NCBI GenBank assembly: GCA_023142995.1
Contig: JAGLIM010000006.1
Span: 32,577 to 96,576 of the forward strand
DNA: 64,000 bases
DNA from: Minisyncoccota bacterium
GTDB lineage: Bacteria; Patescibacteriota; Minisyncoccia; JAHIHE01; JAGLIN01
Reading direction: 5' to 3'
The translations under genes were made by a program, and so were the position numbers. Of the stretch, positions 1 to 64,000 are shown in pieces. Numbering within the stretch: the first letter of the stretch is position 1; each line of letters opens with the position of its first letter. A model generated the notes under the pieces. That model was not told the origin of the DNA. It did no database searches and was given only the letters and a program-made list of their open reading frames with translations.

Positions 1-786
1 AAATCCAACAAAGAACGCGCCGATTGGTGAAGTGACAGACCTGATCAATTTTTTCATTCTTGGTCTCCAGCTCAGTGGCACTTCCATAACAAAGCCTTTG
101 CCATACCAGAAGTAATCTTTCAAATTGAACAGTCCGACTAAAATCGACAAAACACCGATAATTTTCATAAAAGTGCTAGAAAGTCCAGCACTGGCAACGG
201 CGCCATATAGTCCCAGTCCTATCAAATAATAAGAAATGAACATTGAAAGAGAAAAAGCCAAACCTGCTTGGAGCGATTTTTTACGATCGCTGTTAATTAA
301 AATAGTAGTTAGCAGGAGGATCAAAACGGCAAATTCGCAAGGATTAATGGCGTCTACCAAAGCACCACTAATGACCATCGGAATAGTCAAGTCAGTTTGA
401 TCTAGCGGAAGGTTATTATTAGAACTATTATTTGCGTTACCCGTGTATTCTTCAAAAAAGTTTATAATCGGTGCGTCGCCCATTAAGCATTGTCCTTCAA
501 AATAAAGCATTGGAACTCCGCGTTCGTCTATAAGAATGCCTTTATCTTGGCAAATTTCATTAAATCTCTGAGCGTTTTCAGTATCGCCAGTATTTTTCTT
601 TTCAATATTATATTGTTCTAAGATATTGTTTTTTTGAAAATATGCATCTACTTTATAGCAATGAGCGCATCCTGTGCTAAAAAATAAATAATTTTGAGAT
701 GAAGCTGACGCTATGTTATCAACTTGTTTAGCGCCAACTATTAAAAATGTCACTAGGGCAAAAAGTAAAATAACAATCTTTTTCAT
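1..786 (-). CDS. Thioredoxin-like / CcdA (DsbD-family) fusion membrane protein. The N-terminus lies at about 786 and the C-terminus runs off the window.
   Basis: Reverse-strand translation starts MKKIVILLFALVTF. It has an N-terminal CAHC thioredoxin motif and then multi-TM segments with the CcdA-like motif AINPCEFAVLILL. Confidence 0.55.
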   Translation of the reverse strand, partial: MKKIVILLFALVTFLIVGAKQVDNIASASSQNYLFFSTGCAHCYKVDAYFQKNNILEQYNIEKKNTGDTENAQRFNEICQDKGILIDERGVPMLYFEGQCLMGDAPIINFFEEYTGNANNSSNNNLPLDQTDLTIPMVISGALVDAINPCEFAVLILLLTTILINSDRKKSLQAGLAFSLSMFISYYLIGLGLYGAVASAGLSSTFMKIIGVLSILVGLFNLKDYFWYGKGFVMEVPLSWRPRMKKLIRSVTSPIGAFFVGF

Positions 787-955
787 TTTTTTATTTTAAA
801 AATTACTAATTCTAATATTGAATGCTTAATACTTAATTATTTTAAACTAATCAACTGATTTTGGCAAACAGGTACCCAAATATGCGATTTTGCTTGTTTT
901 ATAATATTGTGAATATGTGTTATAATATAAATATTATTTTTAACCTTTTATTATT

Positions 956-3900
956 ATGAAATTTTTCTCCAGAATGTTTTTTATGGCATTATTATTTTTT
1001 TCTTTTGCATTATTTTCAACAAATAATAATGCTAGCGCGGCAACCGTTTATGTGAATAGCAGTGCTGGAAATGATACTTCTGGTGATGGGTCATCTGGCA
1101 GTCCATATAAAACTTTTCATAAAGGATATACCTTAGCAAACGCTAGTGATGTTCTAGACCTAACAGGAACTTTCACATGGACAGATGCGGATGAGACTGG
1201 GGATGTTTCAATCTCTGGATATACTATTGCGAAAAGTTTAACTATCCAAGGGCAGGGAACGGACAGTACAATAGTTCAAGCGAATGCTATTTCTAATACA
1301 TCCGATAGAGGTGTTTTTTATATTTCTGCTACGGTAATTATAAAAAATTTAACAATTAGGAATGGCGTGGTAACTTCTGAAAGTTACGGTGGTGGAATAA
1401 CAAATTCTGGAACATTAACATTGGATTCGGTTCGGGTGACTGCCAACAGGGCTAATTTTGATAGTTCTACTTACTGGGGTGCTGGCGGAGTTTATACAAG
1501 GGAAGGTCATAATTTAACTATTACTAATAGCGTAATTGATCATAATATTTTTGATGGTAAGGCTTATGGAAGTGGTGGAGTATATTCAACTCAAAGCGTA
1601 TCAACTTCCGTTACCGGGTCAACTTTTAATGATAATCAGGGTTTAAGCAACGATCCTTCTTCTTATCCTTTTAGTTATTCTAAGCCGTCAGGAGGTTTTG
1701 GTTCTTTTCGTTTTTGTAATGTTAAAATAACCAATTCCACTTTTTTTAGTAATTCTAGTAATTCATATGGTGGCGCAATTCAAATTTATTATAGTAGCTA
1801 TTTTATAATAACTAATTCCACTATTGTTAATAATTCGGCTAGTTTGGGTGCTGGTGGTATTTCATATCGGTCTGAAACAGATGGATATAACTTAGCTTTG
1901 AAAAATACTATTTTAGCTAATAATACTGTTAACAGTTCTCCTAATGATTTTTATGCCTATGACTCTGCTTCCTCTGGTCGTATTATAGATAATGGTTATA
2001 ATGTTGTTGAATATAGTACTAATAAAATTTGGAGTGGGACAGGTAATATTATTGGTGATCAGGCTACTTTGAATATTAGTAGCAGTTTGGCTGATAATAG
2101 TTCTTCTTATTATCCTGATACATTGGCACTTTTGTCTGGTAGTGTGGCTATTAATTCAGGTGACCCTGCTAATACGGCTAATGATGAAGGAAGTAGTTCT
2201 GTGGCAATTCCAATTACTGACCAGAGAAGTGCTGGAAGAATCAGTACAACTGATATTGGTGCGTATGAATATGGCAGTACAACTAATCCGATAATCAGTG
2301 TTTTGTCGCCAGCTGATAATGCTACTGCCGTGGCTTTTGATACTAATTTAGTTATTACTTTCAACGAAGCTGTTGATGTTGAAACTGGAAATATTGTCAT
2401 TAAGAAAACCTTAGATAATTCTATTGTTGAAACGATAGGTGTTACTTCTGGGCAAGTAACGGGAACCGGTACAATAACAATTACTATAAATCCAACTTTA
2501 AGCTTTGAAAGTGGGACAGATTATTACATTCAAATAGACGCGACTGCTTTTGACAATACGACTAGCAACAGTTATGCTGGAATTTCAGATTCTACAACTT
2601 GGAATTTTACAACAGCTGACACAGTTAATCCAACTGTTTCAACTTTGTCTCCAGTAGACGGAGCAACTGGAACTGTTGTTGGAGCAAATTTAGTTATTAC
2701 TTTTGATGAGAATGTTGACGCTGAGGCTGGCAATATTATATTGTATAAAAGTGACAATACTTTAATTCAACAATTTGATGTTACTTCGGATATTTCTGGT
2801 TCTGGTACAACTACAATTACTATGAATCCTATCGCTGATTTTGATGAGCAAACTTCATATTATGTTAAAATAGACGCAACTGCTTTTGATGATACTGCTG
2901 GTAATAGCTATTCGGGGATTTCCGATACTACGACTTGGAATTTTACGACAGGAGATTTTACTGGACCGACGATGACAATCACAGCATCAGAAGGGGTTGA
3001 TGGTTTTTCTTCAAATGATGCTACTTTGTCGCTAACATTTACTAGCAGTGAGGTGACAATAAATTTTGCCTCCAGTGATATCTCAGTTTCAAATGGCGCT
3101 ATCAGCAATTTTGCTACTACGTCTAGCACTGTTTATACTGCGACATTTACACCGACAGTTGATGGACCAGCAACAATTGATGTAGCTGGCGCTACTTTTA
3201 CCGATGCGGCAACTAATGATAATTTTGCAGCTAGTCAGTTTAATTGGACTTATGATGGAACTGCTCCAACAGTAATATTTGATCCTCTTGATGGAGCAAC
3301 TGGTGTTGCAGTAAGTTCAAATATTACAATTACCTTTAATGAAGCAGTACGTCTTATTGATGATTTAGCTATCGATAATGCTAATGTTGACGTGCTTATT
3401 ACGCTTAAAGATACTAATGCTAGTGGTGCGGATATTGCTTTTGATGCTACAATTGACGGAGCAAAACTTGTTATTACGATCGATCCAACAAGCAATTTTA
3501 CAAGTGAACAGGTTATTTATGTGGTAATAGGTACAACAGTGGAGGATGCGTTTGATAATACTATTTTAGCTTCAAACGTAACATTTACTGTTGGTGATAC
3601 TGCTGCGCCAATAATTTCTGCAACCTTTCCTTCTGGAGAACAAGTTGCGGGAACTACAAGTGTGACTATGTCGTTGAGTACAAATGAATCGGCTACTTGT
3701 AAACATTCAGGAACTCAGGGCGTGGCGTTTGCATCAATGACAGCTTTTACCACAACGGGAGGAACTAATCATTCTGTGACTGTTTCAGGTCTAAGTGATG
3801 GAAATAGTTATAGCTATTATGCGAAGTGCCAAGATTCATCAAGCAATGAAAGCACTGAGTCTGCAATTTATTTTTCTGTGGCGAATAGCAGTGGTAGTGC

Positions 3901-4747
3901 TTCTGTATCATTGCCAGGAGCAGTTGGTCGTGGTCAAGTTGATGCAAATATTAATATGGGGCAGTCAAAGAATATTGGTGCGGTAAGTTCAAATGGTGTA
4001 AATGTTTTGGGATATATAAATTCACGAGCTAAATTTTCTACTGCTGTTAGTAATTATAATAATTGGATAGCGCAAGATCATACTTTTGAAATAATTAGTT
4101 TTGATTTATTTACAAATATAATAACAATCAGAGTTTCTTCTGAGCTGAAAATAGTTATTTTGAGTTTAAATGAAGTAGCAAAAGTAGATCTAGATGATGA
4201 TAGTGTTTTTGATATTGAGATAAAATTTGAAGATATCTATATTAATAGAGCTGAACTAACGATTATTTCCTTATTTGAATCTTGGGAAGAAGAAGATGAT
4301 GATATGTCAAATATGTCTTATGAGAACAACTTGATCAAATATAGTAATTCTCCTAAAATTTATCTTGTGGAAAGTAATTTGAAAAGGTGGATTGTTAGTG
4401 AAAGTGCTTTTATTTACCATAAATATGAATGGAATAGTGTTTTAAATGTAGGAAATGAAATAATTTTTGCAGATGGTGATGATGTTACCAAAAATATTAC
4501 AAAAACAGAAGCCTGTATTTTTATAAGAGATTTGAAGATTAATATGACAGGAGAAGATGTTAAAGAATTACAAAAGTATTTGAATAGTAATGGTTTTATT
4601 GTATCTGAAGTAGGTTATGGTTCAATAGGAAATGAAACAGAATATTTTGGTTCAGCCACACATAAAGCATTAGTTCGTTTTCAGCAAGCAAAGAATTTGC
4701 CTGCGTATGGTTTCTTTGGACCAATGACAAGAGCTTTGGTGAATTAG
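956..4747 (+). CDS. Giant secreted surface protein. It carries a signal peptide, a right-handed beta-helix region, tandem SbsA/Big-like Ig domains, C-terminal KRWI repeats and a PG_binding_1 domain.
   Basis: The N-terminal signal peptide is MKFFSRMFFMALLFFSFALFS...ASA. NxxGG/beta-helix repeats are present. There are at least 4 repeats of the type 'PxDxAT.V...NLVITF(N/D)E.VD...GNI'. The C-terminal peptidoglycan-binding-like motif is LQKYLNSNGF...GYFGSATHKALVRFQQAKNLPAYGFFGPMTRALV. Confidence 0.7.
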   Translation: MKFFSRMFFMALLFFSFALFSTNNNASAATVYVNSSAGNDTSGDGSSGSPYKTFHKGYTLANASDVLDLTGTFTWTDADETGDVSISGYTIAKSLTIQGQGTDSTIVQANAISNTSDRGVFYISATVIIKNLTIRNGVVTSESYGGGITNSGTLTLDSVRVTANRANFDSSTYWGAGGVYTREGHNLTITNSVIDHNIFDGKAYGSGGVYSTQSVSTSVTGSTFNDNQGLSNDPSSYPFSYSKPSGGFGSFRFCNVKITNSTFFSNSSNSYGGAIQIYYSSYFIITNSTIVNNSASLGAGGISYRSETDGYNLALKNTILANNTVNSSPNDFYAYDSASSGRIIDNGYNVVEYSTNKIWSGTGNIIGDQATLNISSSLADNSSSYYPDTLALLSGSVAINSGDPANTANDEGSSSVAIPITDQRSAGRISTTDIGAYEYGSTTNPIISVLSPADNATAVAFDTNLVITFNEAVDVETGNIVIKKTLDNSIVETIGVTSGQVTGTGTITITINPTLSFESGTDYYIQIDATAFDNTTSNSYAGISDSTTWNFTTADTVNPTVSTLSPVDGATGTVVGANLVITFDENVDAEAGNIILYKSDNTLIQQFDVTSDISGSGTTTITMNPIADFDEQTSYYVKIDATAFDDTAGNSYSGISDTTTWNFTTGDFTGPTMTITASEGVDGFSSNDATLSLTFTSSEVTINFASSDISVSNGAISNFATTSSTVYTATFTPTVDGPATIDVAGATFTDAATNDNFAASQFNWTYDGTAPTVIFDPLDGATGVAVSSNITITFNEAVRLIDDLAIDNANVDVLITLKDTNASGADIAFDATIDGAKLVITIDPTSNFTSEQVIYVVIGTTVEDAFDNTILASNVTFTVGDTAAPIISATFPSGEQVAGTTSVTMSLSTNESATCKHSGTQGVAFASMTAFTTTGGTNHSVTVSGLSDGNSYSYYAKCQDSSSNESTESAIYFSVANSSGSASVSLPGAVGRGQVDANINMGQSKNIGAVSSNGVNVLGYINSRAKFSTAVSNYNNWIAQDHTFEIISFDLFTNIITIRVSSELKIVILSLNEVAKVDLDDDSVFDIEIKFEDIYINRAELTIISLFESWEEEDDDMSNMSYENNLIKYSNSPKIYLVESNLKRWIVSESAFIYHKYEWNSVLNVGNEIIFADGDDVTKNITKTEACIFIRDLKINMTGEDVKELQKYLNSNGFIVSEVGYGSIGNETEYFGSATHKALVRFQQAKNLPAYGFFGPMTRALVN

Positions 4748-4887
4748 TGTTATTTTATATTATTACAATATATTTTGATATTATTTAGAATTATAGAGAA
4801 TTATTATGCGATTTATTTTTTCTTATTTGAAAAATAATAAGATTTTTTTGTTTAATGTGCAATCATTAGTTTGATATGCTATAATGT

Positions 4888-5045
4888 TAAATAATAATAT
4901 TTTTCGACCTTGTGGAGAAATTTATTGCGCATGGTTTTCTATAAAGTTGAACAATATTGTTAAATAATAATATTTTTCAAGCGGAGTGATAGCGTATTTG
5001 AGACAGTTCATTGCGCATGGTTCTCCATAAAGTCGAACAATATTA
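4888..5045 (+). repeat. Two tandem copies of a roughly 70-bp palindromic 5'-UTR element (TCGACCTTGTGGAGAA...TTCTCCATAAAGTCGAACAATATT).
   Basis: Copy 1 is at 4888-4959 and the variant copy 2 is at 4962-5045. The same element recurs at 9889-9968, 10979-11058 and 20387-20458, always in + orientation upstream of a + gene. Confidence 0.7.
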
Positions 5046-5085
5046 AAATGTACTAATTAATTTTTAATCATAATATTTCAAAAAA

Positions 5086-6171
5086 ATGAATAAAAAAATG
5101 AATCAAAGCAAGAGAGGAATTTTGATGTTTGCATCAATGGTCTTGTCAATTAGTTTGATGAGTGGAGTGCAAGTTATCAAAGCAACAGCTTTGGTAGACG
5201 GAGAATTAAAAGCTACAGACGGTATTGTATTAAGCGATACTGACACAAATGGTAAAATCGACAAGGTACAAATTTCAATTAATTATGCAGTTGCTACTGC
5301 TGATACAATTGATCATGTAACTGATGAAAGCGCGACAATTGGAAAATTTACAATTGTTGATACAGGAACTGCAGCTTCTGTTGAGATTCTCTCTATGGAG
5401 TTTGTAAGTGGTGATGGTACAGTTGCAGTCTTTAAACTAGATTTAAATGAAGATAACGTGAGCGAGGATATATCTGCAACAGCTTTAGACGTTACTTATG
5501 ACGGAAGCGGTTCTGATCTAAAAATTACAAGCGGTACTGTTGCTGGATCAGATTTTGAATCAGTTGTTGTAGTGTCTTTTAGTAATGTTACGGAAGATGA
5601 CGAAGACGAAGACATAGATCTTCCAGATTGTGCAGTTAAAAAACAAAAACAACCAAATTCTAATTCTGGAGTAACTCTTTATAGAGTGAGTGATGATCCT
5701 AGAGTTTATATTGTTAAGGATAATAAAAGACGTTGGGTAAAAACTGCGAGAGAATTTGAGAGAAACGGTTATAATTGGGATGAGATTCAAGAAATATCTG
5801 CTGAACTTTTGGAAGAATTTCCTGAAGCAGAAGCTCTTATGACAGAACTTCTAAGGGCAGTAGATAGTCATAAAGTATATATAATTGAAAACGGAAAGAG
5901 ACGTTGGATAAAAACTGCGAGAGAGTTTAACGCTACTGGATATAAATGGAAAGATATTAAGGATGTTTCTCCAGAAGTTCTAGCTTCTTATCAAAATGAA
6001 GTTTCATCTGGACTTTTAAGAGCAACAGGCAGTCATAAGGTATACAAGATTGAAAATGGAAAAAAACGTTGGATAAAGACTGCAGGAGAATTTAATGCTG
6101 CTGGACATAGATGGGAAGATGTTGAAAATGTAGACTCCGAAACTCTAGATGGTTATTCTGATTTAGAATAA
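5086..6171 (+). CDS. Secreted protein with three C-terminal roughly 45-aa 'KRRWIKTA..GY.W' repeats.
   Basis: It has a signal peptide. Three tandem repeats are RVYIVKDNKRRWVKTAREFERNGYNWDEI, KVYIIENGKRRWIKTAREFNATGYKWKDI and KVYKIENGKKRWIKTAGEFNAAGHRWEDV. The same repeat type occurs at the C-terminus of the upstream giant protein. Confidence 0.65.
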   Translation: MNKKMNQSKRGILMFASMVLSISLMSGVQVIKATALVDGELKATDGIVLSDTDTNGKIDKVQISINYAVATADTIDHVTDESATIGKFTIVDTGTAASVEILSMEFVSGDGTVAVFKLDLNEDNVSEDISATALDVTYDGSGSDLKITSGTVAGSDFESVVVVSFSNVTEDDEDEDIDLPDCAVKKQKQPNSNSGVTLYRVSDDPRVYIVKDNKRRWVKTAREFERNGYNWDEIQEISAELLEEFPEAEALMTELLRAVDSHKVYIIENGKRRWIKTAREFNATGYKWKDIKDVSPEVLASYQNEVSSGLLRATGSHKVYKIENGKKRWIKTAGEFNAAGHRWEDVENVDSETLDGYSDLE

Positions 6172-6203
6172 TCACTGAAAAAAGAAATAGATAATATGTC
6201 ATT

Positions 6204-6245
6204 TAAACCCCTGAATAATCTTCGGGGTTTAATTTACTTTTGAAA
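6204..6245 (+). terminator. Rho-independent terminator.
   Basis: Hairpin AAACCCC-tgaataatcttc-GGGGTTT followed by a T-rich tract. Confidence 0.5.
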
Positions 6246-6292
6246 TAAAATCTATGTTTGGATTGTATTAAATATAAAGGTATAATATAGAT

Positions 6293-6856
6293 ATGAAATC
6301 AATGGATCTATCAGACGAACAACTTGTTGAGATAATAAGAAAAGATGATCAAGAGCTATATGGCGAAATTATTAAACGCTATAATCAAAAATTATCTCAT
6401 TATCTTCGTAAATTTATTTATGATCAAGATGAACTTGAAGATGTTCTCCAGGTTGTTTTTATCAAGGTATATAAAAATCTTTATGGATTTAATATTAATA
6501 AGAAGTTTTCTTCTTGGATATATAGAATTGCGCATAACGAAGCTTTGAACCATTTGAGGAAATATTCCAAAGAGAGAATTTCCTTAGATGAAGTTGAATA
6601 TAGAATAATTGATGAAAAAATTGATGTTGGTGGTGATGTTGATAAAAAGATATTAAAGAAGAATGTAGAAAAATTATTGAAAAAAATTCGTCCAAAATAT
6701 CAAGAGCCATTAATTTTGTTTTATTTCGAACAAAAGTCTTATGAAGAAATTAGTGATATTCTGAGAATTCCAACAAGTACAGTAGGAACGCTTATCTCAA
6801 GAGGGAAAAAAATGCTTAAAGAAGAATTAAAAGAAGAAGAAATATATGGAAAATAA
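6293..6856 (+). CDS. ECF-type RNA polymerase sigma-70 factor.
   Basis: Region 2 reads FSSWIYRIAHNEALNHLRK. The region 4 HTH reads ILFYFEQKSYEEISDILRIPTSTVGTLISRGKKMLKE. Confidence 0.85.
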   Translation: MKSMDLSDEQLVEIIRKDDQELYGEIIKRYNQKLSHYLRKFIYDQDELEDVLQVVFIKVYKNLYGFNINKKFSSWIYRIAHNEALNHLRKYSKERISLDEVEYRIIDEKIDVGGDVDKKILKKNVEKLLKKIRPKYQEPLILFYFEQKSYEEISDILRIPTSTVGTLISRGKKMLKEELKEEEIYGK

Positions 6857-7718
6857 AAATCCTCAAAAATTAGAAAACAAGATAATGTCCGAGATTAAAA
6901 GCGGAAAAGTTAAACTTCGTTCAAAATATCTTTTTCTTGCAGAAAAATTGGGACTAGAAAGCGCTTTTGTGTTAAGTGTTATTTTATCTATTTTGTTTTT
7001 TAATTTGTTTCTATTCTATCTAAAAGCAACAGATAATCTTAAATATCTAAGCTTTGGTGCTAGCGGGATCACAGCTTTTCTTGAATCTTTTCCATATCTC
7101 TTAATTATTGGTTTTATCGTTTTCTTGTTTTTAGCAGGATATTTAATGACGAAAGCAGATTTTTCCTATAAGAAGCCTTTTAAATATTTTGCAATAAGCT
7201 TAATTGTAATTATTATATTTGCAGGATCTACTCTTGCTTATACAGATGTGTCTGAGAAAATTGAACAGCAAGCTTTTAGTGAAAATCTATCAGGAACTAT
7301 TTTAAAACCATTTTTAAATTGTGGAATTGGTCTGCGCAAAAATGGATTATCTGGAAAAGTATTTGAAGTTAGTGATGATTATATTATTATTGAAATTCCA
7401 AGCGGTTTACAAAAGGTTGATGTGCAGAATTTGGAATCTGAAGAGAAACTTAAATTAGATAAGGATAAATTTATCATTGCAATTGGAGAAAGAGGGGACG
7501 ATGTTTTCATAGCGAGCAAGATTCGAATTGTTGATCAAGACAGTATGCCAATGATCAGGCGTGGAATTAATAGAAGCGCTCATTATGATCAAACGAATCC
7601 ATATTTAAAACGAAATAGATTTTTAATTCAGGACGAAGATATGAAAAAATGTATGAATGAATGTCTTGACCTTAGTGAACGTCGCAGAAAATGTTTTGAT
7701 AGTTGTAACGTGGAATAA
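6846..7718 (+). CDS. Multi-TM membrane protein, a putative anti-sigma factor partner.
   Basis: It overlaps the sigma gene stop by 11 nt, which suggests translational coupling. It has a cytoplasmic N-terminus, then TM helices, and a C-terminal Cys-rich tail CMNECLDLSERRRKCFDSCN. Confidence 0.45.
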   Translation: MENKNPQKLENKIMSEIKSGKVKLRSKYLFLAEKLGLESAFVLSVILSILFFNLFLFYLKATDNLKYLSFGASGITAFLESFPYLLIIGFIVFLFLAGYLMTKADFSYKKPFKYFAISLIVIIIFAGSTLAYTDVSEKIEQQAFSENLSGTILKPFLNCGIGLRKNGLSGKVFEVSDDYIIIEIPSGLQKVDVQNLESEEKLKLDKDKFIIAIGERGDDVFIASKIRIVDQDSMPMIRRGINRSAHYDQTNPYLKRNRFLIQDEDMKKCMNECLDLSERRRKCFDSCNVE

Positions 7719-7786
7719 CAATCTTTCAATATTATTTGAGATTATGAAGAACTATGCGTGATTAAATAGAACTAAATTAAATATTT

Positions 7787-7820
7787 AAAACCTCTTTGGA
7801 TGTAAAGAGGTTTTATTTTG
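7787..7820 (+). terminator. Rho-independent terminator.
   Basis: AAAACCTCTTT-ggatgta-AAGAGGTTTT followed by a T-tract. Confidence 0.55.
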
Positions 7821-8067
7821 AAATAAAATAGTATTGAAGATTGTACTATAATTAGAAGGGGTCAAACAAGCAAAGGGCTAATCAAGAGGACAATATGCTT
7901 TAGTTTGACCCTTACTCTTAGCCCTATACTATAAAATGAAATAAATTTTACCTTTGAATTGTAATAATTATAGAAAATGTCAAACGGCGTCCATTATCCT
8001 CTTTAATATGGAAAAGCCAATTAGGCAAAAAAATCGATAGATGCTAATGAATTTGAATATTTGCAAG

Positions 8068-8103
8068 CAGGAACTCAGTTCTGGGTACCCAGAACTGAGT
8101 TCC
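8068..8103. promoter_or_regulatory. Perfect 36-bp palindrome (AGGAACTCAGTTCTGGGTACCCAGAACTGAGTTCCT) upstream of a secreted-protein gene.
   Basis: It has perfect 16-18 bp arms and contains GGAAC ECF-like -35 sequences on both strands. It lies 50 bp upstream of the 8154 start. Confidence 0.3.
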
Positions 8104-8153
8104 TAAATATGTGAAGTTCAATTCATTAAAGAAATAATCATTAAATTAAAATT

Positions 8154-8636
8154 ATGAATAAAACTTTTTTAACTCTTTCTTTACTGTTGATAGGTGTTGC
8201 AGGTTTAGGATTTAGTTCTGTTTATGCCTATCAGGGAGATCCAAATATTAAGAGTCCAGAATATACTTCTGAAAGACATGAAGTAATGAAAGAAGCATTT
8301 GAAAATAAAGATTATGATGCCTGGGAAAAAGCGAAAGGCGATAATCACAAAGGTCGTATGATGGAGGTAATTAACAGTGATGAGAATTTTGCTAAGTTTA
8401 TTCAGATTAGAGAATTACGTTTGGCTGGTGATATAGAAGGAGCAAGTGTTCTTCGCTCTGAACTTGGATTAGGACTTGGTCAGGGACAAGATAAGAACAG
8501 CGAAATGAAAAGAGGAGGACAAGGAAACCAAGGTGGACAAAAACAAGGAATGAGAGAAAATATGCAAAGAGGTCAAAATTCTGGTGGAAAGTTTATTGAT
8601 GCTAATGGCGATGGACAGTGTGATAACATGAATTAA
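8154..8636 (+). CDS. Small secreted protein with a G/Q-rich C-terminus.
   Basis: Signal peptide MNKTFLTLSLLLIGVAGLGFSSVYA. Low-complexity GQGQ...GGQGNQGGQKQG tail. Confidence 0.5.
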   Translation: MNKTFLTLSLLLIGVAGLGFSSVYAYQGDPNIKSPEYTSERHEVMKEAFENKDYDAWEKAKGDNHKGRMMEVINSDENFAKFIQIRELRLAGDIEGASVLRSELGLGLGQGQDKNSEMKRGGQGNQGGQKQGMRENMQRGQNSGGKFIDANGDGQCDNMN

Positions 8637-8650
8637 CAGTTAATATAAAT

Positions 8651-8684
8651 AAAAGAAGTATCTATTCTGGATACTTCTTTTGTT
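8651..8684 (+). terminator. Rho-independent terminator.
   Basis: AAAAGAAGTATC-tattctg-GATACTTCTTTT. Confidence 0.55.
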
Positions 8685-8859
8685 AATCATATTGAACTCA
8701 TAGCAAGTAATAATAATCTTTTCAACTCAAGGACAGTCCTTAACTCGTTGGGAACTTATTGATATTTAATATTTAATTTAATATTAATTTAATATTACTC
8801 TTGCCATAAATAAAATTTTATTATAGAATAGTATTATTGAAAAAATAAATATTAGTAAA

Positions 8860-9783
8860 ATGATAAAAGTTGAAAATCTTGTGAAAAAATATGGAGAACT
8901 TGTTGCCTTAGATGGAGTTTCTTTTGAATTGAAGGAAGGTGAGATTGTTGGTATTCTTGGACCAAATGGAGCTGGAAAAACAACACTTCTTAGAATACTG
9001 GTTGCTTTTTTGCAAGCTGATTCTGGCAAAGTTGAAATTGATGGGCTTGATATAAATCAACCGTTATTAGAGCAAAAGGTCAAAGGGAAAATCGGTTATC
9101 TTCCAGAAAGTGCTCCTTTATATGATGATATGACCGTTTCTGAATATTTGATCTTTGTCGGTAAAATGCAGGGAATCGGGTCAGATGACATTTATGAAAA
9201 GCTTGCTGAAGTGGTTGAAAAATGCGGATTAAAAGAAAAGAAAAACGCGGAGATATCAACTCTATCAAAAGGATATAGGCAGAGAGTCGGAATCGCGCAA
9301 GCTCTTATTCATAATCCAAAAATTGTGATTCTGGATGAGCCAACAACAGGATTGGATCCAAATCAAAGAATTCAGATCAGAGATCTTATAAAAGAAATAG
9401 GAAGATCAAAAACCGTGATTTTGTCTAGCCATGTTCTTTCTGAAGTTCAGTCTACTTGCTCGCGTGTTATTATTATTAATAAAGGAAAAATTGTGGCCGA
9501 TGGAACGCCTGAAGAACTTGAAAATAAAGGTGGTAAAAACAAAGCTACTATTCATATTGAAGTTGAAGAAATTAGAGGAAATTTGCTACCGCGTCTTGAA
9601 GCTATTGAAGGTGTTCATAATATGGAAGTTATTGAAAGTAAAATTATCATTATCTCTGATGCAGAAAATGACATTAGAAAAGATATTGCCAGAATTATTA
9701 TTGAAGAAGATCACGGACTTTTAGAACTTGTCAGAAAACAAATTGATCTAGAAGATGTGTTTATAGATCTGACGAAGGAGTAG
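8860..9783 (+). CDS. ABC transporter ATP-binding protein (GldA-like, ABC-2 type).
   Basis: Walker A GPNGAGKTT. ABC signature LSKGYRQRVGIAQAL. Walker B ILDEPTTGLD. Confidence 0.9.
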   Translation: MIKVENLVKKYGELVALDGVSFELKEGEIVGILGPNGAGKTTLLRILVAFLQADSGKVEIDGLDINQPLLEQKVKGKIGYLPESAPLYDDMTVSEYLIFVGKMQGIGSDDIYEKLAEVVEKCGLKEKKNAEISTLSKGYRQRVGIAQALIHNPKIVILDEPTTGLDPNQRIQIRDLIKEIGRSKTVILSSHVLSEVQSTCSRVIIINKGKIVADGTPEELENKGGKNKATIHIEVEEIRGNLLPRLEAIEGVHNMEVIESKIIIISDAENDIRKDIARIIIEEDHGLLELVRKQIDLEDVFIDLTKE

Positions 9784-9800
9784 GTCATGAATATTTGATA

Positions 9801-10076
9801 TTGTCATTCTGAACTCGGTTCAGAATCTATCATCTCTTACATTTAAGCAAATCTATAAATCACAAAATTTTTGAACAAGTTGAAAACACAATAATCTTTT
9901 AATATTTTTCGACCTTGTGGAGAAATTTATTGCGTGGAGTTCTCCATAAAGTCGAACAATATTATTGTGTTTAACTGAAAAAGAGAGTATAGGGTTAATA
10001 GCACAAATTAAAACCTAAAATACAAAAGATTCTGAACTAAGCTTGTCCTTAGCTTGCCGAATGGATTCAGGACAAA
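9801..10076 (+). mobile_element. MITE-like non-coding element, copy A. It has a TTGTCATTCTGAAC terminal hairpin and an internal palindromic core, with a degenerate 3' terminal inverted repeat.
   Basis: It is roughly 80% identical over about 280 bp to 20263-20544. The 5' end reads TTGTCATTCTGAACtcggTTCAGAATC. It carries the 70-bp palindromic element at 9889-9968. Confidence 0.45.
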
Positions 10077-10112
10077 CTGCTGTGCAGTTTATAATTTAAA
10101 TATAAAACCCCA

Positions 10113-10829
10113 ATGAATAAAACTTTAATTATCGCAAAAAAAGAACTGAATTCATATTTCAATTCTCCTCTCGGATATATAGTTATTTCCGTGTTTCTTG
10201 TAATTTCTGGATGGCTTTTTATCCAGACATTTTTTATAGTTGGACAAGCAACACTCCGATCTTTTTTTAATCTTTTGCCGATTTTGTTTATGTTTATTAT
10301 TCCAGCTATCACGATGTCTTCTTGGGCTGAAGAAAAAAGAAGTGGGACTGTTGAAGTTTTGATGAGTTTTCCTGTATCTTCTCTAAAAGTGGTTTTGGCA
10401 AAGTTTCTTTCAAGTTTTGTGTTTCTTTTGATAATGCTTATTTTAACATTGGCAATTTCAATAATGGTTTCTAATGTGGGTTCTCCAGATGGAGGAATTA
10501 TTATTGCAGGTTATATTGGAGCGATCTTTCTAGGTTCTGCTTATATTGCTATCGGGCTTTGGATATCTTCAATAACAAAAAATCAGATCATTTCTTTTCT
10601 TGTTACTGTCTCAATTATATTTATATTTTATATGATAGGGAATTCTCTTATTCTTGATACAATGCCGAGTAGTGTAGCAGCAGTTGGAAACTTTTTAAGT
10701 TTTTCGACTCATTTTGATTCAATTCTGCGAGGAGTAATTTCGCTTTCTGATATTTTATATTATATTTCTGTTATTGCATTCTTTCTATTTTTAAATGCGA
10801 GAACTATAGGAATGAGAAAGTGGAAGTGA
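10113..10829 (+). CDS. ABC-2 family transporter permease (GldF-like).
   Basis: Six predicted TM helices. It is the genomic partner of the upstream ABC ATPase. Confidence 0.7.
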   Translation: MNKTLIIAKKELNSYFNSPLGYIVISVFLVISGWLFIQTFFIVGQATLRSFFNLLPILFMFIIPAITMSSWAEEKRSGTVEVLMSFPVSSLKVVLAKFLSSFVFLLIMLILTLAISIMVSNVGSPDGGIIIAGYIGAIFLGSAYIAIGLWISSITKNQIISFLVTVSIIFIFYMIGNSLILDTMPSSVAAVGNFLSFSTHFDSILRGVISLSDILYYISVIAFFLFLNARTIGMRKWK

Positions 10830-10978
10830 AGTTAGCTTTTTAGGATTTAGCTTCTTAGATTGTAGGCTCTAAGTAAATTGTTGAGATTTTAATTGTCGGA
10901 TAGATAAAAACAAAAGGTTCAAGTCAGAGACATTGAACTAACAGAAATTTTAACAATTCTGTTATAAATTGTTGGTTC

Positions 10979-11058
10979 AATAATCTTTTAATATTTTTCG
11001 ACCTTGTGGAGAAATTTATTGCGTAAAGTTCTCCATAAAGTCGAATAATATTATTGTT
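10979..11058 (+). repeat. Palindromic 5'-UTR element, copy 4.
   Basis: AATAATCTTTTAATATTTTTCGACCTTGTGGAGAAATTTATTGCGTAAAGTTCTCCATAAAGTCGAATAATATTATTG. Confidence 0.7.
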
Positions 11059-11080
11059 TCCAGATTTCTCAATCGCTAAA

Positions 11081-12640
11081 ATGAAACTTATGTCAACCCC
11101 AATAAATAAAAAGATTCTAAACTCTGGAATAAGCTCAGTCTTGATTTTCTTAGCATTTCTAATCGCTATTAATTTTTTGGCATCGCAAAATCCTGTGTAT
11201 TTCGATCTGACAGAAGAAAAGATATATACGACATCAGATGCGTCAAAAGATATTCTGAAAAACTTAGAAAGTGAAGTTAATGTTAATTTTTATATTTCCA
11301 AAGATCTTCCACAAAGTGTGACTAGTACAAAAATGCAACTTGTTGATCTTATGAATCAGTATCAGGATGTTACTGGATCAAAATTAAAAGTTTTTTATAA
11401 TGAGCCAGAAAATACTCCTGAAAAAGTGCAGGAACTTGCGGAGATTGGTATTCCTCAGATTCAATTTAATGTGATTGAAAAAGATAAATATGAAGTAAGA
11501 CAGGGATTTTTTGGAGTGGAAATAACTTCAGAGATCAATGGAGAAATAAAAAGAGAAGCAATTCCAGTTATTCAGTCTATTGATAGTTGGGAATATGATT
11601 TTATTTCTGCTGTTTATTCAATTTCAAGAGAGAATGAAGAAACCGTTGCTTTCTTGAAGGGACATTTTGAAAGAAATATTCAACTTCAGGATTTGCAAAA
11701 ATCTTACAAAATCGTGGATGTTGAGATAGAAACTGAAGAAGAGAATAAAGGGTTTTTTATCTCAGACGGTAAAGCAGAAGAAACAAGTGAGATAGAAAAT
11801 GAAAAAGAATTTGTATATCCTGTGACTTTGATTATTATCGGTCCAGTAGAAAAAATATCAACTGAAGAGATTGCGATTATTGATGAATTTATTTCTAATG
11901 GAGGAAATGTTATTGTTGCATCTGAAAGTGTTGCTCCTGATCTTCAACAAAATTTAAGTCCAATTCCTATTGAAAATAATATAAACGAACTTACAGAAAA
12001 ATATGGCATTAAGATCAATTCTGATTTGATCTATGATAGATCCAATTCTAATATAACTTATCAGCAAGGGTTTTTCTCTGTTAGCAAGGCATATCCTTTT
12101 TGGGTGAAAGCTTTACAGGACAATTTTCAAGAACATCCTTCTCTTTCTGGTATTCAGTCAGTTGTATTTCCATGGGCCTCTTCCTTATCTATTTCTGATA
12201 ATGAAGAATATTGCGTAAAATCAATGATAAGCTCAACAAATCAGGCAAAGGGTATGTCAGATAATTATGATCTATTACCTGATAGTACGTTTTCTTTCTC
12301 TGGAGGATCTAAGAAGACAATTGTTGCTTTTGCTGAGCCAAAAGATGAAAATTCAAATAAAGGAACATTGTTTGTTATTGGTGATTCAGACTTTATATCT
12401 CCTGAATTTTTGAAACAGGCTTCTAACAATGAAACATTTTTTATGAATCTTGTTGACTCTGTTTCAAATTCAGTAAATTTGGCGTCAATTCGATCTAAAA
12501 ATATTATTGACAGACCATTGAAAGAACTCGAAGAGTCTGAAAAGAACTATTGGAAGTTTATCTCGATCTTTGGTGCTGCTATTCTAATCAATATTTATGG
12601 AATACTTAGAATCACTAAAAGGAAGAAAATAAATAAATAA
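11081..12640 (+). CDS. GldG-like auxiliary component of an ABC-type transport system. This is an N- and C-terminally TM-anchored periplasmic protein.
   Basis: The start is taken at the first ATG (MKLMSTP), because the longer ORF begins with TTG inside the repeat. There is a TM helix near each end. The size and topology match the GldG/ABC-type uncharacterised transport auxiliary family. The gene order is ATPase, then permease, then this gene. Confidence 0.55.
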   Translation: MKLMSTPINKKILNSGISSVLIFLAFLIAINFLASQNPVYFDLTEEKIYTTSDASKDILKNLESEVNVNFYISKDLPQSVTSTKMQLVDLMNQYQDVTGSKLKVFYNEPENTPEKVQELAEIGIPQIQFNVIEKDKYEVRQGFFGVEITSEINGEIKREAIPVIQSIDSWEYDFISAVYSISRENEETVAFLKGHFERNIQLQDLQKSYKIVDVEIETEEENKGFFISDGKAEETSEIENEKEFVYPVTLIIIGPVEKISTEEIAIIDEFISNGGNVIVASESVAPDLQQNLSPIPIENNINELTEKYGIKINSDLIYDRSNSNITYQQGFFSVSKAYPFWVKALQDNFQEHPSLSGIQSVVFPWASSLSISDNEEYCVKSMISSTNQAKGMSDNYDLLPDSTFSFSGGSKKTIVAFAEPKDENSNKGTLFVIGDSDFISPEFLKQASNNETFFMNLVDSVSNSVNLASIRSKNIIDRPLKELEESEKNYWKFISIFGAAILINIYGILRITKRKKINK

Positions 12641-12683
12641 AATTATATTGTTATATTGTCAATTTTGAATCGTTGGCTCTATG

Positions 12684-12746
12684 TGGCGATTCCCCTCTTG
12701 CATGCCCGCCTTGGGAGGGAGAGGGTTGGGGGTGTGTTAATGTGAA
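12684..12746. repeat. Copy of the palindromic 'CCCCTCT...GCCCGCCTTGGGAGGG...AGAGGGTTGGGGGTGTGTT' element (module B).
   Basis: It shares the GYCCGCCTTGGGAGGG core with 23800-23816, 58110-58127 and (reversed) 54586-54603. It also shares AACACACCCC...CCCCTCT with 45120-45170, 55290-55330 and 55985-56030. Confidence 0.5.
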
Positions 12747-12949
12747 TTGAGGAAAAACAGTTATTATACAAAAGTGGGTTTATAACCCGCTGTTTTTGTT
12801 TTGAAATTTCTGTTATCGTATTTTTCTTATTTTTAAATGTAAGAGTTGTTAGTATGAAAAGTTGGTAGCAATTGTTTTTTAAACAAAAAAAGAAGGCGAA
12901 TCAAGTTACAACTTTTGCTGAAACTGATGCCTCATATTGTTATCTTCTA

Positions 12950-13225
12950 CTATTCTCCTGGAATATCAAAGATTATTTCGTTACTCATTTCCATAACAGG
13001 GTTATAAACTCCTTTGAGAATATTCCCATTATGATCGACTAACTTTTCTTTGATAAGCACTTCTTGTGCTTCTTTTGAAATTTTATAGCTGTTGTTTAAA
13101 CATTTTACAACAAGCTCAGAAAATATTCCGAAAGTAAGTCTGCCCCTTCTGATAGCAACTTCTATCATCATAGTTCCTATCGTATCTCGTCCAGATAATT
13201 TCTTTTTCATTTGTCTTATCTCCAT
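12950..13225 (-). CDS. Hypothetical 91-aa protein.
   Basis: The ORF sits just outside the IS left end. I see no recognisable motif. Confidence 0.3.
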   Translation of the reverse strand: MEIRQMKKKLSGRDTIGTMMIEVAIRRGRLTFGIFSELVVKCLNNSYKISKEAQEVLIKEKLVDHNGNILKGVYNPVMEMSNEIIFDIPGE

Positions 13226-13286
13226 ATAATCTAACTATTTATCTTATCATAAGACGAAACTTATGTCAATTCCAATAATCAAAATT

Positions 13287-14759
13287 GTCAGCCCCAAATG
13301 ATAATGTCATAGTAGTCCCTAATAGAAATGTCATACCTAGATATTTTGTGCCATAATTGATTTGTTAACTAATTTACAAATCAAACATGATACAAAAAGA
13401 AAAGGAACTAATAGTTATGACTCAAAAAGAATTATTAAGATATGATGTTATCAAGAAGCTAATAGAACAAAAAATTAATGGAACAGAAGCTTCAATTCAA
13501 ATGAATTTATCAATCAGACAAACAAAGAGACTAAAAGTAAGAGTTAAGAAATATGGAATAAAAGGAATAATTCATTGTAATAGGAATAAAGAAAGTAATA
13601 GAAAAATTAAAGCTAAAACTGTTAAAAAGATAAAAAAACATCTTAAAGAGAAATATTATGATTTCGGTCCTACTTTTGCTAAGGAAAAGTTAGAAGAGCT
13701 TCATAATATAGAAATAGGAGTAGAAACATTAAGACAACTGATGATCGTAGAAGGATTATGGAAAGCAAAACCAAAAAGAAAGAACGTTCAGCATAAGTCT
13801 TGGCGAGCTAGAAAAGAATATTTCGGTGAAATGGAACAGTTTGACGGATCATATCATATTTGGTTTGGAAAAAAAGAATCTTGTTTGCTTTTAGCAATTG
13901 ATGATGCCACGGGAAGAATAACTTATGCTAAATTTGATTACAACGAAAGTACAATAGCAGTTTTTAGATTCTGGCTAGAATATTTTAAAAAGAATGGTTT
14001 GCCAATTTCAATCTATCTTGATAAATTCAGTACCTACAAGATAAATCATCCTAATGCGGTTGATAATAAGGATCTAATGACTCAATTTCAAAGAGCGATG
14101 AATCAAGTCAGTATTAAGCCTATCACAGCTCACAGTCCAGAAGCTAAAGGAAGAGTCGAAAGAATGTTCGCAACCTTGCAGGACAGATTATTAAAAGAAT
14201 TAAGACTAGCTGGAGTAAAAACAATTTCTGAAGCTAATAAGTTTTTACAAGAATATATTCCAAAATTTAATGCTAAGTTTGAGGTTATACCAGCAAAAAA
14301 CAAGGATATACATAAAGAAATAAATCAAAGATTAGAAGAAAAACTTCCTCAGATCTTTTCTGTTCAGAATGAAAGAAAAGTACATAATGATTATACAGTG
14401 ATGTTTGAAACTCAATACTTTCAGCTAGAACAAGAACAGCCGATAACAGTTTATAAGAAAGATTCTGTAATTATTGAAAAACATTTAGACGGTGTTATTA
14501 AAATCAATCTAAAAGAACATTATTTGAATTACAGAGTATTACCATCACGACCTCAAAAGCAAATTAATATTAAATTACCAGCTCTAACTAAAAGAAAACA
14601 ATCTGACTGGAAACCACCAATTAATCATCCATGGAGAAGAAACTTATGCTTTTCTGATAATTTAAAAGTTAAAAAGATAAAAACTTAATTAATCTAAATT
14701 AGCGAAGTATGACATTTCTACTTTGGAGAAAGGTATGACATTTCTACTTGGGGTTGACA
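13287..14759 (+). mobile_element. Insertion sequence of about 1.47 kb, ISNCY/IS481-like, with imperfect terminal inverted repeats and a 16-17 bp flanking direct repeat.
   Basis: Left inverted repeat: TGTCAGCCCCAAATGATAATGTCATAG...TAGAAATGTCATACC. Right inverted repeat, reverse-complemented: TGTCAACCCCAAGTAGAAATGTCATACC. The direct repeat TTCCAATAATCAAAATT flanks both ends at 13270-13286 and 14760-14776. Confidence 0.65.
13387..14688 (+). CDS. DDE transposase with an rve integrase core and an N-terminal HTH.
   Basis: The catalytic region contains FDGSYH, LAIDDATG and AHSPEAKGRVER, which has the SPxxxGxVER shape of the rve E motif. The N-terminal HTH is QKELLRYDVIKKLIEQKI. Confidence 0.8.
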   Translation: MIQKEKELIVMTQKELLRYDVIKKLIEQKINGTEASIQMNLSIRQTKRLKVRVKKYGIKGIIHCNRNKESNRKIKAKTVKKIKKHLKEKYYDFGPTFAKEKLEELHNIEIGVETLRQLMIVEGLWKAKPKRKNVQHKSWRARKEYFGEMEQFDGSYHIWFGKKESCLLLAIDDATGRITYAKFDYNESTIAVFRFWLEYFKKNGLPISIYLDKFSTYKINHPNAVDNKDLMTQFQRAMNQVSIKPITAHSPEAKGRVERMFATLQDRLLKELRLAGVKTISEANKFLQEYIPKFNAKFEVIPAKNKDIHKEINQRLEEKLPQIFSVQNERKVHNDYTVMFETQYFQLEQEQPITVYKKDSVIIEKHLDGVIKINLKEHYLNYRVLPSRPQKQINIKLPALTKRKQSDWKPPINHPWRRNLCFSDNLKVKKIKT

Positions 14760-14825
14760 TTCCAATAATCAAAATTCCAATAATCAAAAAAGAGACGAAG
14801 CAGTGTTTTGTGCGTGTTGAGTGTA

Positions 14826-14848
14826 GAGACGTAGCACTGCTACGTCTC
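14826..14848. promoter_or_regulatory. 23-bp perfect palindrome GAGACGTAGCA-C-TGCTACGTCTC. A second copy lies at 42734-42754.
   Basis: The two copies share the roughly 28-bp TGTAGAGACGTAGCA(C/G)TGCTACGTCT. One is upstream of the PKD-protein gene and the other upstream of NlpC/P60. Confidence 0.4.
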
Positions 14849-14975
14849 CACGGCGTTGAAAAAAAGGTAGGGTAAAGGACTCGACAACTATTGAAAATTA
14901 TGAGATAATACACAGTCTAATTCAAAGATATGCTCTTTGACAATTACAAATTAGTAAGAATATTTTAAGGGATAG

Positions 14976-16409
14976 GTGATAAGAATGAACAGTATGAAAT
15001 TAATGATGTTGTTATTTGCAATAAGTATGCTTATTCCGTTTGCATCAGCAAACGACAGTCCTTATGCGAATATCAATAAAGTAGGATCCGCAGAAATTAT
15101 TGATTCTGTGGTCATAAATGTTTGCGAGGAGTTGGTCTTATCTGGAAGACGTTCCTCTGATCCTGATGGCAGTGTAGAAGAGTATCACTGGTATGACGGA
15201 GATAAATTGTTATCAGAAGAGGTGACTCTTATTTTAGAGATCACAGATACTTCCACTAAGAGTATTAAATTAGTGGTAACTGACAATAAGGGAAAGACTG
15301 ATGAGACAATAGTAAAAGTCTATTCCCATTTAACTCCAGATCCAAAAATTAGCCTGAGTAATCCCAATGGGGTTCTTTACCAGACAGACGAATTTATGGT
15401 AATTGCCATAGTTCCAAAAAATGGTAATGAATTTCAAAAATTAGATTTGAAATGGGATTATGATGAAGAGATTGTAAAGAAAGTTAAGGAGAATAAGAGA
15501 ATCCGTAAGGACGGAGAGGAATATCAGTTGACATTCAAGGCATTAAAACCAGGAAATACTAAAATTAGTTTTTCTGGAACAAACCTTTGCGGTGAAACTG
15601 CAGAGGAGGAAGTTAATGTTAAAATCTCGTCTTCTAAATCTCCCAAGATAGAGGAGATAATAATTCCAGAGGGAATTAGAGAAGAAGAAAGATTTGAAAT
15701 TTCAGCTGAAGTTTCAGATTGTAACGGATGTCAATATCTTTTTGAGGTATTCAATTCGGAATATCCAGGATCAGAAGCAATTTCTACTTCTGAAACTGAA
15801 AAGATATGCCTGACATTAGATTACGGTCTCTATCATGTCAATCTGACTGTTAAGAACAAGGAAGGTATTTCAGCTTTTAAGTGGGATACTTTTGAAGTTC
15901 CTAATACGAAGAATGATAAACCTGTCGCAGATGCATCAAAAACTGCAAAGTATGCGGTGATTGACACTGCTTTTACTCTTGATGCATCAAAATCTCGTGA
16001 CGATGGTAAGATTAGCTATTGTCAGTTCTTTTTGTTGAATACAAACATAAATAAATATGAACAGATCTATGAAGGTAATAGTTTGATCTGCGAGTATAGC
16101 TTCACAAGAAGCGGACTACAGAAGCTTTTCGTGCTAGTCAGAGATGACGCTTTTCCATCTCTTGAAAGTAAACCTTATCCTTTTCAGGTCATAGTTGTGG
16201 ACTCTGAAAAGCAGAAGAAGAAAGTAGTTAAAACAGAAGAAGTCAAGAAACAACCAAAAGTAGTAATTCCCTATCAACCTCCGAGTGAAGAGGAGTTGAA
16301 GGATAGGAGAAATAAAGAATTGGCAAGAATATATTTGCCAGGATTTGAATTTCCATTAACTTTTCTTGTTATAATAATCATAGCAAGAAAGAGTCGCAGA
16401 GATCTATAA
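14976..16409 (+). CDS. Secreted PKD-domain protein with a C-terminal 'PGF + TM + basic' anchor.
   Basis: Signal peptide. PKD-like repeats such as SDPDGSVEEYHWYDGD...KLVVTDNKGKTDE. The C-terminus reads LPGFEFPLTFLVIIIIARKSRRDL. Confidence 0.6.
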   Translation: MIRMNSMKLMMLLFAISMLIPFASANDSPYANINKVGSAEIIDSVVINVCEELVLSGRRSSDPDGSVEEYHWYDGDKLLSEEVTLILEITDTSTKSIKLVVTDNKGKTDETIVKVYSHLTPDPKISLSNPNGVLYQTDEFMVIAIVPKNGNEFQKLDLKWDYDEEIVKKVKENKRIRKDGEEYQLTFKALKPGNTKISFSGTNLCGETAEEEVNVKISSSKSPKIEEIIIPEGIREEERFEISAEVSDCNGCQYLFEVFNSEYPGSEAISTSETEKICLTLDYGLYHVNLTVKNKEGISAFKWDTFEVPNTKNDKPVADASKTAKYAVIDTAFTLDASKSRDDGKISYCQFFLLNTNINKYEQIYEGNSLICEYSFTRSGLQKLFVLVRDDAFPSLESKPYPFQVIVVDSEKQKKKVVKTEEVKKQPKVVIPYQPPSEEELKDRRNKELARIYLPGFEFPLTFLVIIIIARKSRRDL

Positions 16410-16576
16410 CTATATAATTATAGATCCGAGCGGCTATTTTTTTGCTATAGTTGTATTTATTTTGACAAAAAATTTCTTTATGTTAATATCAACCCAAGTT
16501 CTTTAATAATTTATCGTGGTATTGCAAAACAAAATAAAATAAAATAAAGAATATAAAGACAAAGGTTGGTGAAATT

Positions 16577-18364
16577 ATGACATTGGAAGTTGAATATGAT
16601 GGAACTGAGAATGAAATATCTATAACTATAGATTATTTTGAAAGTGAAATTACAATAAATAAGAACAGTAGTAATGGAGATAAACCTGAGATTTACACGT
16701 TTGAAATAGACAATATTGTCAATATTAAAACAATTGGTGCGGATCATAATTTTCATTTTAGGGTTGAATCTAATGGAAATTCTGATGATAGTTTAAGAGA
16801 CAGTGTTGAGGAAACTGAAGAAGAAACTGTCAGTGATGATGTTTCGGCAGAAGCTGAATCAGAAACTATCGGTGATGGTACTTCGGCAGAAGTTGAATCA
16901 GAGATTATTAGTAATGATGTTCCGATAGAAGCTGAAATAGAGATCGTTCAAGATAGTGATCCAGTTGATAATCAGACATCTGATGATGGCGTTGAAGCTA
17001 TAGAAACCGATCCTAATTCTGAATCTGATCAGCCTTCGGTTGAAGAGATCAGAGAAAAGGATTTAGACTTTGTTTTTTTGACAAAGAATGGGATAAGAAT
17101 ATTAGCTGTTCTTCTTAGAAAGATGGAACTAAAAAGAGATGAGATAAATGTGACAGATGTTCCTAGCTCAAACGTTTCAAATGCTCTTAAGGAATTAGAG
17201 GAGTCTAATCTGATCTGTTATGAGAATAATAGAAGGCTCATCAAGCCTAATCTTGAGAAAGTTTCAATTTCTTGTCTATGGCTCTATGATAGTCAAATTC
17301 AGAAAATAGTAAATTCAGAATTTGATTTTAGATTTGGAAGATCTGTACAGAATATTCTGCACTTGCTATACAATTATCCAGATGGTTTATACCGGGATGC
17401 AATTACTATTGGTACAAGTCTTAGCAAACCTGTATTTAATAAGGCAATAGTAACAATGGAAAGATATGGGTTGATTGAAGTTACGGGTAAGAGAAATGAA
17501 ACTATCATTTTTCCTAAATTTTCTGCTAATCATGTAGAAAAAGATTCAATAATATCTCAAAAGCCAATTGTTGTTGAGACAGATCTAGCTAATACTGAAG
17601 AGTCAGTAGCTGATTCTGATGCAGATAGAGAAGACTTGTTAACATCACAAAGTCCAACTGCCGTTGAGACAATTTCAGATCAAGAGGTGGTGACAGGAGC
17701 TAAATCAACAGTTGCCATTAATACAGCTGAAGGATTTAATATAAAGAATTTTGAAAGTTACATAAGTATAATTCTTAAAGGTTCTTCTGATGTTAAATTG
17801 CAGACTCTTTCTAGTCGATTTGGAGTTAAGCTAAGAGATGAAGGAATAACCAAATTGTTAAATGCAATTGATAAGAGAATTGCAATTGAAGTTGTGAATG
17901 TTAGGACAGGCAAGATAGTCTCTTGGGAGCCAAAACATTCAAAGGGTATTACTGTATATTTTGAAGGCATTGCTTTTGGGAATCTGGAGGTTAGAAAAAA
18001 AACTGATAATTTAAAGGAGGAAGATTCTGAAAAGCAAGAAATAACTGGTGACATTAAAATAGATGATTTGTCGGAAGAGACAGTTTTGAAGGAGGAAGCA
18101 ATAGAATTAACATCTGAAGATAAAGAAGGTATAAAAAAAGATATAAAAGCAAGAGCTGATAATATGAGAATGGGAGAGCCATTTAAGAATATCTTATATA
18201 TACTGATTGATAATCTTCCCAGTGGTGTGAAACTGAAAGATATTATTGAGGAGGCAGAAAATTATTCAATGCGTAAAGCGCAAATAAAACCATATCTTGA
18301 TATTTTGACAAGACAAGGATTTGTCAGAAAAGAGGTAGGTGAATATAAACTATTAAATGTATAG
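16577..18364 (+). CDS. Acidic protein with three predicted winged-helix-like modules. Function unknown.
   Basis: The N-terminus has D/E-rich tandem 'SAE(A/V)ESE(T/I)I' repeats. There are three segments resembling MarR/TrmB-type wHTH, for example LKDIIEEAENYSMRKAQIKPYLDILTRQGFVRKEVGEYKL. Confidence 0.55.
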   Translation: MTLEVEYDGTENEISITIDYFESEITINKNSSNGDKPEIYTFEIDNIVNIKTIGADHNFHFRVESNGNSDDSLRDSVEETEEETVSDDVSAEAESETIGDGTSAEVESEIISNDVPIEAEIEIVQDSDPVDNQTSDDGVEAIETDPNSESDQPSVEEIREKDLDFVFLTKNGIRILAVLLRKMELKRDEINVTDVPSSNVSNALKELEESNLICYENNRRLIKPNLEKVSISCLWLYDSQIQKIVNSEFDFRFGRSVQNILHLLYNYPDGLYRDAITIGTSLSKPVFNKAIVTMERYGLIEVTGKRNETIIFPKFSANHVEKDSIISQKPIVVETDLANTEESVADSDADREDLLTSQSPTAVETISDQEVVTGAKSTVAINTAEGFNIKNFESYISIILKGSSDVKLQTLSSRFGVKLRDEGITKLLNAIDKRIAIEVVNVRTGKIVSWEPKHSKGITVYFEGIAFGNLEVRKKTDNLKEEDSEKQEITGDIKIDDLSEETVLKEEAIELTSEDKEGIKKDIKARADNMRMGEPFKNILYILIDNLPSGVKLKDIIEEAENYSMRKAQIKPYLDILTRQGFVRKEVGEYKLLNV

Positions 18365-18388
18365 AGGTTCACGCCTCTCTTTTTTTAT
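18364..18388 (+). terminator. Short hairpin plus T7 tract.
   Basis: AGAGGttcacgCCTCT followed by TTTTTTT. Confidence 0.4.
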
Positions 18389-18423
18389 TTGATTTTTGAT
18401 AGTATTCAAGTATAATAAAAAGT

Positions 18424-19557
18424 ATGATAAGTGAAGTAATAATAAGCAGTTTTGTTATAATCGCAGTTTTAGCTGTGCTGTTTTTTCTGTTTAAAAAACC
18501 GATCTCTGATTATTTCACAAGCCTTGGTGAAAAAATGGTGGAGAGAAATTTGAAAATGTTAGAAGGAAGAAACAGAGAGATTCTCAAAGAAGAAAGAGAA
18601 AGAATAAGCGAAATGAATGATGAAAAAATGAAAAGGAATGAGCAATATATGGAAGGTAAAAAAGATGCTATAAAGGAAATGGTGAACAAAATTGACTTAG
18701 AACTTCGAGAATCTCAGAAAAAGATCCAAAACACTGAAAAGGATAGAATCGGAGAATTTGCAAAAATGAAAACGATCTTGCAGGAGCATAAGATTATCAC
18801 AGGAGAATTGAAGGATTCAACTGATAATTTGAAAAAGATACTTTCTAATAATCAACAACGTGGGAAATACGGAGAAGAAGTGGCGGAAAATATTTTGAAA
18901 ATGCTGGGATTTGTGAAAGATTTGGATTATATTGTAAATCTAAGGCAAGAAACAAATGCTAATCGTCCTGATATCACTATAAAATTACCAGATAAAACAA
19001 AGATCAATATAGATGTAAAATTTCCATATTCATCTTTTCAGAAATTTCAGGAAGTTGAAGATAAATTAGAAAAGGAAAAATATTTAGCGCAATTTAAAAT
19101 TGATGTCAAAGAAAAGATCAAGCAGGTGACTAGCCGTGATTATATCAATCCAGAAGAGCAGACGCTTGATTTTGTGATTATGTTTGTTCCTAATGAGAAC
19201 ATTTTTAGTTTTATTTGTGATAAGCTGAGTGATGTTTCAAATGAGGCATTGGAAAAGAAAGTAATTATCACTGGACCATTTTCTTTTGCGGCGATTGCCA
19301 GAATGATCAAACAATCGTATAATAATTTTAAAATTCAAGAAGATCTGCATAGGGTAGTTGGCTTGATCGGAAAATTCAAGCAGGAATTTTCAAAATATAA
19401 TAATGAATTTGATAAGTTAGGAGATAAGATAAATTCAATGTCAAAACAATATGATAGCGTGGCAAACACAAGAACAAGACAATTAACAAAAGTAGTAGAT
19501 CGGATCAATGAAGAAAACGAAGTTATCAATAAAGATGAGAAAAAGAAATTAAAATGA
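18424..19557 (+). CDS. rmuC: DNA recombination protein RmuC family.
   Basis: N-terminal TM, a long coiled coil, and a C-terminal RmuC nuclease-like core NRPDITIKLPDKTKINIDVKFP...DFVIMFVPNENIF. Confidence 0.75.
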   Translation: MISEVIISSFVIIAVLAVLFFLFKKPISDYFTSLGEKMVERNLKMLEGRNREILKEERERISEMNDEKMKRNEQYMEGKKDAIKEMVNKIDLELRESQKKIQNTEKDRIGEFAKMKTILQEHKIITGELKDSTDNLKKILSNNQQRGKYGEEVAENILKMLGFVKDLDYIVNLRQETNANRPDITIKLPDKTKINIDVKFPYSSFQKFQEVEDKLEKEKYLAQFKIDVKEKIKQVTSRDYINPEEQTLDFVIMFVPNENIFSFICDKLSDVSNEALEKKVIITGPFSFAAIARMIKQSYNNFKIQEDLHRVVGLIGKFKQEFSKYNNEFDKLGDKINSMSKQYDSVANTRTRQLTKVVDRINEENEVINKDEKKKLK

Positions 19558-19594
19558 GAAAAAGAAATTAAAAAATGAAAATTAGAAATATTGC

Positions 19595-19709
19595 TGTCAT
19601 TGCGAAAGAGCGATAGCGACTGAAGCAATCACGTAATTAAATTCTTCGTGTATAGTTACGGAATCTTTATCCGCTACTTTATCGTTTTGCTTTATTTCTC
19701 GCAATGACA
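19595..19709. repeat. 115-bp element bounded by the inverted repeat TGTCATTGCGA(A)GA.
   Basis: TGTCATTGCGAAAGA sits at 19595-19609 and its reverse complement TCTCGCAATGACA at 19697-19709. It shares GAGCGATAGC with MITE copy B. Confidence 0.35.
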
Positions 19710-19727
19710 TTTTGTAAAAATACAAGA

Positions 19728-20261
19728 ATGAAAAATTGGGAAACAATAAAATCAAAAACAGCATTCAAATGCAAGTATATGAAAATTCTTGAAGAAGATT
19801 TTGTTATGCCAAGCGGAAAAATACGTAAGTACTATATTCTTAAAAGAAATGATTATGTTATTGTGATTGCGAAAGAAGGGAATTATTTTTATTTAATTGA
19901 GCAATATAGATATACAACAAAATCAAAATTACTTCAAGTTGTTGCTGGGGCAATAGAAAATGGAGAGACACAGCTACAAGCTGCAAAAAAAGAATTAAAA
20001 GAAGAGGCTGGAATAACAGCGAAAAAGTTTAAAAAACTTGGTTGGTTTTATTCTAATTACGGATGTTCTGATCAGAAAGCATATGTTTTTTTGGCAGAAG
20101 ATATAAAACTTGGCGAGCAAATGCCTGATAGTATGGAGAAAGAATGTGGAATCCAAAGAAAGAAATTAAAAATTTCAGAAGTTAAGAAATTAATCAAATC
20201 AGGAAAAATTGAAGACCATGATACATTAGCAGCACTTTGTTTGTTTATGTTAAAGTATTAA
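19728..20261 (+). CDS. NUDIX hydrolase.
   Basis: Nudix box GAIENGETQLQAAKKELKEEAGI (GX5EX7REUXEEXGU). The start is taken at MKNWET. Earlier in-frame ATG codons would overlap the repeat. Confidence 0.8.
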   Translation: MKNWETIKSKTAFKCKYMKILEEDFVMPSGKIRKYYILKRNDYVIVIAKEGNYFYLIEQYRYTTKSKLLQVVAGAIENGETQLQAAKKELKEEAGITAKKFKKLGWFYSNYGCSDQKAYVFLAEDIKLGEQMPDSMEKECGIQRKKLKISEVKKLIKSGKIEDHDTLAALCLFMLKY

Positions 20262-20262
20262 T

Positions 20263-20544
20263 TGTCATTCTGAACCCATTCGGCTATCGCTCAGGGCAGG
20301 CCCGTTTCAGAATCTACTTTTCTTTTATATCTAATTAATCCTACAAATCGCAAAATTTTTGAATAAATTGAAAATGCAATAATCTTTTAATATTTTTCGA
20401 CCTTATTCCGAAATTTACCGCATATAACTTCTCCATAAAGTCGAACAATATTATTGTGTTTATATTGAAAAAGAAAGTACAGTGTAAATAGTATAAATCA
20501 AAACCTAAAATAATAAAGATTCTGAACTAAATTCAGAATGACAA
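20263..20544 (+). mobile_element. MITE-like non-coding element, copy B. It is 282 bp with 13-bp terminal inverted repeats TTGTCATTCTGAA / TTCAGAATGACAA.
   Basis: Perfect terminal inverted repeats at 20263-20275 and 20532-20544. It carries the palindromic element at 20387-20458. It is paralogous to 9801-10076. Confidence 0.5.
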
Positions 20545-20572
20545 ATTGTTTAATAAACTAATAGAAAAAACA

Positions 20573-20902
20573 ATGGGAATTAAAAGTTCAATTAAAAAAG
20601 TTATTGGAAAAGGTGCTATGAAAGTTTCTAAGACGAAACTTGGGAAAAAAGTGATGGACAAGGCAATGGAAAAAGAGCTTAAAAAAATGCCAGAAGGTCA
20701 AAGAGAAATGGCAAAAAAAGCAATGGAAGCTATGCAAAATATGAGTCCCGAAGAACAAGAAGAAATTTCAGAGAAAATGAAAAAACTTTTAGGAGGAAGA
20801 GAAAATCCAAGCGCAGGAGAAATGATGGGGATAATGAGAAAAATGTCTCCAGAACAGCGAAAAGAATATGAAGATTTGGCAAGAAAAATGATGGGGATGT
20901 AG
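20573..20902 (+). CDS. Met/Lys-rich small protein, hypothetical.
   Basis: The ORF is MGIKSSIKKV...MSPEQRKEYEDLARKMMGM. I started it at the first ATG, because the longer ORF starts at TTG inside the MITE. Confidence 0.4.
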   Translation: MGIKSSIKKVIGKGAMKVSKTKLGKKVMDKAMEKELKKMPEGQREMAKKAMEAMQNMSPEEQEEISEKMKKLLGGRENPSAGEMMGIMRKMSPEQRKEYEDLARKMMGM

Positions 20903-20929
20903 AGCAAAGTTTATAAAGTCATTAAGTTT

Positions 20930-21535
20930 ATGAAGTGTCCTGATTGTGGGGGAAAGTTAAAAGAAGTTTTTACAACTGGTCATTATGGAGCAAAGATTGT
21001 TCTTGATCAGTGTTTTACTTGTGGCGGAATTTGGTTTGATAATTTTGAATCGCAGTCAGTTCCTAAAAGAGAAATTGAAAAGATTGAAAGCATAAATACT
21101 GATAAACTTCAGAAAAATTCGTTTTTAGGAAAAGGTAATAATTTATGTCCAAAATGTTCTGTTAAGCTAGAGATATTCAAGGATTATAATTTTCCAAAAC
21201 AACTAGAAGCTGAATATTGTCAAAGCTGTAGCGGTTTTTGGATGAATAGGGGAGAGGCGACTAGTTTTAAATCCTGGCAAGAAGAAAAAAAAGCGAAAAG
21301 TAAAAGATCATTAACAGAGGAAGACAAAAAATTTCAACAAGAGATTAAAAGTATTCTTTCTTCTGGCAAAAGCAATAATTTTGGTATGCTAGGAGAAATT
21401 GGAAAGGTTTTGACATATCGTCAAACTAGAAATGGTAATCGTATAGGAGCGCAAGATAGAACTGAAACTGAAAAAACTCTAGCGTTTATAGTTGGAATAA
21501 TATCAATGTTGTTAAGATTGTTTTTAAGACATTAG
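20930..21535 (+). CDS. Double zinc-ribbon protein (TFIIB-like).
   Basis: Two CxxC...CxxC units: CPDCGG...CFTCGG and CPKCS...CQSCSG. Confidence 0.5.
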   Translation: MKCPDCGGKLKEVFTTGHYGAKIVLDQCFTCGGIWFDNFESQSVPKREIEKIESINTDKLQKNSFLGKGNNLCPKCSVKLEIFKDYNFPKQLEAEYCQSCSGFWMNRGEATSFKSWQEEKKAKSKRSLTEEDKKFQQEIKSILSSGKSNNFGMLGEIGKVLTYRQTRNGNRIGAQDRTETEKTLAFIVGIISMLLRLFLRH

Positions 21536-21566
21536 AATTTCTGTTTGAAAATTTAATTTTAAATAA

Positions 21567-22034
21567 ATGAAAGGATTTGTTGTTATTTGTGATTCGCTTC
21601 GGAGCTTGCATAATGTAGGATCTGTTTTCAGAACGGCGGATGGAGCGGGGATTGATAAAGTTTATTTATGCGGTATTACAGGAATGCCTGATACACAAAA
21701 GCATCAAAGACAAATATCAAAAGTGGCTCTTGGCGCGCAGGATTATGTTAAATGGGAATATGTTAAACAATCATGGAGATTAGTTGAAAAACTTAAGAAA
21801 GAAGGTTATCAGATCGTTTCACTTGAGCAAACGTCAAAAAGTGTTAATTATACAAAATTCAAACCTAAATTTCCAATGGCTTTGATTATTGGCAATGAGG
21901 GGAAGGGGGTAAAGAAATCACTTTTGGAAAGATCTGATGAAATTATTGATATTCCAATGCGCGGACAAAAAGAGTCGCTGAATGTTTCTGTTGCTTTTGG
22001 AATTGTTGCTTATTGGATTGGGGGATTTAAATAA
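21567..22034 (+). CDS. SpoU/TrmH-family (SPOUT) RNA 2'-O-methyltransferase.
   Basis: SLHNVGSVFRTADGAGID...ALIIGNEGKGV...SLNVSVAFGIVAY. Confidence 0.8.
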   Translation: MKGFVVICDSLRSLHNVGSVFRTADGAGIDKVYLCGITGMPDTQKHQRQISKVALGAQDYVKWEYVKQSWRLVEKLKKEGYQIVSLEQTSKSVNYTKFKPKFPMALIIGNEGKGVKKSLLERSDEIIDIPMRGQKESLNVSVAFGIVAYWIGGFK

Positions 22035-22057
22035 AAAGAATTTATAAGATTTCTACG

Positions 22058-22176
22058 GCACTTTAGTGCACGGTTAAGGAGGTTTTAACCTCGTGAAATT
22101 TAGCGCAATAAAATAATCTTTTTTCGTGAGGTTAAAACCTCTTTGACCCTCGGCTAAAGCCTGGTAGAAATTATTT
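22058..22176 (+). ncRNA. Candidate structured RNA or leader. It has nested hairpins enclosed by a long-range stem.
   Basis: TTTCTAC/GTAGAAA forms the outer stem. GGCACTTTAG pairs with CTAAAGCC. There are two internal GAGGTTTTAACCTC / GAGGTTAAAACCTC hairpins. Confidence 0.25.
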
Positions 22177-22184
22177 AAAACACT

Positions 22185-22898
22185 ATGAACAAAAACAACT
22201 CACAAAAAACCATAGAAAAGATTAAAGATGATTATGATCTGATTGCCAGAGAATGGGATTTGAGTAGGAATAGAGCATCTCAAATAAAGATCAATTTAAT
22301 ATCTGAAATTAAGCCAAAGAATAAAGTTTTAGATATTGGTTGTGGTAACGCTCTGATGCTTCCTTTCGTTTTAGAAAAAGGAGCTTTTTTTTCTGGTCTG
22401 GACATTTCAGAAAAACTTATTAAAATTGCCAGAAAAAAATATTCAAAAGAAATAGAACAAAAAAAAGCAGAACTTTTTGTTGGCAATGCGACAGAACTTT
22501 CTTTTAAAGAAAATGAATTTGACTTTGTAATTAGTTTTGCGGTTCTTCATCATATTCCTTCAAAAGAACTTCAGAAAAAGTTTTTTGAAGAGATTAAGAG
22601 AGTTTCTAAACCGAATGCAAAAGTGAAGATTATAGTTTGGAATCTTTTGAGCAATTGGGCTGATAAGAGATTTAATATCAGAGATCAATTAGATGGAAAA
22701 GAAAGTGGAGATGTACTGATTCCATGGAAAGCAACTCAAGGGAAGATCATTGATCGTTATTATTATCAATTTTCAAAAAAAGAGCTTTTGTCTTTTGCTC
22801 AAGATGTAGGATTTAATAATATAGAAATTAATCTTTTCAATAGAGCAGGAGAAAAAGCAGAAAATGGAGAAGAGATGGTTTTAGAGATGGAGATTTAG
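22185..22898 (+). CDS. Class I SAM-dependent methyltransferase.
   Basis: Motif I VLDIGCGNALMLP. Post-I acidic residue. The length is typical for the family. Confidence 0.75.
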   Translation: MNKNNSQKTIEKIKDDYDLIAREWDLSRNRASQIKINLISEIKPKNKVLDIGCGNALMLPFVLEKGAFFSGLDISEKLIKIARKKYSKEIEQKKAELFVGNATELSFKENEFDFVISFAVLHHIPSKELQKKFFEEIKRVSKPNAKVKIIVWNLLSNWADKRFNIRDQLDGKESGDVLIPWKATQGKIIDRYYYQFSKKELLSFAQDVGFNNIEINLFNRAGEKAENGEEMVLEMEI

Positions 22899-23019
22899 TA
22901 ATATTATTTTAAATTTTCTAATTTAAATTGTCATTTCGAATCCCGTTAGGGTGAGAAATCTATTAATAATACTATACAAATAGAATGGTATTATTCTGAA
23001 AATAAATCATAAGATCATT

Positions 23020-23754
23020 ATGGAAGAATTTTTGAAAATAGAAAATCAAATCAAACAAGATCCTTTTATAGAAGGTCCAGAAGAAACTACCGAAGAAGTT
23101 AGGGAGGAACTGAGAAAAAAGGTTAAAGAATATTATAGAACAAATGATATTTCTGAAGACTTGATCGAGCAATTTATCATTCATAATGATCAGGTTGAAT
23201 ATTTTGTAGATCGTTTTTCAGAAAAGGAAGGTTTCAACGAAAAAGAAAAAGAAATAGCGCTTTTAACCGCAATTTTTCATGATATTACCAAGGGCAGTGA
23301 AGATTTTCTAAATCACGGAGAAGGAGGAGGATTGATCACAAAAGAAATTCTTATTGATATGGGTATAAGCGAGGAATTGGCAGAAAGCGTGAAATTAGGA
23401 ATAGAAAGACATATGGGTCAAGAAGGATATCCTACAGATCTGGCAAAGAAAAAATATGGAGATGATTTTGAATATCCGAAATATGCAACTGAAGTAGGAA
23501 AGATGGTCTTTGAGTGTGATATTCTAACTCAACTTACAAAAAAGGGGTTTAATAAAATTCTACTTTTAAGAGAAATAGATAAAGAAAATAGAAAAGAAGA
23601 CGAAGTAGTGGCTTTTGAGAAAAACATTACCAGAGAAGAAGCGGCTGTACTCTCAGTGCTCAAGAGCGCAAAAAAGTCTTACGATCTAATCAAAAATAGA
23701 TTTATAAAAAAGTGCGCGGAAGAACTCTATGAAGAAATTAAAAAAGAATATTAG
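23020..23754 (+). CDS. HD-domain phosphohydrolase.
   Basis: IFHDITKG HD motif and a downstream His/Asp. Confidence 0.7.
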   Translation: MEEFLKIENQIKQDPFIEGPEETTEEVREELRKKVKEYYRTNDISEDLIEQFIIHNDQVEYFVDRFSEKEGFNEKEKEIALLTAIFHDITKGSEDFLNHGEGGGLITKEILIDMGISEELAESVKLGIERHMGQEGYPTDLAKKKYGDDFEYPKYATEVGKMVFECDILTQLTKKGFNKILLLREIDKENRKEDEVVAFEKNITREEAAVLSVLKSAKKSYDLIKNRFIKKCAEELYEEIKKEY

Positions 23755-23780
23755 GAATATTCTTTTTGATATGATCTTTA

Positions 23781-23925
23781 TGTAGAAACTGTTTTGTCTG
23801 TCCGCCTTGGGAGGGTAAATAGTTTCTGATGTTTTCTAAGTAAATAATATTTATTGATATTTCAAAACAAAAAAATAAAAGCAACTTGCGTTATTTTGTA
23901 GAACAAAATATGCTTGTTGCTTTTT
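23781..23925 (+). repeat. 'GCGGGAAC-hairpin-TTTCTGATGTTTTC' element family, copy C1. It contains the GTCCGCCTTGGGAGGG core.
   Basis: It is paralogous to 58089-58245, 58981-59080 and 63423-63556. Confidence 0.45.
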
Positions 23926-23928
23926 AGT

Positions 23929-24702
23929 TTAAATTTTATAGGTATAAATATATTCTTTTCTTCCTTCGTCGTTCAGACAATAAAGGAGCCCCTGGGAAAA
24001 GTCTATACCTCCATTTGTTTTTGCTGTGGTTTTCTCTATGATTGTTCCTGTGGAGGATACTTTATAGAGAAAATCTTCCTGACTTATATAGAAATAATCA
24101 TTCTTTGTTGTTATTCCCTGAATGTTCTCTATATTTTCACTCAAGGGAATATAGCCAGCGTAGTTAAGATCTGGCAGATCATATTTTCATATTTTACTGT
24201 CATAGAAACTTACAACAAAAACTTGATCGTTACTGACGGTAACTCCAGCAACTTCATGTCCTTGAGCTGAGATGTCATATTTGCCGATATAGCTTAGATC
24301 AGAAGCATCCCAAATCGCAATATGCTGAGATCTGAAATTATTATGATTGTCCCAATATTCTACTGGAATATAAAGCTTCCCGTTATGATAATCTCCGTCT
24401 CCAAGATGGTTTATGCCTCCTCCAATTTCAGAGAAAACATTCCTATTAATATCAATTTCATTCCAATTTTTATCTACCTTTTTGATAAAGTCAGTATGGA
24501 AGAGATAGAAATAAGTTTCGTCAGTTGTTATTCCCTGATGAGCATTTATATCAGGTGATTGCTGTACTAATTCGTACTGACCTACATCTGGATCAATGTT
24601 ATTTTCTTCACTCACACCTATTTGAGGGGAAAGTATGAGAAGAAAAATAACAATTTCTGCTAGGAATATCATTTCTATTAATACTGATTCATTTCTTACC
24701 AT
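23929..24702 (-). pseudogene. Secreted repeat protein interrupted by one in-frame TGA. This is a pseudogene or readthrough candidate.
   Basis: ORFs 24187-24702 and 23929-24144 are in the same frame. They are separated only by the TGA after ...FYDSKI. The repeat QGITT(D/K)..YFY appears on both sides. Confidence 0.5.
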
Positions 24703-24800
24703 TGCTTTTCCTCCTTTTGTTTTTTTGAATGATTTTTTAAATTTTATCTAAGATAATATCATAAAATCAGAGATTTGTCAAGAATATAAGATAGAAAAAA

Positions 24801-25025
24801 TTAAAAAGGTGAAATAATTTCTATTAGAAATCCAAATACTTTTTCTCCAAATAAGATTATTAATATATCAGCAATAGCGATTGTTATCAGAGCAATAGGA
24901 AGTACAAAGTTGTTTGGCCATATAAGATGGATAAATAGAATTGCTAGATCCAGTATAATGCACATAGCAATTATTTCTTCTATTCTGCTGGTTGATTTAG
25001 AGCGTTTTTTATTATTTTTAGACAT
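24801..25025 (-). CDS. Small 2-TM membrane protein, hypothetical.
   Basis: 74-aa ORF with two hydrophobic helices. Confidence 0.3.
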   Translation of the reverse strand: MSKNNKKRSKSTSRIEEIIAMCIILDLAILFIHLIWPNNFVLPIALITIAIADILIILFGEKVFGFLIEIISPF

Positions 25026-25044
25026 ATATTTTATTTGTTAATTA

Positions 25045-26742
25045 TTAATAATTTAAATATTTTATCATATATCCATCAACAAGATCATATTCTAGTTTTC
25101 GATAATAGTTCCTTACTCCTACACCGCTGATGACGGTGATCTTTTTTAAACCGAATTCTGCTTTAGTGATCTTTTCTGCTTCAGCGATTAGTTTTTTTCC
25201 AAGTCCAGTATGTTGGGGCGATTTTTTGCTTTTTGATCTTATAGGAACGAGTTGGCCGTATGTGTGAATTTCGCGGATAATAGAAGCATTTTCAAGAGCA
25301 GGGATAAAAGAATGAACTCCAATCTCGTTAATTCTTAGTCTTAATAAAGAATAGATGTGTTGTCTTTTTTTATCTTCAAAACTTAAAAATATTTCTTTGC
25401 CACCTGAAGCGTTGTAATCTTGGCGGAATAATTTTAAATTATTAACCACCCCTAGCCCCTCCTTTAAAAGGAGGGGATTTTGATTTCTTACTTCCCGGCA
25501 TCTGATACATTTGCAATTCCATCCCTCTTCTTCTGATCTTTTCTTGAGAACTTGTCTTAAATTGGAAACTTTATTTCCAGCGACAATGCTTGTTGATGGA
25601 ATGTCTCTAATAAGGCGGGTAATGCGAACATAATAAGGAACTATTTTTTTGATCTCACAAAGTAATTGAATGAGTTTTTTGTCTGGATATGGTTTGTATT
25701 TGCCAGTTTTAAGCCATTTATAAATAGGAGCATTTTTGACAACCACGCAAGGATAAATTTTCAGCATATCTGGCTGAAAATCGGGATTTGAAAATAATTC
25801 TTTAAACATTGTTAAATCTTTTTTGTAGTTTGATCCTGGTAGATCTGGCATCATATGATAGTTTATTTTAAAGCCAGTTTCTTTTAGTAGCCTTGTCGCT
25901 TTGATCGTTTCGTTAACAGAATGTCCACGTTTGTTAAATTTCAAAACATCATCATAAACACTTTGCACTCCAAGTTCAACTCGCGTTGCTCCAAGTTTTC
26001 TCATTTGTAATATTTCTTTCTCATCAATATAATCAGGACGTGTTTCAAGCGTAAGTCCTACAATTCGATGTGAAGCTTTTTCGTTTATTTTTTGGAGTTG
26101 TTTGAGCGATAAGGCTCTAAGTGGCTTTTGAAGCCACTTAGAGCCTGCGTTGCATGCAGAAAAACATTCTTTTATAAACCAAGTTTGATATTGTTTTGGA
26201 AGATAAGAGAAAGTTCCACCCATTACGATCAATTCGATTTTATCTGTTTTATGTCCAGTAGCTTTAAGTGATCTTAATCTTGCTTGAACTTGTTTATAGG
26301 GATGAAAATCTGTTAAAACTGCCCGCATTACTGCTGGTTCATTTGAGAGATAACTTTTTGGTATACCTTTCTCATTAGGACAAAATTTACAAGTTCCAGG
26401 GCAGGGGTATGGCTTTGTCAGAACTGCAATAATCGCTACACCTGATGAGCTGCGAATATCTTTTGTCATTAAAACTTTTTCAATTTCTTTTTGAAGATTT
26501 CTTTTTGATATTTTTCTATAAGATCTGAGAAGCTCTATATTAGTTGGACAAGGCATTTTATATTTCTTTGAGGCTTTTCTTTTGAGCTTTGAAAGATATT
26601 CTGAAGAAAGTTGTCTTTTTTTGACAGAAACCTTTTCAATAAGTTCGTTGATAATGTATTGGTTAATATTCATAAAATGATTTAGTTTAGATAAGTAAGT
26701 ATAGTGTGTTAATGTAATTTTATCAAGAAAGGCTTCTGGCAA
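25045..26742 (-). CDS. elp3: Elp3-family radical-SAM/GNAT tRNA-modification enzyme, a bacterial Elp3 homologue.
   Basis: Radical-SAM Cys cluster KPYPCPGTCKFCPNEKGIP. C-terminal GNAT HTGLGKKLIAEAEKI. It contains an in-frame copy of the CCCTAGCCCCTCC...GGAGGGG palindromic repeat (KEGLGVVNN). Confidence 0.85.
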   Translation of the reverse strand: MPEAFLDKITLTHYTYLSKLNHFMNINQYIINELIEKVSVKKRQLSSEYLSKLKRKASKKYKMPCPTNIELLRSYRKISKRNLQKEIEKVLMTKDIRSSSGVAIIAVLTKPYPCPGTCKFCPNEKGIPKSYLSNEPAVMRAVLTDFHPYKQVQARLRSLKATGHKTDKIELIVMGGTFSYLPKQYQTWFIKECFSACNAGSKWLQKPLRALSLKQLQKINEKASHRIVGLTLETRPDYIDEKEILQMRKLGATRVELGVQSVYDDVLKFNKRGHSVNETIKATRLLKETGFKINYHMMPDLPGSNYKKDLTMFKELFSNPDFQPDMLKIYPCVVVKNAPIYKWLKTGKYKPYPDKKLIQLLCEIKKIVPYYVRITRLIRDIPSTSIVAGNKVSNLRQVLKKRSEEEGWNCKCIRCREVRNQNPLLLKEGLGVVNNLKLFRQDYNASGGKEIFLSFEDKKRQHIYSLLRLRINEIGVHSFIPALENASIIREIHTYGQLVPIRSKSKKSPQHTGLGKKLIAEAEKITKAEFGLKKITVISGVGVRNYYRKLEYDLVDGYMIKYLNY

Positions 26743-26832
26743 TTATCAAAGATTAGCCATAATAATAAATAGGCAAGTGCTCTAAATCGTGATAAAATTA
26801 TATTAAGAACAAATAATTATTAAGTTAAATAT

Positions 26833-27210
26833 ATGAAAAAAATAATTTCAACAGAAAAAGTTTCAGAAGTGGTAGGTCCATACTCGCAAGCAGTTGAAGC
26901 TGGTGGTTTTGTTTTTTTATCAGGACAAATTCCACTGAAAGTGGACGGAACTATAATTGATGGGGATATTAAAGATCAGACAAAACAAGTGCTTGATAAT
27001 ATCGGAGAAATTCTAAATGCATCTGGATTGAATTATGAAAATGTAGCAAAAGTTACAGTTTACCTTTCTGATATGAGTGATTTTAGAGAAATGAATGAAG
27101 TTTATATTAAATATTTTAAAAAAGATTTTCCTGCTAGGTCAACAATCCAAGTTTCTGAACTTCCAAAAGAAGTCGGCATAGAAATGGATGTGATTGCAGC
27201 GAAAGAATAA
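26833..27210 (+). CDS. ridA: RidA/YjgF-family reactive-intermediate deaminase.
   Basis: 125 aa. GPYSQAV...FLSGQIP...RSTIQV. Confidence 0.9.
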   Translation: MKKIISTEKVSEVVGPYSQAVEAGGFVFLSGQIPLKVDGTIIDGDIKDQTKQVLDNIGEILNASGLNYENVAKVTVYLSDMSDFREMNEVYIKYFKKDFPARSTIQVSELPKEVGIEMDVIAAKE

Positions 27211-27342
27211 GAGAATTTCTTAAAAACTTTGTTTTTATTATAAAAGCTACTGAAAACTATTTTGTTTTTAGTGGTTTTTTTAATGTCTTAAATATGCTAT
27301 AATAAAGTCGATAGAAAATATGCGAAAATTAATATAAACCAA

Positions 27343-27705
27343 ATGATTGCTGAATATTTTGTTAATTTACCAATAAATTTCATCAAGGGAATTATAAATT
27401 TCTTCTCTTTTTGGTATATAATAAGTTCTAGGTCTTTTTGGCATAAAGAAATTGCCTTTATAAAAGGGATTGAAAGAGATATCGGTGTTCTTATAAATTT
27501 AAAGTTGGTGTTTCAGCCGATTTATGGTGATTATACGTATATGGGGAGAGCTATTGGTCCTATTTTTAGATTATCTCGTGTTTTGATTGGTTTTCTTATT
27601 ATGTTAGTTTCAATTATTGTAGTTTTGATGATTTATTTAATTTGGATACTTCTGCCACCAGTTACTTTCTTGATGGTGTTTTTGAATCTAGTTTATGTCT
27701 TTTAA
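27343..27705 (+). CDS. Small membrane protein, hypothetical.
   Basis: Hydrophobic 120-aa ORF directly upstream of the Clp ATPase. Confidence 0.35.
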   Translation: MIAEYFVNLPINFIKGIINFFSFWYIISSRSFWHKEIAFIKGIERDIGVLINLKLVFQPIYGDYTYMGRAIGPIFRLSRVLIGFLIMLVSIIVVLMIYLIWILLPPVTFLMVFLNLVYVF

Positions 27706-27716
27706 TTTAAATTTGA

Positions 27717-30548
27717 ATGTTTAAAAAAAAGAAAAAAGAAAAAAAAGTTTCAGTTGAATTAATAGAATGTCCAGATTGTGCGGGAAACAAGGTTACAGAA
27801 AATGGGGTTGAGTGTAAATCCTGTCAGGGAATGGGAATTTTTTTACGAGTTGGTAAAAATGGAATTTATTATTGGGAAGAAAAATTATCTGGTTTTTCTC
27901 CAGTTCTTCGTTTTATCACTGAATTGTTTCCTAAATTAATTCGTATATTCATATTCTTTTCCATTGTTTTTACACTTTTTTATGGTGTTTATTTTATAGT
28001 TATAAATAATCCTGATTTTACTAAATTAGTTCAAACTGAGCTAGAAAGTGTTAATAGCGATTGGATAATGACAAGTTTCTTTCTGGCAATGGTTGAATCT
28101 GTCAAACATTTTTTAAAAGTATTTTTGGTATTATTTACGATAAAAGGAACTGGTCCGTTAATGTTTTGGTTAGCGATATTTGGAATGATGTATTATTATT
28201 ACAATAGTAAGATCAAAAATCTGTCTAAAAGAGAAATTGATATTTTATCATCAAATTTTAAAATATTTTATGATAAAAAAGCGCAAGAGCCAGATAAGCC
28301 AGTTAATATTGCAAAATACACTTCGCCGTTTGCAAAAGAAATTGTAATTAAAACTCTTGATCTATCTCATCATTTGCACCAAGCACCTTCAGTATTTCAT
28401 TTGGCGAAAATAATTGCGCAAGATCGGCATACAGAAACTTTATTTAAAAGACTGGAAATTGATTCTAAAAAATTTATTGCAGACATGGATGGCTTTATTG
28501 ATAAATTACCAAAAAATACATATTATAATCAAGATGGAGTACTAGGAAACACAATAATTAGTCCTGAAATTGAAAGAATAATTATCACAGCTTTTTATGA
28601 AACAATGGTTGTTGGGTTGGAAGAAGTTGAAGCAGAAAGCTTATTTTTATCTCTTGTCACAAATGACTCTTTAAGTAAATATTTTAAGGATAAAAAGATT
28701 GAAATAGAAGATGCAAGAAATACAGTTTTATGGACTAGGAATTGGTCTCAAATAAGAATCAGGTCAAATAAACCGAGAAAAATAAAGCATTCTGTAATGA
28801 ATAAAGCCTGGACTGCAAGAACAACCCCTGAATTAGATAGATTCAGTTATGATCTAACAGATCATGCCAGAGCTGGACTTACTGGTCATATTGTTGATAG
28901 GAAAGATGAACTTGATAATTTAATGAGAATTCTTGAAAGGTCTAGTAAGAATAATGCTCTTTTAATTGGAGAAGAGGGAAGCGGAAGAAAATCTATTGTT
29001 AAAGAGCTGGCAAATAGAATGATAAAAGATAGAGTTTTGCCAACATTGCAAGATAAACGTTTGGTTGTTCTTGATATTGGATCTCTTGTCGCAGGAGCAA
29101 GAGCGGGAGGTGATTTGGAATTAAGAATTAAGCAGATGCTAACAGATATGGGAAAGAGCGGAAATATAATTTTATTTATTCCTAATATTCATAATATGGC
29201 AGCTGCGGGAAGCGGAGAAGGATTTGATGCCTCAAAAGTGCTTTCCCCGATTCTTTCACAGGGAATGTTTCAAATAATTGGAACAACAGATTACAGAAGT
29301 TATCATAGATATATTGAACCTAGGTCTGATTTTGCAAATAGCTTTGATATGATAAAAGTAGATGAATTGAATGAAGAAAGAACAATGGAAATTTTGGCAA
29401 TTCAGGCAAAAGTAATTGAAGCAAGAGAAGGAATAATAATGACATATGGAGCTATAAAGAAAACTGTTGAGCTTTCGAAAAAATATATAACCAACAGAAT
29501 ATTGCCAGGAAAAGCAATTGACCTATTGTCTGAAACAGCAGTAGAAGTTAGAAGAAGAGGAAGCGGTTCAGTTCTAAGAGATCATGATGTTATGGAAGTG
29601 ATAACTGAAAAAACTGGAATTCCTCTTTCAGATGTTAACGCGATTGAAGCTGATAAACTTTTGAATTTAGAAGATAGTTTACATAAAAGAGTTATTGGTC
29701 AGCATGAGGCTGTTAGAGCGATTTCATCTGCGATAAGAAGAGTGAGAGTTGGAATGAAACATGAAAATAGACCTATTGGAACATTTTTATTTTTAGGTCC
29801 TACTGGAGTTGGAAAAACTGAACTTGCAAAAGCATTGGCGCAAGCATATTATGGGGATGAAACTGCTATGATAAGGATCGATATGAGTGAATATCAAACG
29901 ACAGACAGTGTTGAAAAATTAATAGGATCTTCCTCGGATCTAGATGAGGCAAGTTCTGGTGGTATTCTCACCGAAGCTGTTAAAAGAAAACCATTTTCTT
30001 TGATACTACTTGATGAACTTGAAAAAGCACATAAAAATGTTTTTAATTTATTCTTGCAAGTTTTTGATGATGGTAGACTAACAGATAATCTTGGAAGGAC
30101 TGTAGATTTTACAAATACAATCATAATTGCAACTTCAAACGCAGGTTCTAAGGTTATAAGTAAAATTGTAATTGACGAAGATGATAGTAATGAGAGAATA
30201 TTGCAATTGTTAGAACCATATCTTCTTCAGAGTTTTGCTCCAGAATTTCTTAATCGTTTTACAGCTAGAATTGTATTTAGGTCACTCTCTGAAAAAGATA
30301 TAGTAGCTATAGCTAAACTTCAAATTAAAGGTTTGGCAAAAAGAATGGACGATGCGCAGGGTATTAAGATTGAAATATCAGATGAAGCATTGAAATTAAT
30401 TGCAAAAATGGGTTTCAGTCCTGAATATGGTGCAAGATATCTTCAAAGAACGATTCAGGAAAAAGCAGAAAATTTAATTGCTACGAAATTCTTGAAAGGA
30501 GAGATTAAAAGAGGAGATGTGTTTAAGATAACTGAAAAAGATATATAA
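27717..30548 (+). CDS. Membrane-anchored ClpA/ClpC-family AAA+ ATPase. It has an N-terminal zinc ribbon, TM helices, a Clp_N domain and a degenerate D1 Walker A.
   Basis: N-terminus CPDCAG...CKSCQG followed by 3-4 TM helices. Clp_N-like LSHHLHQAPSVFHLAKIIAQ. The D1 P-loop is GEEGSGRKS, which is non-canonical. D2 has FLFLGPTGVGKTELAKALA and the Walker B LILLDELEKAH. Confidence 0.8.
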   Translation: MFKKKKKEKKVSVELIECPDCAGNKVTENGVECKSCQGMGIFLRVGKNGIYYWEEKLSGFSPVLRFITELFPKLIRIFIFFSIVFTLFYGVYFIVINNPDFTKLVQTELESVNSDWIMTSFFLAMVESVKHFLKVFLVLFTIKGTGPLMFWLAIFGMMYYYYNSKIKNLSKREIDILSSNFKIFYDKKAQEPDKPVNIAKYTSPFAKEIVIKTLDLSHHLHQAPSVFHLAKIIAQDRHTETLFKRLEIDSKKFIADMDGFIDKLPKNTYYNQDGVLGNTIISPEIERIIITAFYETMVVGLEEVEAESLFLSLVTNDSLSKYFKDKKIEIEDARNTVLWTRNWSQIRIRSNKPRKIKHSVMNKAWTARTTPELDRFSYDLTDHARAGLTGHIVDRKDELDNLMRILERSSKNNALLIGEEGSGRKSIVKELANRMIKDRVLPTLQDKRLVVLDIGSLVAGARAGGDLELRIKQMLTDMGKSGNIILFIPNIHNMAAAGSGEGFDASKVLSPILSQGMFQIIGTTDYRSYHRYIEPRSDFANSFDMIKVDELNEERTMEILAIQAKVIEAREGIIMTYGAIKKTVELSKKYITNRILPGKAIDLLSETAVEVRRRGSGSVLRDHDVMEVITEKTGIPLSDVNAIEADKLLNLEDSLHKRVIGQHEAVRAISSAIRRVRVGMKHENRPIGTFLFLGPTGVGKTELAKALAQAYYGDETAMIRIDMSEYQTTDSVEKLIGSSSDLDEASSGGILTEAVKRKPFSLILLDELEKAHKNVFNLFLQVFDDGRLTDNLGRTVDFTNTIIIATSNAGSKVISKIVIDEDDSNERILQLLEPYLLQSFAPEFLNRFTARIVFRSLSEKDIVAIAKLQIKGLAKRMDDAQGIKIEISDEALKLIAKMGFSPEYGARYLQRTIQEKAENLIATKFLKGEIKRGDVFKITEKDI

Positions 30549-30704
30549 TCACAGTATTTAGGGATCATACGCAATTTAGTTGTTTTGAATAAATTGGGTC
30601 ATACAAGTTACTGCCCCGTCAGAGTCTCCCGTTAGGGGACTCTGGCGAGAAGACACATTAAGATGATACTTCAAATTTATTCAAAAGTTTTATGATTTAT
30701 AAAT

Positions 30705-33700
30705 TTGATTAGATATATAAAAAAACTAATCTTAACTAATATGAAAAACACAAAAACAAAACTATTCCTCCATCTTTTTATCTCAAGTTTCTTTTTGTTT
30801 GGGCTGGTGGGGGTTAGTGAAGCAGCCGATCACAACTGGTATTTCTCAATGTCAGGCGGTGGAAATGTTTGTTCTCAAGTCTCTCCATGCAAGTGGCTTT
30901 CATCAAACCAAGTCGGATATGTAGCAGGGCAAACAACAGCTCAAAACAAAATTGACAGCGTTGGTTCGGACAAGACTGTTAATTTGTATTTTAAGAGGGG
31001 GGATGTTTGGAGTTTTAATACGGATATGGTATCAACAAAAGTTTATTATGGATTACTTGTTAATAGTGATGATCCGACAGTTAATATAGATACTTATGGA
31101 TTAGGTGCAAAGCCGATATTTGACGGAACTGTAACAGATTTTAGTAGTGTACCAAATCACGATCATACCATTACCACAGGTCCGTATAAATGGAACAATA
31201 TTTTTCAATTTAATAGAAATGATTGTTCGGTTAAAAACATACATATAAATGGGATTTACGGGCAGGGTATAGTTCTTGGAGATGCGAGTAATGCTACGGA
31301 TAATTTTACTCTTGAAAGTTCTGATATAACTAATTTCGGTAATTGTGCTATTAGGTCAAGCTCAAAGTATGCAACACGAAACACTACTGTTACTAAAAAT
31401 TTGATACACACAGGACAACAGTTACAACTTTATGGTAAATGGCCCATCATGAATTGGGGTGCAGGGATTATGATAACTCCGCTAAACCATTTTCGTACCC
31501 CTTATGGGAATGTTATTAATTATAATGTCGTATATGACATAGCAGGCGAAGGGATTCATGCTTTTGGTACTACTATTGAGCATAACATTGTTGGTGATAC
31601 GGGTTCAGTTGGTATATTTGTTGCGCCTGATGCTGGGGACGCAACAGATACCATTGTTAGATATAACTTGGTTATAATGAGTGACCTTTTATCGTCTGAC
31701 TATGATAATGATGGTGCTATTGCACACGAAGGAATTGGAATCGCAGATGAAGGTTTTGGTGGGAGTAATGTAAATGCAATAGTAAAAGTTTATGGAAATA
31801 TAGTTATAAACCGGCTTAAAGGTATATTCTTTGCCGCTTATAATGGGAGCGTGGCACCTTGGAAAGAGATACATATTTATAATAATACCATTATTGATTC
31901 TTCGGGGGCTAATATGGTGATTTCAGAACCAGCCCACGACATGGTTGCTGTTGGAAAAGGGTTTATCTATAACAATACTTCCATTTTATACGATATAACG
32001 GGTAGTATTCATGTGGCAGATTGGAGCGATCCGCCAGCTTTAAGTACATATTGGACAATAGAAAACAATCACTTCTGGACAACAGGAGGATCTCCGACAG
32101 TAGATACAGATTGGCAAACCAACATGATCACCACCGACCCCCAACTTACAGGCGAACCTCTCATAGACTGGGACGGTCAATCAGGACCAACCTATTACAA
32201 AGACATTAAATTCAGCGATGTTATTCCCTTGGCAGGATCATCTCTAATCGGTTCAGGTAAAACGCTTGATGCTAGTTATAATAAAACATTTCTAACTCAA
32301 GGAACTGATTTTAGTGCATTACCTAATTTAACTAATTTCACGCTTTCATCCCAGACAGATGGTTCTTGGGATATAGGAGCGGTGGAGATGGCAGTTCCCG
32401 CCGACCACAACTGGTATTTCTCAATGTCAGGCGGTGGAAATGTTTGTTCCCAAGCGGCTCCCTGCAAATGGCTTTCATCAAACCAAGTCGGATATGTAGC
32501 AGGACAAACAACTGCTCAAGACAAAATTGACAGTATTGCTTCGGATAAGATAGTTAATTTGTATTTTAAGAGAGGGGATGTTTGGACGGCAGATACATCA
32601 GCGGTAAATAAAATAAATTGTCACGGACTTCTTGTTTCTGCGACTAACCCAATTATAAATATCAACGCATACGGTTCTGGCAATAAACCTGCTTTTGATG
32701 GTTTGGTTTCAGATTTTTCTACTGCTCCTGCTCATAACAGCACGACTGGGCCGTTGTTTTATAACAGATTTTTTGAGTTCAAGCGCAATAGTTGCAGTAT
32801 ATCAAATATAGAAATTAAAAGAGTTTATGGTAATGCTGTATTTTTAAACCCATCTAATTATTTTACGCTTGATTCTTGCAACATACATAACTTTGGCGCT
32901 GGCGGTATTTCAATATCGTCTGCAGTAGGTGGAAATAATATCACAGTTATAAACAACATTTTTCATACTGGACAAGAGCTATATAGATATGGTTTGCGAT
33001 CTGGATGGGAAGCCGCAATTCAATTAACAACAAAAGGTCATTTATGTGAAGATAATGTTATTAGATATAATGTTGTTTATGATATTTATGGAGAAGGAAT
33101 ACAGTGTGTTAATAGTTTATGCGAATATAATATTGTCGGAGATACAGGATCAATTGCTCTTAATACTTCTAATCATGGATGGGATGCTAAAAAAACTACA
33201 GTTAGATATAATATTGTAACGATGTCTGATTGGGGTTCAAGTATTTATGATACATTAAGTGGATCAAGTCCCGTAGGAGTAAGAGTTTATGACGAACATC
33301 CTGGTGGTAACAATTCAGGAGCAGATATACAAATCTATGGTAATATCATAATAAATACAAGGAACGGGATACAGCTTGGTTCACCAGAAGATCCGGGAAA
33401 TCCTTATGGTTCTGTAAAAATATATAATAATACTTTAGTGGACTGCATATCAAATTGGACTTTTTCACAACCGGAGGAATTTAGCAATGTGCATATTTAC
33501 AACAATTCATCTATTCATTATGACAGGACAGGCGCTCATTCTGTAAATTGGGATATAGCTGCCGGATATAGTGGCTGGGTATTTGACTATAACCATTTTT
33601 ATCCTGTCGATGGAAGTAATACAGTACTTCCCATTTTTGCTTCAAATCAAATCACCACCGACCCCAAACTCATTGGCGAACCAACAATAGACTGGGACGG

Positions 33701-34448
33701 TCAATCAGGAGCAACCTACTACAAAGATATTAAATTCAGCGATGTTATTCCATTAGCAACTTCATCTCTGATCGGTTCAGGTAAAACGCTTGACGCTAGT
33801 TATAATAAAACATTTCTAACTCAAGGAACTAACTTTGATACTCTACCAAACACTCCTAACTTTATGCTTTCATCTCAAACAGATGGTTCTTGGGATATAG
33901 GAGCGGTAGAAGTTGGAGGAGCTATTATTACCTGCGCTTCCCTCGGAGGCACCTGTTGCGCGCCATTTCAAATCTGCCAAGGAGGATCCGCAGCAACTTC
34001 ATCATGTAGTAATGTCTGTTGTGTTGGAGGAACTTGTCAAAATGTAGCTCCACCTCCACCTCCACCACCTCCAACTTGTCAAAGCCAAGGACATAAATGT
34101 TGTTTCTCTTGCCACACAGGACCTCATCCAATATATGATGGTGATTGTGTTGGTGAACGAATATGTTGTGATACTTGTCCTCCTCCTCCAAAAGCTAGTA
34201 TGAAAAACTTTATCTCAGTATTAAATTTCTCTAATCTCGTTGAAAACTTCTTAGTTTGGACACTATCTATTATCGGCTCTTTATCTCTTTTGATAATTGT
34301 TGTCGGAGGAGTGATGTATATTGGTTCTACTGGAGATGAACAAAGAATTGTCACAGCTAAAAGAGCTGTTACTTATGCTATAATAGGATTAGGATTAATT
34401 CTTAGCGCTTATGCTGTGATTATGGTGTTGGGAAAAGTGTTAAATTAA
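30705..34448 (+). CDS. Giant secreted protein. It contains two tandem roughly 525-aa beta-helix repeats, a Cys/Pro-rich module and a C-terminal double-TM tail.
   Basis: Signal peptide. ADHNWYFSMSGGGNVCSQ...IGAVE is duplicated at 30825 and 32400, with about 90% nucleotide identity at the repeat starts. The Cys-rich region reads CCAPFQICQGG...PPPPPPPPTCQ...CCDTCPPPP. The C-terminal TM-loop-TM tail reads VMYIGSTGDEQRIVTAKRAVTYAIIGLGL. Confidence 0.7.
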   Translation: MIRYIKKLILTNMKNTKTKLFLHLFISSFFLFGLVGVSEAADHNWYFSMSGGGNVCSQVSPCKWLSSNQVGYVAGQTTAQNKIDSVGSDKTVNLYFKRGDVWSFNTDMVSTKVYYGLLVNSDDPTVNIDTYGLGAKPIFDGTVTDFSSVPNHDHTITTGPYKWNNIFQFNRNDCSVKNIHINGIYGQGIVLGDASNATDNFTLESSDITNFGNCAIRSSSKYATRNTTVTKNLIHTGQQLQLYGKWPIMNWGAGIMITPLNHFRTPYGNVINYNVVYDIAGEGIHAFGTTIEHNIVGDTGSVGIFVAPDAGDATDTIVRYNLVIMSDLLSSDYDNDGAIAHEGIGIADEGFGGSNVNAIVKVYGNIVINRLKGIFFAAYNGSVAPWKEIHIYNNTIIDSSGANMVISEPAHDMVAVGKGFIYNNTSILYDITGSIHVADWSDPPALSTYWTIENNHFWTTGGSPTVDTDWQTNMITTDPQLTGEPLIDWDGQSGPTYYKDIKFSDVIPLAGSSLIGSGKTLDASYNKTFLTQGTDFSALPNLTNFTLSSQTDGSWDIGAVEMAVPADHNWYFSMSGGGNVCSQAAPCKWLSSNQVGYVAGQTTAQDKIDSIASDKIVNLYFKRGDVWTADTSAVNKINCHGLLVSATNPIININAYGSGNKPAFDGLVSDFSTAPAHNSTTGPLFYNRFFEFKRNSCSISNIEIKRVYGNAVFLNPSNYFTLDSCNIHNFGAGGISISSAVGGNNITVINNIFHTGQELYRYGLRSGWEAAIQLTTKGHLCEDNVIRYNVVYDIYGEGIQCVNSLCEYNIVGDTGSIALNTSNHGWDAKKTTVRYNIVTMSDWGSSIYDTLSGSSPVGVRVYDEHPGGNNSGADIQIYGNIIINTRNGIQLGSPEDPGNPYGSVKIYNNTLVDCISNWTFSQPEEFSNVHIYNNSSIHYDRTGAHSVNWDIAAGYSGWVFDYNHFYPVDGSNTVLPIFASNQITTDPKLIGEPTIDWDGQSGATYYKDIKFSDVIPLATSSLIGSGKTLDASYNKTFLTQGTNFDTLPNTPNFMLSSQTDGSWDIGAVEVGGAIITCASLGGTCCAPFQICQGGSAATSSCSNVCCVGGTCQNVAPPPPPPPPTCQSQGHKCCFSCHTGPHPIYDGDCVGERICCDTCPPPPKASMKNFISVLNFSNLVENFLVWTLSIIGSLSLLIIVVGGVMYIGSTGDEQRIVTAKRAVTYAIIGLGLILSAYAVIMVLGKVLN

Positions 34449-34762
34449 TTAGATAAATAACATTTCTGATGTTGTTCGAAACTGGAATTCTGGTAGAATT
34501 CTGGTAGTCTATTGCTTAATACTAAATACTTAATACTAAAAAAATGCTTAAATTAAGGAAAGAGGGAGAGGGAATGTTTGAATATGTATTGAATATATTC
34601 TTGCCTTTATGGCTTCCAATTAAAGCTATGCAGATTATGATGAAAGAAATGAAGGAAGAAAAAGAGAAAAGGAAAGAAAATGAAGAGAAATAAATTATTT
34701 TGTTAATCATATATTGAGAAAGCGCAGAAGAAACTTTAATTTTAATTAAACTTTAGCAAAAA

Positions 34763-35797
34763 ATGAAAAATAAATATGATGTGGTGATTGTTGGTGCTGG
34801 ACCTGCTGGGTTAAGCTGTGCAGAAACTTTAGCTAACAATGGTAAATCAATTTTAGTTTTAGAAAAAAATAATAAGATTGGTCATAAAATTTGTGCTGGA
34901 GGGTTAACGGTAAAGATAGAAGAGGAAAGTATTGTGTTTTTAAAAAATGCTGACAATGTTTTTTATTCAATGAAACTTCATTTTTCTAAAGCTTGTAGAA
35001 AATTAGATAGAAATAATCTTGTTACAGCGACTATTGATCGTGAAGAATTAGGAAAGATAATGCTGAAAAAAGTGCTTAAAGGCGGAGTGGAAGTGAAGAC
35101 AGAAACAGAAGTAAAAGAAATAAATGAAAATTCAATAATTGTTAATGGACAAGAAATAAAGTTTGATTATTTGGTCGGAGCTGACGGGAGTAATTCAACA
35201 GTAAGAAGATATTTGGGAGTCAAAACCAAAAAGATGCTTGTTACATTACAATACGTTATTCCTCAAAAAATTCAGAATTTTAAAGAAATGGAATATTTCT
35301 TTAACTCAAAAATATTAAATGGCTATTTTTGGATTTTTCCTCATAAAAATTTTACAGCAGTTGGTGTTGCTTATTATCCAAAAAATGTTCAACAAAATAC
35401 ATGCGTTAAAAAATGTTTTGAAAAATGGTTAGAGAAATATAAAATTAAAATAGGAGGATTAAAATTAAAAAGTTTTCCAATAAGTTTTGATTATCGGGAT
35501 TACCAGTTTGGCAATAAGTTTTTAATTGGTGATGCGGGAGGATTTGCTTCTGGAGCAACTGGAGAAGGAATTTATTTTGCGATGGTTTCCGGAAAAGAAG
35601 TGGCTAAAAAAATTATTGATCCTCAATACGATTGTTCTGAAATTTTAAAAATTTTAAAAATCAAAAGAAAACAAGAATATTTCTTTGAAAAAATTGGTTT
35701 TTTGAATAATATTATTCCAAATCTTGGTTTTAATATATTATCTTTTTTTCTAAATTATAAATGGTTTAAAAAAATATTTATTAAGATTTTTATTTAG
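34763..35797 (+). CDS. FAD-dependent oxidoreductase, geranylgeranyl-reductase family.
   Basis: DVVIVGAGPAGLSCAE...KICAGGLT Rossmann/GGR motifs. Confidence 0.75.
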   Translation: MKNKYDVVIVGAGPAGLSCAETLANNGKSILVLEKNNKIGHKICAGGLTVKIEEESIVFLKNADNVFYSMKLHFSKACRKLDRNNLVTATIDREELGKIMLKKVLKGGVEVKTETEVKEINENSIIVNGQEIKFDYLVGADGSNSTVRRYLGVKTKKMLVTLQYVIPQKIQNFKEMEYFFNSKILNGYFWIFPHKNFTAVGVAYYPKNVQQNTCVKKCFEKWLEKYKIKIGGLKLKSFPISFDYRDYQFGNKFLIGDAGGFASGATGEGIYFAMVSGKEVAKKIIDPQYDCSEILKILKIKRKQEYFFEKIGFLNNIIPNLGFNILSFFLNYKWFKKIFIKIFI

Positions 35798-35829
35798 TTT
35801 CAATTAATTTAATAATTAATTTAAAAACA

Positions 35830-36579
35830 ATGGGTAGAAAAAAAATGTTGAAATTACAGAGAAAATCAGAAAAAGAACAAAAAACAGTTACTACAAAAAT
35901 TAAGAAGAAAAAAATGCTAATTGGAATTATCTTCTTAGCGGCGTTATTATTTGCTGGGTATCAAATTAGTATTGCTTTAAAAAATAGTAACAACAAACAA
36001 GAGAATCCTATAGTTTCGAATACAGAAGTAAGTAAAGGCGATATAAAATTGGAACTATATACGAATGATGCGCCGAAAACAGTAGAAAACTTTGTAAAGT
36101 TAGCAAATGATAATTTCTACGACGGAACAAAGTTTCATCGGGTAATTTCAGACTTTATGATACAGGGTGGTGATCCGTTAAGTAAAGACGATGATCCTTC
36201 TAATGATGGTACAGGTGGACCTGGATATAAATTTGAAGATGAAATGAATCCAGTAAGTTTGGGATTAAATGAAAAGACAATTAAGGAATATGAAGAACAA
36301 GGGTATAAATATGATTATAATTTAAATTCCTATAAAGTTAATGTTGGTTCTTTGGCAATGGCAAATTCTGGACCAAATACAAATGGTAGTCAGTTTTTTA
36401 TAGTTACAAATAAAGATCAGCATCATCTTAATGGCAAGCATACTGTTTTTGGAATGGTTACTAAAGGAATGGATGTTGTAAGAAGTGTAGAGCAGGGTGA
36501 TGTGATAGAAAAAATTTCCTGTGAGAAAGAGAGTTCAGATAGAATGAATTGCTATATTACTGTATTATTAGATCATTAG
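35830..36579 (+). CDS. Cyclophilin-type peptidyl-prolyl cis-trans isomerase, membrane-anchored.
   Basis: FHRVISDFMIQGGDP, ANSGPNTNGSQFFIV and HTVFGMV. N-terminal TM helix. Confidence 0.9.
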   Translation: MGRKKMLKLQRKSEKEQKTVTTKIKKKKMLIGIIFLAALLFAGYQISIALKNSNNKQENPIVSNTEVSKGDIKLELYTNDAPKTVENFVKLANDNFYDGTKFHRVISDFMIQGGDPLSKDDDPSNDGTGGPGYKFEDEMNPVSLGLNEKTIKEYEEQGYKYDYNLNSYKVNVGSLAMANSGPNTNGSQFFIVTNKDQHHLNGKHTVFGMVTKGMDVVRSVEQGDVIEKISCEKESSDRMNCYITVLLDH

Positions 36580-36682
36580 ATTGTTGTTTGAATTGTTTTT
36601 TAAAAGAAATCAGAATGTCTATTTACACAAGTTATGTCAGATAAAAGTTAGAAAGTTCTAAAATTATTAAATTATTAAAGGT

Positions 36683-37219
36683 ATGCTGGATATTTTTGTG
36701 ATAATTTGGGTTGTTTTATTTTTATCTATTTTAGCTATAGCTGTTTATGCTTTTCCTGCTATAGCTGTTGTTGGACCAATACCAACGCCAAAAAAAGGGA
36801 TAGATAATGCTGTGGTTCTTGCCAAGATCAAGCCTGGTGAGAAGTTCTATGAACTTGGTTGCAGTGATGGTCGGGTTTTGGTTAGAACTGTGGAAAAATA
36901 TGATTGTTTTGGAGTTGGGTATGAGCTTGTTTTTCCACTTTGTTTATTGGCAAAATTAAGGGCCAAGTTATCTAAAAAATCTAAAAAAATAGATATTAGA
37001 TGCCAGAACTTTTTTAAAGCAGATTTGCGTGACGCAGATGTTATTTTTTGTTTTTTAACTTTTGGATTAATGCAAAAACTGGAAAAACATTTTCGAAAAC
37101 AAGGATTAAAAGAAAATGTTAGAATTATTTCTTATGGATTCAGGATAAAAAATTTAGAACCTGAAAAATTTATTAAGCGAAATAAGGAAAATTGGAATAT
37201 CTATTTATACAAGTTATAA
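36683..37219 (+). CDS. Membrane-anchored hypothetical protein with a weak methyltransferase motif-I likeness.
   Basis: N-terminal TM helix. YELGCSDGRVL resembles SAM-binding motif I. Confidence 0.35.
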   Translation: MLDIFVIIWVVLFLSILAIAVYAFPAIAVVGPIPTPKKGIDNAVVLAKIKPGEKFYELGCSDGRVLVRTVEKYDCFGVGYELVFPLCLLAKLRAKLSKKSKKIDIRCQNFFKADLRDADVIFCFLTFGLMQKLEKHFRKQGLKENVRIISYGFRIKNLEPEKFIKRNKENWNIYLYKL

Positions 37220-37235
37220 ATTAAAGTAATAAGTT

Positions 37236-38366
37236 ATGCCAGATAAAAGTTATATTTATGCAGTTTCTACTATTATTGGTACTTCGGTAGGAGCTGGGAT
37301 TTTTAGTTTGCCATTTGTAGCGTCTAAATCGGGTTTTTTTCTTTTTGTTGTTCTTATTTTAGTTTTGGGATCTATTATGCTTCTTCTTAGTTTAATGTAC
37401 GCGGAAATTACTTTGAGGACCAAAAACAAAGGAAGACTAGTCGGTTATTGCGAGAAATACCTTGGAAAGGGAGGAAAAGAAATAGCAACGATTGTAACAC
37501 TGGTTGCTTTATACACTAGTATGCTGGCATTTATGATAATTGGAGGGAAGTTTTTAAATGCCATATTTTCTAATTATATCGGAGGAAATGAATTTATATA
37601 TAGCATTATAATGGCGTTGTTTATTTCAGTATGTATATATATAAATCTAAAAATTGTAAGTATCATAGAATTATCAATGGTCGCTTTTTTGTTCATTACT
37701 ATCTTTGTGATTATTTTCAAAGGAGCGTTCTTTGTTAATGTTGAAAATTTGTTAACTTTTAATATTACACAATCATTTTTTCCATTCGGTGCGATTCTCT
37801 TTTCTATAGGAGCTCTTTCTGCAATTCCGATGCTTGAGCATATAATGAAAAAGAATCAAAAGAAAATTAAAAGCGCGATAATTACAGGAAATGTAATTAC
37901 AATATTTATTTATATATTATTTGTGGCAGTTATTTTGGGTATTACTGGAGATGGAACTTCGCAAGAAGCACTTTATGGACTTGGTTTGATCATGAAAAAT
38001 GGCATAGTTCAAGTCGGTTTGATTTTTGGAGTTTTTGCTATTGCAACTTCTTTTCTTATAGTAGGTATAAATATAAAAGAAATATTTTGGTATGATTATC
38101 ACTTAAGCAAGAAAAAATCTTGGGCACTTGCCTGTTTTGTGCCATTTGCAGTTTTTATTTTAGGTTTTCGCGATTTTATAACTGTGGTTAGTGTGGCAGG
38201 AAGTATTACAGGTGGTTTTGCAGGAATTCTTATTATAATATCATTTTATAGAGCAAAAAAAATGGGAGATTTAAAACCAGCTTTTGAAATAAAAGTACCA
38301 AAGATATTATCAGTTTTTATGATTTCTATTTTGCTTTTAGGAATTGTTTGTCAATTTATCTATTAA
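37236..38366 (+). CDS. Amino-acid permease-like polytopic membrane transporter.
   Basis: About 11 TM helices. The N-terminus SYIYAVSTIIGTSVGAGIFSLP resembles the aromatic amino acid/APC permease family. Confidence 0.5.
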   Translation: MPDKSYIYAVSTIIGTSVGAGIFSLPFVASKSGFFLFVVLILVLGSIMLLLSLMYAEITLRTKNKGRLVGYCEKYLGKGGKEIATIVTLVALYTSMLAFMIIGGKFLNAIFSNYIGGNEFIYSIIMALFISVCIYINLKIVSIIELSMVAFLFITIFVIIFKGAFFVNVENLLTFNITQSFFPFGAILFSIGALSAIPMLEHIMKKNQKKIKSAIITGNVITIFIYILFVAVILGITGDGTSQEALYGLGLIMKNGIVQVGLIFGVFAIATSFLIVGINIKEIFWYDYHLSKKKSWALACFVPFAVFILGFRDFITVVSVAGSITGGFAGILIIISFYRAKKMGDLKPAFEIKVPKILSVFMISILLLGIVCQFIY

Positions 38367-38503
38367 TGGTTGGTAAAAAATTTTCAATTTTCAATTTACA
38401 ATTTCCAATCAATTTTCAATTAAATAATTTTCAAATAAATATATGGAAATAATTGGAAATTAGAAACATTGTTTATGTACAACTTTATATATCAAATTAA
38501 CCT

Positions 38504-38887
38504 ATGTTCGATAAAAAAACAAAAAACATTATCATTCTCTGGTTTCCAGTATTTATTTGTTGTGCAATTATCTATTATCTCTCTGCAATTCCAAATTTAA
38601 GATCAGATCTGCCAAATCAATGGGATTTTATTTTAAGAAAAATTGCGCATATGGCAGAATATGGGATTTTAACTGCTTTTATTTTTAGAGCTTATTTAAA
38701 AAGCAATGGATTTACAGTAAAAAAATCAATTTCTTTTGCAATAATATTTGCTCTAACCTATGCTTTTACCGATGAATATCATCAAACATTTGTTTTTGGC
38801 AGACAAGGCAGTTTAAATGACGTATTTATTGATAGTTTAGGTATATTTTTTATAGCGTTTCTAATTTACAAAAAAGTGAAAAAATGA
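38504..38887 (+). CDS. VanZ-like family membrane protein.
   Basis: ILRKIAHMAEYG...DEYHQTFVFGRQGSLNDVFIDSLG. Confidence 0.65.
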   Translation: MFDKKTKNIIILWFPVFICCAIIYYLSAIPNLRSDLPNQWDFILRKIAHMAEYGILTAFIFRAYLKSNGFTVKKSISFAIIFALTYAFTDEYHQTFVFGRQGSLNDVFIDSLGIFFIAFLIYKKVKK

Positions 38888-38972
38888 TAAAGTTAAAATA
38901 GATAAGGGTTGTAAACTTAGAATTTGAAATATAAAATAAATATTCTAAATTCTAAATTCTAAATTCTGTTGT

Positions 38973-40040
38973 ATGTTTTCATTTGAAAATCCATTATTAG
39001 TAATTGAAATAAGTAGAGTATTCGCAATTTTGGCGATATCATTTACTGTTGCAATGTTAGCAACTCCGCTACTTACTCATTTTTTGTATAAATATAAAAT
39101 TGGTAAACAAATCAGAGATGATGGTAGTTCACCTGTTTTTTCTGCACTTCACAAGAAGAAAGTTGGAACACCGACGATGGGGGGACTTTTGATTTGGATC
39201 ATCGTTCCGTCTCTAGCAATTTTGTTTTGGTTCTTTTCAACTATTACTGATAATTTTGTTATAAATAGCATGAACTTTCTTGATCGAGCTCATACTTATC
39301 TACCTTTAGGAATTCTTGTTTTAGCTGGGTTAGTTGGAGCTTTAGATGATATTATGGGTGTTTTTAAAATTGGTCCAAAAGGTGGAGGGCTTGGAATAAA
39401 GGAAAGAATTTTGTTATATACTTTTGTAGCGACGATCGGAGCCTTTTGGTTTTATTTTAAACTGAACTGGGATATGGTGCATATTCCTGCAGTTGGTGAT
39501 TTTTTTATTGGACTTTGGTATATCCCGCTTTTTATTTTTATAATTGTAGCAACTTCGTTTTCTTTGAACGAAACGGATGGTTTAGATGGATTGGCAGGCG
39601 GAGTTACTTTGCCAGCTTTTGGTGTTTTTGGAGCAATTGCTTTCGCGCAGGGGAATGTTGAGCTTGCGATGTTTTGCGCCGCGATAGTTGGAACACTACT
39701 TGCTTTTTTATGGTTCAATGTCTATCCAGCAAGATTCTATATGGGAGATACTGGTTCTATGGCGCTGGGTGTGACTTTAGGTGTGGTTGCGATGCTGACT
39801 AATTCGTTTTTGATATTGCCTTTTGTTTGTTTTATTTTAGTTATTGAATCTCTTTCGGTCATTATTCAGTTAACTTCAAAAAAATTCAGAGGTAAAAAAG
39901 TTTTTAAAAGTGCGCCGATTCATCATCATTTTGAAGCGATTGGTTGGCCAGAATGCAAAGTAACAATGAGATTTTGGATCATTGCTTGGGTGATGGCGGC
40001 AATTGGGTTGGTAATCGGACTGATTGGAATGGGGAAGTAA
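38973..40040 (+). CDS. mraY: Phospho-N-acetylmuramoyl-pentapeptide transferase MraY.
   Basis: GTPTMGGLLI, NETDGLDGLAGG, MGDTGSMALG and HHHFE. Confidence 0.9.
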   Translation: MFSFENPLLVIEISRVFAILAISFTVAMLATPLLTHFLYKYKIGKQIRDDGSSPVFSALHKKKVGTPTMGGLLIWIIVPSLAILFWFFSTITDNFVINSMNFLDRAHTYLPLGILVLAGLVGALDDIMGVFKIGPKGGGLGIKERILLYTFVATIGAFWFYFKLNWDMVHIPAVGDFFIGLWYIPLFIFIIVATSFSLNETDGLDGLAGGVTLPAFGVFGAIAFAQGNVELAMFCAAIVGTLLAFLWFNVYPARFYMGDTGSMALGVTLGVVAMLTNSFLILPFVCFILVIESLSVIIQLTSKKFRGKKVFKSAPIHHHFEAIGWPECKVTMRFWIIAWVMAAIGLVIGLIGMGK

Positions 40041-40079
40041 GTTGAAAGTTTAAAGGTAATAATTCTAAAAATAAAAACT

Positions 40080-40709
40080 ATGGAAAAAGAATCCTTATCA
40101 GCGTCAATGCTAAAACTAATTTTAGCGATTAGTCTAATTGTTGGAATTGGAGCGGTAATTGGTGTTTTGGGATATTTTTTGACAATGTCGAAAAGTGAGG
40201 TTGTGATTAATATCGATGTAGAAAAAAAGGTTATAAAAGATGAAGAAATGATTCAAGATGAAACTGTCGATTGGAAAATTTATAGGAATGAGGAGTATGG
40301 ATTTGAATTTGAATATCCAGAGAAATGGATTGCAAACAAACATGAGATTATTTCTAATAAAATATATTTAGCAAGTTCAGATATTGTTAATAAAGAATCA
40401 GGCGATACGCCGAATTCAATGGAGATTATGATATATAAAAATATAAACGAACTTGATTATAAAAATATTGGCTTAATTAATTTAAATGATTATTTGGACA
40501 AATATTCAAATATTTCCGATCCTCCGATAAGAAACGTAGAACCTTTTAGTGTCAAAAGCTTATCAGGGTATTATGCTGATGTTAGAGATTTTGGAGGTGG
40601 TAAAAATTATTATATTCAAACAAGTAATTATATTTATGTAATAAGATTTTCTATTAGTGAAAAAGTAATCAATCAAATTCTTTCCACTTTCAAGTTTATA
40701 GAAGAATAA
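40080..40709 (+). CDS. Membrane-anchored hypothetical protein.
   Basis: N-terminal TM helix. No recognisable motif. Confidence 0.4.
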   Translation: MEKESLSASMLKLILAISLIVGIGAVIGVLGYFLTMSKSEVVINIDVEKKVIKDEEMIQDETVDWKIYRNEEYGFEFEYPEKWIANKHEIISNKIYLASSDIVNKESGDTPNSMEIMIYKNINELDYKNIGLINLNDYLDKYSNISDPPIRNVEPFSVKSLSGYYADVRDFGGGKNYYIQTSNYIYVIRFSISEKVINQILSTFKFIEE

Positions 40710-40744
40710 AAAATGTAAAAATAAATATTCATAATTCAAAATTC

Positions 40745-42325
40745 ATGCTAGATATATTAATAAAAAATGGAACCGTAATTGATGGAACTGGTTCAAAAAG
40801 TTCTATTGTTGATGTTGGGATAGAGAAAGAAAAGATAACTATTTTTGAAAAAACAAAAGAAGTTGAAGCAGGTGAGATCATAGATGCTACTGGAAAGATC
40901 GTTTGTCCAGGATTTATTGATATCCTTGATCATTCAGATAATTTTTGGACTATTTTTACAATACCTAGATTAGATAGTAAAGTCACAGATGGTGTAACAA
41001 CAATAATTGGTGGTAATTGTGGAACATCACTTGCTCCAATATTAGGTGAAGGTTCTATTGAATCTATGAGAAAATGGGTAGATATAGGGAACATAAATAT
41101 AAATTGGGACAGAATGAGTAGCTTATTCTCTGAATTGCATAAAAAAGATATAGGTCTTAATTTTGGAACTTTAGTTGGACATGAGACATTAAGGCGAGGA
41201 TTAATGGGAGATCAAATAAGAAAAATTACTGGAGATGAGATCAAAATGATCATGAGAGTGCTTTTAGAAAGCTTAGAAGATGGAGCTTTCGGATTATCTA
41301 CTGGACTTGTTTTTTCACATGCTCGTATGGCGACTATTGAAGAAATAAGGAGTATTGTACGAATATTAAAAGCTAGTAATTCTTTTTATGCGAGTCATAT
41401 TAGAGGTGAATCAGAAGAATTGTTACCTAGTGTCAATGAAACAATTCAAATTGGAAGACGGACAGGAGTACCAATTCAAATATCGCACTTAAAGGCCGTT
41501 GGAGAAAAATATTGGTCTGATATGCAAAAAGCTATAAAAATGATAGATATAGCTAATGAAGAAGGAATTGATATTAACTTTGATGTGTATCCATATGACA
41601 CTACCGGATCAGTATTATATATTCTGCTTCCTGATTGGGTTTCTCAAGGAGGTAGAAAGAAAATGATGCAAAGATTAAAAAATATGGAATTAAGAAATAA
41701 GATTATAAAAGAGATGAGAGGAATGAACTATGATTATAAAAATATTATTGTTTCTATATGTCCAAGACTTAAAGAAGCCGTTGGTAGAAAAATCACTGAT
41801 CTTGCTGTAAGTCAAGAAATTAGTCCAGAAGAGGCTATAATTGAATTATTAATTAGCGCAAATGGTCATGTAGTTGTGTTTAATGGGGGAATATTAAGTG
41901 AAGATAATATTAAGTTATCTTTGCAAAGTCCATATTCAATCATATCATCGGCAGATGCTGCATATAATACTGAATATGCAAGAACAGGAGAGCTTGTTCA
42001 TCCAAGATGTTTCGGAACTTTTTCTAGGGTTTTAGGAAGATATGTAAGAGAACAGAAGGTTTTAAGTTTAGAAAGCGCTATTAAGAAGATGACCTCTGAT
42101 CCAGCTAAAAAAATTGGACTAAAAAATAGAGGTATCTTAAAAAAAGATTTTTATGCAGATGTTGTTGTATTTGATGAAAATAAGATTATAGACAAAGCTA
42201 ATTTTGAAAATCCTTATCAATATTCTCAAGGTATTGAACATGTAATTATTAATGGAAAGTTAGTTATAAATAAAGGTAAGCATACGGGTGAGTTGGCGGG
42301 GAAGGTTTTAAAAAAGACAGGTTAG
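40745..42325 (+). CDS. N-acyl-D-amino-acid deacylase (D-aminoacylase) family amidohydrolase.
   Basis: The N-terminus IKNGTVIDGTGS...DATGKIVCPGFIDILDHSD is typical of the D-aminoacylase family. Confidence 0.7.
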   Translation: MLDILIKNGTVIDGTGSKSSIVDVGIEKEKITIFEKTKEVEAGEIIDATGKIVCPGFIDILDHSDNFWTIFTIPRLDSKVTDGVTTIIGGNCGTSLAPILGEGSIESMRKWVDIGNININWDRMSSLFSELHKKDIGLNFGTLVGHETLRRGLMGDQIRKITGDEIKMIMRVLLESLEDGAFGLSTGLVFSHARMATIEEIRSIVRILKASNSFYASHIRGESEELLPSVNETIQIGRRTGVPIQISHLKAVGEKYWSDMQKAIKMIDIANEEGIDINFDVYPYDTTGSVLYILLPDWVSQGGRKKMMQRLKNMELRNKIIKEMRGMNYDYKNIIVSICPRLKEAVGRKITDLAVSQEISPEEAIIELLISANGHVVVFNGGILSEDNIKLSLQSPYSIISSADAAYNTEYARTGELVHPRCFGTFSRVLGRYVREQKVLSLESAIKKMTSDPAKKIGLKNRGILKKDFYADVVVFDENKIIDKANFENPYQYSQGIEHVIINGKLVINKGKHTGELAGKVLKKTG

Positions 42326-42364
42326 TTTTATTTTAATTTCTTCTTAATTTCTAAAATTAAAATT

Positions 42365-42685
42365 ATGCTTGAATCAATTTATTTATCAATTCTTCTCGCT
42401 GGTTTTGGAGGTGGAGCAGTCAGAGGTTTAGTTGGTTTTACTAAACATCAATTTTCTTATAAAAATGTTGGGTTTAATCTGCCTTATTTTGTTGCAATGA
42501 TGCTTATTTCTGGAGTTACTGGTCTTTTATCTGCTATTGTTGTTAGGGAGCTTGGTATAACTTTTTTAGAATTAGACTATACTCCAGCAGTAGCTTTTAT
42601 TGTTGGTTATGCTGGTGGTGATTTTCTGGAAAATCTCTATAAGATCATTATTAAAGAACCTTCGATTTACAAGATTAAAAAATAA
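42365..42685 (+). CDS. Small membrane protein, hypothetical.
   Basis: 106 aa with about 3 TM helices. Confidence 0.4.
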   Translation: MLESIYLSILLAGFGGGAVRGLVGFTKHQFSYKNVGFNLPYFVAMMLISGVTGLLSAIVVRELGITFLELDYTPAVAFIVGYAGGDFLENLYKIIIKEPSIYKIKK

Positions 42686-42777
42686 TAGTAATAATTTAAA
42701 GTATAACGAAGTTCAATTTACATCCTAATGTAGAGACGTAGCAGTGCTACGTCTATATAAGGTATAAAATTGTTTTT

Positions 42778-43791
42778 ATGGATGATAGTGATAAGATAAA
42801 TAATATTATAGAAAATTTAAGAGAACAAGATCAGCAAAATTATGGTGTTGCTGTTTTTGATATTGATTCAAAAATTGTAAAAAACAGTATTGTAGTTTTT
42901 GGAAAAGTTTTAACGTATAGTCAGAAAGATCAAGTCTCAGAATTGGCAAAAAAACAAAAAATAAAAATTACTTCCGACAGAATAAAAGTTTTAAGTGATT
43001 CTAGCAAAAGATATGAAATCAATTGGGCTGTTGTAAAAGACGCAGTGACAGATCTGAAATTGCGATTTGTTTCTAATAGAATAGTAAATGAAAAAATATT
43101 AAAAAGGATCAGATGTTCACAGGCGTTTAAGGGTGAGATCTTGAGAGTTTTATATAAAAATGAAGATCAACTATTAGTCCAGCAGAATGATCTGACATTA
43201 GGATGGGTGGACAGAAAAGATGTGATTTTAAAGAAAATTAGCTCTTCCCATGATAAAGCCTGCCCTGAGCGAGAGTCGAATGGGGGGAGGTTGGGAGGGG
43301 TTAGAAAACGCAGAAAATTAGGTTTATATAAAAAATGGAAGAGCGGCAATTTTGTGATTAAAGGTAAAGTGATAATTGCAAAAAAGTTCCACAGCCCTAG
43401 CGGGACTATGGAACTAACATCTAAAATCATCAGAGAAGCAGAAAAATATATAGGTACAAAATATCTTCTTGGCGGGAAAACTAAAAATGGAATTGATTGT
43501 TCTGGATTAGTTCAAGTCGTTTATAAGAATTCTTTAAATATAATTTTACCAAAACATTCGTGGGATCAAAAAGAGATTGGAGAAAAGTTGAAATTAGAGA
43601 ATATAAAGACTGGTGATCTAGTATTTTTGATAAAAAAAAGCAACAAGCATAAGCATGTTGGAATTGTGAAAAAAAATAAAGATATAAATTTAATTCATGC
43701 TTCATTTGATAAAAAGAAAGTTGTTGAGCAAAACTTAGATAAAGTTTTTGAAAAATACGATTTTGTAGAAGTGAGGAGGATAGTGAAATAG
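42778..43791 (+). CDS. NlpC/P60-family cell-wall peptidase.
   Basis: The catalytic Cys is in GIDCSGLV, His in HVGIV and His in IHAS, in the C-terminal domain. There is a G-rich internal segment ESNGGRLGGV. Confidence 0.8.
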   Translation: MDDSDKINNIIENLREQDQQNYGVAVFDIDSKIVKNSIVVFGKVLTYSQKDQVSELAKKQKIKITSDRIKVLSDSSKRYEINWAVVKDAVTDLKLRFVSNRIVNEKILKRIRCSQAFKGEILRVLYKNEDQLLVQQNDLTLGWVDRKDVILKKISSSHDKACPERESNGGRLGGVRKRRKLGLYKKWKSGNFVIKGKVIIAKKFHSPSGTMELTSKIIREAEKYIGTKYLLGGKTKNGIDCSGLVQVVYKNSLNIILPKHSWDQKEIGEKLKLENIKTGDLVFLIKKSNKHKHVGIVKKNKDINLIHASFDKKKVVEQNLDKVFEKYDFVEVRRIVK

Positions 43792-43844
43792 AAAATATGA
43801 AATTTTTACATAAAAAAGGAAACTAACCTGGGGCTAGTTTCAGC

Positions 43845-44183
43845 TCAAAATCTTATGAGCGCAAGTTGTTCTTCAATTATTTCTATTTCGATAAAAGGAC
43901 TACCATATGTTCCTTTTAACAATAGTACTTTACCTTTTGAAATCTTTCTTGTAAATGCTTTGATCGTTTTATTGACCGATAGCTTTACTTTCATTCCGCC
44001 TTTTCTCATTTCAGCATTTTCAATAACAAATTCATCATTTTCTGTTATTATCTTTCCATTTGATATTTCTATTAGCGGATTCTTTCTGAGAACAAAAAAG
44101 TGACAGTTGTTTTCAGGTAGCTTTTCAGTAATAAATTCTAGAGCGTCCATTACTGTTTTTAGGTCAATTTTTATTTCATACAT
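43845..44183 (-). CDS. Hypothetical 112-aa protein.
   Basis: The only sizeable minus-strand ORF in the dcw region. No recognisable motif. Confidence 0.35.
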   Translation of the reverse strand: MYEIKIDLKTVMDALEFITEKLPENNCHFFVLRKNPLIEISNGKIITENDEFVIENAEMRKGGMKVKLSVNKTIKAFTRKISKGKVLLLKGTYGSPFIEIEIIEEQLALIRF

Positions 44184-44228
44184 GAGCTATTTCTCCTATT
44201 ATTCAAAACCTATCATAAATATAAACAT

Positions 44229-45764
44229 ATGTCAATATCAAATCAACTCAATCAATACAAGAATAAAAACATTCATATTGTCGGGATCGGTGGGGCGGAG
44301 GGAAGTGCAATCGCGGAGTTTTTAGTGTCTCAGGGAGTCTCTTCGGTCACTGGACATGATTTTTCTTCTAAAGCGGATTTCAAAAAAACTTTTTATAATA
44401 CTCATTTAAGTCTAAAACCAAAAGAAAGAGAAGGAGCATTAGATCATCTTTTGGATTTGCCTATTAGAATGAATTTTAAAGGTCATTATTTGGAAGGAAT
44501 TGACCAAGCGGATATGGTTTTTGTTTCGCAAGTTTGGTTTAAATACCCGCAAAATATGCCGATTTTAGAGAATTTGAAAGATAATGGAGTTCCATTCAAG
44601 ACTATTACTAATTTATATTTTGAACTAGCGCCATGTCCCATTATTTCTGTAACAGGAACAAACGGCAAGACAACGACAGCGAGATTAATCAATAGTATTT
44701 TTAATGCTTGGGGGGTTAAAGTCTTTTTCGCTGGGAACGATCGTCAAAATGTTCAGGTTCTAAATAGGCTTAATGAAATGAAAAAAGAAGATATTTTAAT
44801 TCTTGAAACAAGTAGTACTCAACTATTATTAAACTCTGAAATAAGTCCGTATATTGGAGTTATCACAAATATTACACCTAATCATATTGATGATCATGGC
44901 AGTTTTGAAAATTATATTGAAGCAAAAAAGAATTTGATTAGGTATCAAAAGAAAGGGGATTTTGCGGTTTTAAACGAAAAGTTGAAAGTTTATAAAGTAC
45001 ATAAAGCTATAAAGTCAAGGATATTTTGGTTTAGTGGAAAAAAAGAGTTGGAAGAAGGGTGTTTTGTAAAAAATGGGAAGATTATGATAAGAGAAAATGA
45101 TAAATGCAGGTTTGCAAAAAATCTCCACATCAACACACCCCTAGCCCCTCTCAAGAGGGGAATCGAGATAATGAAGCCAGCAATTGTTTGTAATATAGAT
45201 GATATAAAAATTCCAGGCAAGCATAATCTTGAAAATGTTTTATCGGCAGTTTCTGTTACTTATCTTTATGGTGTAGATTCGAAAATAATAAAAAAAGGCA
45301 TATCAGAATATACCGGTATAAAGCATAGATTAAAACTTCTTTACAATATAGATAGAATCAAATATTATGATGATACACAAGCTACCACTCCTGAGGCGAC
45401 AATTGCGGGTATTGGTTCTTTTGATGGTGATATAATATTGCTTGCAGGTGGAGATAATAAGGGAATGAATTATAAAGAATTGGCGGAGAAAATTAATGAT
45501 AAAGTGAAATTTCTGATGTTATTTTCTGGTAATGCTTCAGATGAAATTGAAGAGTTGATTGATAAAGATAAAGTAGATTTTATAAGAGTGAAAGATTTTG
45601 CTAATGCAATTGAAGAATTAAAAAAATATTATAAAAAAACTGATCCTATAAAAAACGGTACAGTCTTAATTTCTCCCGCGGCAGCTTATTTTTATTCAAA
45701 ATTTGTAGAAAATTCGGGAAAGAGTTTAAGAGAATGGATCAAATCAGTATCTAGTATCAAGTAG
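44229..45764 (+). CDS. murD: Mur ligase, probably MurD (UDP-MurNAc-L-Ala:D-Glu ligase). It contains an in-frame partial repeat element.
   Basis: ISVTGTNGKTTT P-loop, HNLENVLSAV and GGDNKGMNY. It sits after mraY. The segment NLHINTPLAPLKRGIEIM is encoded by a repeat-element fragment at about 45106-45175. Confidence 0.7.
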   Translation: MSISNQLNQYKNKNIHIVGIGGAEGSAIAEFLVSQGVSSVTGHDFSSKADFKKTFYNTHLSLKPKEREGALDHLLDLPIRMNFKGHYLEGIDQADMVFVSQVWFKYPQNMPILENLKDNGVPFKTITNLYFELAPCPIISVTGTNGKTTTARLINSIFNAWGVKVFFAGNDRQNVQVLNRLNEMKKEDILILETSSTQLLLNSEISPYIGVITNITPNHIDDHGSFENYIEAKKNLIRYQKKGDFAVLNEKLKVYKVHKAIKSRIFWFSGKKELEEGCFVKNGKIMIRENDKCRFAKNLHINTPLAPLKRGIEIMKPAIVCNIDDIKIPGKHNLENVLSAVSVTYLYGVDSKIIKKGISEYTGIKHRLKLLYNIDRIKYYDDTQATTPEATIAGIGSFDGDIILLAGGDNKGMNYKELAEKINDKVKFLMLFSGNASDEIEELIDKDKVDFIRVKDFANAIEELKKYYKKTDPIKNGTVLISPAAAYFYSKFVENSGKSLREWIKSVSSIK

Positions 45765-45831
45765 TAAGTATTAAGCAAAATTAGTATTAAATATCAGGCT
45801 TGATACTTAATACTAGCTACTTAATACTAAT

Positions 45832-45984
45832 TTATTTTTCCTCTTCAATAAGTTCCAATTCAACTGGATCTGTTGAGATAACTTCGTGTTCTGCTCCACA
45901 GGCAGAACAAACTAAAACATCTCCTATATCTGGCATTTCTTCGTCAATTGGAATTGGAGCTCCGCAATCTTGGCAATTTGTCAT
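45832..45984 (-). CDS. LysW-like zinc-ribbon peptide with an acidic C-terminal tail (50 aa). It is not in the provided ORF track.
   Basis: MTNCQDCGAPIPIDEEMPDIGDVLVCSACGAEHEVISTDPVELELIEEEK. It has the CxxCGA...GD..xCxxCGAE.EV...DP.ELE..EEE pattern of amino-group carrier proteins. Confidence 0.5.
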   Translation of the reverse strand: MTNCQDCGAPIPIDEEMPDIGDVLVCSACGAEHEVISTDPVELELIEEEK

Positions 45985-46066
45985 ATGTTTGGCTTAATTA
46001 TTAATTTTACTTAAATTATAGTTTATTATAGAAAATATGCAATATCTTAGATTAAAATAATTTTAA

Positions 46067-47113
46067 ATGTCAAACTTTCAAAATAAAATCAATAAAAATA
46101 AAAAAGGCATCTGGCGATATGCTGATTTTTATGATGAGTTTGTAAAACAGGAGAATAGATTAAGTTTAGACAGCAATGAAAGCAGAGATTCTGTAGGTGC
46201 TAAGCACCTACAGAATATGAAGAATTTATATTTTAAGCGAGAAGATGAGAATAAGTGTGGGTCGTTGAAAGAGAGAAGTCTTGCTTATCAAGTTTCACTT
46301 GCCAAGCAAAGCAAAAAGAAAGAATTAGTGATTTCAACTTCTGGTAATGCAGGGATCGCAGCAGCAGCATATTGCCAGAAAACTGGAATAAAATTATATA
46401 TTTTTGTATCTCCTGAAACTGAAAAAGCAAAAATTGTGGAGATGCAAAAATATAATCCAATAATAATAAAATCGTTTCGAGCAATGCGATTGGCAAACTA
46501 CTTAGCGGCAAAGTATAAAATAGAAAATCTAAGACCATCTCTTAATAATTCATCAATAGAAGGATTTAAGTCAATCGCATTTGAAATATTTGAAGATTTA
46601 GGCGAGGTGGACGCGGTTTTTACATATGTTACAAGTGGAAGTTCGTTTATTGGAATTGGTAGGGCATATAAATATCTTTTAGAAAGTAGTGAAATTAAAA
46701 AATTGCCAAAACTATTTACTGTTCAGAGCGGAGAGATATTTTCTATTGCATCTGAATTTGAAGAAATTCAAAAACAAAGATCAATAGCTGGTAGGTTAGG
46801 AGTAAAAAATACTAGACGGAAAAAAGAAATTTTAGAATTAATAAAACTAAGTGGTGGAAGTGGGATATATGTGAGTGACGAAGAAATTGATAAAGCTAAA
46901 AACATTTTAGAAAATAATAATATTTATACCTCTTTTGAAGGTTGCGCGAGTTTTGCGGGAATAAAAACTGTGACTGAAAAAAATAAATTTAATAAAGTTG
47001 TTTGTATTCTTTCGGGGAAGCTTAGAGAAAAAACTGATAAAATTGATGAAAGTAGGATCTATAAAGCAGAGAATTTTGAAGAAGTGGATGAAATAGTTGA
47101 GTTAAAAAAATAA
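46067..47113 (+). CDS. PLP-dependent fold-type II enzyme (threonine synthase / serine racemase / dehydratase superfamily).
   Basis: FKREDENKCGSLKERS, which is the (F/L)KxEdxNptGSFKdR PLP-lysine motif. Also a glycine-rich SGNAGIAAAAY. Confidence 0.7.
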   Translation: MSNFQNKINKNKKGIWRYADFYDEFVKQENRLSLDSNESRDSVGAKHLQNMKNLYFKREDENKCGSLKERSLAYQVSLAKQSKKKELVISTSGNAGIAAAAYCQKTGIKLYIFVSPETEKAKIVEMQKYNPIIIKSFRAMRLANYLAAKYKIENLRPSLNNSSIEGFKSIAFEIFEDLGEVDAVFTYVTSGSSFIGIGRAYKYLLESSEIKKLPKLFTVQSGEIFSIASEFEEIQKQRSIAGRLGVKNTRRKKEILELIKLSGGSGIYVSDEEIDKAKNILENNNIYTSFEGCASFAGIKTVTEKNKFNKVVCILSGKLREKTDKIDESRIYKAENFEEVDEIVELKK

Positions 47114-47273
47114 AATAGAAAATAATAGATTAGAATATTAAATCATAAATCCAAAATTATAAATTCCAAATAAATCCAAAATTCAAATGTTCAAAATTTT
47201 AAACTGTTTTTGATTTTGGTTATTGTAATTTATTTGTTATTTGATATTTTGAATTTGTAATTTAATTAATAAG

Positions 47274-48653
47274 ATGACCAGTAATTATAAAAAAAATAAA
47301 AAATTACTAAATGCCAAACAGGTTGGTTCTATATTTTTTGTTACTCCAAATCCGAATCGTGGTATTGGACTTGAAGAAGAAATAAAAGACTACCATATAA
47401 TATGTTCACAGAAGACTGATCTGGTTGATTGTTTAAAAAATGAAAAAATATCTATTTTATGTCTTGACGATGATAATATAAAAAGTTCAGGAAAATTGTT
47501 AGAGAGTAAAAAAGTTCTAGATTATATAAAAAAGCAGTCAAAACAAAAAACAGCAAATATAATTACTTTTAAACCAAGTCCAAAAATTCATAAAATTTGT
47601 AAAGATAATGGTTTTAGGTATTTAGGAAATGATTGGAGATTAAACAGAAAACTTGAAGATAAAGTTGAGTTTGTAGATATAACCAATAGATTAAAGATCC
47701 CAAATGCAAAAAGCAGGATAATCAAAATAGAGGATCAGGAAAGATTTAAGGATAAATTCAATTTTAAGAATAAAAATAAGTATGTTATCCAACTTCCAAG
47801 AGGATATTCAGGGAATTCTACTTTTTTAATTGAGAATAAAAATGATCTAGAAAAGATAGTTGAAAAATATGAAAATAGGATTGTTAAATTTTCAAAGTAC
47901 ATAGAAGGTGATGCTTATACTCTTAATGTTTGTGTTGGAAACTTTGGCATAGTTGTAAGCCAACTAATCTATCAGATCACAGGTTTGACTTTATTCAATA
48001 AGAATCAACTTGGAACTTCTGGGAATGATTACGTATATAGCGAAAGATTAAGTAGTATCGAAAAGAAAAGGATATTTAATTACACAAAAAAAATAGGTAA
48101 ATATATGGCGCAGTTAGGATATCAAGGAATTTTTGGTCTTGATCTTATAATTGATAAAAATGATGTTAATCTAATAGAGATTAATCCAAGATTTGTTGGT
48201 TCAATTCCAGCGTTTACAAAGCTTCAACTTCAAAATCAAGAAGTATCTTTTTTATTCTTACATCTATCTGAGTTTTTGGGTCTCAATGTCGATTCAGAAC
48301 TATTACTAGAAGATCTTTCTTATGAGAAATGGAACAAACAGAATATTTTTAGTTTTTCTCAATTAGTTTTAAGAAATACTAAAGATGTTCCAATAAAAAT
48401 CGTAGAACCAATGGTATCTGGTGTTTATAAATTCGATCAGGATAAGTTGATTTTGAAAAACAAAACTTATAATTTTAAGAATTTGAATGATAAAGAAGTT
48501 CTAGTTCAATGTTTAAAGAAAAATAGTATTGTAAGTCCTGATACAGAATATGCTAATATTCAATTTGGATATGGTATAATAGAACATAATCATATTAAAA
48601 AAGAATATAAAAAAATAGTTGAAACGATATTAAATAATATACAGTTAAAATAA
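47274..48653 (+). CDS. ATP-grasp carboxylate-amine ligase-like protein.
   Basis: ATP-grasp core LIEINPRFVGS plus upstream YVIQLPRGYSGNSTFLI. There is an N-terminal extension of about 150 aa. Confidence 0.65.
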   Translation: MTSNYKKNKKLLNAKQVGSIFFVTPNPNRGIGLEEEIKDYHIICSQKTDLVDCLKNEKISILCLDDDNIKSSGKLLESKKVLDYIKKQSKQKTANIITFKPSPKIHKICKDNGFRYLGNDWRLNRKLEDKVEFVDITNRLKIPNAKSRIIKIEDQERFKDKFNFKNKNKYVIQLPRGYSGNSTFLIENKNDLEKIVEKYENRIVKFSKYIEGDAYTLNVCVGNFGIVVSQLIYQITGLTLFNKNQLGTSGNDYVYSERLSSIEKKRIFNYTKKIGKYMAQLGYQGIFGLDLIIDKNDVNLIEINPRFVGSIPAFTKLQLQNQEVSFLFLHLSEFLGLNVDSELLLEDLSYEKWNKQNIFSFSQLVLRNTKDVPIKIVEPMVSGVYKFDQDKLILKNKTYNFKNLNDKEVLVQCLKKNSIVSPDTEYANIQFGYGIIEHNHIKKEYKKIVETILNNIQLK

Positions 48654-48664
48654 TCATATTTTCT

Positions 48665-49762
48665 ATGAGATTAAAAGGTGTAGATAAAACTCTTCTGATC
48701 ACAGTCATTGCTTTGTCTGTTTTTGGTTTAATAGTAATATCAAGCGCTAGTGTTGTTATGAGTTATAATAATTTTGGTTATAACCACTATTATTTATCTC
48801 ATCAATTCTTGTATGGTTTTTTGCCAGGTATTTTATTATTATTTCTTGTTCAAAAAATTGATTACAGAATATTAAAGAAATATGCTTTTTTATTTTTAAT
48901 AATAACTCTATTATTATTGGTAATAGTTTTTATTCCAGGACTTGGTTATGGTCTAAAAGGTGCAGACAGGTGGATAGTTATTGCTGGAATAAGTATTCAG
49001 CCATCAGAGTTTATAAAATTGATTTTTATATTATATCTTGCGGCATGGCTTGAAAAAAGGAAAAAAGATAAACAAAACTTTTCAAAATCGTTGATTCCTT
49101 TTGTTGTTATAATCTTAGTTATATCATTTCCTTTAATAATGCAGCCAGACATAGGAACATTAAGTATTATCATACTTACTGCTGTGATAATGTATTTTAT
49201 GTCTGGAATGAAAATTAGTCATATTTTTATTCTTGCTAGTGGCGGAATTATGGGATTATTATTGTTGATTAAAATTGCGCCATATAGAATGAATAGATTT
49301 ATGGTATTTTTACATCCAGAATTAGATCCTCAGGGAATTGGATATCAAATCAATCAAGCATTACTAGCCATTGGTTCTGGCGGGTTCTTTGGACTTGGCT
49401 TTGGCAGAAGTAGGCAAAAGTTCAATTATCTTCCAGAATCTATTGGTGATTCAATTTTTGCAATAACTGGAGAAGAGTTGGGTTTTATCGGATTATTCGT
49501 TCTTTTGACATTGTTTTTGATATTTGCTTTGAGAGGGTATAAAATAGCGAGTAAAGCGCCAGATGATTTTGGAAAATTAGTTGCAGTGGGAATTACCTCA
49601 TGGATTATTTTTCAGGCATTTATGAATATAGCTGCTATTACCTCATTGATTCCTCTGACTGGTATTCCTTTGCCTTTTATCAGCTATGGTGGATCAGCTT
49701 TGATCACATCTTTGATTGGGTGTGGAATTTTACTTAGTATCTCAAAATATAGTAGAAATTAG
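48665..49762 (+). CDS. ftsW: FtsW/RodA (SEDS) family protein.
   Basis: RWIVIAGISIQPSEFIKLIFI and 9-10 TM helices. Confidence 0.85.
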   Translation: MRLKGVDKTLLITVIALSVFGLIVISSASVVMSYNNFGYNHYYLSHQFLYGFLPGILLLFLVQKIDYRILKKYAFLFLIITLLLLVIVFIPGLGYGLKGADRWIVIAGISIQPSEFIKLIFILYLAAWLEKRKKDKQNFSKSLIPFVVIILVISFPLIMQPDIGTLSIIILTAVIMYFMSGMKISHIFILASGGIMGLLLLIKIAPYRMNRFMVFLHPELDPQGIGYQINQALLAIGSGGFFGLGFGRSRQKFNYLPESIGDSIFAITGEELGFIGLFVLLTLFLIFALRGYKIASKAPDDFGKLVAVGITSWIIFQAFMNIAAITSLIPLTGIPLPFISYGGSALITSLIGCGILLSISKYSRN

Positions 49763-49901
49763 ATATTTGGATATTAAAGTAATGATTTATTGTCCTCTTC
49801 TTTTTTCATCTTAAAAATGGTAAAATTACATTGTTATATTGCTGTATTATTTGTAGTATAGTTAACAATTTAACAATTTAACAATTTAACAATATAATTA
49901 T

Positions 49902-51014
49902 ATGAGAATATTATTCGTAGGTAGGCCTTTAAAGGGGCATTTATATCCAATAATTGCGATATATGAGGAATTTAAAAAGACAATGGATTTCTCAGATTTT
50001 GAGTCTTCTGAATTTAAATTAATAACTGCAAAAAATGATTTTGTAAAAGATGTTTTGGAGGGAATCAATATCTCGTGTAGTTTTATATTTTCTGCAAAAG
50101 AAAGAGATTCGTTTTCTCCATTAATCATATTGGATATTTTAAAATCTATCATTGGGTTTATACAGTCTATATTTCTTGTTTTCAATTATATGCCAGATGT
50201 AATATTTTCGAAAGGTAGTGTTGTATCATTGCCAGTTGTGTTAGTTAGTTGGATATTTAGAATTCCAATTGTTATTCATGAATCAGATGCTATTGCTAGT
50301 CCAATTGATAAGTTTATGTTTAGGTTTGCAAAGAAGGTAGCTGTATCATTTCCAAATAATAAAGATATTTATGTATCTAAAAAAGTGTTCTTTTCTGGGA
50401 ATCCAGTTAGAAATTTTATTATTCAAGCAGATAAAGAAAAAGCAAAACAAAGTTTTGTATTACATAATGAAAAACCAGTATTATTTATTATGGCTGGTAC
50501 TGCAGGAGCAGAAGTTATAAATAAGTTATTAATTGAGATACTTCCTGATCTGTTAAAAGATTATCAAATAATTCATCAATGTGGAATGGTAAATTATAAT
50601 TATGTAAGAGGGATTGTCCAGAAGATGAATGTACCAGAATTAAATGACTATCATTTATTTCCATATTTCAGAGAAAGAGCTGCTGATGCGTATAATGCCT
50701 GTGATCTAGTAATCAGTAGAGCTGGAGCAAACACAGTTTCTGAGATTATGACAATGGGTAAGGCTAGTGTTCTAATACCTCTTTCTATGGGAAGCAGTGA
50801 TAAACAACGAAAAAATGCTTATCACTATTCTCAATCTGGAGCAGCAATTTTAGTTAGTGAAAAGAATTTGAAACCGCATTTGTTATTAAATGTAATTAAT
50901 GATCTATTTAAGAATCATTTAAAAATTATTGAAATGGAGCGAGCTTCAAGGAAATTGTCGTATAATGATGCAGGAAAAATAATTACAGAAGCAATTAAAA
51001 AAATAGTAGATTAA
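49902..51014 (+). CDS. murG: MurG (undecaprenyl-PP-MurNAc-pentapeptide-UDPGlcNAc GlcNAc transferase).
   Basis: C-terminal ACDLVISRAGANTVSEIMTMGKASVLIPL and the N-terminal Gly-rich MRILFVGRPLKGHLYP. Confidence 0.8.
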   Translation: MRILFVGRPLKGHLYPIIAIYEEFKKTMDFSDFESSEFKLITAKNDFVKDVLEGINISCSFIFSAKERDSFSPLIILDILKSIIGFIQSIFLVFNYMPDVIFSKGSVVSLPVVLVSWIFRIPIVIHESDAIASPIDKFMFRFAKKVAVSFPNNKDIYVSKKVFFSGNPVRNFIIQADKEKAKQSFVLHNEKPVLFIMAGTAGAEVINKLLIEILPDLLKDYQIIHQCGMVNYNYVRGIVQKMNVPELNDYHLFPYFRERAADAYNACDLVISRAGANTVSEIMTMGKASVLIPLSMGSSDKQRKNAYHYSQSGAAILVSEKNLKPHLLLNVINDLFKNHLKIIEMERASRKLSYNDAGKIITEAIKKIVD

Positions 51015-51017
51015 AAA

Positions 51018-52457
51018 TTGTTGATTTTTATGAAAATTGATTTTAAAAAAATAAATAAAATATATTTTATAGGAATTGGTGGTATCGGACTTAGCGCTAT
51101 CGCCAAATTTATGAAATTAGATCAAAAGCAAGTTAGTGGTTCAGATTTGAATCATTCTTTAATCATTGATAATTTGAAAAAAGATAAAATAAAAGTTTAT
51201 ATCGGACATTCGAAAGATAACATAACTAATGATATTGAACTGGTTATTCACACAACAGCAATCTCAAAAGATAATCCAGAATTAAAAAGGGCAAAAGAGC
51301 TAAATATAAAAACTATTACATACCCAGAGTCTTTAGGGCTCATTTTTAATAATAAGTTTGGTATAGCTGTGTGTGGTACACATGGTAAGTCTTCAACATC
51401 AGCATTGGCTGGCTTTTTGTTAGACGATGCAAAATTTGATCCTTCTATTGTTGTGGGAAGTATCTTGCCGAGATATAAAAGCAATTTGCGTATTGGCAAG
51501 AGCAAATATTTTGTTGTTGAAGCGTGCGAGTATGAAAGGTCATTTCTAAATTTATATCCCAAAATCATTATTTTAAATAATATTGAACTTGATCACACAG
51601 ATTATTATAAAGACATAGAGGATATGAGAAGCGCGTTTGAGGAATTTGTGGGGCATTTGCCCAAGGACGGGATTTTGATTTGTAATGGAGATGATGAAGA
51701 AATTATAAATCTAAAATTACAAATTCTAAATAAATTCAAAATTCAAAATTCAAAATTCAAAATTCTATCCTTTGGCTTAGATAAGAATAATGACGTGCGA
51801 GGTTGTGATGTTAGATTTGAAAGTGGAATGGCTAAATTTAAGGTACTTTATAATGAGAAAGATTTGGGGGAGTTTGTTTTGAAGGTGCCTGGTCTTTTTA
51901 ATATTTATAATGCTTTAGGCGTGATTACTTTAGGACTGATATTGGAAATTCCGATTGAAACAATAAAAAAATCCTTAATGAATTATTCGGGGATTTGGCG
52001 GAGGTTTGAAATAAAAGGGAAATATAAAAATGCTTTAGTTATTTCTGATTATGCGCATCATCCAACTGCAGTAAAAGCAACAATAGAAGCGACAAGGAAG
52101 TTTTATCCAAATAAAAGGATACTTGCTGTTTTTCAGCCACATCAGCACAATCGAACGAAAAAGTTATATAAAGATTTTTTAAACAGTTTTAACGATGCGG
52201 ATATTGTGATTTTGTCTGAAATATTTGACGTGAAAGGGAGGGAAGAAAGCGATGACCAAAATGTTAGTTCATTAAATCTAGTGGACGATATAAGAAAAAA
52301 TTGGGAAATTGAGAAATTAGATATTAATTCTATTTTTTATTCTAGGAATTTAGAAGAAACGAGAAAGATGATTGATAAGTATATTGAACCTAATGATATT
52401 CTATTGATCATGGGGGCGGGGGATATTTATAAAGTAGCAGATGACTTGATTAAATAA
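51018..52457 (+). CDS. murC: MurC (UDP-MurNAc:L-Ala ligase).
   Basis: IYFIGIGGIGLSAIAKF...VSGSD and IAVCGTHGKSST. It contains an in-frame AAAATTC x4 heptamer array (KIQNSKFKI) at about 51712-51767. Confidence 0.9.
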   Translation: MLIFMKIDFKKINKIYFIGIGGIGLSAIAKFMKLDQKQVSGSDLNHSLIIDNLKKDKIKVYIGHSKDNITNDIELVIHTTAISKDNPELKRAKELNIKTITYPESLGLIFNNKFGIAVCGTHGKSSTSALAGFLLDDAKFDPSIVVGSILPRYKSNLRIGKSKYFVVEACEYERSFLNLYPKIIILNNIELDHTDYYKDIEDMRSAFEEFVGHLPKDGILICNGDDEEIINLKLQILNKFKIQNSKFKILSFGLDKNNDVRGCDVRFESGMAKFKVLYNEKDLGEFVLKVPGLFNIYNALGVITLGLILEIPIETIKKSLMNYSGIWRRFEIKGKYKNALVISDYAHHPTAVKATIEATRKFYPNKRILAVFQPHQHNRTKKLYKDFLNSFNDADIVILSEIFDVKGREESDDQNVSSLNLVDDIRKNWEIEKLDINSIFYSRNLEETRKMIDKYIEPNDILLIMGAGDIYKVADDLIK

Positions 52458-52520
52458 GAGGTTATTGATTTGTCATTATGATTTAAAATTGTTAAGTATG
52501 GTTTTGTAATGACTAAAAAA

Positions 52521-52558
52521 TTTATCAAAAAAAGTGTGGTCGATTTGATAAATTTTTT
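52521..52558 (+). terminator. Rho-independent terminator.
   Basis: TTTATCAAA-aaaagtgtggtcga-TTTGATAAA followed by TTTTTT. Confidence 0.55.
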
Positions 52559-52609
52559 AGGTTTTTAATATTTTTATTTAATTTTTAAATTATTTTTGCG
52601 TATATTTTT

Positions 52610-53806
52610 TTGATGTTAAAATCAAAATTATTTAAAAGCGTAAAAATTAAAAAGGAGGACAAGATGCATAAACAACAAATCAAAAAAATTGCGGGATTAT
52701 TTTCAATAATTTTTGCATGTTCGGTGTTTAGTTTTAGTGTTACTCAAATAGTTAGCGCTTCCGAACAGATAGAGAAAATTAATGTTTCTTATGATAATGA
52801 GTTAAATTCTAGAACCCCAGATATAGTAAAAGACGCTTCTGTGTATATTAGCATTGGCAGAAGAATAACTTATGGAGATGAGTCAATGCGCTATATCGGA
52901 AAACTTGATGTTTCGTCATTAAACAGTACGGAAATGGAGACAGCTGTTTTGACTATGGACAGAGTAAGCACAAGTTGGGACGGCAACGGAGATTATTCAC
53001 TTTATAAAGTTAATGAAAGTTGGGATTCATCAACCGTTACTTGGAATAATCAACCAGCAATAAATATAGTTGAAATTACTAGGGGAGTAGTCGGTAGTTA
53101 TGGAATTATGGAATTTAATATTTCTAATTTAGCGAAAGAATGGGCTAATGACCCAGAATCTAACAATGGTTTTTTAATAATGAAAAGCGAGGAGTCAAGT
53201 ATTCCTAGTAATGAATATGGGTTATTTGCTTCTTCTAATTATCCTGAAGCAGGATGTGAAACAATACCATATTTATCAATTACTTATATAAATGAAGATC
53301 CAGCTATTGCTATAATCTCTCCAAATGGTGGAGAAGTATGGGAAAACGGAAAAACTTATACGATAACGTGGGAGCAAGAAAATGTTGATAAGCTCACGAT
53401 TTTTTTACAGCGTGGTTCTACTGGTTATCCTGTGGTGTATAATCATCTTGTTGATATTAACGCTGAATTTGGAAGTTATGATTATACTGTTCCTGAGAAT
53501 GTTCCCGAAGCTGAAAATTACAAAATTTGGATAATTGCCTATAAGACAGGATTCGGACAAGCGCAAGATTACAGTGATAATTATTTTAACATTAGAGAAG
53601 AAACTCTTTTTCCCGAAATTAATGGAGATTTAGATCATGACGGTGATGTTGATTATGACGATTTTATGGTTTTTTATGGCGCGTGGGGTTCGTGTGAAGG
53701 GGATCCAAGATTTAATCCAGAAGCTGATTTTTATCAAGACGGATATATAAATTTTATTGATTATCAGTATTTTATTGTTTATTATAGAGAATTCAATGGA
53801 CTCTAA
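52610..53806 (+). CDS. Secreted protein with a DNRLRE-like domain and a C-terminal dockerin-like Ca-binding repeat.
   Basis: Signal peptide or TM. TSWDGNGDYSLYKVNESWDSSTVTWNNQP. DLDHDGDVDYDDFMVFYGAWG. Confidence 0.55.
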   Translation: MMLKSKLFKSVKIKKEDKMHKQQIKKIAGLFSIIFACSVFSFSVTQIVSASEQIEKINVSYDNELNSRTPDIVKDASVYISIGRRITYGDESMRYIGKLDVSSLNSTEMETAVLTMDRVSTSWDGNGDYSLYKVNESWDSSTVTWNNQPAINIVEITRGVVGSYGIMEFNISNLAKEWANDPESNNGFLIMKSEESSIPSNEYGLFASSNYPEAGCETIPYLSITYINEDPAIAIISPNGGEVWENGKTYTITWEQENVDKLTIFLQRGSTGYPVVYNHLVDINAEFGSYDYTVPENVPEAENYKIWIIAYKTGFGQAQDYSDNYFNIREETLFPEINGDLDHDGDVDYDDFMVFYGAWGSCEGDPRFNPEADFYQDGYINFIDYQYFIVYYREFNGL

Positions 53807-54073
53807 AACACTAACAACGATTATTCAATAAAAGCGGTGGAATAAAAAAAGATGATGTATGAAGATCATACATCGTTTGTTGGTTAACTTATTTTTCTAT
53901 GTTAAAGCTTTTTTTAATCATTTCCTGATAAATATATATCAAGGGCTGATAAATTCTTCTCGTCTCCTCTATATTCATCTAAAAGCTTTTGGATTATATC
54001 TGGTTTTTCGGTTTCGTCCATCTTGTTTATCTCCTAATTTTAGAATACTATGTTTATAATATAAGTCAATAAT

Positions 54074-55129
54074 ATGCCAATCAAAATTCAGGAAAATATT
54101 TCACTTTCAAAATACACTTCATTTAAGATCGGTGGTCCAGCGAGGTATTTTTGTGTGGTAAAAGATATTGATGAAATAAAAGAAGCATTAGAATTTACGG
54201 GGAAGAAAAAATTGAAAGTTTTTGTTTTAGGAGGCGGTAGTAATTTATTAATAGCAGATAAAGGGTTCGATGGACTAGTGATACGAATTCAAAATTCAAA
54301 ATTCAAAATTCAAAATTCTAATATTATTTGCGGAAGTGGACTATCTTTAGCTAAATTAGTATTTGAATTAGCAGAAGCTGACCTAACGGATATTGAATGG
54401 GCAGCGGGTATTCCAGGAACTGTTGGTGGGGCGATTGCGAATAATGCGGGGGCTTTTGGAAAATGTATGGAGGATGTTGTAAAAGAAGTTGAAGTTTTAG
54501 AGATTAATCGCTGGCTCCATAGTCCCGATAGGGCTGTGGAGCCTATTGCACAAAAAGGTTCCACATCAACACATCTCTTACCCTCTTCCTCCCAAGGCGG
54601 ACAAGCAAGAGGGGAATTATCACAATGGAACCAGCGTATGTTTACTAACAAACAATGCCAATTTTCTTATCGCAATAGCATTTTCAAAAAAGAAAAAAAG
54701 TATATTATCTTGGACGCTGTTTTGAAATTAGAAAAAGGGGATCAAGAAAAAAACAAAAAAACAATTGCAGAAATTCTAGAATCAAGAAGAGAAAAACAGC
54801 CGTTAGAGCATCCCAGTGCGGGGAGCGTGTTTAAAAATCCAGTTGTTGATGGTGCTCATTTAGAAAAATTAAAAAAAGAATTTCCAGAGTTAAATGAAAT
54901 CGTTAAAAATAATACTATTTCTGCTGGTTGGATGATCGAACAAATTGAAGGATTAAAGGGGAAAAAGATCGGTGGCGCAATGGTTTCAGAAAAGCATTGT
55001 AATTTTATTGTTAATGTAGAAAATGCTAAAGCAGAAGATGTGATCATACTTATCAGTCTGATCAAACAAAAAATCAGAAGCCATTTCGGGATTCAATTAA
55101 AAGAAGAAATTGAATATATTGGATTTTAG
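54074..55129 (+). CDS. murB: MurB (UDP-N-acetylenolpyruvoylglucosamine reductase). It carries two in-frame repeat insertions.
   Basis: KYTSFKIGGPARYF, VLGGGSNLL, GIPGTVGGAIANNAG and SAGSVFKNP. There is a heptamer array at 54285-54318 and a palindromic element at 54511-54634. Confidence 0.85.
   Translation: MPIKIQENISLSKYTSFKIGGPARYFCVVKDIDEIKEALEFTGKKKLKVFVLGGGSNLLIADKGFDGLVIRIQNSKFKIQNSNIICGSGLSLAKLVFELAEADLTDIEWAAGIPGTVGGAIANNAGAFGKCMEDVVKEVEVLEINRWLHSPDRAVEPIAQKGSTSTHLLPSSSQGGQARGELSQWNQRMFTNKQCQFSYRNSIFKKEKKYIILDAVLKLEKGDQEKNKKTIAEILESRREKQPLEHPSAGSVFKNPVVDGAHLEKLKKEFPELNEIVKNNTISAGWMIEQIEGLKGKKIGGAMVSEKHCNFIVNVENAKAEDVIILISLIKQKIRSHFGIQLKEEIEYIGF
54511..54634 (+). repeat. Palindromic repeat element inserted in-frame in murB, with terminal inverted repeats CTGGCTCCAT / ATGGAACCAG.
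   Basis: It encodes WLHSPDRAVEPIAQKGSTSTHLLPSSSQGGQARGELSQWNQR. It contains the GCTCCATAGTCCCGATAGGGCTGTGGAGC hairpin and a reversed GTCCGCCTTGGGAG core. Confidence 0.65.
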
Positions 55130-55332
55130 ATCATTTTAACATATAAACATATTAACATTTAAACAAGAACTTCTGTTTAGTTTTTTGAAATATGATAATT
55201 AAATTATGTTTAAATGTTAATCGGGTGTTCTATCTAGTATTTTTAGAAACACCTTCTTTTTTTATCTTAAAAATGGTAAGATAAAATTAATAACACACCC
55301 CAACCCCTCTCAAGAGGGGAATAATTTATTTT

Positions 55333-56634
55333 ATGCTTGGAATTTTTGAAAAATATTATAATTTATATTCTTGGTTTCCAAGAATGGAAAAAACCACCTT
55401 TGATGTTTCATTGGTGCATTTTTTATTGATGTTTGGATATAAACTCTTTTCGTTATATTATCCACTTTTTTTAATTTCAATTGGATTTTCAATTCTAAAT
55501 ATAGGAAGTATATATCTGCTTACATATTCTGTGATCGCTATTTCTTCTGTGATCATAAATTTCTATATTCATAGATTTAATCCTTCAAAAATCGCGGCGC
55601 TTGGGATCTTCGGATATGGAATTTTCGCGCTATTGATGATTATAAGTCATAATTTAATGGTTTTTTATATTGCTCAGATAATTCTTGGTTTTTCTGCGGC
55701 GGCGTGGCTGGTATCTTTGAAATTGATTTTAATGAAAGCTAAAACTCAAAGCAAAAATCGCAGTTTCGGGTGGTTTTATTCAATGCCTCATTATGCGGCA
55801 GCGGTTGCTCCAGCTATTGGCGGATTGATTATTTGGAAGTTTGGTTTCATAGGAGTTTTTACTTTAAGTGTTTTAATTCAGTTTGCTAATGCGTTTTATG
55901 CTTATAAAAAGTTGAATGGAAAATCCCATTGTTGGCTCCATAGTCCCGATAGGGCTGTGGAGCCTATTGCGCAAAAAGGCTCCACATTAACACACCCCTT
56001 ACCTCTCTCAAGAGGGGACTCGCCACAATGGAGCCAACGCATCAGAAAAAACTACAGCGAGATTCTAAAGATCATAAGATCAGATAAAGCTTTTATTTCA
56101 ATTTTGATCTCTCTGTTTTTTGTTTTAATTCTTGGAGGAATTTATAGGGCATTTTTTATTTTGTTCTTAAAAGATATGTCTTTTTCTCAAGAGGAGATAA
56201 TCAAATTTATCATTTTAGCTTCAGTTGCTTATTTTCCTCTTTCGGTATTAGTTATAAAAATAATTGAGAAATTAAAAAGTAGAAAAATTATTAGTGGAGG
56301 AATATTAGTTGAAGGAACGGCAACAATTGTTTTTGGAATTTTTGCAAATATAATGAACCTATTCGGATTATTTATGATTATGATAATTGATTCTCTTGGA
56401 GCATTGGCGCTTGGAAGCGGGAAAAGCGCTTTGCTTTCCAAGAAATTGAAAAATTATAAAGAGGAAGCATCAACAATAGATACTGTTTTAACGACTCTTG
56501 GTCCAGCGATTGGTGCTTTTGTTGGAGGCATTGCGATCTCATATATTGGGTTTGGGAATACATTTTTGTTTGCGGGAATAATTGTGTTTGTAATGGGGAT
56601 TGCTTCTTATTCTTTTAAGCTGAACGGTCATTGA
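55333..56634 (+). CDS. MFS-type transporter. It carries an in-frame palindromic-element insertion in the central loop.
   Basis: 12 TM helices arranged 6+6. The central loop contains WLHSPDRAVEPIAQKGSTLTHPLPLSRGDSPQWSQR. Confidence 0.7.
   Translation: MLGIFEKYYNLYSWFPRMEKTTFDVSLVHFLLMFGYKLFSLYYPLFLISIGFSILNIGSIYLLTYSVIAISSVIINFYIHRFNPSKIAALGIFGYGIFALLMIISHNLMVFYIAQIILGFSAAAWLVSLKLILMKAKTQSKNRSFGWFYSMPHYAAAVAPAIGGLIIWKFGFIGVFTLSVLIQFANAFYAYKKLNGKSHCWLHSPDRAVEPIAQKGSTLTHPLPLSRGDSPQWSQRIRKNYSEILKIIRSDKAFISILISLFFVLILGGIYRAFFILFLKDMSFSQEEIIKFIILASVAYFPLSVLVIKIIEKLKSRKIISGGILVEGTATIVFGIFANIMNLFGLFMIMIIDSLGALALGSGKSALLSKKLKNYKEEASTIDTVLTTLGPAIGAFVGGIAISYIGFGNTFLFAGIIVFVMGIASYSFKLNGH
55932..56037 (+). 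repeat. Palindromic repeat element, 106 bp, with perfect 10-bp terminal inverted repeats TTGGCTCCAT / ATGGAGCCAA. It is inserted in-frame in the MFS gene.
   Basis: The same 5' hairpin module occurs in the murB copy and at 58821-58848. The 3' half ACACACCCCTTACCTCTCTCAAGAGGGGA matches 45120-45170, 55290-55330 and 12724-12746 (reversed). Confidence 0.7.
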
Positions 56635-56792
56635 CGCATATTTGTTATCATGCTATTTTAAATTTAGATAATAGATTATATGAGAACTATGCAAAACTAT
56701 AAACAACAATATACAATAGAAGCTATGGAAATGATGATGGAATTACTGCATTAGTAGTTTGTTTTTAGTTTGTTTGCAAAGTAAATTAAGAA

Positions 56793-56822
56793 GAAACTGC
56801 TAAAGGCAGTTTTTTGTTTTGT
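56793..56822 (+). terminator. Rho-independent terminator.
   Basis: GAAACTGC-taaag-GCAGTTT followed by TTTTGTTTT. Confidence 0.5.
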
Positions 56823-56869
56823 GAATTTTATAAAAATAAAAATTATTAAGATCAAAGAGGTGGTTTATA

Positions 56870-57499
56870 ATGACGGAATCAGAAGCAAGATCGTTTTTGT
56901 TTTCTCCAAAAAGAAAAGAGAAATTAACAAAAACTGAGGAGAGTTTAGCACATTCCTGTGAAGCTTATATCTCTACGCAGTTTAATATAACTGTGTGTGA
57001 GATGGAAAGAAATCTTTCTTTATGCACAGAAGAGAGAAAACAGTTGGATAAAAAGTTATTTACTGCGAAACAAGATTTACAGCAAGCTTGGGAACATTCT
57101 GAAGAGTGCTTAGGACTTAGTCGTTTTAAGTGGTCTGAGCAACTTAGAAGAACTGTACGCAAGACGGATAGAGAAATTTCTTTATGCATTAAAGAACTCA
57201 GGCAAATCCAGAATCTATATTTGGAAAAAATATTTGAAATTCAAATGATTAAAAAGGAGTTGAGATCATTTGAGTCTTCAAGAAGAGGAATATCTGGTAA
57301 GCTTGAAAATGACATTAAGGAACTTTTGTTTGCACAAGAAATTTATGATATTCAAGTTTCAGATGGTGTGCTCAAGGTAATGATAGATATATTAAAAAGT
57401 GGGAGAAAGATTACTAGCGGTGCCAATATTTGTCATGGAGATTGCGTGAAATGTCAAAATAAAAACTGTCTAAAAATAGATAGTATAAAAACAGATTGA
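56870..57499 (+). CDS. Coiled-coil protein with a C-terminal Cys cluster, hypothetical.
   Basis: CHGDCVKCQNKNC tail. No family recognised. Confidence 0.45.
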   Translation: MTESEARSFLFSPKRKEKLTKTEESLAHSCEAYISTQFNITVCEMERNLSLCTEERKQLDKKLFTAKQDLQQAWEHSEECLGLSRFKWSEQLRRTVRKTDREISLCIKELRQIQNLYLEKIFEIQMIKKELRSFESSRRGISGKLENDIKELLFAQEIYDIQVSDGVLKVMIDILKSGRKITSGANICHGDCVKCQNKNCLKIDSIKTD

Positions 57500-57630
57500 G
57501 AGATGTAATAAATCTCTCTCTTTTTTTATTCTAAAATTCTAATTTTGTTAATATGATTATATGATATTTCTCTTGATAAATACAAAATCTATGCTATTAT
57601 GAATTGTAGTTAAATAATAACAAAAACAAA

Positions 57631-58053
57631 ATGAATATTATTATAAAAGGTACAAATCTAGAGTTACACGAGGATTTAAAGGCTTATGCTAATGAAAAGA
57701 TCGGTGGATTGAAAAAATTCATTGAAAATGATAACATTAACGAAAATAGTATTATAGCAAGAGTTGAGCTTGCGAAAACCACACAACATCATCAACAAGG
57801 AGATATATATAAAGCGGAAGTTAATTTGCAATTTCCAGGAAAAATGATCAGGAGTGTTGATGAAAGTGATGATATTTACAAATCAATTGATAAAGTAAAA
57901 GACGAGCTTAGGGGAATGATAACGAGCTATAAAGATGAAAAAATGACAAAGACAAGAAGAGGAGCAAGAATGATAAAAAGATTAAAAGGAATTTCTCCGC
58001 TTGCTTGGGCAAAAGGGGAATTTAGGAAATTTGGTCTCAGAAAAAAGAGATAA
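57631..58053 (+). CDS. hpf: Ribosome hibernation promoting factor / RaiA family.
   Basis: MNIIIKGTNLELHEDLKAYANEKIGGLKKF...ARVELAKT...YKAEVNLQFPG. Confidence 0.85.
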   Translation: MNIIIKGTNLELHEDLKAYANEKIGGLKKFIENDNINENSIIARVELAKTTQHHQQGDIYKAEVNLQFPGKMIRSVDESDDIYKSIDKVKDELRGMITSYKDEKMTKTRRGARMIKRLKGISPLAWAKGEFRKFGLRKKR

Positions 58054-58088
58054 AAATGATGTTTTTATAATAGTTATCTTGTAGGAAT

Positions 58089-58245
58089 TTTTGCGGGAAC
58101 GGATTTGCCTGTCCGCCTTGGGAGGGTAATCCGTTTCTGATGTTTTGAAAATAAGTAAAATTATATTGCAAATTTTATTTTTGTAAAAACGAAAAATGAA
58201 ATTTCAAAACAAAAGGAACTGTTTGTAAAATAGTTCCCACAAAAT
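58089..58245 (+). repeat. 'GCGGGAAC-hairpin' element, copy C2, with GTCCGCCTTGGGAGGG in the hairpin loop.
   Basis: TTGCGGGAACGGATTTGCCTGTCCGCCTTGGGAGGGTAATCCGTTTCTGATGTTTTG...GGAACTGTTTGTAAAATAGTTCC. Confidence 0.45.
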
Positions 58246-58272
58246 ATAAGAGGTAAATAAATGAATGAATGA

Positions 58273-58641
58273 ATGAATAAATTAACAAATGAACAACTAG
58301 TAAAGATGAAAAAATGGAAAAGAATAGACATTTTTATTATTCGTGTTATTTTGATTTGGTTTTTGTTTTCAATAATAATAATTTTTTGTTTGCCTGTTTC
58401 TTATGAAAGATTTGGTGAAGTGTGTAAATTTGTGTTTTTTGCTAATTGTATTTTACTTACAATGGAAATAATGCATCATAATTTTTTTAGATGTCCGTGT
58501 TGTGGTGCTTACCAAAAACTAGGACAGCTTAATTGTATTCATCCATATTTTGTTAATTCTTTTCCTAAATTTCCTTTAAGGTGTCGAAAATGTGATGTTT
58601 TGTTTCAATACGAATCTGAAGTTTTGGAGTCAGATTTCTAA
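58273..58641 (+). CDS. Membrane protein with a zinc-ribbon, hypothetical.
   Basis: Two TM helices followed by CPCCGAYQK...RCRKCDV. Confidence 0.4.
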   Translation: MNKLTNEQLVKMKKWKRIDIFIIRVILIWFLFSIIIIFCLPVSYERFGEVCKFVFFANCILLTMEIMHHNFFRCPCCGAYQKLGQLNCIHPYFVNSFPKFPLRCRKCDVLFQYESEVLESDF

Positions 58642-58820
58642 TTAACATATACATTTTACTTTATAACTTTATTCACCCAGTTAAATTGCTTTGCACTTCA
58701 CTTTAGTGAAGATTTAACAGGATAAAATTTTAACTTTAGTTGAGTTGGGTAAAAGTGGAATTTAAGAAGATTAGGAGGAATAGAGATAAGAGATAGAAAG
58801 CATTTTTGGAACTCTCGTTA

Positions 58821-58848
58821 GCTCCATAGTCCCGTAGGGCTGTGGAGT
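58821..58848. repeat. Solo copy of the GCTCCATAGTCCCGTAGGGCTGTGGAG hairpin module.
   Basis: It matches the 5' module of the intragenic elements in murB and the MFS gene. Confidence 0.5.
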
Positions 58849-58980
58849 CTGAATGCAAGCTGGTGATATTTCTTAAAATTTATTTTTTATACAAATCCTT
58901 GCATTAAAGGTTCGCTGTGTGCTGGTTAAGGATTCTGTCCTGAACCAATAACAAAAATATGCGCTTGCCAAGTTAAATTT

Positions 58981-59080
58981 TTGCGGGAACTGTTTTGTAA
59001 ACAGTTTCTAATGTTTTCTAAGCAAATAAATATTGTTGCATTTTCAAAACATTAGAAACTGGTTAAAAAAACCAGTTTCT
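58981..59080 (+). repeat. 'GCGGGAAC-hairpin' element, copy C3.
   Basis: TTGCGGGAACTGTTTTGTAAACAGTTTCTAATGTTTTCTAAGC...AAACTGGTTAAAAAAACCAGTTTC. Confidence 0.45.
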
Positions 59081-59166
59081 GTGATGAAGAAATTTTTGAC
59101 AATAAAAAAAGAGACTCGGTTTCTCTGAAATGCGGTAGAGATACCGAGCCGTATTGTTGTTATTTT

Positions 59167-59364
59167 TTATTTGTTCCTTTTTTCAATCATTCTTATAATT
59201 GTGAAAAGGAGGAATGTTATACCTATAACGGTTGCAACACCATATAGGAAACATTCTATTCCTAACACTATGTCTATTATGCACAGTAGACATAGTATTA
59301 TAATGTCTATGAAGAAAATAGCTGTTTCTATTTTCTTCCTGTCTATTGTTATTTGCATTATCAT
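59167..59364 (-). CDS. Small 2-TM membrane peptide (65 aa), hypothetical.
   Basis: Its start ATG overlaps the TGA of an upstream 38-aa ORF as ATGA. There is a bidirectional hairpin terminator at 59118-59166. Confidence 0.3.
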   Translation of the reverse strand: MIMQITIDRKKIETAIFFIDIIILCLLCIIDIVLGIECFLYGVATVIGITFLLFTIIRMIEKRNK

Positions 59365-59477
59365 TTCCTTCTTACTTTTCTTTCTCCGTGATACTCAGCT
59401 CTTTTTCTTTCATTCTCTTGCATCGCTAATTCTAGCTCTCCATCATTATTTGCGACCTCTTCTAGAAATGCTGTCAT
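59361..59477 (-). CDS. Small hydrophilic peptide (38 aa) translationally coupled to the downstream membrane peptide. Not in the ORF track.
   Basis: MTAFLEEVANNDGELELAMQENERKRAEYHGERKVRRK. The minus strand is strongly purine-rich across 59365-59570, which looks mRNA-like. Confidence 0.25.
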   Translation of the reverse strand: MTAFLEEVANNDGELELAMQENERKRAEYHGERKVRRK

Positions 59478-59621
59478 TACTGTGTTTGCAATTTCGTCTC
59501 TTCTTTACATATTTATTCCTCTTGTTCTTCTTATATCGCCTCTCATATTCTTTTCCTCCTTAACTAAATTATCAAATAACATTCAAATACTGACTAACTA
59601 ATTTATCATAAAATTAAAACT

Positions 59622-62276
59622 ATGTCAAGTCTTTTAAACAAAATCTTCGGAGACCCAAATGAGAAAGAATTGAAAAAAATTAAGCCGATTGTTGATGAGA
59701 TAAATAAACTGGAAGAGAAATTCCAAGGTTTTTCTGATGAGGAATTAAAAAATCAGACTAAGATATTCAGAGAAAGATTAGAAAAAAATGAAACACTTGA
59801 TCAAATTTTACCAGAAGCTTTTGCTGTCGTGCGAGAAACATCAAAAAGAGTAATGAGCCAAAGACATTATGATGTTCAGTTGATTGGCGGGATTGTTTTG
59901 CATCAAGGAAAGATCTCTGAAATGAAAACTGGAGAAGGAAAGACTCTTGTTTCAACTTTGTCTATATATTTAAATGCGATATCTGGTAAGGGAGTTCATC
60001 TTGTTACTGTTAATGATTATTTATCTAAAAGAGATGCCAACTGGATGGCGCCCATTTATCATTTTTTAGGATTGAGTGTTGGTGTGATTCAGCATGATGT
60101 ATCATACTTGTTTGATCCGCAAACAAAACCAGATGAAAACGAAGTAACAGTTGAAATGGAAAACTTAAAAGAAATAACTCGGAAAGAGGCTTATGCTTGT
60201 GATATCACTTATGGAACGAATAATGAATTTGGATTTGATTATTTAAGGGACAATATGGCAGTTAACAAGTCTCAAATGGTTCAGAGAGAGCTTAATTATG
60301 CAATTGTAGATGAGGTGGATAGTATTTTGATTGACGAAGCAAGAACTCCTTTGATCATATCTGCGCCTGATTCTGAATCAAGCACGATGTATGAGACATT
60401 TTCAAGAATCGTTCCACGATTAGAAAACGAACAAGATTATACAATTGATGAGAAAATGAGGGCTGTTAGTTTGACAGATAGTGGAATTGAAAGAGTGGAA
60501 AAAATGTTGAATATGAAAGATATTTATAATGAAGGAGGATTAATGTTCGTTCATCATCTTGAGCAAGCTTTAAAAGCAGAAATTATTTTTAAAAAAGATA
60601 AAGATTATGTTGTTAAAGAAGGAGAAGTTGTTATTATTGATGAATTTACAGGAAGAACAATGCCTGGAAGAAGATTCAGTGAAGGTCTTCATCAGGCAAT
60701 TGAAGCAAAAGAAAATGTAAAAGTTCAAAAAGAAAGCAGAACTTTGGCAACGATAACCTTTCAAAATTATTTCAGACTATATGACAAACTTGCAGGGATG
60801 ACAGGAACTGCCGTGACCAATGCAGAAGAATTTTCAAAAGTATATAGTTTAGATGTTATTATTATTCCAACGAATAAAATATTAAAAAGAATTGATAGAG
60901 TTGATTCGGTGTATAAAAATGAAAATGGAAAATTTACAGCTCTGATAAGGGAAATTACAAAAAGAAACGAAAAAGGACAACCTGTGCTTGTTGGAACGAT
61001 CTCAATTGAAAAATCTGAATTATTAAGCGAGCTTTTAAAGAAAGAAGGGATATCTCATGAAGTATTAAATGCAAAATATCATGAAAAAGAAGCATTGATA
61101 ATCTCTAATGCTGGACAAAAAGGAGCAGTCACAATTGCAACTAATATGGCAGGACGTGGAACAGATATAAAATTAGAGAAAGGTGCAGAAGAATTGGGTG
61201 GTCTTTGTATTTTTGCAACAGAAAGGCACGAAGCAAGAAGAATTGATAATCAGCTCAGAGGAAGGTCTGGTCGTCAAGGAGAGCCAGGGGAGACTCAGTT
61301 TTTTGTTTCTATGGAAGATCATCTTATGCGTGTTTTTGGTTCTGATAAAATGAAAATGATGATGGATAAGTTGGGAATTGAAGAAGATATGCCGATTGAG
61401 AATTCTTTTATTTCAAAATCTATTGAAAATGCTCAGACAAAAATTGAAGGTTATAACTTTGATATCAGAAAGCATGTTTTAGATTATGATGATGTGATGA
61501 ACAGACAAAGAGAAATTGTCTATAAGAAACGAAGAGAGGTTTTGGAAATCACTGAAAGCATTGAAAAAACAGATAAACAGATCACTAAAGATAATTTTCC
61601 TGATCTATTAAAATTAAAAGATAAGATATTAGAAATGTTTGAAAACCAATCTCAATATATTGCTTCGGTTCATAGCGCAGAAAGCAGAAGCAATTGGGAT
61701 ATAAAAGGAATATTGGAGGCAGTTAATAAAGTTGTGCCAGTAAACGGAGATTTTGAAAAAGAAGTAAAAGATAATATAAATTCTGACAAACCAGATGAAG
61801 AAGTGAGAAGTCTTATCACTGATCTGACCTTTAAAATTTTCTCTGATGCTTATAATAAAAGAGAAGATGAGATTGGATATGAAGCTGCGAGACAAATTGA
61901 AAAAATGGTAATTTTGAAAAACATTGATATGCTTTGGATGGAGCATCTTGATTCAATGGATTCTTTGCGGGATGGTATTGGACTTCAGGGCTATGGACAG
62001 AAAGATCCATTAGTAGAATACAAAAAAGAAAGTTATAGAATGTTCCAGACATTATTGGGAAGCATTGAAGAAAATGTCCTCTCATCTATATTCAAAGTTC
62101 AAGTTGTAAAAAAAGTTGAGTCTCCTATGGAGAACAAAAATATTTCCACAAGTGGAGGCGCAGAAGAATCTGCATCTCCAATTGGTCCACAGAAAAAAAT
62201 TAAGAAAATAGGAAGAAATGATCCTTGTCCTTGCGGAAGCGGAAAGAAATATAAAAAATGTTGCGGTACATCTTAG
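59622..62276 (+). CDS. secA: Preprotein translocase ATPase SecA.
   Basis: Full-length DEAD-like motor (MKTGEGKT, DEVDSILIDEARTPLIIS) and the C-terminal zinc-binding CPCGSGKKYKKCCG. Confidence 0.95.
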   Translation: MSSLLNKIFGDPNEKELKKIKPIVDEINKLEEKFQGFSDEELKNQTKIFRERLEKNETLDQILPEAFAVVRETSKRVMSQRHYDVQLIGGIVLHQGKISEMKTGEGKTLVSTLSIYLNAISGKGVHLVTVNDYLSKRDANWMAPIYHFLGLSVGVIQHDVSYLFDPQTKPDENEVTVEMENLKEITRKEAYACDITYGTNNEFGFDYLRDNMAVNKSQMVQRELNYAIVDEVDSILIDEARTPLIISAPDSESSTMYETFSRIVPRLENEQDYTIDEKMRAVSLTDSGIERVEKMLNMKDIYNEGGLMFVHHLEQALKAEIIFKKDKDYVVKEGEVVIIDEFTGRTMPGRRFSEGLHQAIEAKENVKVQKESRTLATITFQNYFRLYDKLAGMTGTAVTNAEEFSKVYSLDVIIIPTNKILKRIDRVDSVYKNENGKFTALIREITKRNEKGQPVLVGTISIEKSELLSELLKKEGISHEVLNAKYHEKEALIISNAGQKGAVTIATNMAGRGTDIKLEKGAEELGGLCIFATERHEARRIDNQLRGRSGRQGEPGETQFFVSMEDHLMRVFGSDKMKMMMDKLGIEEDMPIENSFISKSIENAQTKIEGYNFDIRKHVLDYDDVMNRQREIVYKKRREVLEITESIEKTDKQITKDNFPDLLKLKDKILEMFENQSQYIASVHSAESRSNWDIKGILEAVNKVVPVNGDFEKEVKDNINSDKPDEEVRSLITDLTFKIFSDAYNKREDEIGYEAARQIEKMVILKNIDMLWMEHLDSMDSLRDGIGLQGYGQKDPLVEYKKESYRMFQTLLGSIEENVLSSIFKVQVVKKVESPMENKNISTSGGAEESASPIGPQKKIKKIGRNDPCPCGSGKKYKKCCGTS

Positions 62277-62317
62277 CATTTTAACATGTTAACATTTTAA
62301 CATTTTAACAAAAGTTT

Positions 62318-62347
62318 GTCATTCCTGCGGAGGCAGGAATCCAGTTA
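62318..62347 (+). repeat. 'TGTCATTC + hairpin' unit (TGTCATTCCTGCGGAGGCAGGAATCCAGTT). An inverted partner lies at 63316-63350.
   Basis: The two copies flank the dehydrogenase gene in inverted orientation. Related units follow + gene stops at 9801, 20263 and 22929, and there is another at 63391-63420. Confidence 0.45.
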
Positions 62348-62378
62348 ATTTCAATAAACAATATTTTTCATTGACATT

Positions 62379-63284
62379 ATGCAAATAGTAATAATACGAA
62401 ATTTTGATTTTACGCCAAAGCAAATAGAACGCTTAAAGAAATTAGGCGATGTTAAATTTTATGGTGACTCTCCTATTACCAAAGAAGAATGGTTAAATAT
62501 AGCGAAAGAAGCGGATATTATTTGTAGTGGAAATTTTGGCTTAAAATATAACTTAAATAAATTAAAAAATGTTTTTATAACATATCCCTTTGTTGCTCTT
62601 GATGGTATTAATATTGAACAGTTGAAAAGAAATAATATTACATTGGCAAATAGTCCTGGTTGTAATAAAGATGCTGTGTCAGAATGGGTTATATCTATGA
62701 TCTTAAATTTATTTAGAAAATTTCCCCAGTTTATTAAAAATAATAATTTGCCAAAAGGTGAGATGCCAGAAATAACACAGAGTATTAAAAATAAAAATAT
62801 AACTATTTTAGGAAAAGGTAATATTGGATCAAGAGTTGGTAAATTATGCGAAACTTTTGGAATGAATATTGTATTTTTTGAAAGAGGAGATAATTTATTA
62901 GAGAAGGTTAAGAATGCGGATATGATAGTTAATTGTTTGAGTCCAAACGAAGGCACGGTTAATTTGCTAAATAAAAATTTCTTTTTCTCTTTAAAAAAAG
63001 ATTCTTATTTTATAACTTTTACAAAAAAAGAAATATATAATTCTGATGCAATGATAGAAGCTTTGGATAAAAATATTTTAAGCGGAGTTGCTGATGATTG
63101 TGCAAGTGAAATAGTTGGAGATATTTATAATGATTATTATCAAAAATTATTAAAGCACAAAAAGATTTTAGTAACTCCGCATATTGCGTGGAGCGCTGAT
63201 AGTTCTATCTACAATGGAAATGAAATGGTTATTGATAATATTGAAGCGTGGATAAATGGATGTCCGCAAAATCTGATTGAATAA
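62379..63284 (+). CDS. D-isomer-specific 2-hydroxyacid dehydrogenase family (NAD-binding).
   Basis: ITILGKGNIGSRVGKL Rossmann motif and C-terminal VTPHIAWS. Confidence 0.8.
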   Translation: MQIVIIRNFDFTPKQIERLKKLGDVKFYGDSPITKEEWLNIAKEADIICSGNFGLKYNLNKLKNVFITYPFVALDGINIEQLKRNNITLANSPGCNKDAVSEWVISMILNLFRKFPQFIKNNNLPKGEMPEITQSIKNKNITILGKGNIGSRVGKLCETFGMNIVFFERGDNLLEKVKNADMIVNCLSPNEGTVNLLNKNFFFSLKKDSYFITFTKKEIYNSDAMIEALDKNILSGVADDCASEIVGDIYNDYYQKLLKHKKILVTPHIAWSADSSIYNGNEMVIDNIEAWINGCPQNLIE

Positions 63285-63422
63285 AAGATTACGAAAAATA
63301 TCACTTAATTGAGACAAACTGGATTCCCGCCTCCGCGGGAATGACAGGTTTTGTCTTGTGAAGTAAATAATAGATAAAACCAAAAATACAAAAGATCCTG
63401 AGACAAGGATGACAAAATTTTA

Positions 63423-63556
63423 AGCGGGAACGGATTTGCAATCCGTTTCTAATGTTTTGAAAGCAGGTTAAATTGTATTATGAATTGTGTTTATATAAAA
63501 AACGCAAAACGAAACTTAAAAACAAAAAAACTGGTTTCAAACCAGTTCTCGCTAGT
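63423..63556 (+). repeat. 'GCGGGAAC-hairpin' element, copy C4.
   Basis: AGCGGGAACGGATTTGCAATCCGTTTCTAATGTTTTGAAAGC...AAACTGGTTTCAAACCAGTTCTCGC. Confidence 0.45.
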
Positions 63557-63680
63557 GTTTAGTGTTAAATTTGACAATCTAGCAATTCTAATATAAATTT
63601 AATCTTATAAGCAATAAACAAATAATAGAAAAAAGCAGTTTTTCTAACTTTACGAACTTTTAACTTACTAACTCCGTTCT

Positions 63681-64000
63681 ATGTCTAGTAAAAGAAAAAT
63701 ATCATTGAATTTTCTGATAATTATAGTTTTGACAGTTATAACTGGCTATATTGTCTATCCTCACAATCAAGGGATTAAAATTCAAAATTACGGGATAAAC
63801 TATTATAACGATTTGAACTTTCATCTTGGTCTTGATCTGCAAGGAGGGACGCATTTAGTCTATCAGTCTGACCTGTCGCAGATACAAGAAGATGAAAAAG
63901 AATCTGCCATTGAGGGAGTTAGGGATGTTATTGAAAGAAGAGTGAACGCTTTTGGAGTTTCTGAACCTATTGTTCAAACATCTAAAAAAGATCGTATCAT
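63681..64000 (+). CDS. secD: Protein-export membrane protein SecD. N-terminal part only; it continues past the window.
   Basis: N-terminal TM helix, then LGLDLQGGTHLVY and IERRVNAFGVSEPIVQ. Confidence 0.8.
   Translation, partial: MSSKRKISLNFLIIIVLTVITGYIVYPHNQGIKIQNYGINYYNDLNFHLGLDLQGGTHLVYQSDLSQIQEDEKESAIEGVRDVIERRVNAFGVSEPIVQTSKKDRI

Follow-up and report, generated by a model that had tools for sequence, protein, structure and literature searches.

The window analysed here is a 64,000-nucleotide stretch of a Patescibacteria genome. It contains two related intergenic elements, copies A and B, each flanked by genes on the + strand:

9801..10075, + strand: composite copy A, 275 bp, made up of a left hairpin, a spacer of about 150 bp with a nested palindrome, and a right hairpin
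20262..20544, + strand: composite copy B, 283 bp; its 13-bp inverted termini match perfectly

Copy A occupies the spacer between an ABC ATPase gene (ending at 9783) and an ABC-2 permease gene (starting at 10113). Copy B begins directly 3′ of the stop codon of a NUDIX gene (20261), and the downstream gene starts at 20573. An earlier note on this DNA had described two similar elements of about 280 bp between + strand genes, and the gene positions agree with that description. We found that the 13-mer TTGTCATTCTGAA occurs exactly three times in the window, at 9801–9813 (+), 20262–20274 (+) and 20532–20544 (−), against 0.00 exact matches expected from dinucleotide shuffles; with two mismatches allowed, its count in the window did not exceed chance. 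These three positions place copy B at 20262–20544 and confirm its perfect inverted termini. The earlier coordinates stand for both elements except that B starts one base earlier and A is one base shorter. The 3′ repeat of A is degenerate, as had been noted, ending in GGATTCAGGACAA without the ATT.

An nhmmer family search detected both A (E 4e-63) and B (E 2e-60). Their interiors are 82.9% identical over 228 bp by blastn and 82.7% identical by MAFFT, somewhat above the earlier estimate of about 80%, and the similarity ends at the termini, beyond which the flanks of A and B are unrelated. Neither copy contains an open reading frame of 50 or more amino acids, in keeping with the claim that they lack coding capacity.

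Terminal hairpins

Each terminal 13-mer makes up just the outer half of a hairpin of about 28 nt, a point absent from the earlier reading, and the true inverted repeat is therefore about 28 nt long at all four ends. Intact terminal hairpins read TTGTC-ATTCTGAAY-loop-RTTCAGAAT-CT, with their GTC tails outward. They occur in a short form with a loop of N3 (A-left and B-right) and in a long form with a 21–27-nt GC-rich loop insert (B-left and A-right):

9801..9828, + strand: left hairpin of A, short form, TTGTC ATTCTGAAC tcg GTTCAGAAT CT
10028..10075, − strand: right hairpin of A, degenerate long form, inverted, its 5′ stem half lacking ATT
20262..20315, + strand: left hairpin of B, long form, with a 26–27-nt GC-rich loop insert CCATTCGGCTATCGCTCAGGGCAGGCCC
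20517..20544, − strand: right hairpin of B, short form, inverted

Both short forms folded well (A-left as DNA, −6.5 kcal/mol, z −5.1; B-right, −5.5 kcal/mol, z −5.0). The right hairpin of A, with a loop insert of about 21–27 nt (CCATTCGGCAAGC...), folded no better than shuffled sequences (z −0.65). A segment related to the loop-insert region of B-left is also present at 43258–43284, and long forms comparable to B-left flank a GIY-YIG gene in the metagenomic locus L041.

Nested modules and related fragments

A nested palindromic repeat of about 50–80 bp lies at the centre of the AT-rich, family-specific spacer in both window copies, which agrees with the earlier report of a shared palindromic element. 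Parts of the composite, or modules related to it, were also found elsewhere in the window:

9889..9968, + strand: palindromic module in A, arms AATATTTTTCGACCTTGTGGAGAA / TTCTCCATAAAGTCGAACAATATT, loop variable
20377..20457, + strand: palindromic module in B, left inner arm variant TTATTCCGAAATTTACCGC
10978..11057, + strand: palindromic module lacking hairpin ends, within the spacer between the permease gene and a gldG-like gene
4889..5047, + strand: a full palindromic module and a half copy in tandem, preceding the gene at 5086
63342..63415, + strand: fragment similar to the composite's right part (AAAACCAAAAATACAAAAGAT...), whose end forms a weak hairpin (TTGTCATCCTTGTCTCAGGATC, − strand)
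30674..30728, − strand: fragment like the left spacer part of the composite (module 2), adjoining a different GTC-hairpin (30618–30643)

The module of A folds strongly as DNA (−18.5 kcal/mol, z −7.2). That of B pairs poorly (z −2.0) because its left inner arm is the variant TTATTCCGAAATTTACCGC, and a similar variant arm occurs in locus L008. The module at 10978–11057 is probably a decayed third member of the family; its site is empty in two relatives (L014 and L015, where the spacer is 37 nt), and in a third (L016) the module is present and preceded by the end of module 2. A and B are mosaics of at least three repeat modules that also occur independently.

A repeat family with variable site occupancy

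We recovered six full copies of the composite (A, B, L013, L078, L070 and L075) as well as partial ones, with a common scaffold that is 70–83% identical. The nested modules differ among the full copies, and the palindromic module of A is absent from L013, L078 and L075. Because at least four further full copies lie in other metagenomic contigs, A and B belong to a repeat family and did not arise by local duplication. Duplication of a single intergenic segment would suit two copies 10.5 kb apart in one window, and the earlier note had made its reading depend on there being more than two copies. It is refuted by the unrelated flanks, by the independent presence or absence of each copy in relatives, and by the further copies in other contexts and other metagenomes; we give it virtually no credence.

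Relatives in which the permease is 87–94% identical to that of the window have empty sites at the positions of both elements. Copy A is absent in L016, where 24 bp stand in place of window positions 9780–10088, and copy B is absent in L014, where 26 bp stand in place of 20255–20543. A related 205-bp copy occupies the site of B in L013. Among relatives, the repeats at the same intergenic sites differ or are only partial. The nested palindrome lies at the same position in A and B, as expected if whole units were copied, although the copy without a palindrome at the orthologous site in L013 and the loop insert at opposite ends of A and B call for extra events in the history.

The search for target-site duplications that the earlier note proposed found none at five of the six full copies, those with inspected junctions (A, GATA|...|ACTG; B, TTAA|...|ATTG; L013, TTAG|...|TTAA; L078, TTTC|...|CTTT; L075, CC|...|AAAA). 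Filled and empty sites likewise did not differ by a duplicated target.

We also considered a host cis-acting element maintained by selection, such as an intra-operon RNA hairpin, a processing site, a terminator or a promoter cassette, that neither moves nor recombines. The spacer keeps 70–83% identity between genomes in which ordinary intergenic DNA hardly aligns at all, module order follows the direction of the flanking genes in at least 5 of 7 copies, and the left hairpin often directly follows a stop codon, all as this explanation would have it. However, the elements had no Rfam match and no support from compensatory changes (RNAalifold covariation term +0.94), and promoter and terminator-like sites were not enriched within them. 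The same operon junctions also lack the element in close relatives, and large indels and differing nested palindromes are tolerated. We therefore regard a purely cis-acting role as improbable.

The terminal hairpin resembles the NTS/SRM class

Ssn, a GIY-YIG nuclease of about 95 amino acids, binds hairpins of the NTS/SRM class in single-stranded DNA and cuts a few nucleotides to their 5′ side (PMC11893778). Features critical for cleavage or binding by SsnA are a GTCAT 5′ flank, an ATTC...GAAT stem base and a 3′ C (Chenal et al. 2025, PMC11893778). The intact terminal hairpins have the same layout, with (C/T)GTCAT as 5′ flank and a C immediately after the palindrome, and they share the non-palindromic flanks GTCAT...ATC with the NTS/dRS3 repeats of Neisseria; among the metagenomic matches listed, the position after GAATC is T in 81% of copies. 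The window contains six GTCAT-hairpin-C motifs compared with 0.53 ± 0.68 in shuffles, and about 10 such hairpins occur in about 84 kb of this genome. Two outside the composites are NTS-like:

62318..62341, + strand: NTS-like hairpin of the same family with a GC-rich stem, TTGTC ATTCCTGC ggag GCAGGAAT CCAG
63322..63345, − strand: NTS-like hairpin TGTCATTCCCGCGGAGGCGGGAATCCAG, matching the Neisseria NTS consensus of PMC11893778 at 26 of 28 positions by manual comparison

This pair brackets the gene at 62379–63284 with tails outward. The published SRM expression, HGTCWYN(0-2)YYVSBRHN(0-5)WNVSBRGN(0-2)RNCYNB, had no matches in the window. In a manual position-by-position check, the TTCTGAAY stem failed at the V and S positions of the expression, which require G or C. 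The hairpins with GC-rich stems, at 62318 and 63345, each missed it at one position. The terminal hairpins of A and B (ATTCTGAAY-N3-RTTCAGAAT) are also distinct from dRS3 itself (ATTCCC-N8-GGGAAT); a dRS3-type sequence, ATTCCCGC-GGAG-GCGGGAAT, is present at 63322–63345 and absent from the termini of A and B. We place the terminal hairpin in the NTS/dRS3 class, also called 'Ssn-related motifs' (SRM), as a variant whose stem is AT-rich.

Hairpins flank ssn genes in other genomes

A metagenome scan for the hairpin returned at least 120 loci in unrelated contigs with GC contents from 23 to 54%, and we detected 241 hairpins in the 120 loci listed. Among these matches the hairpin stands mostly alone or in short doublets, and only 8 of 112 copies lie inside long open reading frames. 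Tails-outward doublets were the commonest arrangement of neighbouring hairpins (52 of 113 pairs in the listed loci), 42 of them with spacers shorter than 60 bp.

All four GIY-YIG open reading frames in the listed loci have hairpins on both sides, and in two (L041 and L083) the gene sits inside a single tails-outward pair. The four encode single-domain proteins of about 95 amino acids (Pfam PF01541, E 3e-9 to 7e-18). They are 45–55% identical to a 94-amino-acid GIY-YIG open reading frame of N. gonorrhoeae (tblastn E 3e-19 to 3e-29), which itself lies within an array of 16 NTS repeats in 3.3 kb. This similarity identifies them as SsnA homologues. A tblastn search (E ≤ 1) covering about 84 kb of this genome and about 45 kb from close relatives found no ssn homologue.

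The earlier note had classed A and B as MITE-like elements, mobilised in trans by a cognate transposase. A classical MITE would be an internally deleted insertion sequence whose terminal inverted repeats, here of 13–28 bp, are recognised by a DDE transposase from elsewhere in the genome, with movement by cut-and-paste or copy-paste. Part of that description holds: these are small non-coding repeats with inverted ends, found as several copies in varied contexts, and relatives have empty sites. The termini are not the ends of an insertion sequence. Junctions at the five copies read carry no duplication, and the termini are free-standing hairpins that in unrelated metagenomes occur mostly by themselves or as short doublets. 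No transposase or insertion sequence with matching ends turned up in the window, in relatives or in the 120 listed hairpin loci, where no transposase lies between inverted hairpins and GIY-YIG genes are bracketed instead; the single 1.2-kb inverted pair encloses small membrane proteins. The one insertion sequence in the window (13286–14759, with an rve_3-like open reading frame) has different ends, TGTCAGCCCCAA and TGTCAACCCCAA, and is an unlikely partner, as the note had itself supposed. A classical MITE is accordingly an unlikely identity for A and B.

Another possible source is a REPIN-type doublet, in which inverted REP-like hairpins are mobilised as single-stranded DNA by a RAYT, a Y1 transposase like that of IS200/IS605. 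The inverted doublet is the predominant arrangement in the listed loci, the whole unit can fold end to end, and Y1 transposition predicts the lack of target-site duplications. REPs are marked by a GTAG-type motif, whereas the conserved 5′ flank here is GTCAT. Moreover, the GIY-YIG SsnA homologues are the only genes found flanked by the hairpins in the listed loci. We consider this origin very unlikely.

Proposed origin and mechanism

Since the same hairpin surrounds ssn genes in other organisms in the same tails-outward layout, we interpret A and B as gene-less counterparts of such cassettes; in structure each corresponds to a dRS3-RS-dRS3 unit of Neisseria. What had been called terminal inverted repeats are copies of a widespread hairpin that elsewhere flanks Ssn-type genes, which brings the elements closer to Neisserial intergenic mosaic elements (NIMEs) than to transposase-driven MITEs. 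On balance, we think it probable, with some reserve, that these units of a Paceibacterota (candidate phyla radiation) genome are NIME-like and represent non-autonomous counterparts of ssn cassettes flanked by hairpins. The varied repeat content at shared sites looks more like recombination-driven turnover of NIMEs than like cut-and-paste transposition.

We infer that an Ssn-type nuclease acts on the copies in this genome and that they spread by nicking plus recombination. In one possible sequence of events, replication, repair or DNA uptake would expose single-stranded DNA in which the hairpins extrude, and the nuclease would nick each hairpin at its outer edge, the two nicks falling on opposite strands. 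TTGTCATTCTGAACTCGGTTCAGAATCT in single-stranded DNA is the predicted substrate for binding or cutting by cognate Ssn homologues. Other copies bearing the hairpins could then serve as templates for repair or recombination that adds, removes or swaps the sequence between the hairpins. Such a model would account for gain and loss of units at fixed intergenic sites, for the lack of target-site duplications and for the nesting of modules. A likeness of the Ssn system to insertion sequences is raised in PMC11893778 only as an analogy.

Comparison with known systems

The NTS/SRM hairpins and their Ssn nucleases (PMC11893778) share with the elements described here the GTCAT on the 5′ side, a stem built from ATTC...GAAT and the C directly 3′, as well as intergenic location, high copy number and, in other genomes, a position beside GIY-YIG genes of about 95 amino acids that are 45–55% identical to gonococcal SsnA. 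Two window hairpins agree with the NTS consensus at 26 of 28 positions. By contrast, the AT-rich TTCTGAAY stem at the ends of A and B falls outside the published SRM expression, the host belongs to the Patescibacteria, which the main text of PMC11893778 does not mention, and the roughly 84 kb of this genome contain no ssn. Composite units with a conserved 150-bp spacer are not described in that paper.

Bacterial MITEs, such as the Correia elements of Neisseria, are likewise small, non-coding, multi-copy and intergenic, with inverted termini and variable presence. They differ in that no target-site duplication, related insertion sequence or transposase was found for the elements here, whose termini are independent hairpins with a GIY-YIG nuclease as candidate partner. 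REPINs and BIMEs with their RAYTs resemble our elements in using inverted doublets of short extragenic palindromes as the repeated unit, in forming mosaics with other motifs and in having a single small 'domesticated' gene flanked by repeats. The enzyme there is of the HUH/Y1 class rather than GIY-YIG, and the spacer here is longer and conserved.

NIMEs consist of dRS3-RS-dRS3 units, and their syntenic arrays vary in content between genomes (Bentley et al. 2007, PMC1797815). They were stated not to occur outside Neisseria (PMC1797815), and the phylum and the hairpin stem are different here, where units are single, paired or in short doublets and no long arrays were seen. In both systems hairpin inverted repeats surround AT-richer spacers that form families (RS of 19–214 bp in Neisseria, about 150–225 bp here), other repeats are nested within the units, and syntenic intergenic sites vary in content between related genomes.

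Copies A and B belong to a family of hairpin-bounded elements

The earlier note had described two MITE-like elements lying between genes. Both elements were confirmed, as copy A (9801-10075) and copy B (20262-20544), each one base off the coordinates first reported, and an ORF of at least 50 aa is absent from both. Copy A sits between an ABC ATPase gene and its permease gene, and copy B starts at the very next base after a NUDIX stop codon. The window has a G+C content of 31.5%, and homologues of the ABC-2 permease carry the source names Patescibacteria, Paceibacterota or Parcubacteria, which places the host among the candidate-phyla-radiation (CPR) bacteria. The likeness of A and B was borne out at 83% identity over the interior; it stops at the termini. 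Using an nhmmer profile, we gathered six full copies of the family, including those found on other metagenomic contigs (L013, L078, L070 and L075). A local segmental duplication as the source of A and B is refuted both by these additional copies and by the end of the similarity at the termini.

Full copies of the family
Copy A: window 9801-10075, 275 bp
Copy B: window 20262-20544, 283 bp
L013: 19094-19298, 205 bp
L078: 12555-12344, 212 bp
L070: 1890-1643, 248 bp
L075: 2011-1836, 176 bp

Partial copies were found in L024, in L138 and at window 10976-11060. L138 is from the same species as the window, because one of its proteins is identical to one of the window's, and it comes from the assembly of a sister sample.

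The termini are hairpins that also occur independently

The exact 13-mer TTGTCATTCTGAA has three sites in the window, at 9801 (+), 20262 (+) and 20532-20544 (-), against an expectation of 0.00. It is the outer half of a stem-loop of ~28 nt, TTGTC ATTCTGAAY N3 RTTCAGAAT CT. One hairpin stands at each of the four ends of A and B, with its GTC tail outward. The left hairpin of B and the right hairpin of A are long forms, whose loops contain related GC-rich inserts of 21-27 nt (CCATTCGGC...); the stem of the latter additionally lacks ATT. Folded as single-stranded DNA (ssDNA), the short-form hairpins have z-scores near -5.

We searched IMG/VR and the JGI metagenome collection with the pattern TTGTCATTCTGAA-N(3-33)-TTCAGAATC. 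Four IMG/VR contigs matched, as did at least 120 JGI loci, on contigs of 23-54% G+C among the matches listed. The hairpins were mostly intergenic: of the 112 listed, 76 had an ORF end no more than 200 nt upstream of them, whichever way they were oriented, while 8 were inside long ORFs. A general hairpin detector found 241 hairpins in the 120 loci listed, where 52 of 113 neighbouring pairs were tails-outward, 42 of these with a spacer below 60 bp. In the loci listed, the usual unit is therefore an inverted doublet; A and B are such doublets, with an unusually long spacer. The scaffold that contains the window has another, short doublet of 113 bp, 9 kb upstream. Overlap between a hairpin and a gene's 3' end also occurs, as at L024 3598-3609, where the stop codon TGA lies within TTGTCATTCTGA.

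The spacers are mosaics

Common to the family copies are the two hairpins and a spacer of about 150 bp, with 70-83% identity. A and B have an inner palindrome insertion of ~50 bp; in L070 that central position is taken by another palindrome, richer in GC, and the end that carries the long-form loop varies among copies. The palindromic module nested in A and B also occurs outside the composites, solo at 10978-11057, in tandem at 4889-5047, and on contigs L007, L008, L014 (half copy) and L016. The module has a strong fold (z -6.4 to -7.2), and its stem sequences are nearly invariant. In the tandem pairs at 4889-5047 and L008 1-140, the left half is replaced in one copy. A variant left arm, CCTTRYTCCGAARTT..., is common to copy B and L008, so that the module has at least two subtypes. 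Scanning GTDB representatives for the module returned two small MAG contigs only, and IMG/VR yielded nothing for the spacer modules and the palindrome except one chance match within a ClpP-like coding sequence.

Copies are gained and lost at fixed sites

We compared the syntenic loci of three relatives, L013, L014 and L016. At the A site, 24 bp take the place of window 9780-10088 in L016, which is empty for A and whose permease is 94% and flanking DNA 86-92% identical. At the same site L014 has just half a palindrome, and L013 has a different hairpin-pair repeat together with the remnant TTCTGAAATGACAA. The L013 repeat is an inverted pair of a separate GC-rich hairpin family, GGCTCCATAGTCCCGATAGGGCTGTGGAGCC. 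At the B site, 26 bp replace window 20255-20543 in L014 (87%), which is empty for B, and the family copy that L013 (84%) has there lacks the inner palindrome. This copy and window B are 71% identical, no closer than copies at different sites. L014 has a 37-nt spacer at the position of the window's solo palindrome.

No target-site duplication was visible at the copies whose junctions were read, and filled and empty sites, when compared, showed no duplicated target. The AAT/AAT that flanks copy B, if its ends are read as TGTCA, was rejected as a target-site duplication; the other copies checked lack it, and in DNA this rich in AT we take it for a chance match. We found no transposase with matching ends in the window, the relatives or the 120 loci listed. 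The IS in the window (13286-14759), which the note had already judged an improbable mobilising partner, is rejected as such on account of its ends, TGTCAGCCCCAA and TGTCAACCCCAA, which are unlike the termini of the elements. The strict MITE model thus fails on three points, as target-site duplications are absent at the junctions read, the searches above turned up no transposase sharing the ends, and the termini are also free-standing repeats, and we consider a classical MITE quite unlikely. For this reason we describe the elements as NIME-like, after the Neisserial intergenic mosaic elements (dRS3-RS-dRS3).

That the elements encode a host cis-regulatory RNA, as the orientation of at least five of seven copies along their flanking genes might suggest, is quite improbable, given that the element is missing in close relatives and that Rfam, at gathering and permissive thresholds, returned sub-threshold miRNA-like hairpins alone. 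RNAalifold on four copies recovered inverted-repeat pairings only, with compensatory support absent; promoter-like sites were not in excess over shuffles, and the three terminator-like matches in 9700-11200 fall in the permease gene, outside the elements.

Hairpins of this kind flank GIY-YIG nuclease genes

The first description of Ssn nucleases and of the hairpin motifs they recognise dates from 2025 (PMC11893778). Chenal et al. define the Neisseria NTS, CGTCATTCCCGCGMAVGCGGGAATCYRG, with dRS3 contained within it, a second hairpin variant, NTSvar, and degenerate Ssn-related motifs (SRM). SsnA, a 94-aa GIY-YIG protein, binds NTS-type hairpins as ssDNA and cleaves just upstream; for cleavage, three bases on the 5' side of the palindrome are important, and for binding the C immediately 3' of it counts most (PMC11893778).

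Among the 120 listed loci we found four single-domain GIY-YIG ORFs, about 74-99 aa long (Pfam PF01541, E 3e-9 to 7e-18), all four with hairpins on both sides; in L041 and L083 the gene is enclosed by one tails-outward pair. One of the four has an internal stop. A tblastn search of PLSDB with one of these ORFs led to an N. gonorrhoeae chromosome mislabelled as a plasmid, in which the match is a 94-aa ORF amid 16 NTS repeats in 3.3 kb. This gonococcal ORF is 45-55% identical to the four metagenome ORFs, which identifies the genes between TTCTGAAY hairpins as SsnA homologues. By profile search the SsnA-type family is very large and strongly conserved, with ~80% identity among the best matches, from several phyla; solved structures and NCBIfam gave merely weak UPF0213 and generic GIY-YIG matches. 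The hairpin-flanked ssn homologue at L067 1083-1412, on a 620-kb contig, has an in-frame TAA and is probably a pseudogene, because the homology to SsnA extends beyond that codon. We rejected L067 as a Patescibacteria carrier of ssn, as the proteins of the contig look Bacteroidota-like by our own reading. Motif regex and tblastn searches found no GIY-YIG or ssn gene in ~84 kb of this genome and ~45 kb of relatives, a result that is the weakest point of the Ssn-based interpretation.

The GIY-YIG ORFs of L083 (1929-1936) and L067 (~1415-1425) extend into the downstream hairpin. Several PLSDB 'plasmids' of 2-5 Mb are evidently chromosomes (NZ_CP119140.1, NZ_CP119142.1, NZ_AP026896.1 and others), including those of N. 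gonorrhoeae (2.17 Mb) and Aeromonas caviae (4.9 Mb).

A doublet of the REPIN/RAYT kind would fit the form of the elements, but the associated enzyme seen is GIY-YIG, which makes this explanation very improbable. The logic of the earlier note, a gene-less element that shares its ends with an autonomous partner, is kept for the NIME-like units; the candidate partner is a hairpin-ssn-hairpin cassette instead of an IS with a transposase.

GTCAT-hairpin-C motifs number six in the window, compared with 0.53 +/- 0.68 in 200 dinucleotide shuffles. The window also contains two GC-rich NTS-like hairpins:

62318-62341 (+), GC-rich NTS-like hairpin
63322-63345 (-), GC-rich NTS-like hairpin

In our own position-by-position comparison, the second and the NTS consensus agree in 26 of the 28 positions. 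The published SRM search expression had zero matches in the window, and the window hairpins are therefore a variant, not textbook SRM members. An NTS-like hairpin at L014 17548-17571 has no counterpart in the window spacer that is equivalent by gene order. The hairpins at 62318-62341 and 63322-63345 enclose, tails outward, a 2-hydroxyacid dehydrogenase gene (62379-63284), a layout ('NTS-gene-NTS') found to reduce transformation in Neisseria (Chenal et al., PMC11893778).

Other repeats in the window

Short repeat families make up a large share of the intergenic DNA of the window, which is unexpected in a reduced CPR genome; Patescibacteria have small genomes that are generally held to be streamlined.

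54507-54582, 55928-56003 and 43376-43422: GC-rich hairpin family GGCTCCATAGTCCCGATAGGGCTGTGGAGCC and relatives, also at L013 9913-9959 and L014 12410-12542
14822-14847 and 42729-42754: two near-identical copies of a REP-like palindrome starting GTAG (TGTAGAGACGTAGCACTGCTACGTCT), possibly a classical REP belonging to a RAYT system
23777-23869, 58088-58162 and 58997-59051: intergenic repeat, GTCTGTCCGCCTTGGGAGGGTAAA... then an AT-rich tail, two to three copies
45114-45189, 54606-54643 and 55971-56046: repeat with palindrome CCCCTCTCAAGAGGGG, adjoining GGCTCC-type hairpins
12795-13284: sequences similar to where the permease gene ends and the gldG-like gene begins (repeats D9 and D15), just upstream of the IS
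32127/33651 (D1) and 30825/32400 (D3): long direct repeats, 86-91% identical, inside a 1247-aa ORF (30705-34448)

The 433-aa ORF of the IS matches rve_3 below threshold; a second 433-aa ORF, at 55333-56634, was rejected as another IS copy and is an MFS transporter. TGTCAACCCCAA is also present at the true start of the gldG-like gene (11091-11102), and L016 has an insertion of ~487 bp (5183-5669) exactly at that start position. The D1 and D3 repeats (30825-34000) indicate repeated domains of a large surface-type protein.

Interpretation and comparison with known systems

A and B are best described as NIME-like mosaic units bounded by Ssn motifs. From the published biochemistry and the pattern of gain, loss and mosaicism seen here, we infer a mechanism in which the hairpins would extrude when the DNA is single-stranded, Ssn would nick both hairpins at their outer edges, with the two nicks in opposite strands, and repair by recombination would add, delete or swap sequence between them. 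A stronger proposal, which we regard as rather unlikely, is that the 176-283-bp units are non-autonomous transposable elements moved in trans by an Ssn-type GIY-YIG nuclease, and that hairpin-ssn-hairpin cassettes form a class of prokaryotic transposon not recognised before, from which MITE-like elements derive. If so, such elements would be active even in reduced candidate-phyla-radiation genomes. Chenal et al. likened NTS-ssnA-NTS to an IS (PMC11893778).

The hairpin class and its nuclease were already known (2025). New here are an AT-rich-stem hairpin variant, common in metagenomes and missed by the published motif; a conserved spacer family of ~150 bp that builds NIME-like units in Patescibacteria; and clear filled/empty site pairs, in which these units appear or vanish at operon junctions from one close relative to another. 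NIMEs, known since 2000-2007, had been thought Neisseria-specific. The filled and empty sites, together with pairs of hairpin-ssn-hairpin and hairpin-spacer-hairpin units, provide material for testing the mobility of Ssn cassettes. For annotation, terminal inverted repeats with no ORF do not necessarily imply a transposase-driven MITE.

Compared with NTS and SRM, the A and B hairpins have the same flanks, GTCAT...ATC, and the same ATTC/GAAT stem base, but differ in their AT-rich stem. Like the NIME arrays at syntenic positions in Neisseria, in which position is fixed and content changes (PMC1797815), the A and B sites are fixed in position and differ in content between relatives.

Follow-up and report, generated by a model that had tools for sequence, protein, structure and literature searches.

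SPRITE repeats resemble terminators and show an enrichment at 3' ends (PMC3049150). REP doublets form hairpins in REPINs and BIMEs (PMC3116915, PMC3337134), with REPINs occurring as inverted doublets accompanied by decayed singlets (PMC3116915), and Correia elements carry promoters and exist in long and short forms (PMC2649163, PMC10969869). No account of such repeats in the Patescibacteria phylum was found in the literature. Here, we analysed a 64,000-nt stretch of Patescibacteria DNA (the window), in which four loci probably represent a short palindromic repeat, non-coding and interspersed, that occurs in a clade of Patescibacteria (Paceibacterota/Parcubacteria MAGs) and would form a portable, inward-facing double terminator.

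The complete element consists of two inverted arms of ~36-38 nt flanking an AT-rich centre, each arm comprising an 8-nt terminus (GCGGGAAC), a 10-12 bp stem with a 3-nt loop and a U-rich inward tail. Like SPRITEs, it is a small AT-rich interspersed repeat folding as a stem with a U-rich tract, found near gene 3' ends and convergent sites, flanked by simple A/T runs, with no identifiable IS partner or demonstrable target-site duplication, and a candidate for co-option as a terminator. However, the two share no sequence similarity and belong to different phyla, and the SPRITE is a single 18-bp duplex plus tail, whereas the Patescibacteria element is a doublet in which two inward-facing hairpins of 10-12 bp enclose an AT-rich centre and the GCGGGAAC termini are conserved. 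With REPINs and BIMEs, it shares a unit that is entirely one long hairpin, singlets that are mostly more decayed and long persistence within lineages, but it lacks a GTAG-type 5' motif, has no RAYT (Y1 transposase) in the sequence examined, amounts to 4 copies in 64 kb and bears U-rich tails with a consistent left/right asymmetry. The Correia elements (CREE) of Neisseria are similar in their 100-155 bp length, inverted-repeat ends, long and short forms distinguished by an internal segment, internal sigma-70-like promoter sequences, long-duplex transcript and possible influence on neighbouring genes. They have no sequence similarity to the Patescibacteria element, and differ in having 26-bp inverted repeats, a TA duplication and a location mostly upstream of genes, whereas here no duplication is visible, each arm is a hairpin and copies follow stop codons. 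Canonical intrinsic (Rho-independent) terminators resemble single arms in their 10-12 bp stem, 3-nt loop and U-rich tail, and in their placement 30-140 nt past stop codons. Unlike them, the element conserves its primary sequence across loci and species, non-pairing positions included, sets two terminators face to face and has an interrupted left-arm U-tract (UGAUGUUUUG), weaker than that of a textbook terminator.

The initial annotation reported four homologous copies in the window, and these are real, with limits that we refined to 23782-23925 (copy A), 58093-58240 (B), 58983-59082 (C) and 63424-63552 (D). They far exceed chance expectation, as GCGGGAAC was found 5 times against 0.30 expected and TTTCTRATGTTTT, allowing at most one mismatch, 9 times against 2.1 (5 of the 9 exact), while A and B align at 80% identity over 75 nt (family D13). 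A fifth exact match to TTTCTAATGTTTT, previously overlooked, lies inside C on the minus strand (59046-59058). The core said to be common to another palindromic family is indeed shared: GTCCGCCTTGGGAGG occurs there with one mismatch each at 12704 (+) and 54587 (-), and the four matches compare with 0.02 expected. The initial annotation took this sharing as a sign that the families recombine, which they may do.

In B, C and D, the left arm reads GCGGGAAC, hairpin and GTTTCTRATGTTTTG, and the AT-rich centre is followed by an inverted arm reading CAAAACAnnAGGAAC, hairpin and GTTCCCGC. The right part is thus the inverted left part, a two-fold symmetry missed in the initial annotation, and the terminal inverted repeats are directly visible in the sequence. 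Given this inverted right arm, the motif GTTTCTRATGTTTTG, which had been described as single-stranded, has a complementary partner there (CAAAACAnnAGRAAC). In B, C and D, a covariance model of the arm (R1) matched both strands at about 47-63 bits, with ~100 nt between the two hits, and it gave the same two-strand pattern in L004, L005, L007, L009, L011, L014 and L022 from other genomes. RNAalifold paired arm with arm, so that the entire element forms a single long hairpin, and plus-strand fold z-scores were -3.5 to -7.3. There is a long form of ~130-150 nt and a short one of ~100 nt; the AAC...GTT cores never vary, and all long forms keep CTRATG on the left versus CAAAAG on the right.

Copy C (58983..59082, plus strand) is a short form of 100 nt and a near-perfect palindrome (R1 63.1 bits on the plus and 48.9 bits on the minus strand; fold z = -7.3), located where plus-strand ORF122 converges with small minus-strand ORFs. 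Its arms span 58983-59018 and 59045-59082, with 25-nt arms that are 92% complementary. The left arm of D (63424..63459, plus; R1 62.5 bits), composed of GCGGGAAC, a GGATT/AATCC hairpin and GTTTCTAATGTTTTG, is terminator-like and lies downstream of a 2-hydroxyacid dehydrogenase gene (stop 63284). It is followed by a centre (63460..63516) with a minus-strand promoter-like site (TTTATA-16-TACAAT, 63499..63472, 9/12 matches) and by the right arm (63517..63552, minus; R1 46.8 bits), which reads TAAAAACAAAAAAAC, a TGGTT/AACCA hairpin and GTTCTCGC on the plus strand, is terminator-like on the minus strand and lies 17 nt upstream of a conserved secD promoter (TTTGACAAT...TATAAAT). In B, the left arm (58093..58147, plus; R1 40.5 bits), composed of GCGGGAAC, a GGATT/AATCC hairpin and GTTTCTGATGTTTTG, starts 40 nt past the hpf stop codon (58053) and has a folding energy of -25.4 kcal/mol on the plus versus -13.0 on the minus strand. 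The AT-rich centre (58148..58204) contains a sigma-70-like promoter-like site on the minus strand (TTTACA-16-TATAAT, 58187..58160), directed at the left arm and, with 11/12 matches, the top score of a 14-kb scan. The right arm of B (58205..58240, minus; R1 52.5 bits at 58202-58240) is an inverted arm copy, reading CAAAACAAAAGGAAC, hairpin and GTTCCCAC on the plus strand and, on the minus strand, a terminator-like stem followed by UUUUGUUUUG.

Copy A departs from this plan, having retained the left arm alone (23782..23836, plus; R1 31.5 bits, E 6e-6; 11-nt arms, 91% complementary), which reads GTAGAAAC, a TGTTT/AAATA hairpin and GTTTCTGATGTTTTC. Hence, the common 5' start claimed for all four copies holds for B, C and D but not for A, and the claim of a perfect first hairpin fails in A, whose stem contains one G-T pair. 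The 19-nt CTGTCCGCCTTGGGAGGGT is present in the hairpin loops of A (23798-23816) and B (58109-58127) as annotated, although its exact position is directly after the 3-nt loop of hairpin 1, and it is missing from the corresponding point in C and D. Likewise, the second hairpin is a family feature in B, C and D but not in A, where the centre and degenerate right part (23837..23925, plus) contain TTTCAAAACAAAAAAA, resembling a right-arm start, and then, judging by the fold, a different, nested hairpin (23877-23925; AAAAGCAAC...GTTGCTTTT around TATTTTGT/ACAAAATA). This part lacks the GTTCCCGC end, and R1 scored just 18.2 bits there, on the minus strand at 23860-23889. Another site (12768..12806, plus; GTGGGTT-TATA-ACCCGC and TGTTTTTGTTTTGAAA; R1 26.9 bits, E 1e-4), past an ABC-auxiliary gene (stop 12640) and adjoining a member of the other palindromic family, is possibly a diverged arm standing alone, or else an ordinary terminator.

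Hairpin 1 is genuinely base-paired, as had been proposed, with 97.7% of cells paired (37-67% in slid controls) and compensatory changes in 4 of 11 pairs, among them the covarying pairs 9:23 (UA/GC) and 13:21 (UA/AU/GC). The observed covariation score was reached by none of 500 shuffles and the plus (sense) strand folded better in 10/10 complete elements, both statistics overstating independence because the aligned copies are homologous. Left arms fold at -10.6 to -25.4 kcal/mol on the plus versus -5.6 to -13.0 on the minus strand, owing to G-U pairs. The sense strand of the gene upstream gives the better-formed hairpin 1, and this hairpin therefore probably works at the RNA level. Read inward, each arm has the intrinsic-terminator shape of a stem with a U-rich tail, and a consensus scan for a stem with a T-rich tail flagged the left arms of C and D and, on the minus strand, their right arms. 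The left arm follows the stop codon of a co-oriented gene in 7 of 8 scorable cases. The terminator association noted in the initial annotation was borne out, as was the position of all four copies downstream of plus-strand genes and co-oriented with them.

Elements with unrelated flanks were found in at least seven other Patescibacteria/Paceibacterota MAGs. Across the copies, those of the window included, the neighbouring genes are as different as hpf, secD, a class I aaRS, obg, rpoC, a cation-efflux gene and DUF559, and true copies of an exact 22-base pattern were confined to Patescibacteria MAGs. Subfamilies cross genome lines, C being related to L014 (90.6% identical over 96 nt) and B to L005 and L007. 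It is unlikely that we are dealing with ordinary intrinsic terminators or insulators of vertical descent, never mobile, that became alike by local duplication or convergence, as the non-pairing 8-nt termini, the tail and some of the centre hardly differ between unrelated loci and species. Moreover, the element is conserved above neighbouring coding DNA (B vs L007, 88-93% against 79-84% for secA and hpf), the doublet architecture has sharp ends, and convergence leaves the conserved GCG/CGC outside the stem unexplained. In their favour, a GAAAC...GTTT(T/C)TTGTTTTG shape recurs in other window terminators (e.g. 56791-56815 and 12768-12806), and some copies keep their place: a left arm follows the orthologous hpf in the window, L027 and L029, and the two junctions of D are kept in separate relatives, the left in L031 (14799-14837) and the right in L030, where a lone right arm (5820-5857) has a D-like placement relative to the homologous promoter. 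Individual copies of the repeat can therefore be ancient and of vertical descent.

The independently transcribed small regulatory RNA genes of the initial annotation, or a short antisense RNA that starts at an internal minus-strand promoter, crosses the left arm and enters the upstream gene at its 3' end, are less probable still. The covarying structure, the left/right asymmetry of the long forms, the orientation bias and the strand-specific stability would suit an RNA gene. A minus-strand promoter-like site also occupies an equivalent position in B (11/12), D, L005 and L007 (9/12 each), so long forms possibly carry a candidate internal promoter, although 9/12 matches are frequent in this AT-rich DNA (83 found against 70 expected). 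Yet this region is missing from the short forms, and a transcript from the minus strand would not meet a terminator within the element. On the plus strand, conservation sets in precisely at GCGGGAAC, with unrelated upstream flanks in every genome, and hence no conserved promoter, while the 3' hairpin is followed by CGCAAAA instead of a U-run. Rfam returned no family at gathering score, with only weak miRNA-precursor-like long-hairpin matches below threshold. These three results do not support an independent small RNA gene. Furthermore, relatives retain either arm alone, an outcome that the initial annotation itself had set against RNA genes: lone left arms occur in L027, L029, L031 and window copy A, and lone right arms in L030 and L008, scoring 26.9-53.2 bits with R1 versus 46.8-64.3 for paired arms, the overlap being due to the two best lone arms only.

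It is highly improbable that the hairpins are attC-like or dif-like recombination sites bounding exchangeable gene cassettes: elements do coincide with hot spots of gene-content variation (hpf-secA, secA-secD and the rpoB/rpoC gap in L014), the close kin L004 and L008 (a 399-aa protein 97.5% identical, surrounding DNA 91-97%) differ in the genes left of the element, with homology resuming ~10 nt before it, and the AAC...GTT cores are invariant, but the ends, read from sequence as CGGGAAC/GTTCCCG, do not fit the attC consensus RYYYAAC/GTTRRRY, a loop of 3 nt cannot accommodate the core spacer of a tyrosine recombinase, no integrase adjoins any copy (L032 has a serine recombinase but no element close to it) and conservation far exceeds that among attC sites.

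As for mobility, no target-site duplication is visible, the left flanks being just T-rich and the right ones A-rich. Neither a parent IS nor a transposase was identified, the sole IS in the window (13286-14759) having unrelated inverted repeats, and neither Pfam scans of ~30 window ORFs nor precomputed Pfam families for the gene calls at 47.6-64 kb and the L002 continuation contained a Y1 or HUH transposase. Copy D is absent upstream of secD in L007 and L029, where flanks are too diverged and gene content differs, and no clean filled-versus-empty site was obtained. In view of these three results, mobility is an inference, as are termination and promoter activity, while the arm anatomy, the covariation of paired bases, the difference between strands, the spread over loci and genomes and the occurrence of lone arms are shown by the data.

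We regard the palindromic repeat as a probable MITE/REPIN/SPRITE-like element, a new family within a familiar class of bacterial repeats. Transcription entering from either side would meet a stem and then Us, and stop. The left arm may serve as an intrinsic terminator or 3' stabilising hairpin for the upstream co-oriented gene, and the right arm may halt convergent or antisense transcription. The family would have reached its many unrelated intergenic sites through a MITE/REPIN-like copying process and, after this spread, may have persisted for long at individual loci, with lone arms arising by decay as the other arm was lost or replaced.

All four repeat copies reported in the initial annotation are present in the window, at 23782–23925 (A), 58093–58240 (B), 58983–59082 (C) and 63424–63552 (D), and the observation could be both confirmed and extended. 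The sequence GCGGGAAC occurs five times in the window against 0.3 expected, and three of these occurrences are the starts of B, C and D; the remaining two, at 3647 and at 32394 on the minus strand, fall within coding sequence and are ascribed to chance. Five exact matches to TTTCTRATGTTTT were found, the fifth of which, on the minus strand within C, had been overlooked. One-mismatch motif matches at 10744, 36076 and 45510 also lie in coding sequence and were discarded as chance, and a motif match at 34463 is intergenic but without arm structure. The common start and second hairpin that had been attributed to all four copies hold for B, C and D, but not for A, which starts with GTAGAAAC and has a different second hairpin. 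Directly after the 3-nt loop of the first hairpin, A and B carry the 19-nt block CTGTCCGCCTTGGGAGGGT, which is absent at that point in C and D. The core of this block recurs at 12704 (+) and 54587 (−), where it is the apex of a different palindromic repeat; the initial annotation had already described a shared core.

The window has a GC content of about 31% and genes almost all on the plus strand, and a scan of it found no tRNA or tmRNA genes. Over its right third, it shares 99.9% identity with contig DAOVUG010000002.1 (MAG GCA_030632705.1) and with two ENA metagenome scaffolds, and homologues of its hpf gene carry the annotations Patescibacteria, Paceibacterota or 'Pacebacteria'. Element A stands between an HD-domain gene and a minus-strand ORF, and D between a 2-hydroxyacid dehydrogenase gene and secD; B and C belong to the series hpf, B, ORF122, C, small minus-strand ORFs and secA. 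Directly after B, ORF122 opens with four overlapping ATG codons in an (AATG)4 run (58260–58277), which could be a slippage-prone start region. Elsewhere in the window, a 1247-aa ORF (30705–34448) contains internal direct repeats about 1.5 kb apart, with 86–91% identity over 187–260 nt.

Inverted-repeat analysis revealed a feature overlooked by the initial annotation, namely that in B, C and D the left part returns in inverted form on the right; the inverted pairs of B (TTTTGCGGGAAC and GTTCCCACAAAA) and of C (25 nt) are each 92% complementary. A covariance model of one arm (R1), built from 20 arms, matched B, C and D once per strand, about 100 nt apart, with 47–63 bits. Only the left arm of A is good (31.5 bits), its right remnant scoring 18 bits, and one more weak lone match was found in the window at 12768–12806. 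The paired arms on opposite strands indicate that the unit consists of a left arm (GCGGGAAC, hairpin, GTTTCTRATGTTTTG), an AT-rich centre and a right arm (CAAAACAnnAGGAAC, hairpin, GTTCCCGC). The elements, 100–148 nt long, AT-rich and without an ORF, have terminal inverted repeats (GCGGGAAC...GTTCCCGC), with arms of about 36 nt matched by one model on opposite strands.

RNAalifold folds the whole element into one long hairpin, and single sequences fold either into that structure or into two local hairpins plus a central stem (z-scores −3.5 to −7.3). In the arm hairpin, 97.7% of cells across the 20 arms are paired, with changes on both sides in 4 of 11 pairs and stem variants such as GGATT/AATCC, TGTTT/AAACA, TGGTT/AACCA, GGGTT/AACCC and TATTT/AAATA; the observed covariation was reached by none of 500 shuffles, and slid controls were 37–67% paired. 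In each of the ten complete elements, the plus strand of the element gives the better fold, and there the left arm is 5–12 kcal/mol more stable; these are homologous sequences and not ten independent observations. The preference is due to G-U pairs at the base of the left-arm stem (GGGAAC with GUUUCU).

Outside the window, an exact-pattern scan that took one genome for each species gave 13 loci, of which the seven with a hairpin gap of 13–15 nt all belong to Patescibacteria, Paceibacterota or Parcubacteria MAGs (one labelled Saccharibacteria); a metagenome scan with the same pattern added one new copy. The other matches of the two scans, in Spirochaetes, Pyrinomonadaceae, Ruminococcaceae, Ectobacillus, Clostridium and gut contigs, have long non-hairpin gaps in coding DNA and were rejected as chance. 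All complete copies have both arms and end in GTTCCCGC or a variant with one or two transitions, and the 40-nt flanks of different copies are unrelated. Long forms of 129–148 nt (B and D, and the loci L004, L005, L007, L011 and L022 of other MAGs) are distinguished from short forms of about 100 nt (C, L009 and L014), and subfamilies cross genome boundaries, C and L014 sharing 90.6% identity. The L007 element is 88–93% identical to B, whereas the secA and hpf DNA is only 79–84% identical. With four copies in the 64-kb window and unrelated neighbour genes in at least seven other MAGs, the repeat is dispersed.

We consider it likely that the four loci are copies of a terminator-armed palindromic interspersed repeat, a family that is new but of a known kind. 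Small size (below about 300 bp), lack of coding capacity, AT-richness, terminal inverted repeats and dispersal at non-homologous sites are features shared with MITEs, although the target-site duplication is missing, and the stable stem-loop with a U-rich tract directly after it on the transcribed strand is a feature of intrinsic terminators. The nearest functional analogue is the pneumococcal SPRITE, which is terminator-like, lies near 3′ ends, is enriched at convergent sites and has neither an IS partner nor a detectable target-site duplication (PMC3049150). The inverted doublet with spacer and hairpin fold resembles the architecture of REPIN/BIME doublets (PMC3116915, PMC3337134), and the long and short forms together with the internal promoter-like site recall Correia elements (PMC2649163, PMC10969869). 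None of these three families is related in sequence to the window repeat, and a literature search for MITEs or palindromic repeats in Patescibacteria or CPR found nothing relevant.

Read inward, the arms present a stem and then a U-rich tail, UGAUGUUUUG or UAAUGUUUUG on the left and UUUUGUUUUG on the minus strand on the right; the left tail is interrupted, and that of the right arm is canonical. A terminator consensus scan flagged both left and right (minus-strand) arms of C and D, and arm dG ranges from −10 to −16 kcal/mol. The left arm follows the stop of a co-oriented gene in seven of eight scorable cases (A, B, D, L004, L008, L009 and L011), L007 being an exception or uncertain. At A, L011 and C (the last with its small minus-strand ORFs), the gene on the right runs convergently, and the right arm points towards it. 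We would put the chances that the arms terminate transcription at about even.

The centre of the element may also carry a putative minus-strand promoter. In B, TTTACA-16-TATAAT on the minus strand is the best match in a 14-kb promoter scan, and the homologous position in D, L005 and L007 has 9-of-12 matches; no such match was found at this position in L004, L011 or the short forms. Promoter-like matches are frequent in DNA as AT-rich as this (83 against an expected 70), and promoter function is, therefore, only a possibility. If real, the promoter would drive transcription across the left arm and into the 3′ part of the gene upstream or, in L007, towards a minus-strand ORF. A plus-strand alternative, TTGTAT-15-TATAAA, lacks the −7 T and has short spacing, so that the minus-strand reading, itself still weak, fits better.

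Syntenic loci of relatives, obtained via hpf homologues, bear on the history of B and D. A left arm follows hpf in L027, where it stands alone (53 bits), and in L029, where it has diverged (29 bits); in L007 and L028 this position holds a bidirectional hairpin that is unrelated, and neither a left arm nor such a hairpin was found in L026. Upstream of secD, L031, in which the dehydrogenase gene is also present, has the left arm of D at the identical junction, and a small minus-strand gene that brings its own terminator has taken the place of the right part; in L030, the right arm of D is found, as far from the homologous TTTGACAA promoter as it is in the window. Neither arm of D was found upstream of secD in L007, L026, L028, L029 or L032, and in L007, L028 and L029 the flanks are too diverged to define the junctions of an empty site. 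The conservation of arms at orthologous loci indicates that copies can be old at a locus, and the loci of the relatives indicate that an arm comes to stand alone when its partner is lost or replaced. The same origin has been described for REPIN singlets (PMC3116915). As with REPINs, singlets are more decayed than doublets: lone arms score 26.9–53.2 bits against 46.8–64.3 for paired arms, in a small sample in which the overlap consists of the two best lone arms.

The hpf–secA and secA–secD spacers (58054–59621 and 62277–63680) are hot spots of variable gene content in comparison with L007 and L026–L032. The former contains assorted small ORFs among the relatives, and the latter a 2-hydroxyacid dehydrogenase, CN-hydrolase, Fic/RhuM, phosphatases and hydrolases, or nothing. 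A promoter-like block, ATTTGACAAT..ACAATTCTAATATAAATTTAATCTTATA, upstream of secD (63571–63599) is strongly conserved, with homologous sites in L007, L028, L029, L030 and L031; in L030, it stands upstream of an inserted Fic gene. Also near secD and conserved in relatives is a GC-rich hairpin, GGATTCCCGC-CTCC-GCGGGAATGACA (window 63322–63347; L026 13442–13467; L008 2906–2930), whose stem resembles the 8-nt termini of the element joined together (GTTCCCGC + GCGGGAAC) and which may be a collapsed element or a coincidence.

We infer that the family may be mobile. The flanks of ten complete copies share no direct repeat that would represent a target-site duplication and have in common only runs of T on the left side and of A on the right, and no polymorphism was found among the near-identical strains L001–L003. 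The only insertion sequence of the window, a probable one at 13286–14759, comprises a 433-aa ORF (13387–14688) with a weak integrase-core (rve_3) match, inverted repeats of 26–32 nt (13286–13311 and 14734–14759) and flanking TTCCAATAATCAAAAT direct repeats; it was rejected as parent because its inverted repeats and those of the GCGGGAAC family are not related. No Y1/HUH transposase (RAYT) was found by a Pfam scan of about 30 window ORFs, nor among the precomputed Pfam families of the gene calls for 47.6–64 kb, for the continuation of that stretch in L002 and for the related loci, which cover a fraction of each genome.

A bolder reading, to which we give a low probability, would see in the family a long-lived REPIN-like replicator of the CPR that depends on an unrecognised mobilising enzyme and is kept as a strand-specific insulator cassette (terminator, antisense-directed promoter, terminator). 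A and B belong to different subfamilies, yet they have an identical GC-rich mini-hairpin, the 19-nt CTGTCCGCCTTGGGAGGGT, at the same loop position, and the same sequence stands at the apex of a second palindromic family, some copies of which are intragenic. If the replicator reading were true, the shared CTGTCCGCCTTGGGAGGGT would point to hairpin-loop-targeted insertion or gene conversion, with modules shuffled between repeat families.

The interpretation as a small RNA gene family, proposed initially, is not borne out, although an RNA-level role for the hairpin is supported. No promoter was found at a fixed distance upstream, the conserved block starting at GCGGGAAC and the preceding 40 nt being unrelated in all copies. 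There is no plus-strand 3′ U-run, the 3′ hairpin being followed by CGCAAAA or similar, and a scan of the whole window against Rfam 15 gave no match at the gathering score. An E-value scan of 58000–59200 produced only chance-level, weak matches resembling miRNA precursors below that score, which are explained by the long hairpin. A mini-ORF or stop–start function (TGATG/TAATG) was dismissed, as no consistent ORF exists and no upstream gene ends within the element. Integron attC sites have R″ RYYYAAC and R′ GTTRRRY cores and an integron integrase in the array; the ends CGGGAAC and GTTCCCG do not fit these cores, and no integrase adjoins any copy.

Other repeats were encountered in passing. The second palindromic family (GGCTCCATAGTCCCGATAGGGCTGTGGAGCC ... 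CCCCTCTCAAGAGGGG, apex TTGCyTGTCCGCCTTGGGAGGr) is common to the window (12670–12740, 45114–45189, 54507–54643, 55928–56046 and about 58800–58850) and other Patescibacteria MAGs (L004 at about 3421, 4330–4440 and 4830–4880; L008 at about 7517). Two of its copies lie within long ORFs, murB (54074–55129) and MFS (55333–56634), and these intragenic copies recall Rickettsia palindromic elements. On the minus strand of L009 (about 3930–4010), a sequence resembling a tRNA (GGAGAGGTGCCTGAGTGGTTG...) precedes GTCCGCCTTGGGCGG, which is the 19-nt core of A and B in a version with a perfect stem. A third, intergenic family of 65–100 nt, with 82–91% identity among the best-conserved copies, occurs at 4895–5063, 9833–10040, 10922–11071, 20321–20530 and 63342–63406, and a partial copy lies directly upstream of D.

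The genomes of Patescibacteria (CPR) are very small, at about 1 Mb, and to our knowledge their non-coding DNA is almost unstudied. The finding opens no new class of mechanism. Judging from the window, small palindromic repeats of no fewer than three families are present in a clade of these bacteria, and one family supplies ready-made predicted terminator hairpins at gene ends, with conservation that exceeds that of the neighbouring genes. The arm model provides an annotation tool for these MAGs, which would reduce false sRNA or CRISPR-like calls and mark likely transcript ends, and the repeat may serve as a marker to track rearrangement hot spots such as hpf–secA and secA–secD.

Follow-up and report, generated by a model that had tools for sequence, protein, structure and literature searches.

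Repeat arrays around the mur genes

The stretch of Minisyncoccota DNA analysed here (64,000 nucleotides, hereafter the window) has a GC content of about 30% and carries short tandem arrays both inside genes and in the spacers between them. Tandem Repeats Finder and direct reading showed that the arrays at murB, murC, mraY, murG, secA and other sites are present as a preliminary description had listed them, and a reading-frame check bore out that those in murB and murC are in frame. The identities of the surrounding genes were upheld by Pfam. The arrays and the two genes that contain them are listed here.

34518-34540, + strand: AATACTA heptamer array, 3.3 copies, intergenic
38379-38441, + strand: degenerate array of AATTTTC/CAATTTT units, 6.6 copies at 76% match, permease-VanZ spacer
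38942-38967, + strand: TAAATTC array upstream of mraY, 3.7 copies, 100% match, intergenic
40724-40744, + strand: ATTCATA/ATTCAAA array upstream of the amidohydrolase gene, about 3 copies, abutting the ATG at 40745
45746-45775, + strand: imperfect AGTATCA array, 4.3 copies, over the Mur-ligase stop codon
45799-45828, + strand: imperfect TRATACT array, the complement of AGTATCA, forming with it an inverted pair (45746-45828)
47139-47263, + strand: weak, degenerate arrays upstream of the ATP-grasp gene (scores 31-48; ATG at 47274)
47139-47182, + strand: A-rich TAAATCA/AAATCCAAAATT degenerate array within this region
47232-47263, + strand: T-rich ATTTGTA array within this region, 4.6 copies
49862-49897, + strand: octamer array TTAACAAT upstream of murG, 4.5 copies, 96% match, ending 4 nt before the ATG at 49902
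51030-52457, + strand: murC gene, containing the AAATTCA array
51700-51767, + strand: whole degenerate period-7 tract of murC, AAATTMY units followed by the perfect run
51732-51765, + strand: perfect run of murC, AAATTCA, 4.9 copies, in frame
54074-55129, + strand: murB gene, containing the AAAATTC array
54286-54318, + strand: murB array, AATTCAA (equivalent to AAAATTC), 4.7 copies, period 7, 100% match, in frame
62268-62310, + strand: octamer array ACATTTTA (TTAACATT), 5.4 copies, 85% match, overlapping the secA stop codon

The arrays at murG and secA, described earlier as heptamers, both consist of octamers, and those reported upstream of the ATP-grasp gene are present but only as weak, degenerate repeats. 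The array before the amidohydrolase gene (40727-40746 according to Tandem Repeats Finder) was absent from the earlier list and is a fourth AAATTC-type site; all four are found on the + strand, in a stretch of 15.4 kb. Allowing up to 3 mismatches, (AAAATTC)3 occurs at 4 loci in the window, against 0.24 expected from shuffles. The TAATACT unit of the array at 34518-34540 matches the array at 45799-45828, and the A-rich and T-rich arrays before the ATP-grasp gene are roughly inverted relative to each other. A GC-rich hairpin (62318-62345) lies downstream of the secA octamers. As a separate observation, murB and an MFS gene of the window each contain a MITE-like (miniature inverted-repeat element) insert.

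The murB and murC arrays encode parts of the proteins

The murB array encodes residues I72 to N81 within RIQNSKFKIQNSN, whereas murC, whose array encodes ...LKLQILNKFKIQNSKFKIL, reads KFKIQNSKFKI. The peptide common to both is therefore IQNSKFKI, shorter at its start than the KIQNSKFKI given before. In the AlphaFold2 model of MurB, the array segment spans three β-strands (65-72, 77-80 and 83-87) with pLDDT values of at least 90, and alignment to PDB entry 4pyt matched it to the native segment with no insert. The array thus encodes a native β-meander that is predicted with confidence. The idea of coding inserts does not hold for murB, where the array takes the place of a strand-turn-strand segment of normal length. 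Expansion was seen for murC alone, whose segment is about 9 residues longer than in solved MurC structures.

MurB orthologues of 45-77% identity also carried near-perfect heptamer arrays at the equivalent site, built from other units (AAAATAC, AAGATAC, CGAATTA, AAATTTC, AAATGTC and GATACGC). Across all of these variants the segment kept the pattern [KR]-[IV]-x-[ND]-x-x-[FLY]. On the MurB tree, branches with different units were intermingled, and arrays were absent from outgroup clades. MurC orthologues likewise had other heptamer units at the matching site, so that the combination of one site with different units was seen in murB DNA and in the peptides of both proteins; MurG, TrmD and SecA resembled MurB in this respect. 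Judged from sequence, heptamer repeats with differing units are thus held at one gene site across many Patescibacteria, and the window is one example. The preliminary description had assigned the arrays to one family in one cell-wall operon, but heptamer arrays occur clade-wide, at murB, murC, murG, TrmD, SecA, an ATP-grasp gene and intergenic sites.

Two comparisons point to maintenance at the level of the DNA. The 33-nt murB array was identical in the window and in locus L082, with flanks only about 80% identical, and codon identity at identical residues reached 85-92% within the array versus 37-71% elsewhere. A check had been proposed on whether relatives lack the segment; KIQNSKFKIQNS was present in orthologues at about 50% identity, which indicates that the array is old and has been kept pure at the DNA level. 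Its presence in distant orthologues, which the preliminary description would have counted against its own reading, does not make the feature ordinary.

Every MurB and MurC orthologue examined was in frame. The length variants, P0028, and P0034 and P0046 relative to P0041, differed by +7 residues. The proposed frame constraint on the coding arrays was supported, with length changes among orthologues that include steps of 21 nt (three units, 7 residues). Comparison of unit counts between relatives had been proposed as a way to look for length heterogeneity. Three near-identical assemblies gave no copy-number change: there was no gap over murB at 98.4% identity, and there were 0 gaps across 15.7-19.6 kb at 99.95-99.98% identity.

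Period 7 is in large excess

We counted perfect arrays of at least 3 copies in 1.14 Mb of DNA around murB from 80 species. Period 7 gave 56 arrays, while periods 5, 6, 8 and 9 gave 6, 2, 4 and 1; a second-order Markov model expects 0 for any period of at least 6. Most perfect arrays (46 of 59) lay within long open reading frames on the sense strand. Array density was 0.35 per kb in murB (about 9-fold) and 0.14 per kb in murC (3.5-fold), compared with 0.04 per kb in other DNA, and the most frequent array size in unrelated genes was 4.1-5.0 copies. In the encoded peptides, 103 of 240 MurB/MurC orthologues contained heptamer-periodic 7-mers, 453 in all where 0.85 were expected; the corresponding search for period 8 gave 18 matches, and period 5 was at chance level.

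AAAATTC was the commonest unit overall (10 of 106). Composition and stop-freeness rank it only 20th of 1608 possible units, so its share needs shared ancestry or a further bias. Sharing of units within genomes was not significant, either for identical units (p=0.13) or for units within one mismatch (p=0.08).

Spacer arrays lie close to start codons

Five nucleotides separate the mraY array from its ATG (38973), and there is no Shine-Dalgarno (SD) motif; only about 9 of 50 genes had an SD-like motif. Spacer arrays ended 1-10 nt before SD-less starts at mraY, the amidohydrolase gene and murG, and at loci L001, L027, L034 and L064. In the murG octamers the -35-like hexamer TTAACA recurs in tandem, and TATAAT lies 17 nt past the second unit, which makes this array a candidate promoter. 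It was conserved before murG in L082 and L005, and ATACTCA arrays stood at the equivalent place upstream of the ATP-grasp gene in the close relatives L001 and L005. Arrays upstream of murG occurred at only 2 of 38 loci, which implies that spacer arrays are short-lived in evolution.

As RNA the arrays were unstructured, folding no better than shuffles (z +0.6 to +1.6), and the fold of the region upstream of the ATP-grasp gene was not significant (-20.1 kcal/mol, z -1.17). Rfam covariance models applied to positions 36000-64000 gave no match on any heptamer array. A sub-threshold FtrB match at 62286-62366 (31.9 bits, E 0.13; the gathering score is 66) touches the secA octamers.

Iterons are repeats of about 17-22 bp beside a rep or dnaA gene, with an AT-rich unwinding element. 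The earlier proposal of iteron-like sites was not supported, since the units measure 7-8 nt and the arrays lie inside genes or abut start codons; a replication gene was not found in the 36-64 kb part of the window.

Discussion

We lean, with modest confidence, to the explanation that the arrays are heptanucleotide long simple-sequence repeats (LSSRs), generated by slippage or conversion and then filtered by selection; the slippage-type origin proposed in the preliminary description stands on this point. A DNA-level process favouring 7-nt registers would create tandem heptamers and recopy one unit over its neighbours, through replication slippage or through out-of-register template switching with return to register. 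Selection for frame, stop-free units and fold then filters the arrays that survive. A coding array of at least 3 units is read in all three phases, so only units that are stop-free in every phase can exist, and in DNA of 70% A+T this favours shapes with an A-run, a T-run and a C, such as AAAATTC. Net length is free to change only by three units (21 nt, 7 residues), and the resulting 7-residue periodic peptide has to suit the fold, as the β-meander pattern of MurB illustrates. Since a slip of one unit is lethal in an essential gene and is purged, coding arrays are locked in length, and the site therefore persists across a large clade while its unit drifts and is re-homogenised. Spacer arrays would be free to vary and short-lived, and those abutting start codons may supply unstructured A/U-rich leaders in an SD-poor genome. 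In our view the arrays are for the most part by-products of mutation that the cell tolerates, rather than a regulatory device, and they are probably neither regulatory nor phase-variable. The units differ between loci and their sharing within genomes is not significant, so no sequence-specific reader is implied.

Some observations stand against this explanation. No slippage event and no array indel was seen among assemblies at 98.4-99.98% identity, and homogenisation by single units in a frame-locked array would need a length-neutral conversion step. Array density is raised in murB and murC, and the retention of one site among orthologues of 45-77% identity might also reflect selection acting on the array as such. 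A simple birth-and-decay model does not predict the preferred copy number across unrelated genes, and for the choice of 7 nt in particular we draw on a hypothesis from the literature.

Heptanucleotides are described as the most abundant class of 5-11-nt LSSRs in many bacteria, and polymerase slippage has been proposed for them (Mrazek, Guo and Shah 2007, summarised in PMC4679880 and PMC4692102). The arrays share with LSSRs perfect 7-nt repetition far above chance (3.7-4.9 copies in the window), the dominance of period 7 among periods of 5-11 nt, locus-specific units and the proposed slippage origin. Known LSSRs are described as mainly intergenic, with in-gene units favouring multiples of three, whereas the present arrays are for the most part read in frame within conserved enzymes that are essential; they occupy orthologous positions in a large clade, and their units turn over. 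Cyanobacterial STRR and the GGGAATC and GGGGA(T/C)T repeats of Xanthomonas and Nostoc are likewise heptamers, with about 4 units preferred, inverted pairs and positions near the ends of open reading frames (PMC4692102); the present arrays differ in being AT-rich, incapable of forming G-quadruplexes and mostly coding.

An unlikely alternative is that the arrays are functional cis-elements, periodic DNA or mRNA binding sites for a regulator that coordinates expression of the cell-wall cluster. The regulator could be a translation-initiation or post-transcriptional factor, as has been proposed for the TAACTGA repeats of Beggiatoaceae (PMC4679880). TAACTGA direct repeats of Beggiatoaceae, cyanobacteria and Bacteroidetes occur as 2-6 copies a few nt before SD-less starts in SD-poor genomes (PMC4679880). 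The mraY and amidohydrolase arrays resemble these repeats in position, and the unstructured RNA, the co-orientation of the four AAATTC-type sites and the enrichment in murB and murC would also fit. TAACTGA, however, is one fixed genome-wide unit with stop codons in all frames (PMC4679880), while the present units vary among orthologues and, within a genome, from locus to locus, and no unit is significantly tied to its genome. The upstream arrays are not conserved clade-wide, coding arrays occur in TrmD and SecA too, and neither an Rfam match (36000-64000) nor a candidate factor was found.

It is very doubtful that the arrays are tied to a small mobile GC-rich palindrome, CCTGCCTACCGGYAGGCAGG, as its preferred target or as a by-product of its insertion and excision. 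A scan placed the hairpin within heptamer arrays at L023, L038 and L069 (3 of 13 pattern matches, against a background of 1.3%), reading of the flanks added L029 and L055, and the MurC and TrmD arrays hold peptide traces of hairpin inserts. The majority of arrays have no hairpin, however, including all those of the window, and the insert at L023 measures exactly 21 nt and lacks a target duplication, which fits targeting of existing arrays and not their generation. Rickettsia palindromic elements are selfish DNA in frame within protein genes. They offer a parallel for DNA that is not protein-driven yet tolerated in frame in housekeeping proteins, and an analogue of the MITE-like insert in murB and the MFS gene and of the 20-nt hairpins inside arrays; the present arrays differ as local tandem repeats, each with its own unit, and not dispersed copies.

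That the arrays are contingency loci, in which one-unit slippage would toggle murB and murC or tune promoters, is highly improbable. Because 7 is not divisible by three, gain or loss of one unit shifts the frame, and in principle promoter spacing could change as well; 7-bp promoter repeats phase-vary the hmw1A and hmw2A genes of Haemophilus influenzae (PMC8262952). Such loci lie in dispensable genes, usually ones for the cell surface or host interaction, or in their promoters, and they differ from strain to strain. The murB and murC genes are essential single-copy housekeeping genes (Pfam), the arrays of related loci fall in murG, secA, trmD and further housekeeping genes, the coding arrays occupy structured segments in the middle of the protein, all orthologues are in frame, and copy number was invariant in the near-identical assemblies.

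Selection at the protein level alone for a 7-residue repeat, with the DNA periodicity incidental, is strongly disfavoured. The constant MurB pattern and its place in a folded β-meander agree with it, but such a repeat predicts a period of 21 nt and not 7, heptamer-consistent peptides are about 500 times commoner than chance, codon choice is fixed inside the arrays, and the same arrays occur in non-coding DNA. Chance or assembly artefact, to which only the low GC content lends anything, was rejected, as both shuffles and the Markov model put the expected number of arrays near 0 and independent NCBI, ENA and JGI assemblies agree on them.

Beyond the LSSR explanation, it is conceivable, though quite improbable, that the arrays are actively written or read, by a heptamer-specific enzymatic process or by a factor that recognises the 7-nt periodicity and not the sequence. 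The writing could be done, for example, by a polymerase or primase activity that switches templates, or by whatever machinery mobilises the GC-rich hairpin seen within some arrays. Relative to known LSSRs as they are described, what is new is that coding regions hold the majority of these arrays although the unit length is not divisible by three. If the arrays are written or read, such an activity would maintain pure heptamer repeats in set places within essential genes throughout Patescibacteria, and coding DNA would then carry a functional layer common to the clade instead of the debris of mutation.

The cell-wall gene cluster and its arrays

The window has a GC content of about 30%, and Pfam matches revealed a co-oriented cell-wall cluster of the dcw type on its plus strand. 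The top protein matches were Patescibacteria (Parcubacteria/Paceibacteria) MAGs, and a MurC identical to that of the window was found on NCBI assembly GCA_030632705.1.

Genes (Pfam) and principal tandem arrays of the window
38504-38887, +, VanZ-like gene
38973-40040, +, mraY
44229-45764, +, Mur ligase
46067-47113, +, PLP-dependent enzyme
47274-48653, +, ATP-grasp gene
48665-49762, +, ftsW
49862-49901 (region), murG-upstream array, octamer TTAACAAT x4.5
49902-51014, +, murG
51030-52457, +, murC
51732-51765, +, murC array, 4.9 copies, perfect, encoding KFKIQNSKFKI, within a degenerate tract at 51700-51767
52610-53806, +, CBM96/Kre9 protein
54074-55129, +, murB
54286-54318, +, murB array, AAAATTC x4.7, perfect, encoding RIQNSKFKIQNSN
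55333-56634, +, MFS transporter
59622-62276, +, secA

Repeat detection and direct reading confirmed the existence of every array in the preliminary description, and the murB and murC arrays lay in frame as it had claimed. The murB, murC and mraY arrays are heptamers, the last being TAAATTC x3.7 and stopping 5 nt short of the mraY ATG. The murG array and the secA array (ACATTTTA x5.4, spanning the secA stop codon) are octamers. One further array, the fourth of the AAATTC type, directly adjoins the ATG at 40745. With up to three mismatches, (AAAATTC)3 matched four loci in the window, on the plus strand only, against 0.24 expected.

Two independent assemblies aligned to the window with 99.95% identity across 19.6 kb and 99.98% identity across 15.7 kb, and a third with 98.4% identity across murB. 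The copy-number differences between strains that the preliminary description had envisaged did not appear among these three near-identical assemblies (98.4-99.98%), which contained no gap within any array. The copy numbers of spacer arrays diverged only at about 80% identity.

Orthologous sites with changing units

MurB orthologues with 45-77% identity carried 7-residue-periodic peptides at the alignment position matching the window's array (site 1, encoding I72-N81), and the heptanucleotide inferred by back-translation differed among them.

Peptides at MurB site 1 and their back-translated units
RIQNSKFKIQNSN, AAAATTC
RITNYELRITN, CGAATTA
RIANCELRIAN, CGAATTG
KIQDTRYKIQDT, AAGATAC
KVKSQKSKVKS, AAAGTCA

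A comparison of DNA from 80 species-level genomes confirmed near-perfect arrays at site 1. Among their units were AAAATAC x4 (loci L002 and L051), AAAATTC x5 (L004), CAATTCA x4 (L006), CGAATTA (L007 and L008), AAATTTC (L015), GATACGC (L026), AAGATAC (L041) and AAATGTC (L050). Remoter MurB orthologues had ordinary sequence of equal length there. MurC behaved likewise at its own site, with VSSIKYQVSS (GTATCAA), ISNIKYQISN (ATATCAA) and ISNFQFPISN (ATTTCCA).

Exact 7-residue windows encodable by a pure heptamer were present in 63 of 120 MurB and 40 of 120 MurC orthologues. A peptide-window scan of the 240 orthologues gave 453 matches against 0.85 expected; period 8 gave 18, and period 5 remained at the chance level. 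Array positions were kept in at least 103 of the 240, the DNA staying pure and the unit changing, and the hot spots were MurB residues 70-88 and 140-190 and MurC residues 223-245 and 414-451. At the second hot spots (MurB about 140-190, MurC about 414-451; e.g. orthologues P0010-P0014, P0047, P0131-P0140 and P0168) the units often contained TTGG, as in ILDIGYWIL (ATATTGG) and KLEIGNWKLEI (AAATTGG), and this peptide motif was shared between MurB and MurC of different genomes.

On a MurB tree from which the array columns were left out, the units were interleaved, AAAATTC occurred in many clades, and the outgroup clades had no arrays. This pattern suggests that units were replaced repeatedly or arose convergently.

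Structural context and frame constraint

The coding arrays had been regarded as inserts. In an alignment with solved MurB (PDB 4pyt), the MurB array instead occupies the place of a native segment, with 2 residues fewer. In the AlphaFold model of MurB (pLDDT 83.8), residues 71-83 run from the last part of strand 65-72 through strand 77-80 into strand 83-87, with a turn on either side of the middle strand, and pLDDT there is at least 90. Every MurB unit variant retained [KR]-[IV]-x-[ND]-x-x-[FLY]. The MurC segment of the window exceeds its counterpart in solved MurC by about 9 residues; the most frequent form among MurC orthologues (15 aa) has the standard length.

Length variants differed in 7-aa (21-nt) steps, with RIMNNEL x3 in P0028 and the presence or absence of one RIANCEL between P0034/P0046 and P0041. 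The 33-nt murB array was the same in the window and its close relative L082, with diverged flanks (murB about 80% nucleotide identity). At residues shared by orthologues, codon identity was 85-92% in array positions vs 37-71% elsewhere.

Translation passes through an array of at least three units in each of the three phases, and a unit inside a gene must therefore lack stop codons in all of them. Stop-freeness at 70% A+T favours unit shapes composed of an A-run, a T-run and C; the spacer units TAAATTC, TTAACAAT and ACATTTTA each contain TAA. Composition and stop-freeness explained the shape of AAAATTC, yet ranked it only 20th of 1608 units, and are thus a partial cause. AAAATTC was the commonest unit (10 of 106 arrays), and this together with the stop-free constraint accounts for its sharing by murB and murC. 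A genome-specific unit, which would imply a trans-acting factor, was unsupported by permutation of the 106 arrays (p=0.13 for identical units, 0.08 within one mismatch).

Period and distribution of the arrays

Perfect arrays of at least three copies showed a marked excess at period 7. The 1.14 Mb of related loci held 56 of them, against 6, 2, 4 and 1 at periods 5, 6, 8 and 9; the Markov-model expectation for periods of at least 6 was 0. Long ORFs contained 46 of 59 arrays (the window's included) on the sense strand, and by homology these ORFs were murB, murC, murG, the ATP-grasp gene, Mur ligase, secA and trmD. Array density per kb was 0.35 in murB, 0.14 in murC, 0.09 in murG, 0.03 in secA, 0 in ftsW and 0.04 elsewhere. 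The preliminary description had seen one repeat family of one cell-wall operon, but the arrays occur clade-wide, including in trmD and secA. Their spread across many genes and these densities make them a clade-wide habit with lasting hot spots, not a property of the window's operon.

Orthologues of TrmD, the tRNA m1G37 methyltransferase, have a conserved in-frame array site of their own (IKFQISNFKFQ / IISNFQFPISN; L015 2693-2723, L022 311-341, L043 2506-2536, L032 3127-3147), so the phenomenon reaches beyond cell-wall genes. Furthermore, L105 (3731-3773), a distant metagenome contig (44% GC, not Patescibacteria-like) that was retrieved with the AAAATTC peptide pattern, bears TGACTAA x6 and an AATTCAA x5 array; AAAATTC-type heptamer arrays thus also occur outside the clade. 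Among the matches listed, a metagenome scan for strain variants gave only distant MurB (27-33% identity), which is biased as a control set because two loci were chosen through the array pattern itself. We suspect that the array-derived pattern QNSKFKIQ swamped this peptide scan.

Spacer arrays and gene starts

Several arrays stop 1-10 nt before start codons, in the window and in other loci. Conserved upstream regulatory arrays were not found, a period-7 array lying upstream of murG in 2 of 38 loci and of murC and murB in none; spacer arrays are not deeply conserved. Folded as RNA, the arrays were unstructured, and they had no Rfam match. By count the octamer TTAACAAT was not special (27 matches vs up to 59 for composition-matched controls); it was conserved only in position upstream of murG, and only in close relatives. 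There it reads as tandem TTAACA (-35-like) followed by TATAAT, an arrangement kept in two close relatives.

Tandem TTAACAAT followed by a TATAAT-like box 3-8 nt before the murG ATG
Window, 49862-49901
L082, 45-75
L005, 5187-5230

This order of motifs suggests a putative promoter and a leaderless or near-leaderless murG mRNA. Start codons of the window are mostly preceded by A/T-rich tracts and the genome is SD-poor: of 50 crude gene calls, no more than about 9 have an SD-like motif in the 20 nt before the start. In Beggiatoaceae (PMC4679880), TAACTGA repeats similarly lie next to start codons in an SD-poor setting, but the window's clade has no single unit.

Inverted pairs, in which an A-rich array is succeeded by its complement, occur at 45746-45828 and 47139-47263 and could form long imperfect hairpins between genes; the GGGAATC repeats of Xanthomonas (PMC4692102) are reported to be arranged in the same way. 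GC-rich hairpins in AT-rich spacers, ATTCCTGCGGAGGCAGGAAT at 62318-62345 after the secA octamer array and CCCCTCTCAAGAGGGG at 55295-55320 shortly before the start of the MFS gene, may be terminators or kin of the palindromic elements described below. A near-perfect hairpin of about 100 nt (58980-59085), in the spacer that precedes the ORF at 59171, was picked up solely by sub-threshold miRNA-precursor-like Rfam matches on both strands.

GC-rich elements in genes and arrays

Inserted in frame in murB, at 54508-54640, is an element of about 125 nt that is richer in GC and carries terminal inverted repeats (GCTGGCTCCAT...ATGGAACCAGC); the residues encoded there (about 146-188) had AF2 pLDDT below 50. 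The MFS gene holds another in-frame copy (55931-56040), with 92% identity across 76 nt. The element resembles MITE-like selfish DNA whose presence inside proteins is tolerated, in analogy to the Rickettsia palindromic elements, which are likewise selfish DNA inserted within protein genes. A separate GC-rich piece in an NlpC/P60 gene (43242-43302) matched L082 at 93%.

The heptamer arrays also contain a 20-nt GC-rich palindrome, CCTGCCTACCGGYAGGCAGG, three times in murB site 1, in frame (in arrays: L023 3407-3475, L038 10211-10279, L055 about 4293, L029 3823-3839, L069 2110-2133). The L023 insert is exactly 21 nt, between two AAGATAC units, without target duplication. Arrays were enriched for the palindrome (3 of 13 pattern matches vs 1.3% background), and the odd MurC/TrmD array peptides PKAGPPWAEK and RLPKPGTGGQA are probably inserts of it.

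Origin and significance of the arrays

The best-supported reading is that the arrays are heptanucleotide long simple-sequence repeats (LSSRs). Slippage or template switch biased to 7 nt would create and re-homogenise them, and frame, stop-freeness and fold would then filter them; the coding arrays would be locked in length and for that reason long-lived. The data demonstrate the period-7 excess, the placement in coding DNA, the endurance of orthologous sites through changes of unit, the purity of the DNA, the 21-nt steps and the native structural setting; from these we infer both the slippage or conversion mechanism and an absence of function. Three points weigh against the slippage account: no slippage event was seen, murB and murC are strongly enriched, and it does not explain why array size peaks at about 4.4-4.7 copies.

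According to PMC4679880 and PMC4692102, heptamer LSSRs are already known and predominate among 5-11-nt repeats. Lin and Kussell (PMC3315296) reported that non-triplet repeats are generally suppressed mid-protein and normally purged from the interior of essential genes. In-frame heptamer arrays shared by orthologues of essential genes at one site were not described in the literature searched, and neither were simple-sequence repeats in the Candidate Phyla Radiation (CPR) or Patescibacteria.

The arrays are ready-made strain-typing markers, and through convergent peptides such as KIQNSKFKIQNS they can lead homology searches and Patescibacteria phylogenies astray. They also allow a test of why bacteria favour repeats of 7 nt. 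Despite the usual purging of non-triplet repeats from mid-gene positions, such repeats are common in the essential genes of these Patescibacteria, which offer a natural system for the concerted evolution of microsatellites under absolute frame constraint.
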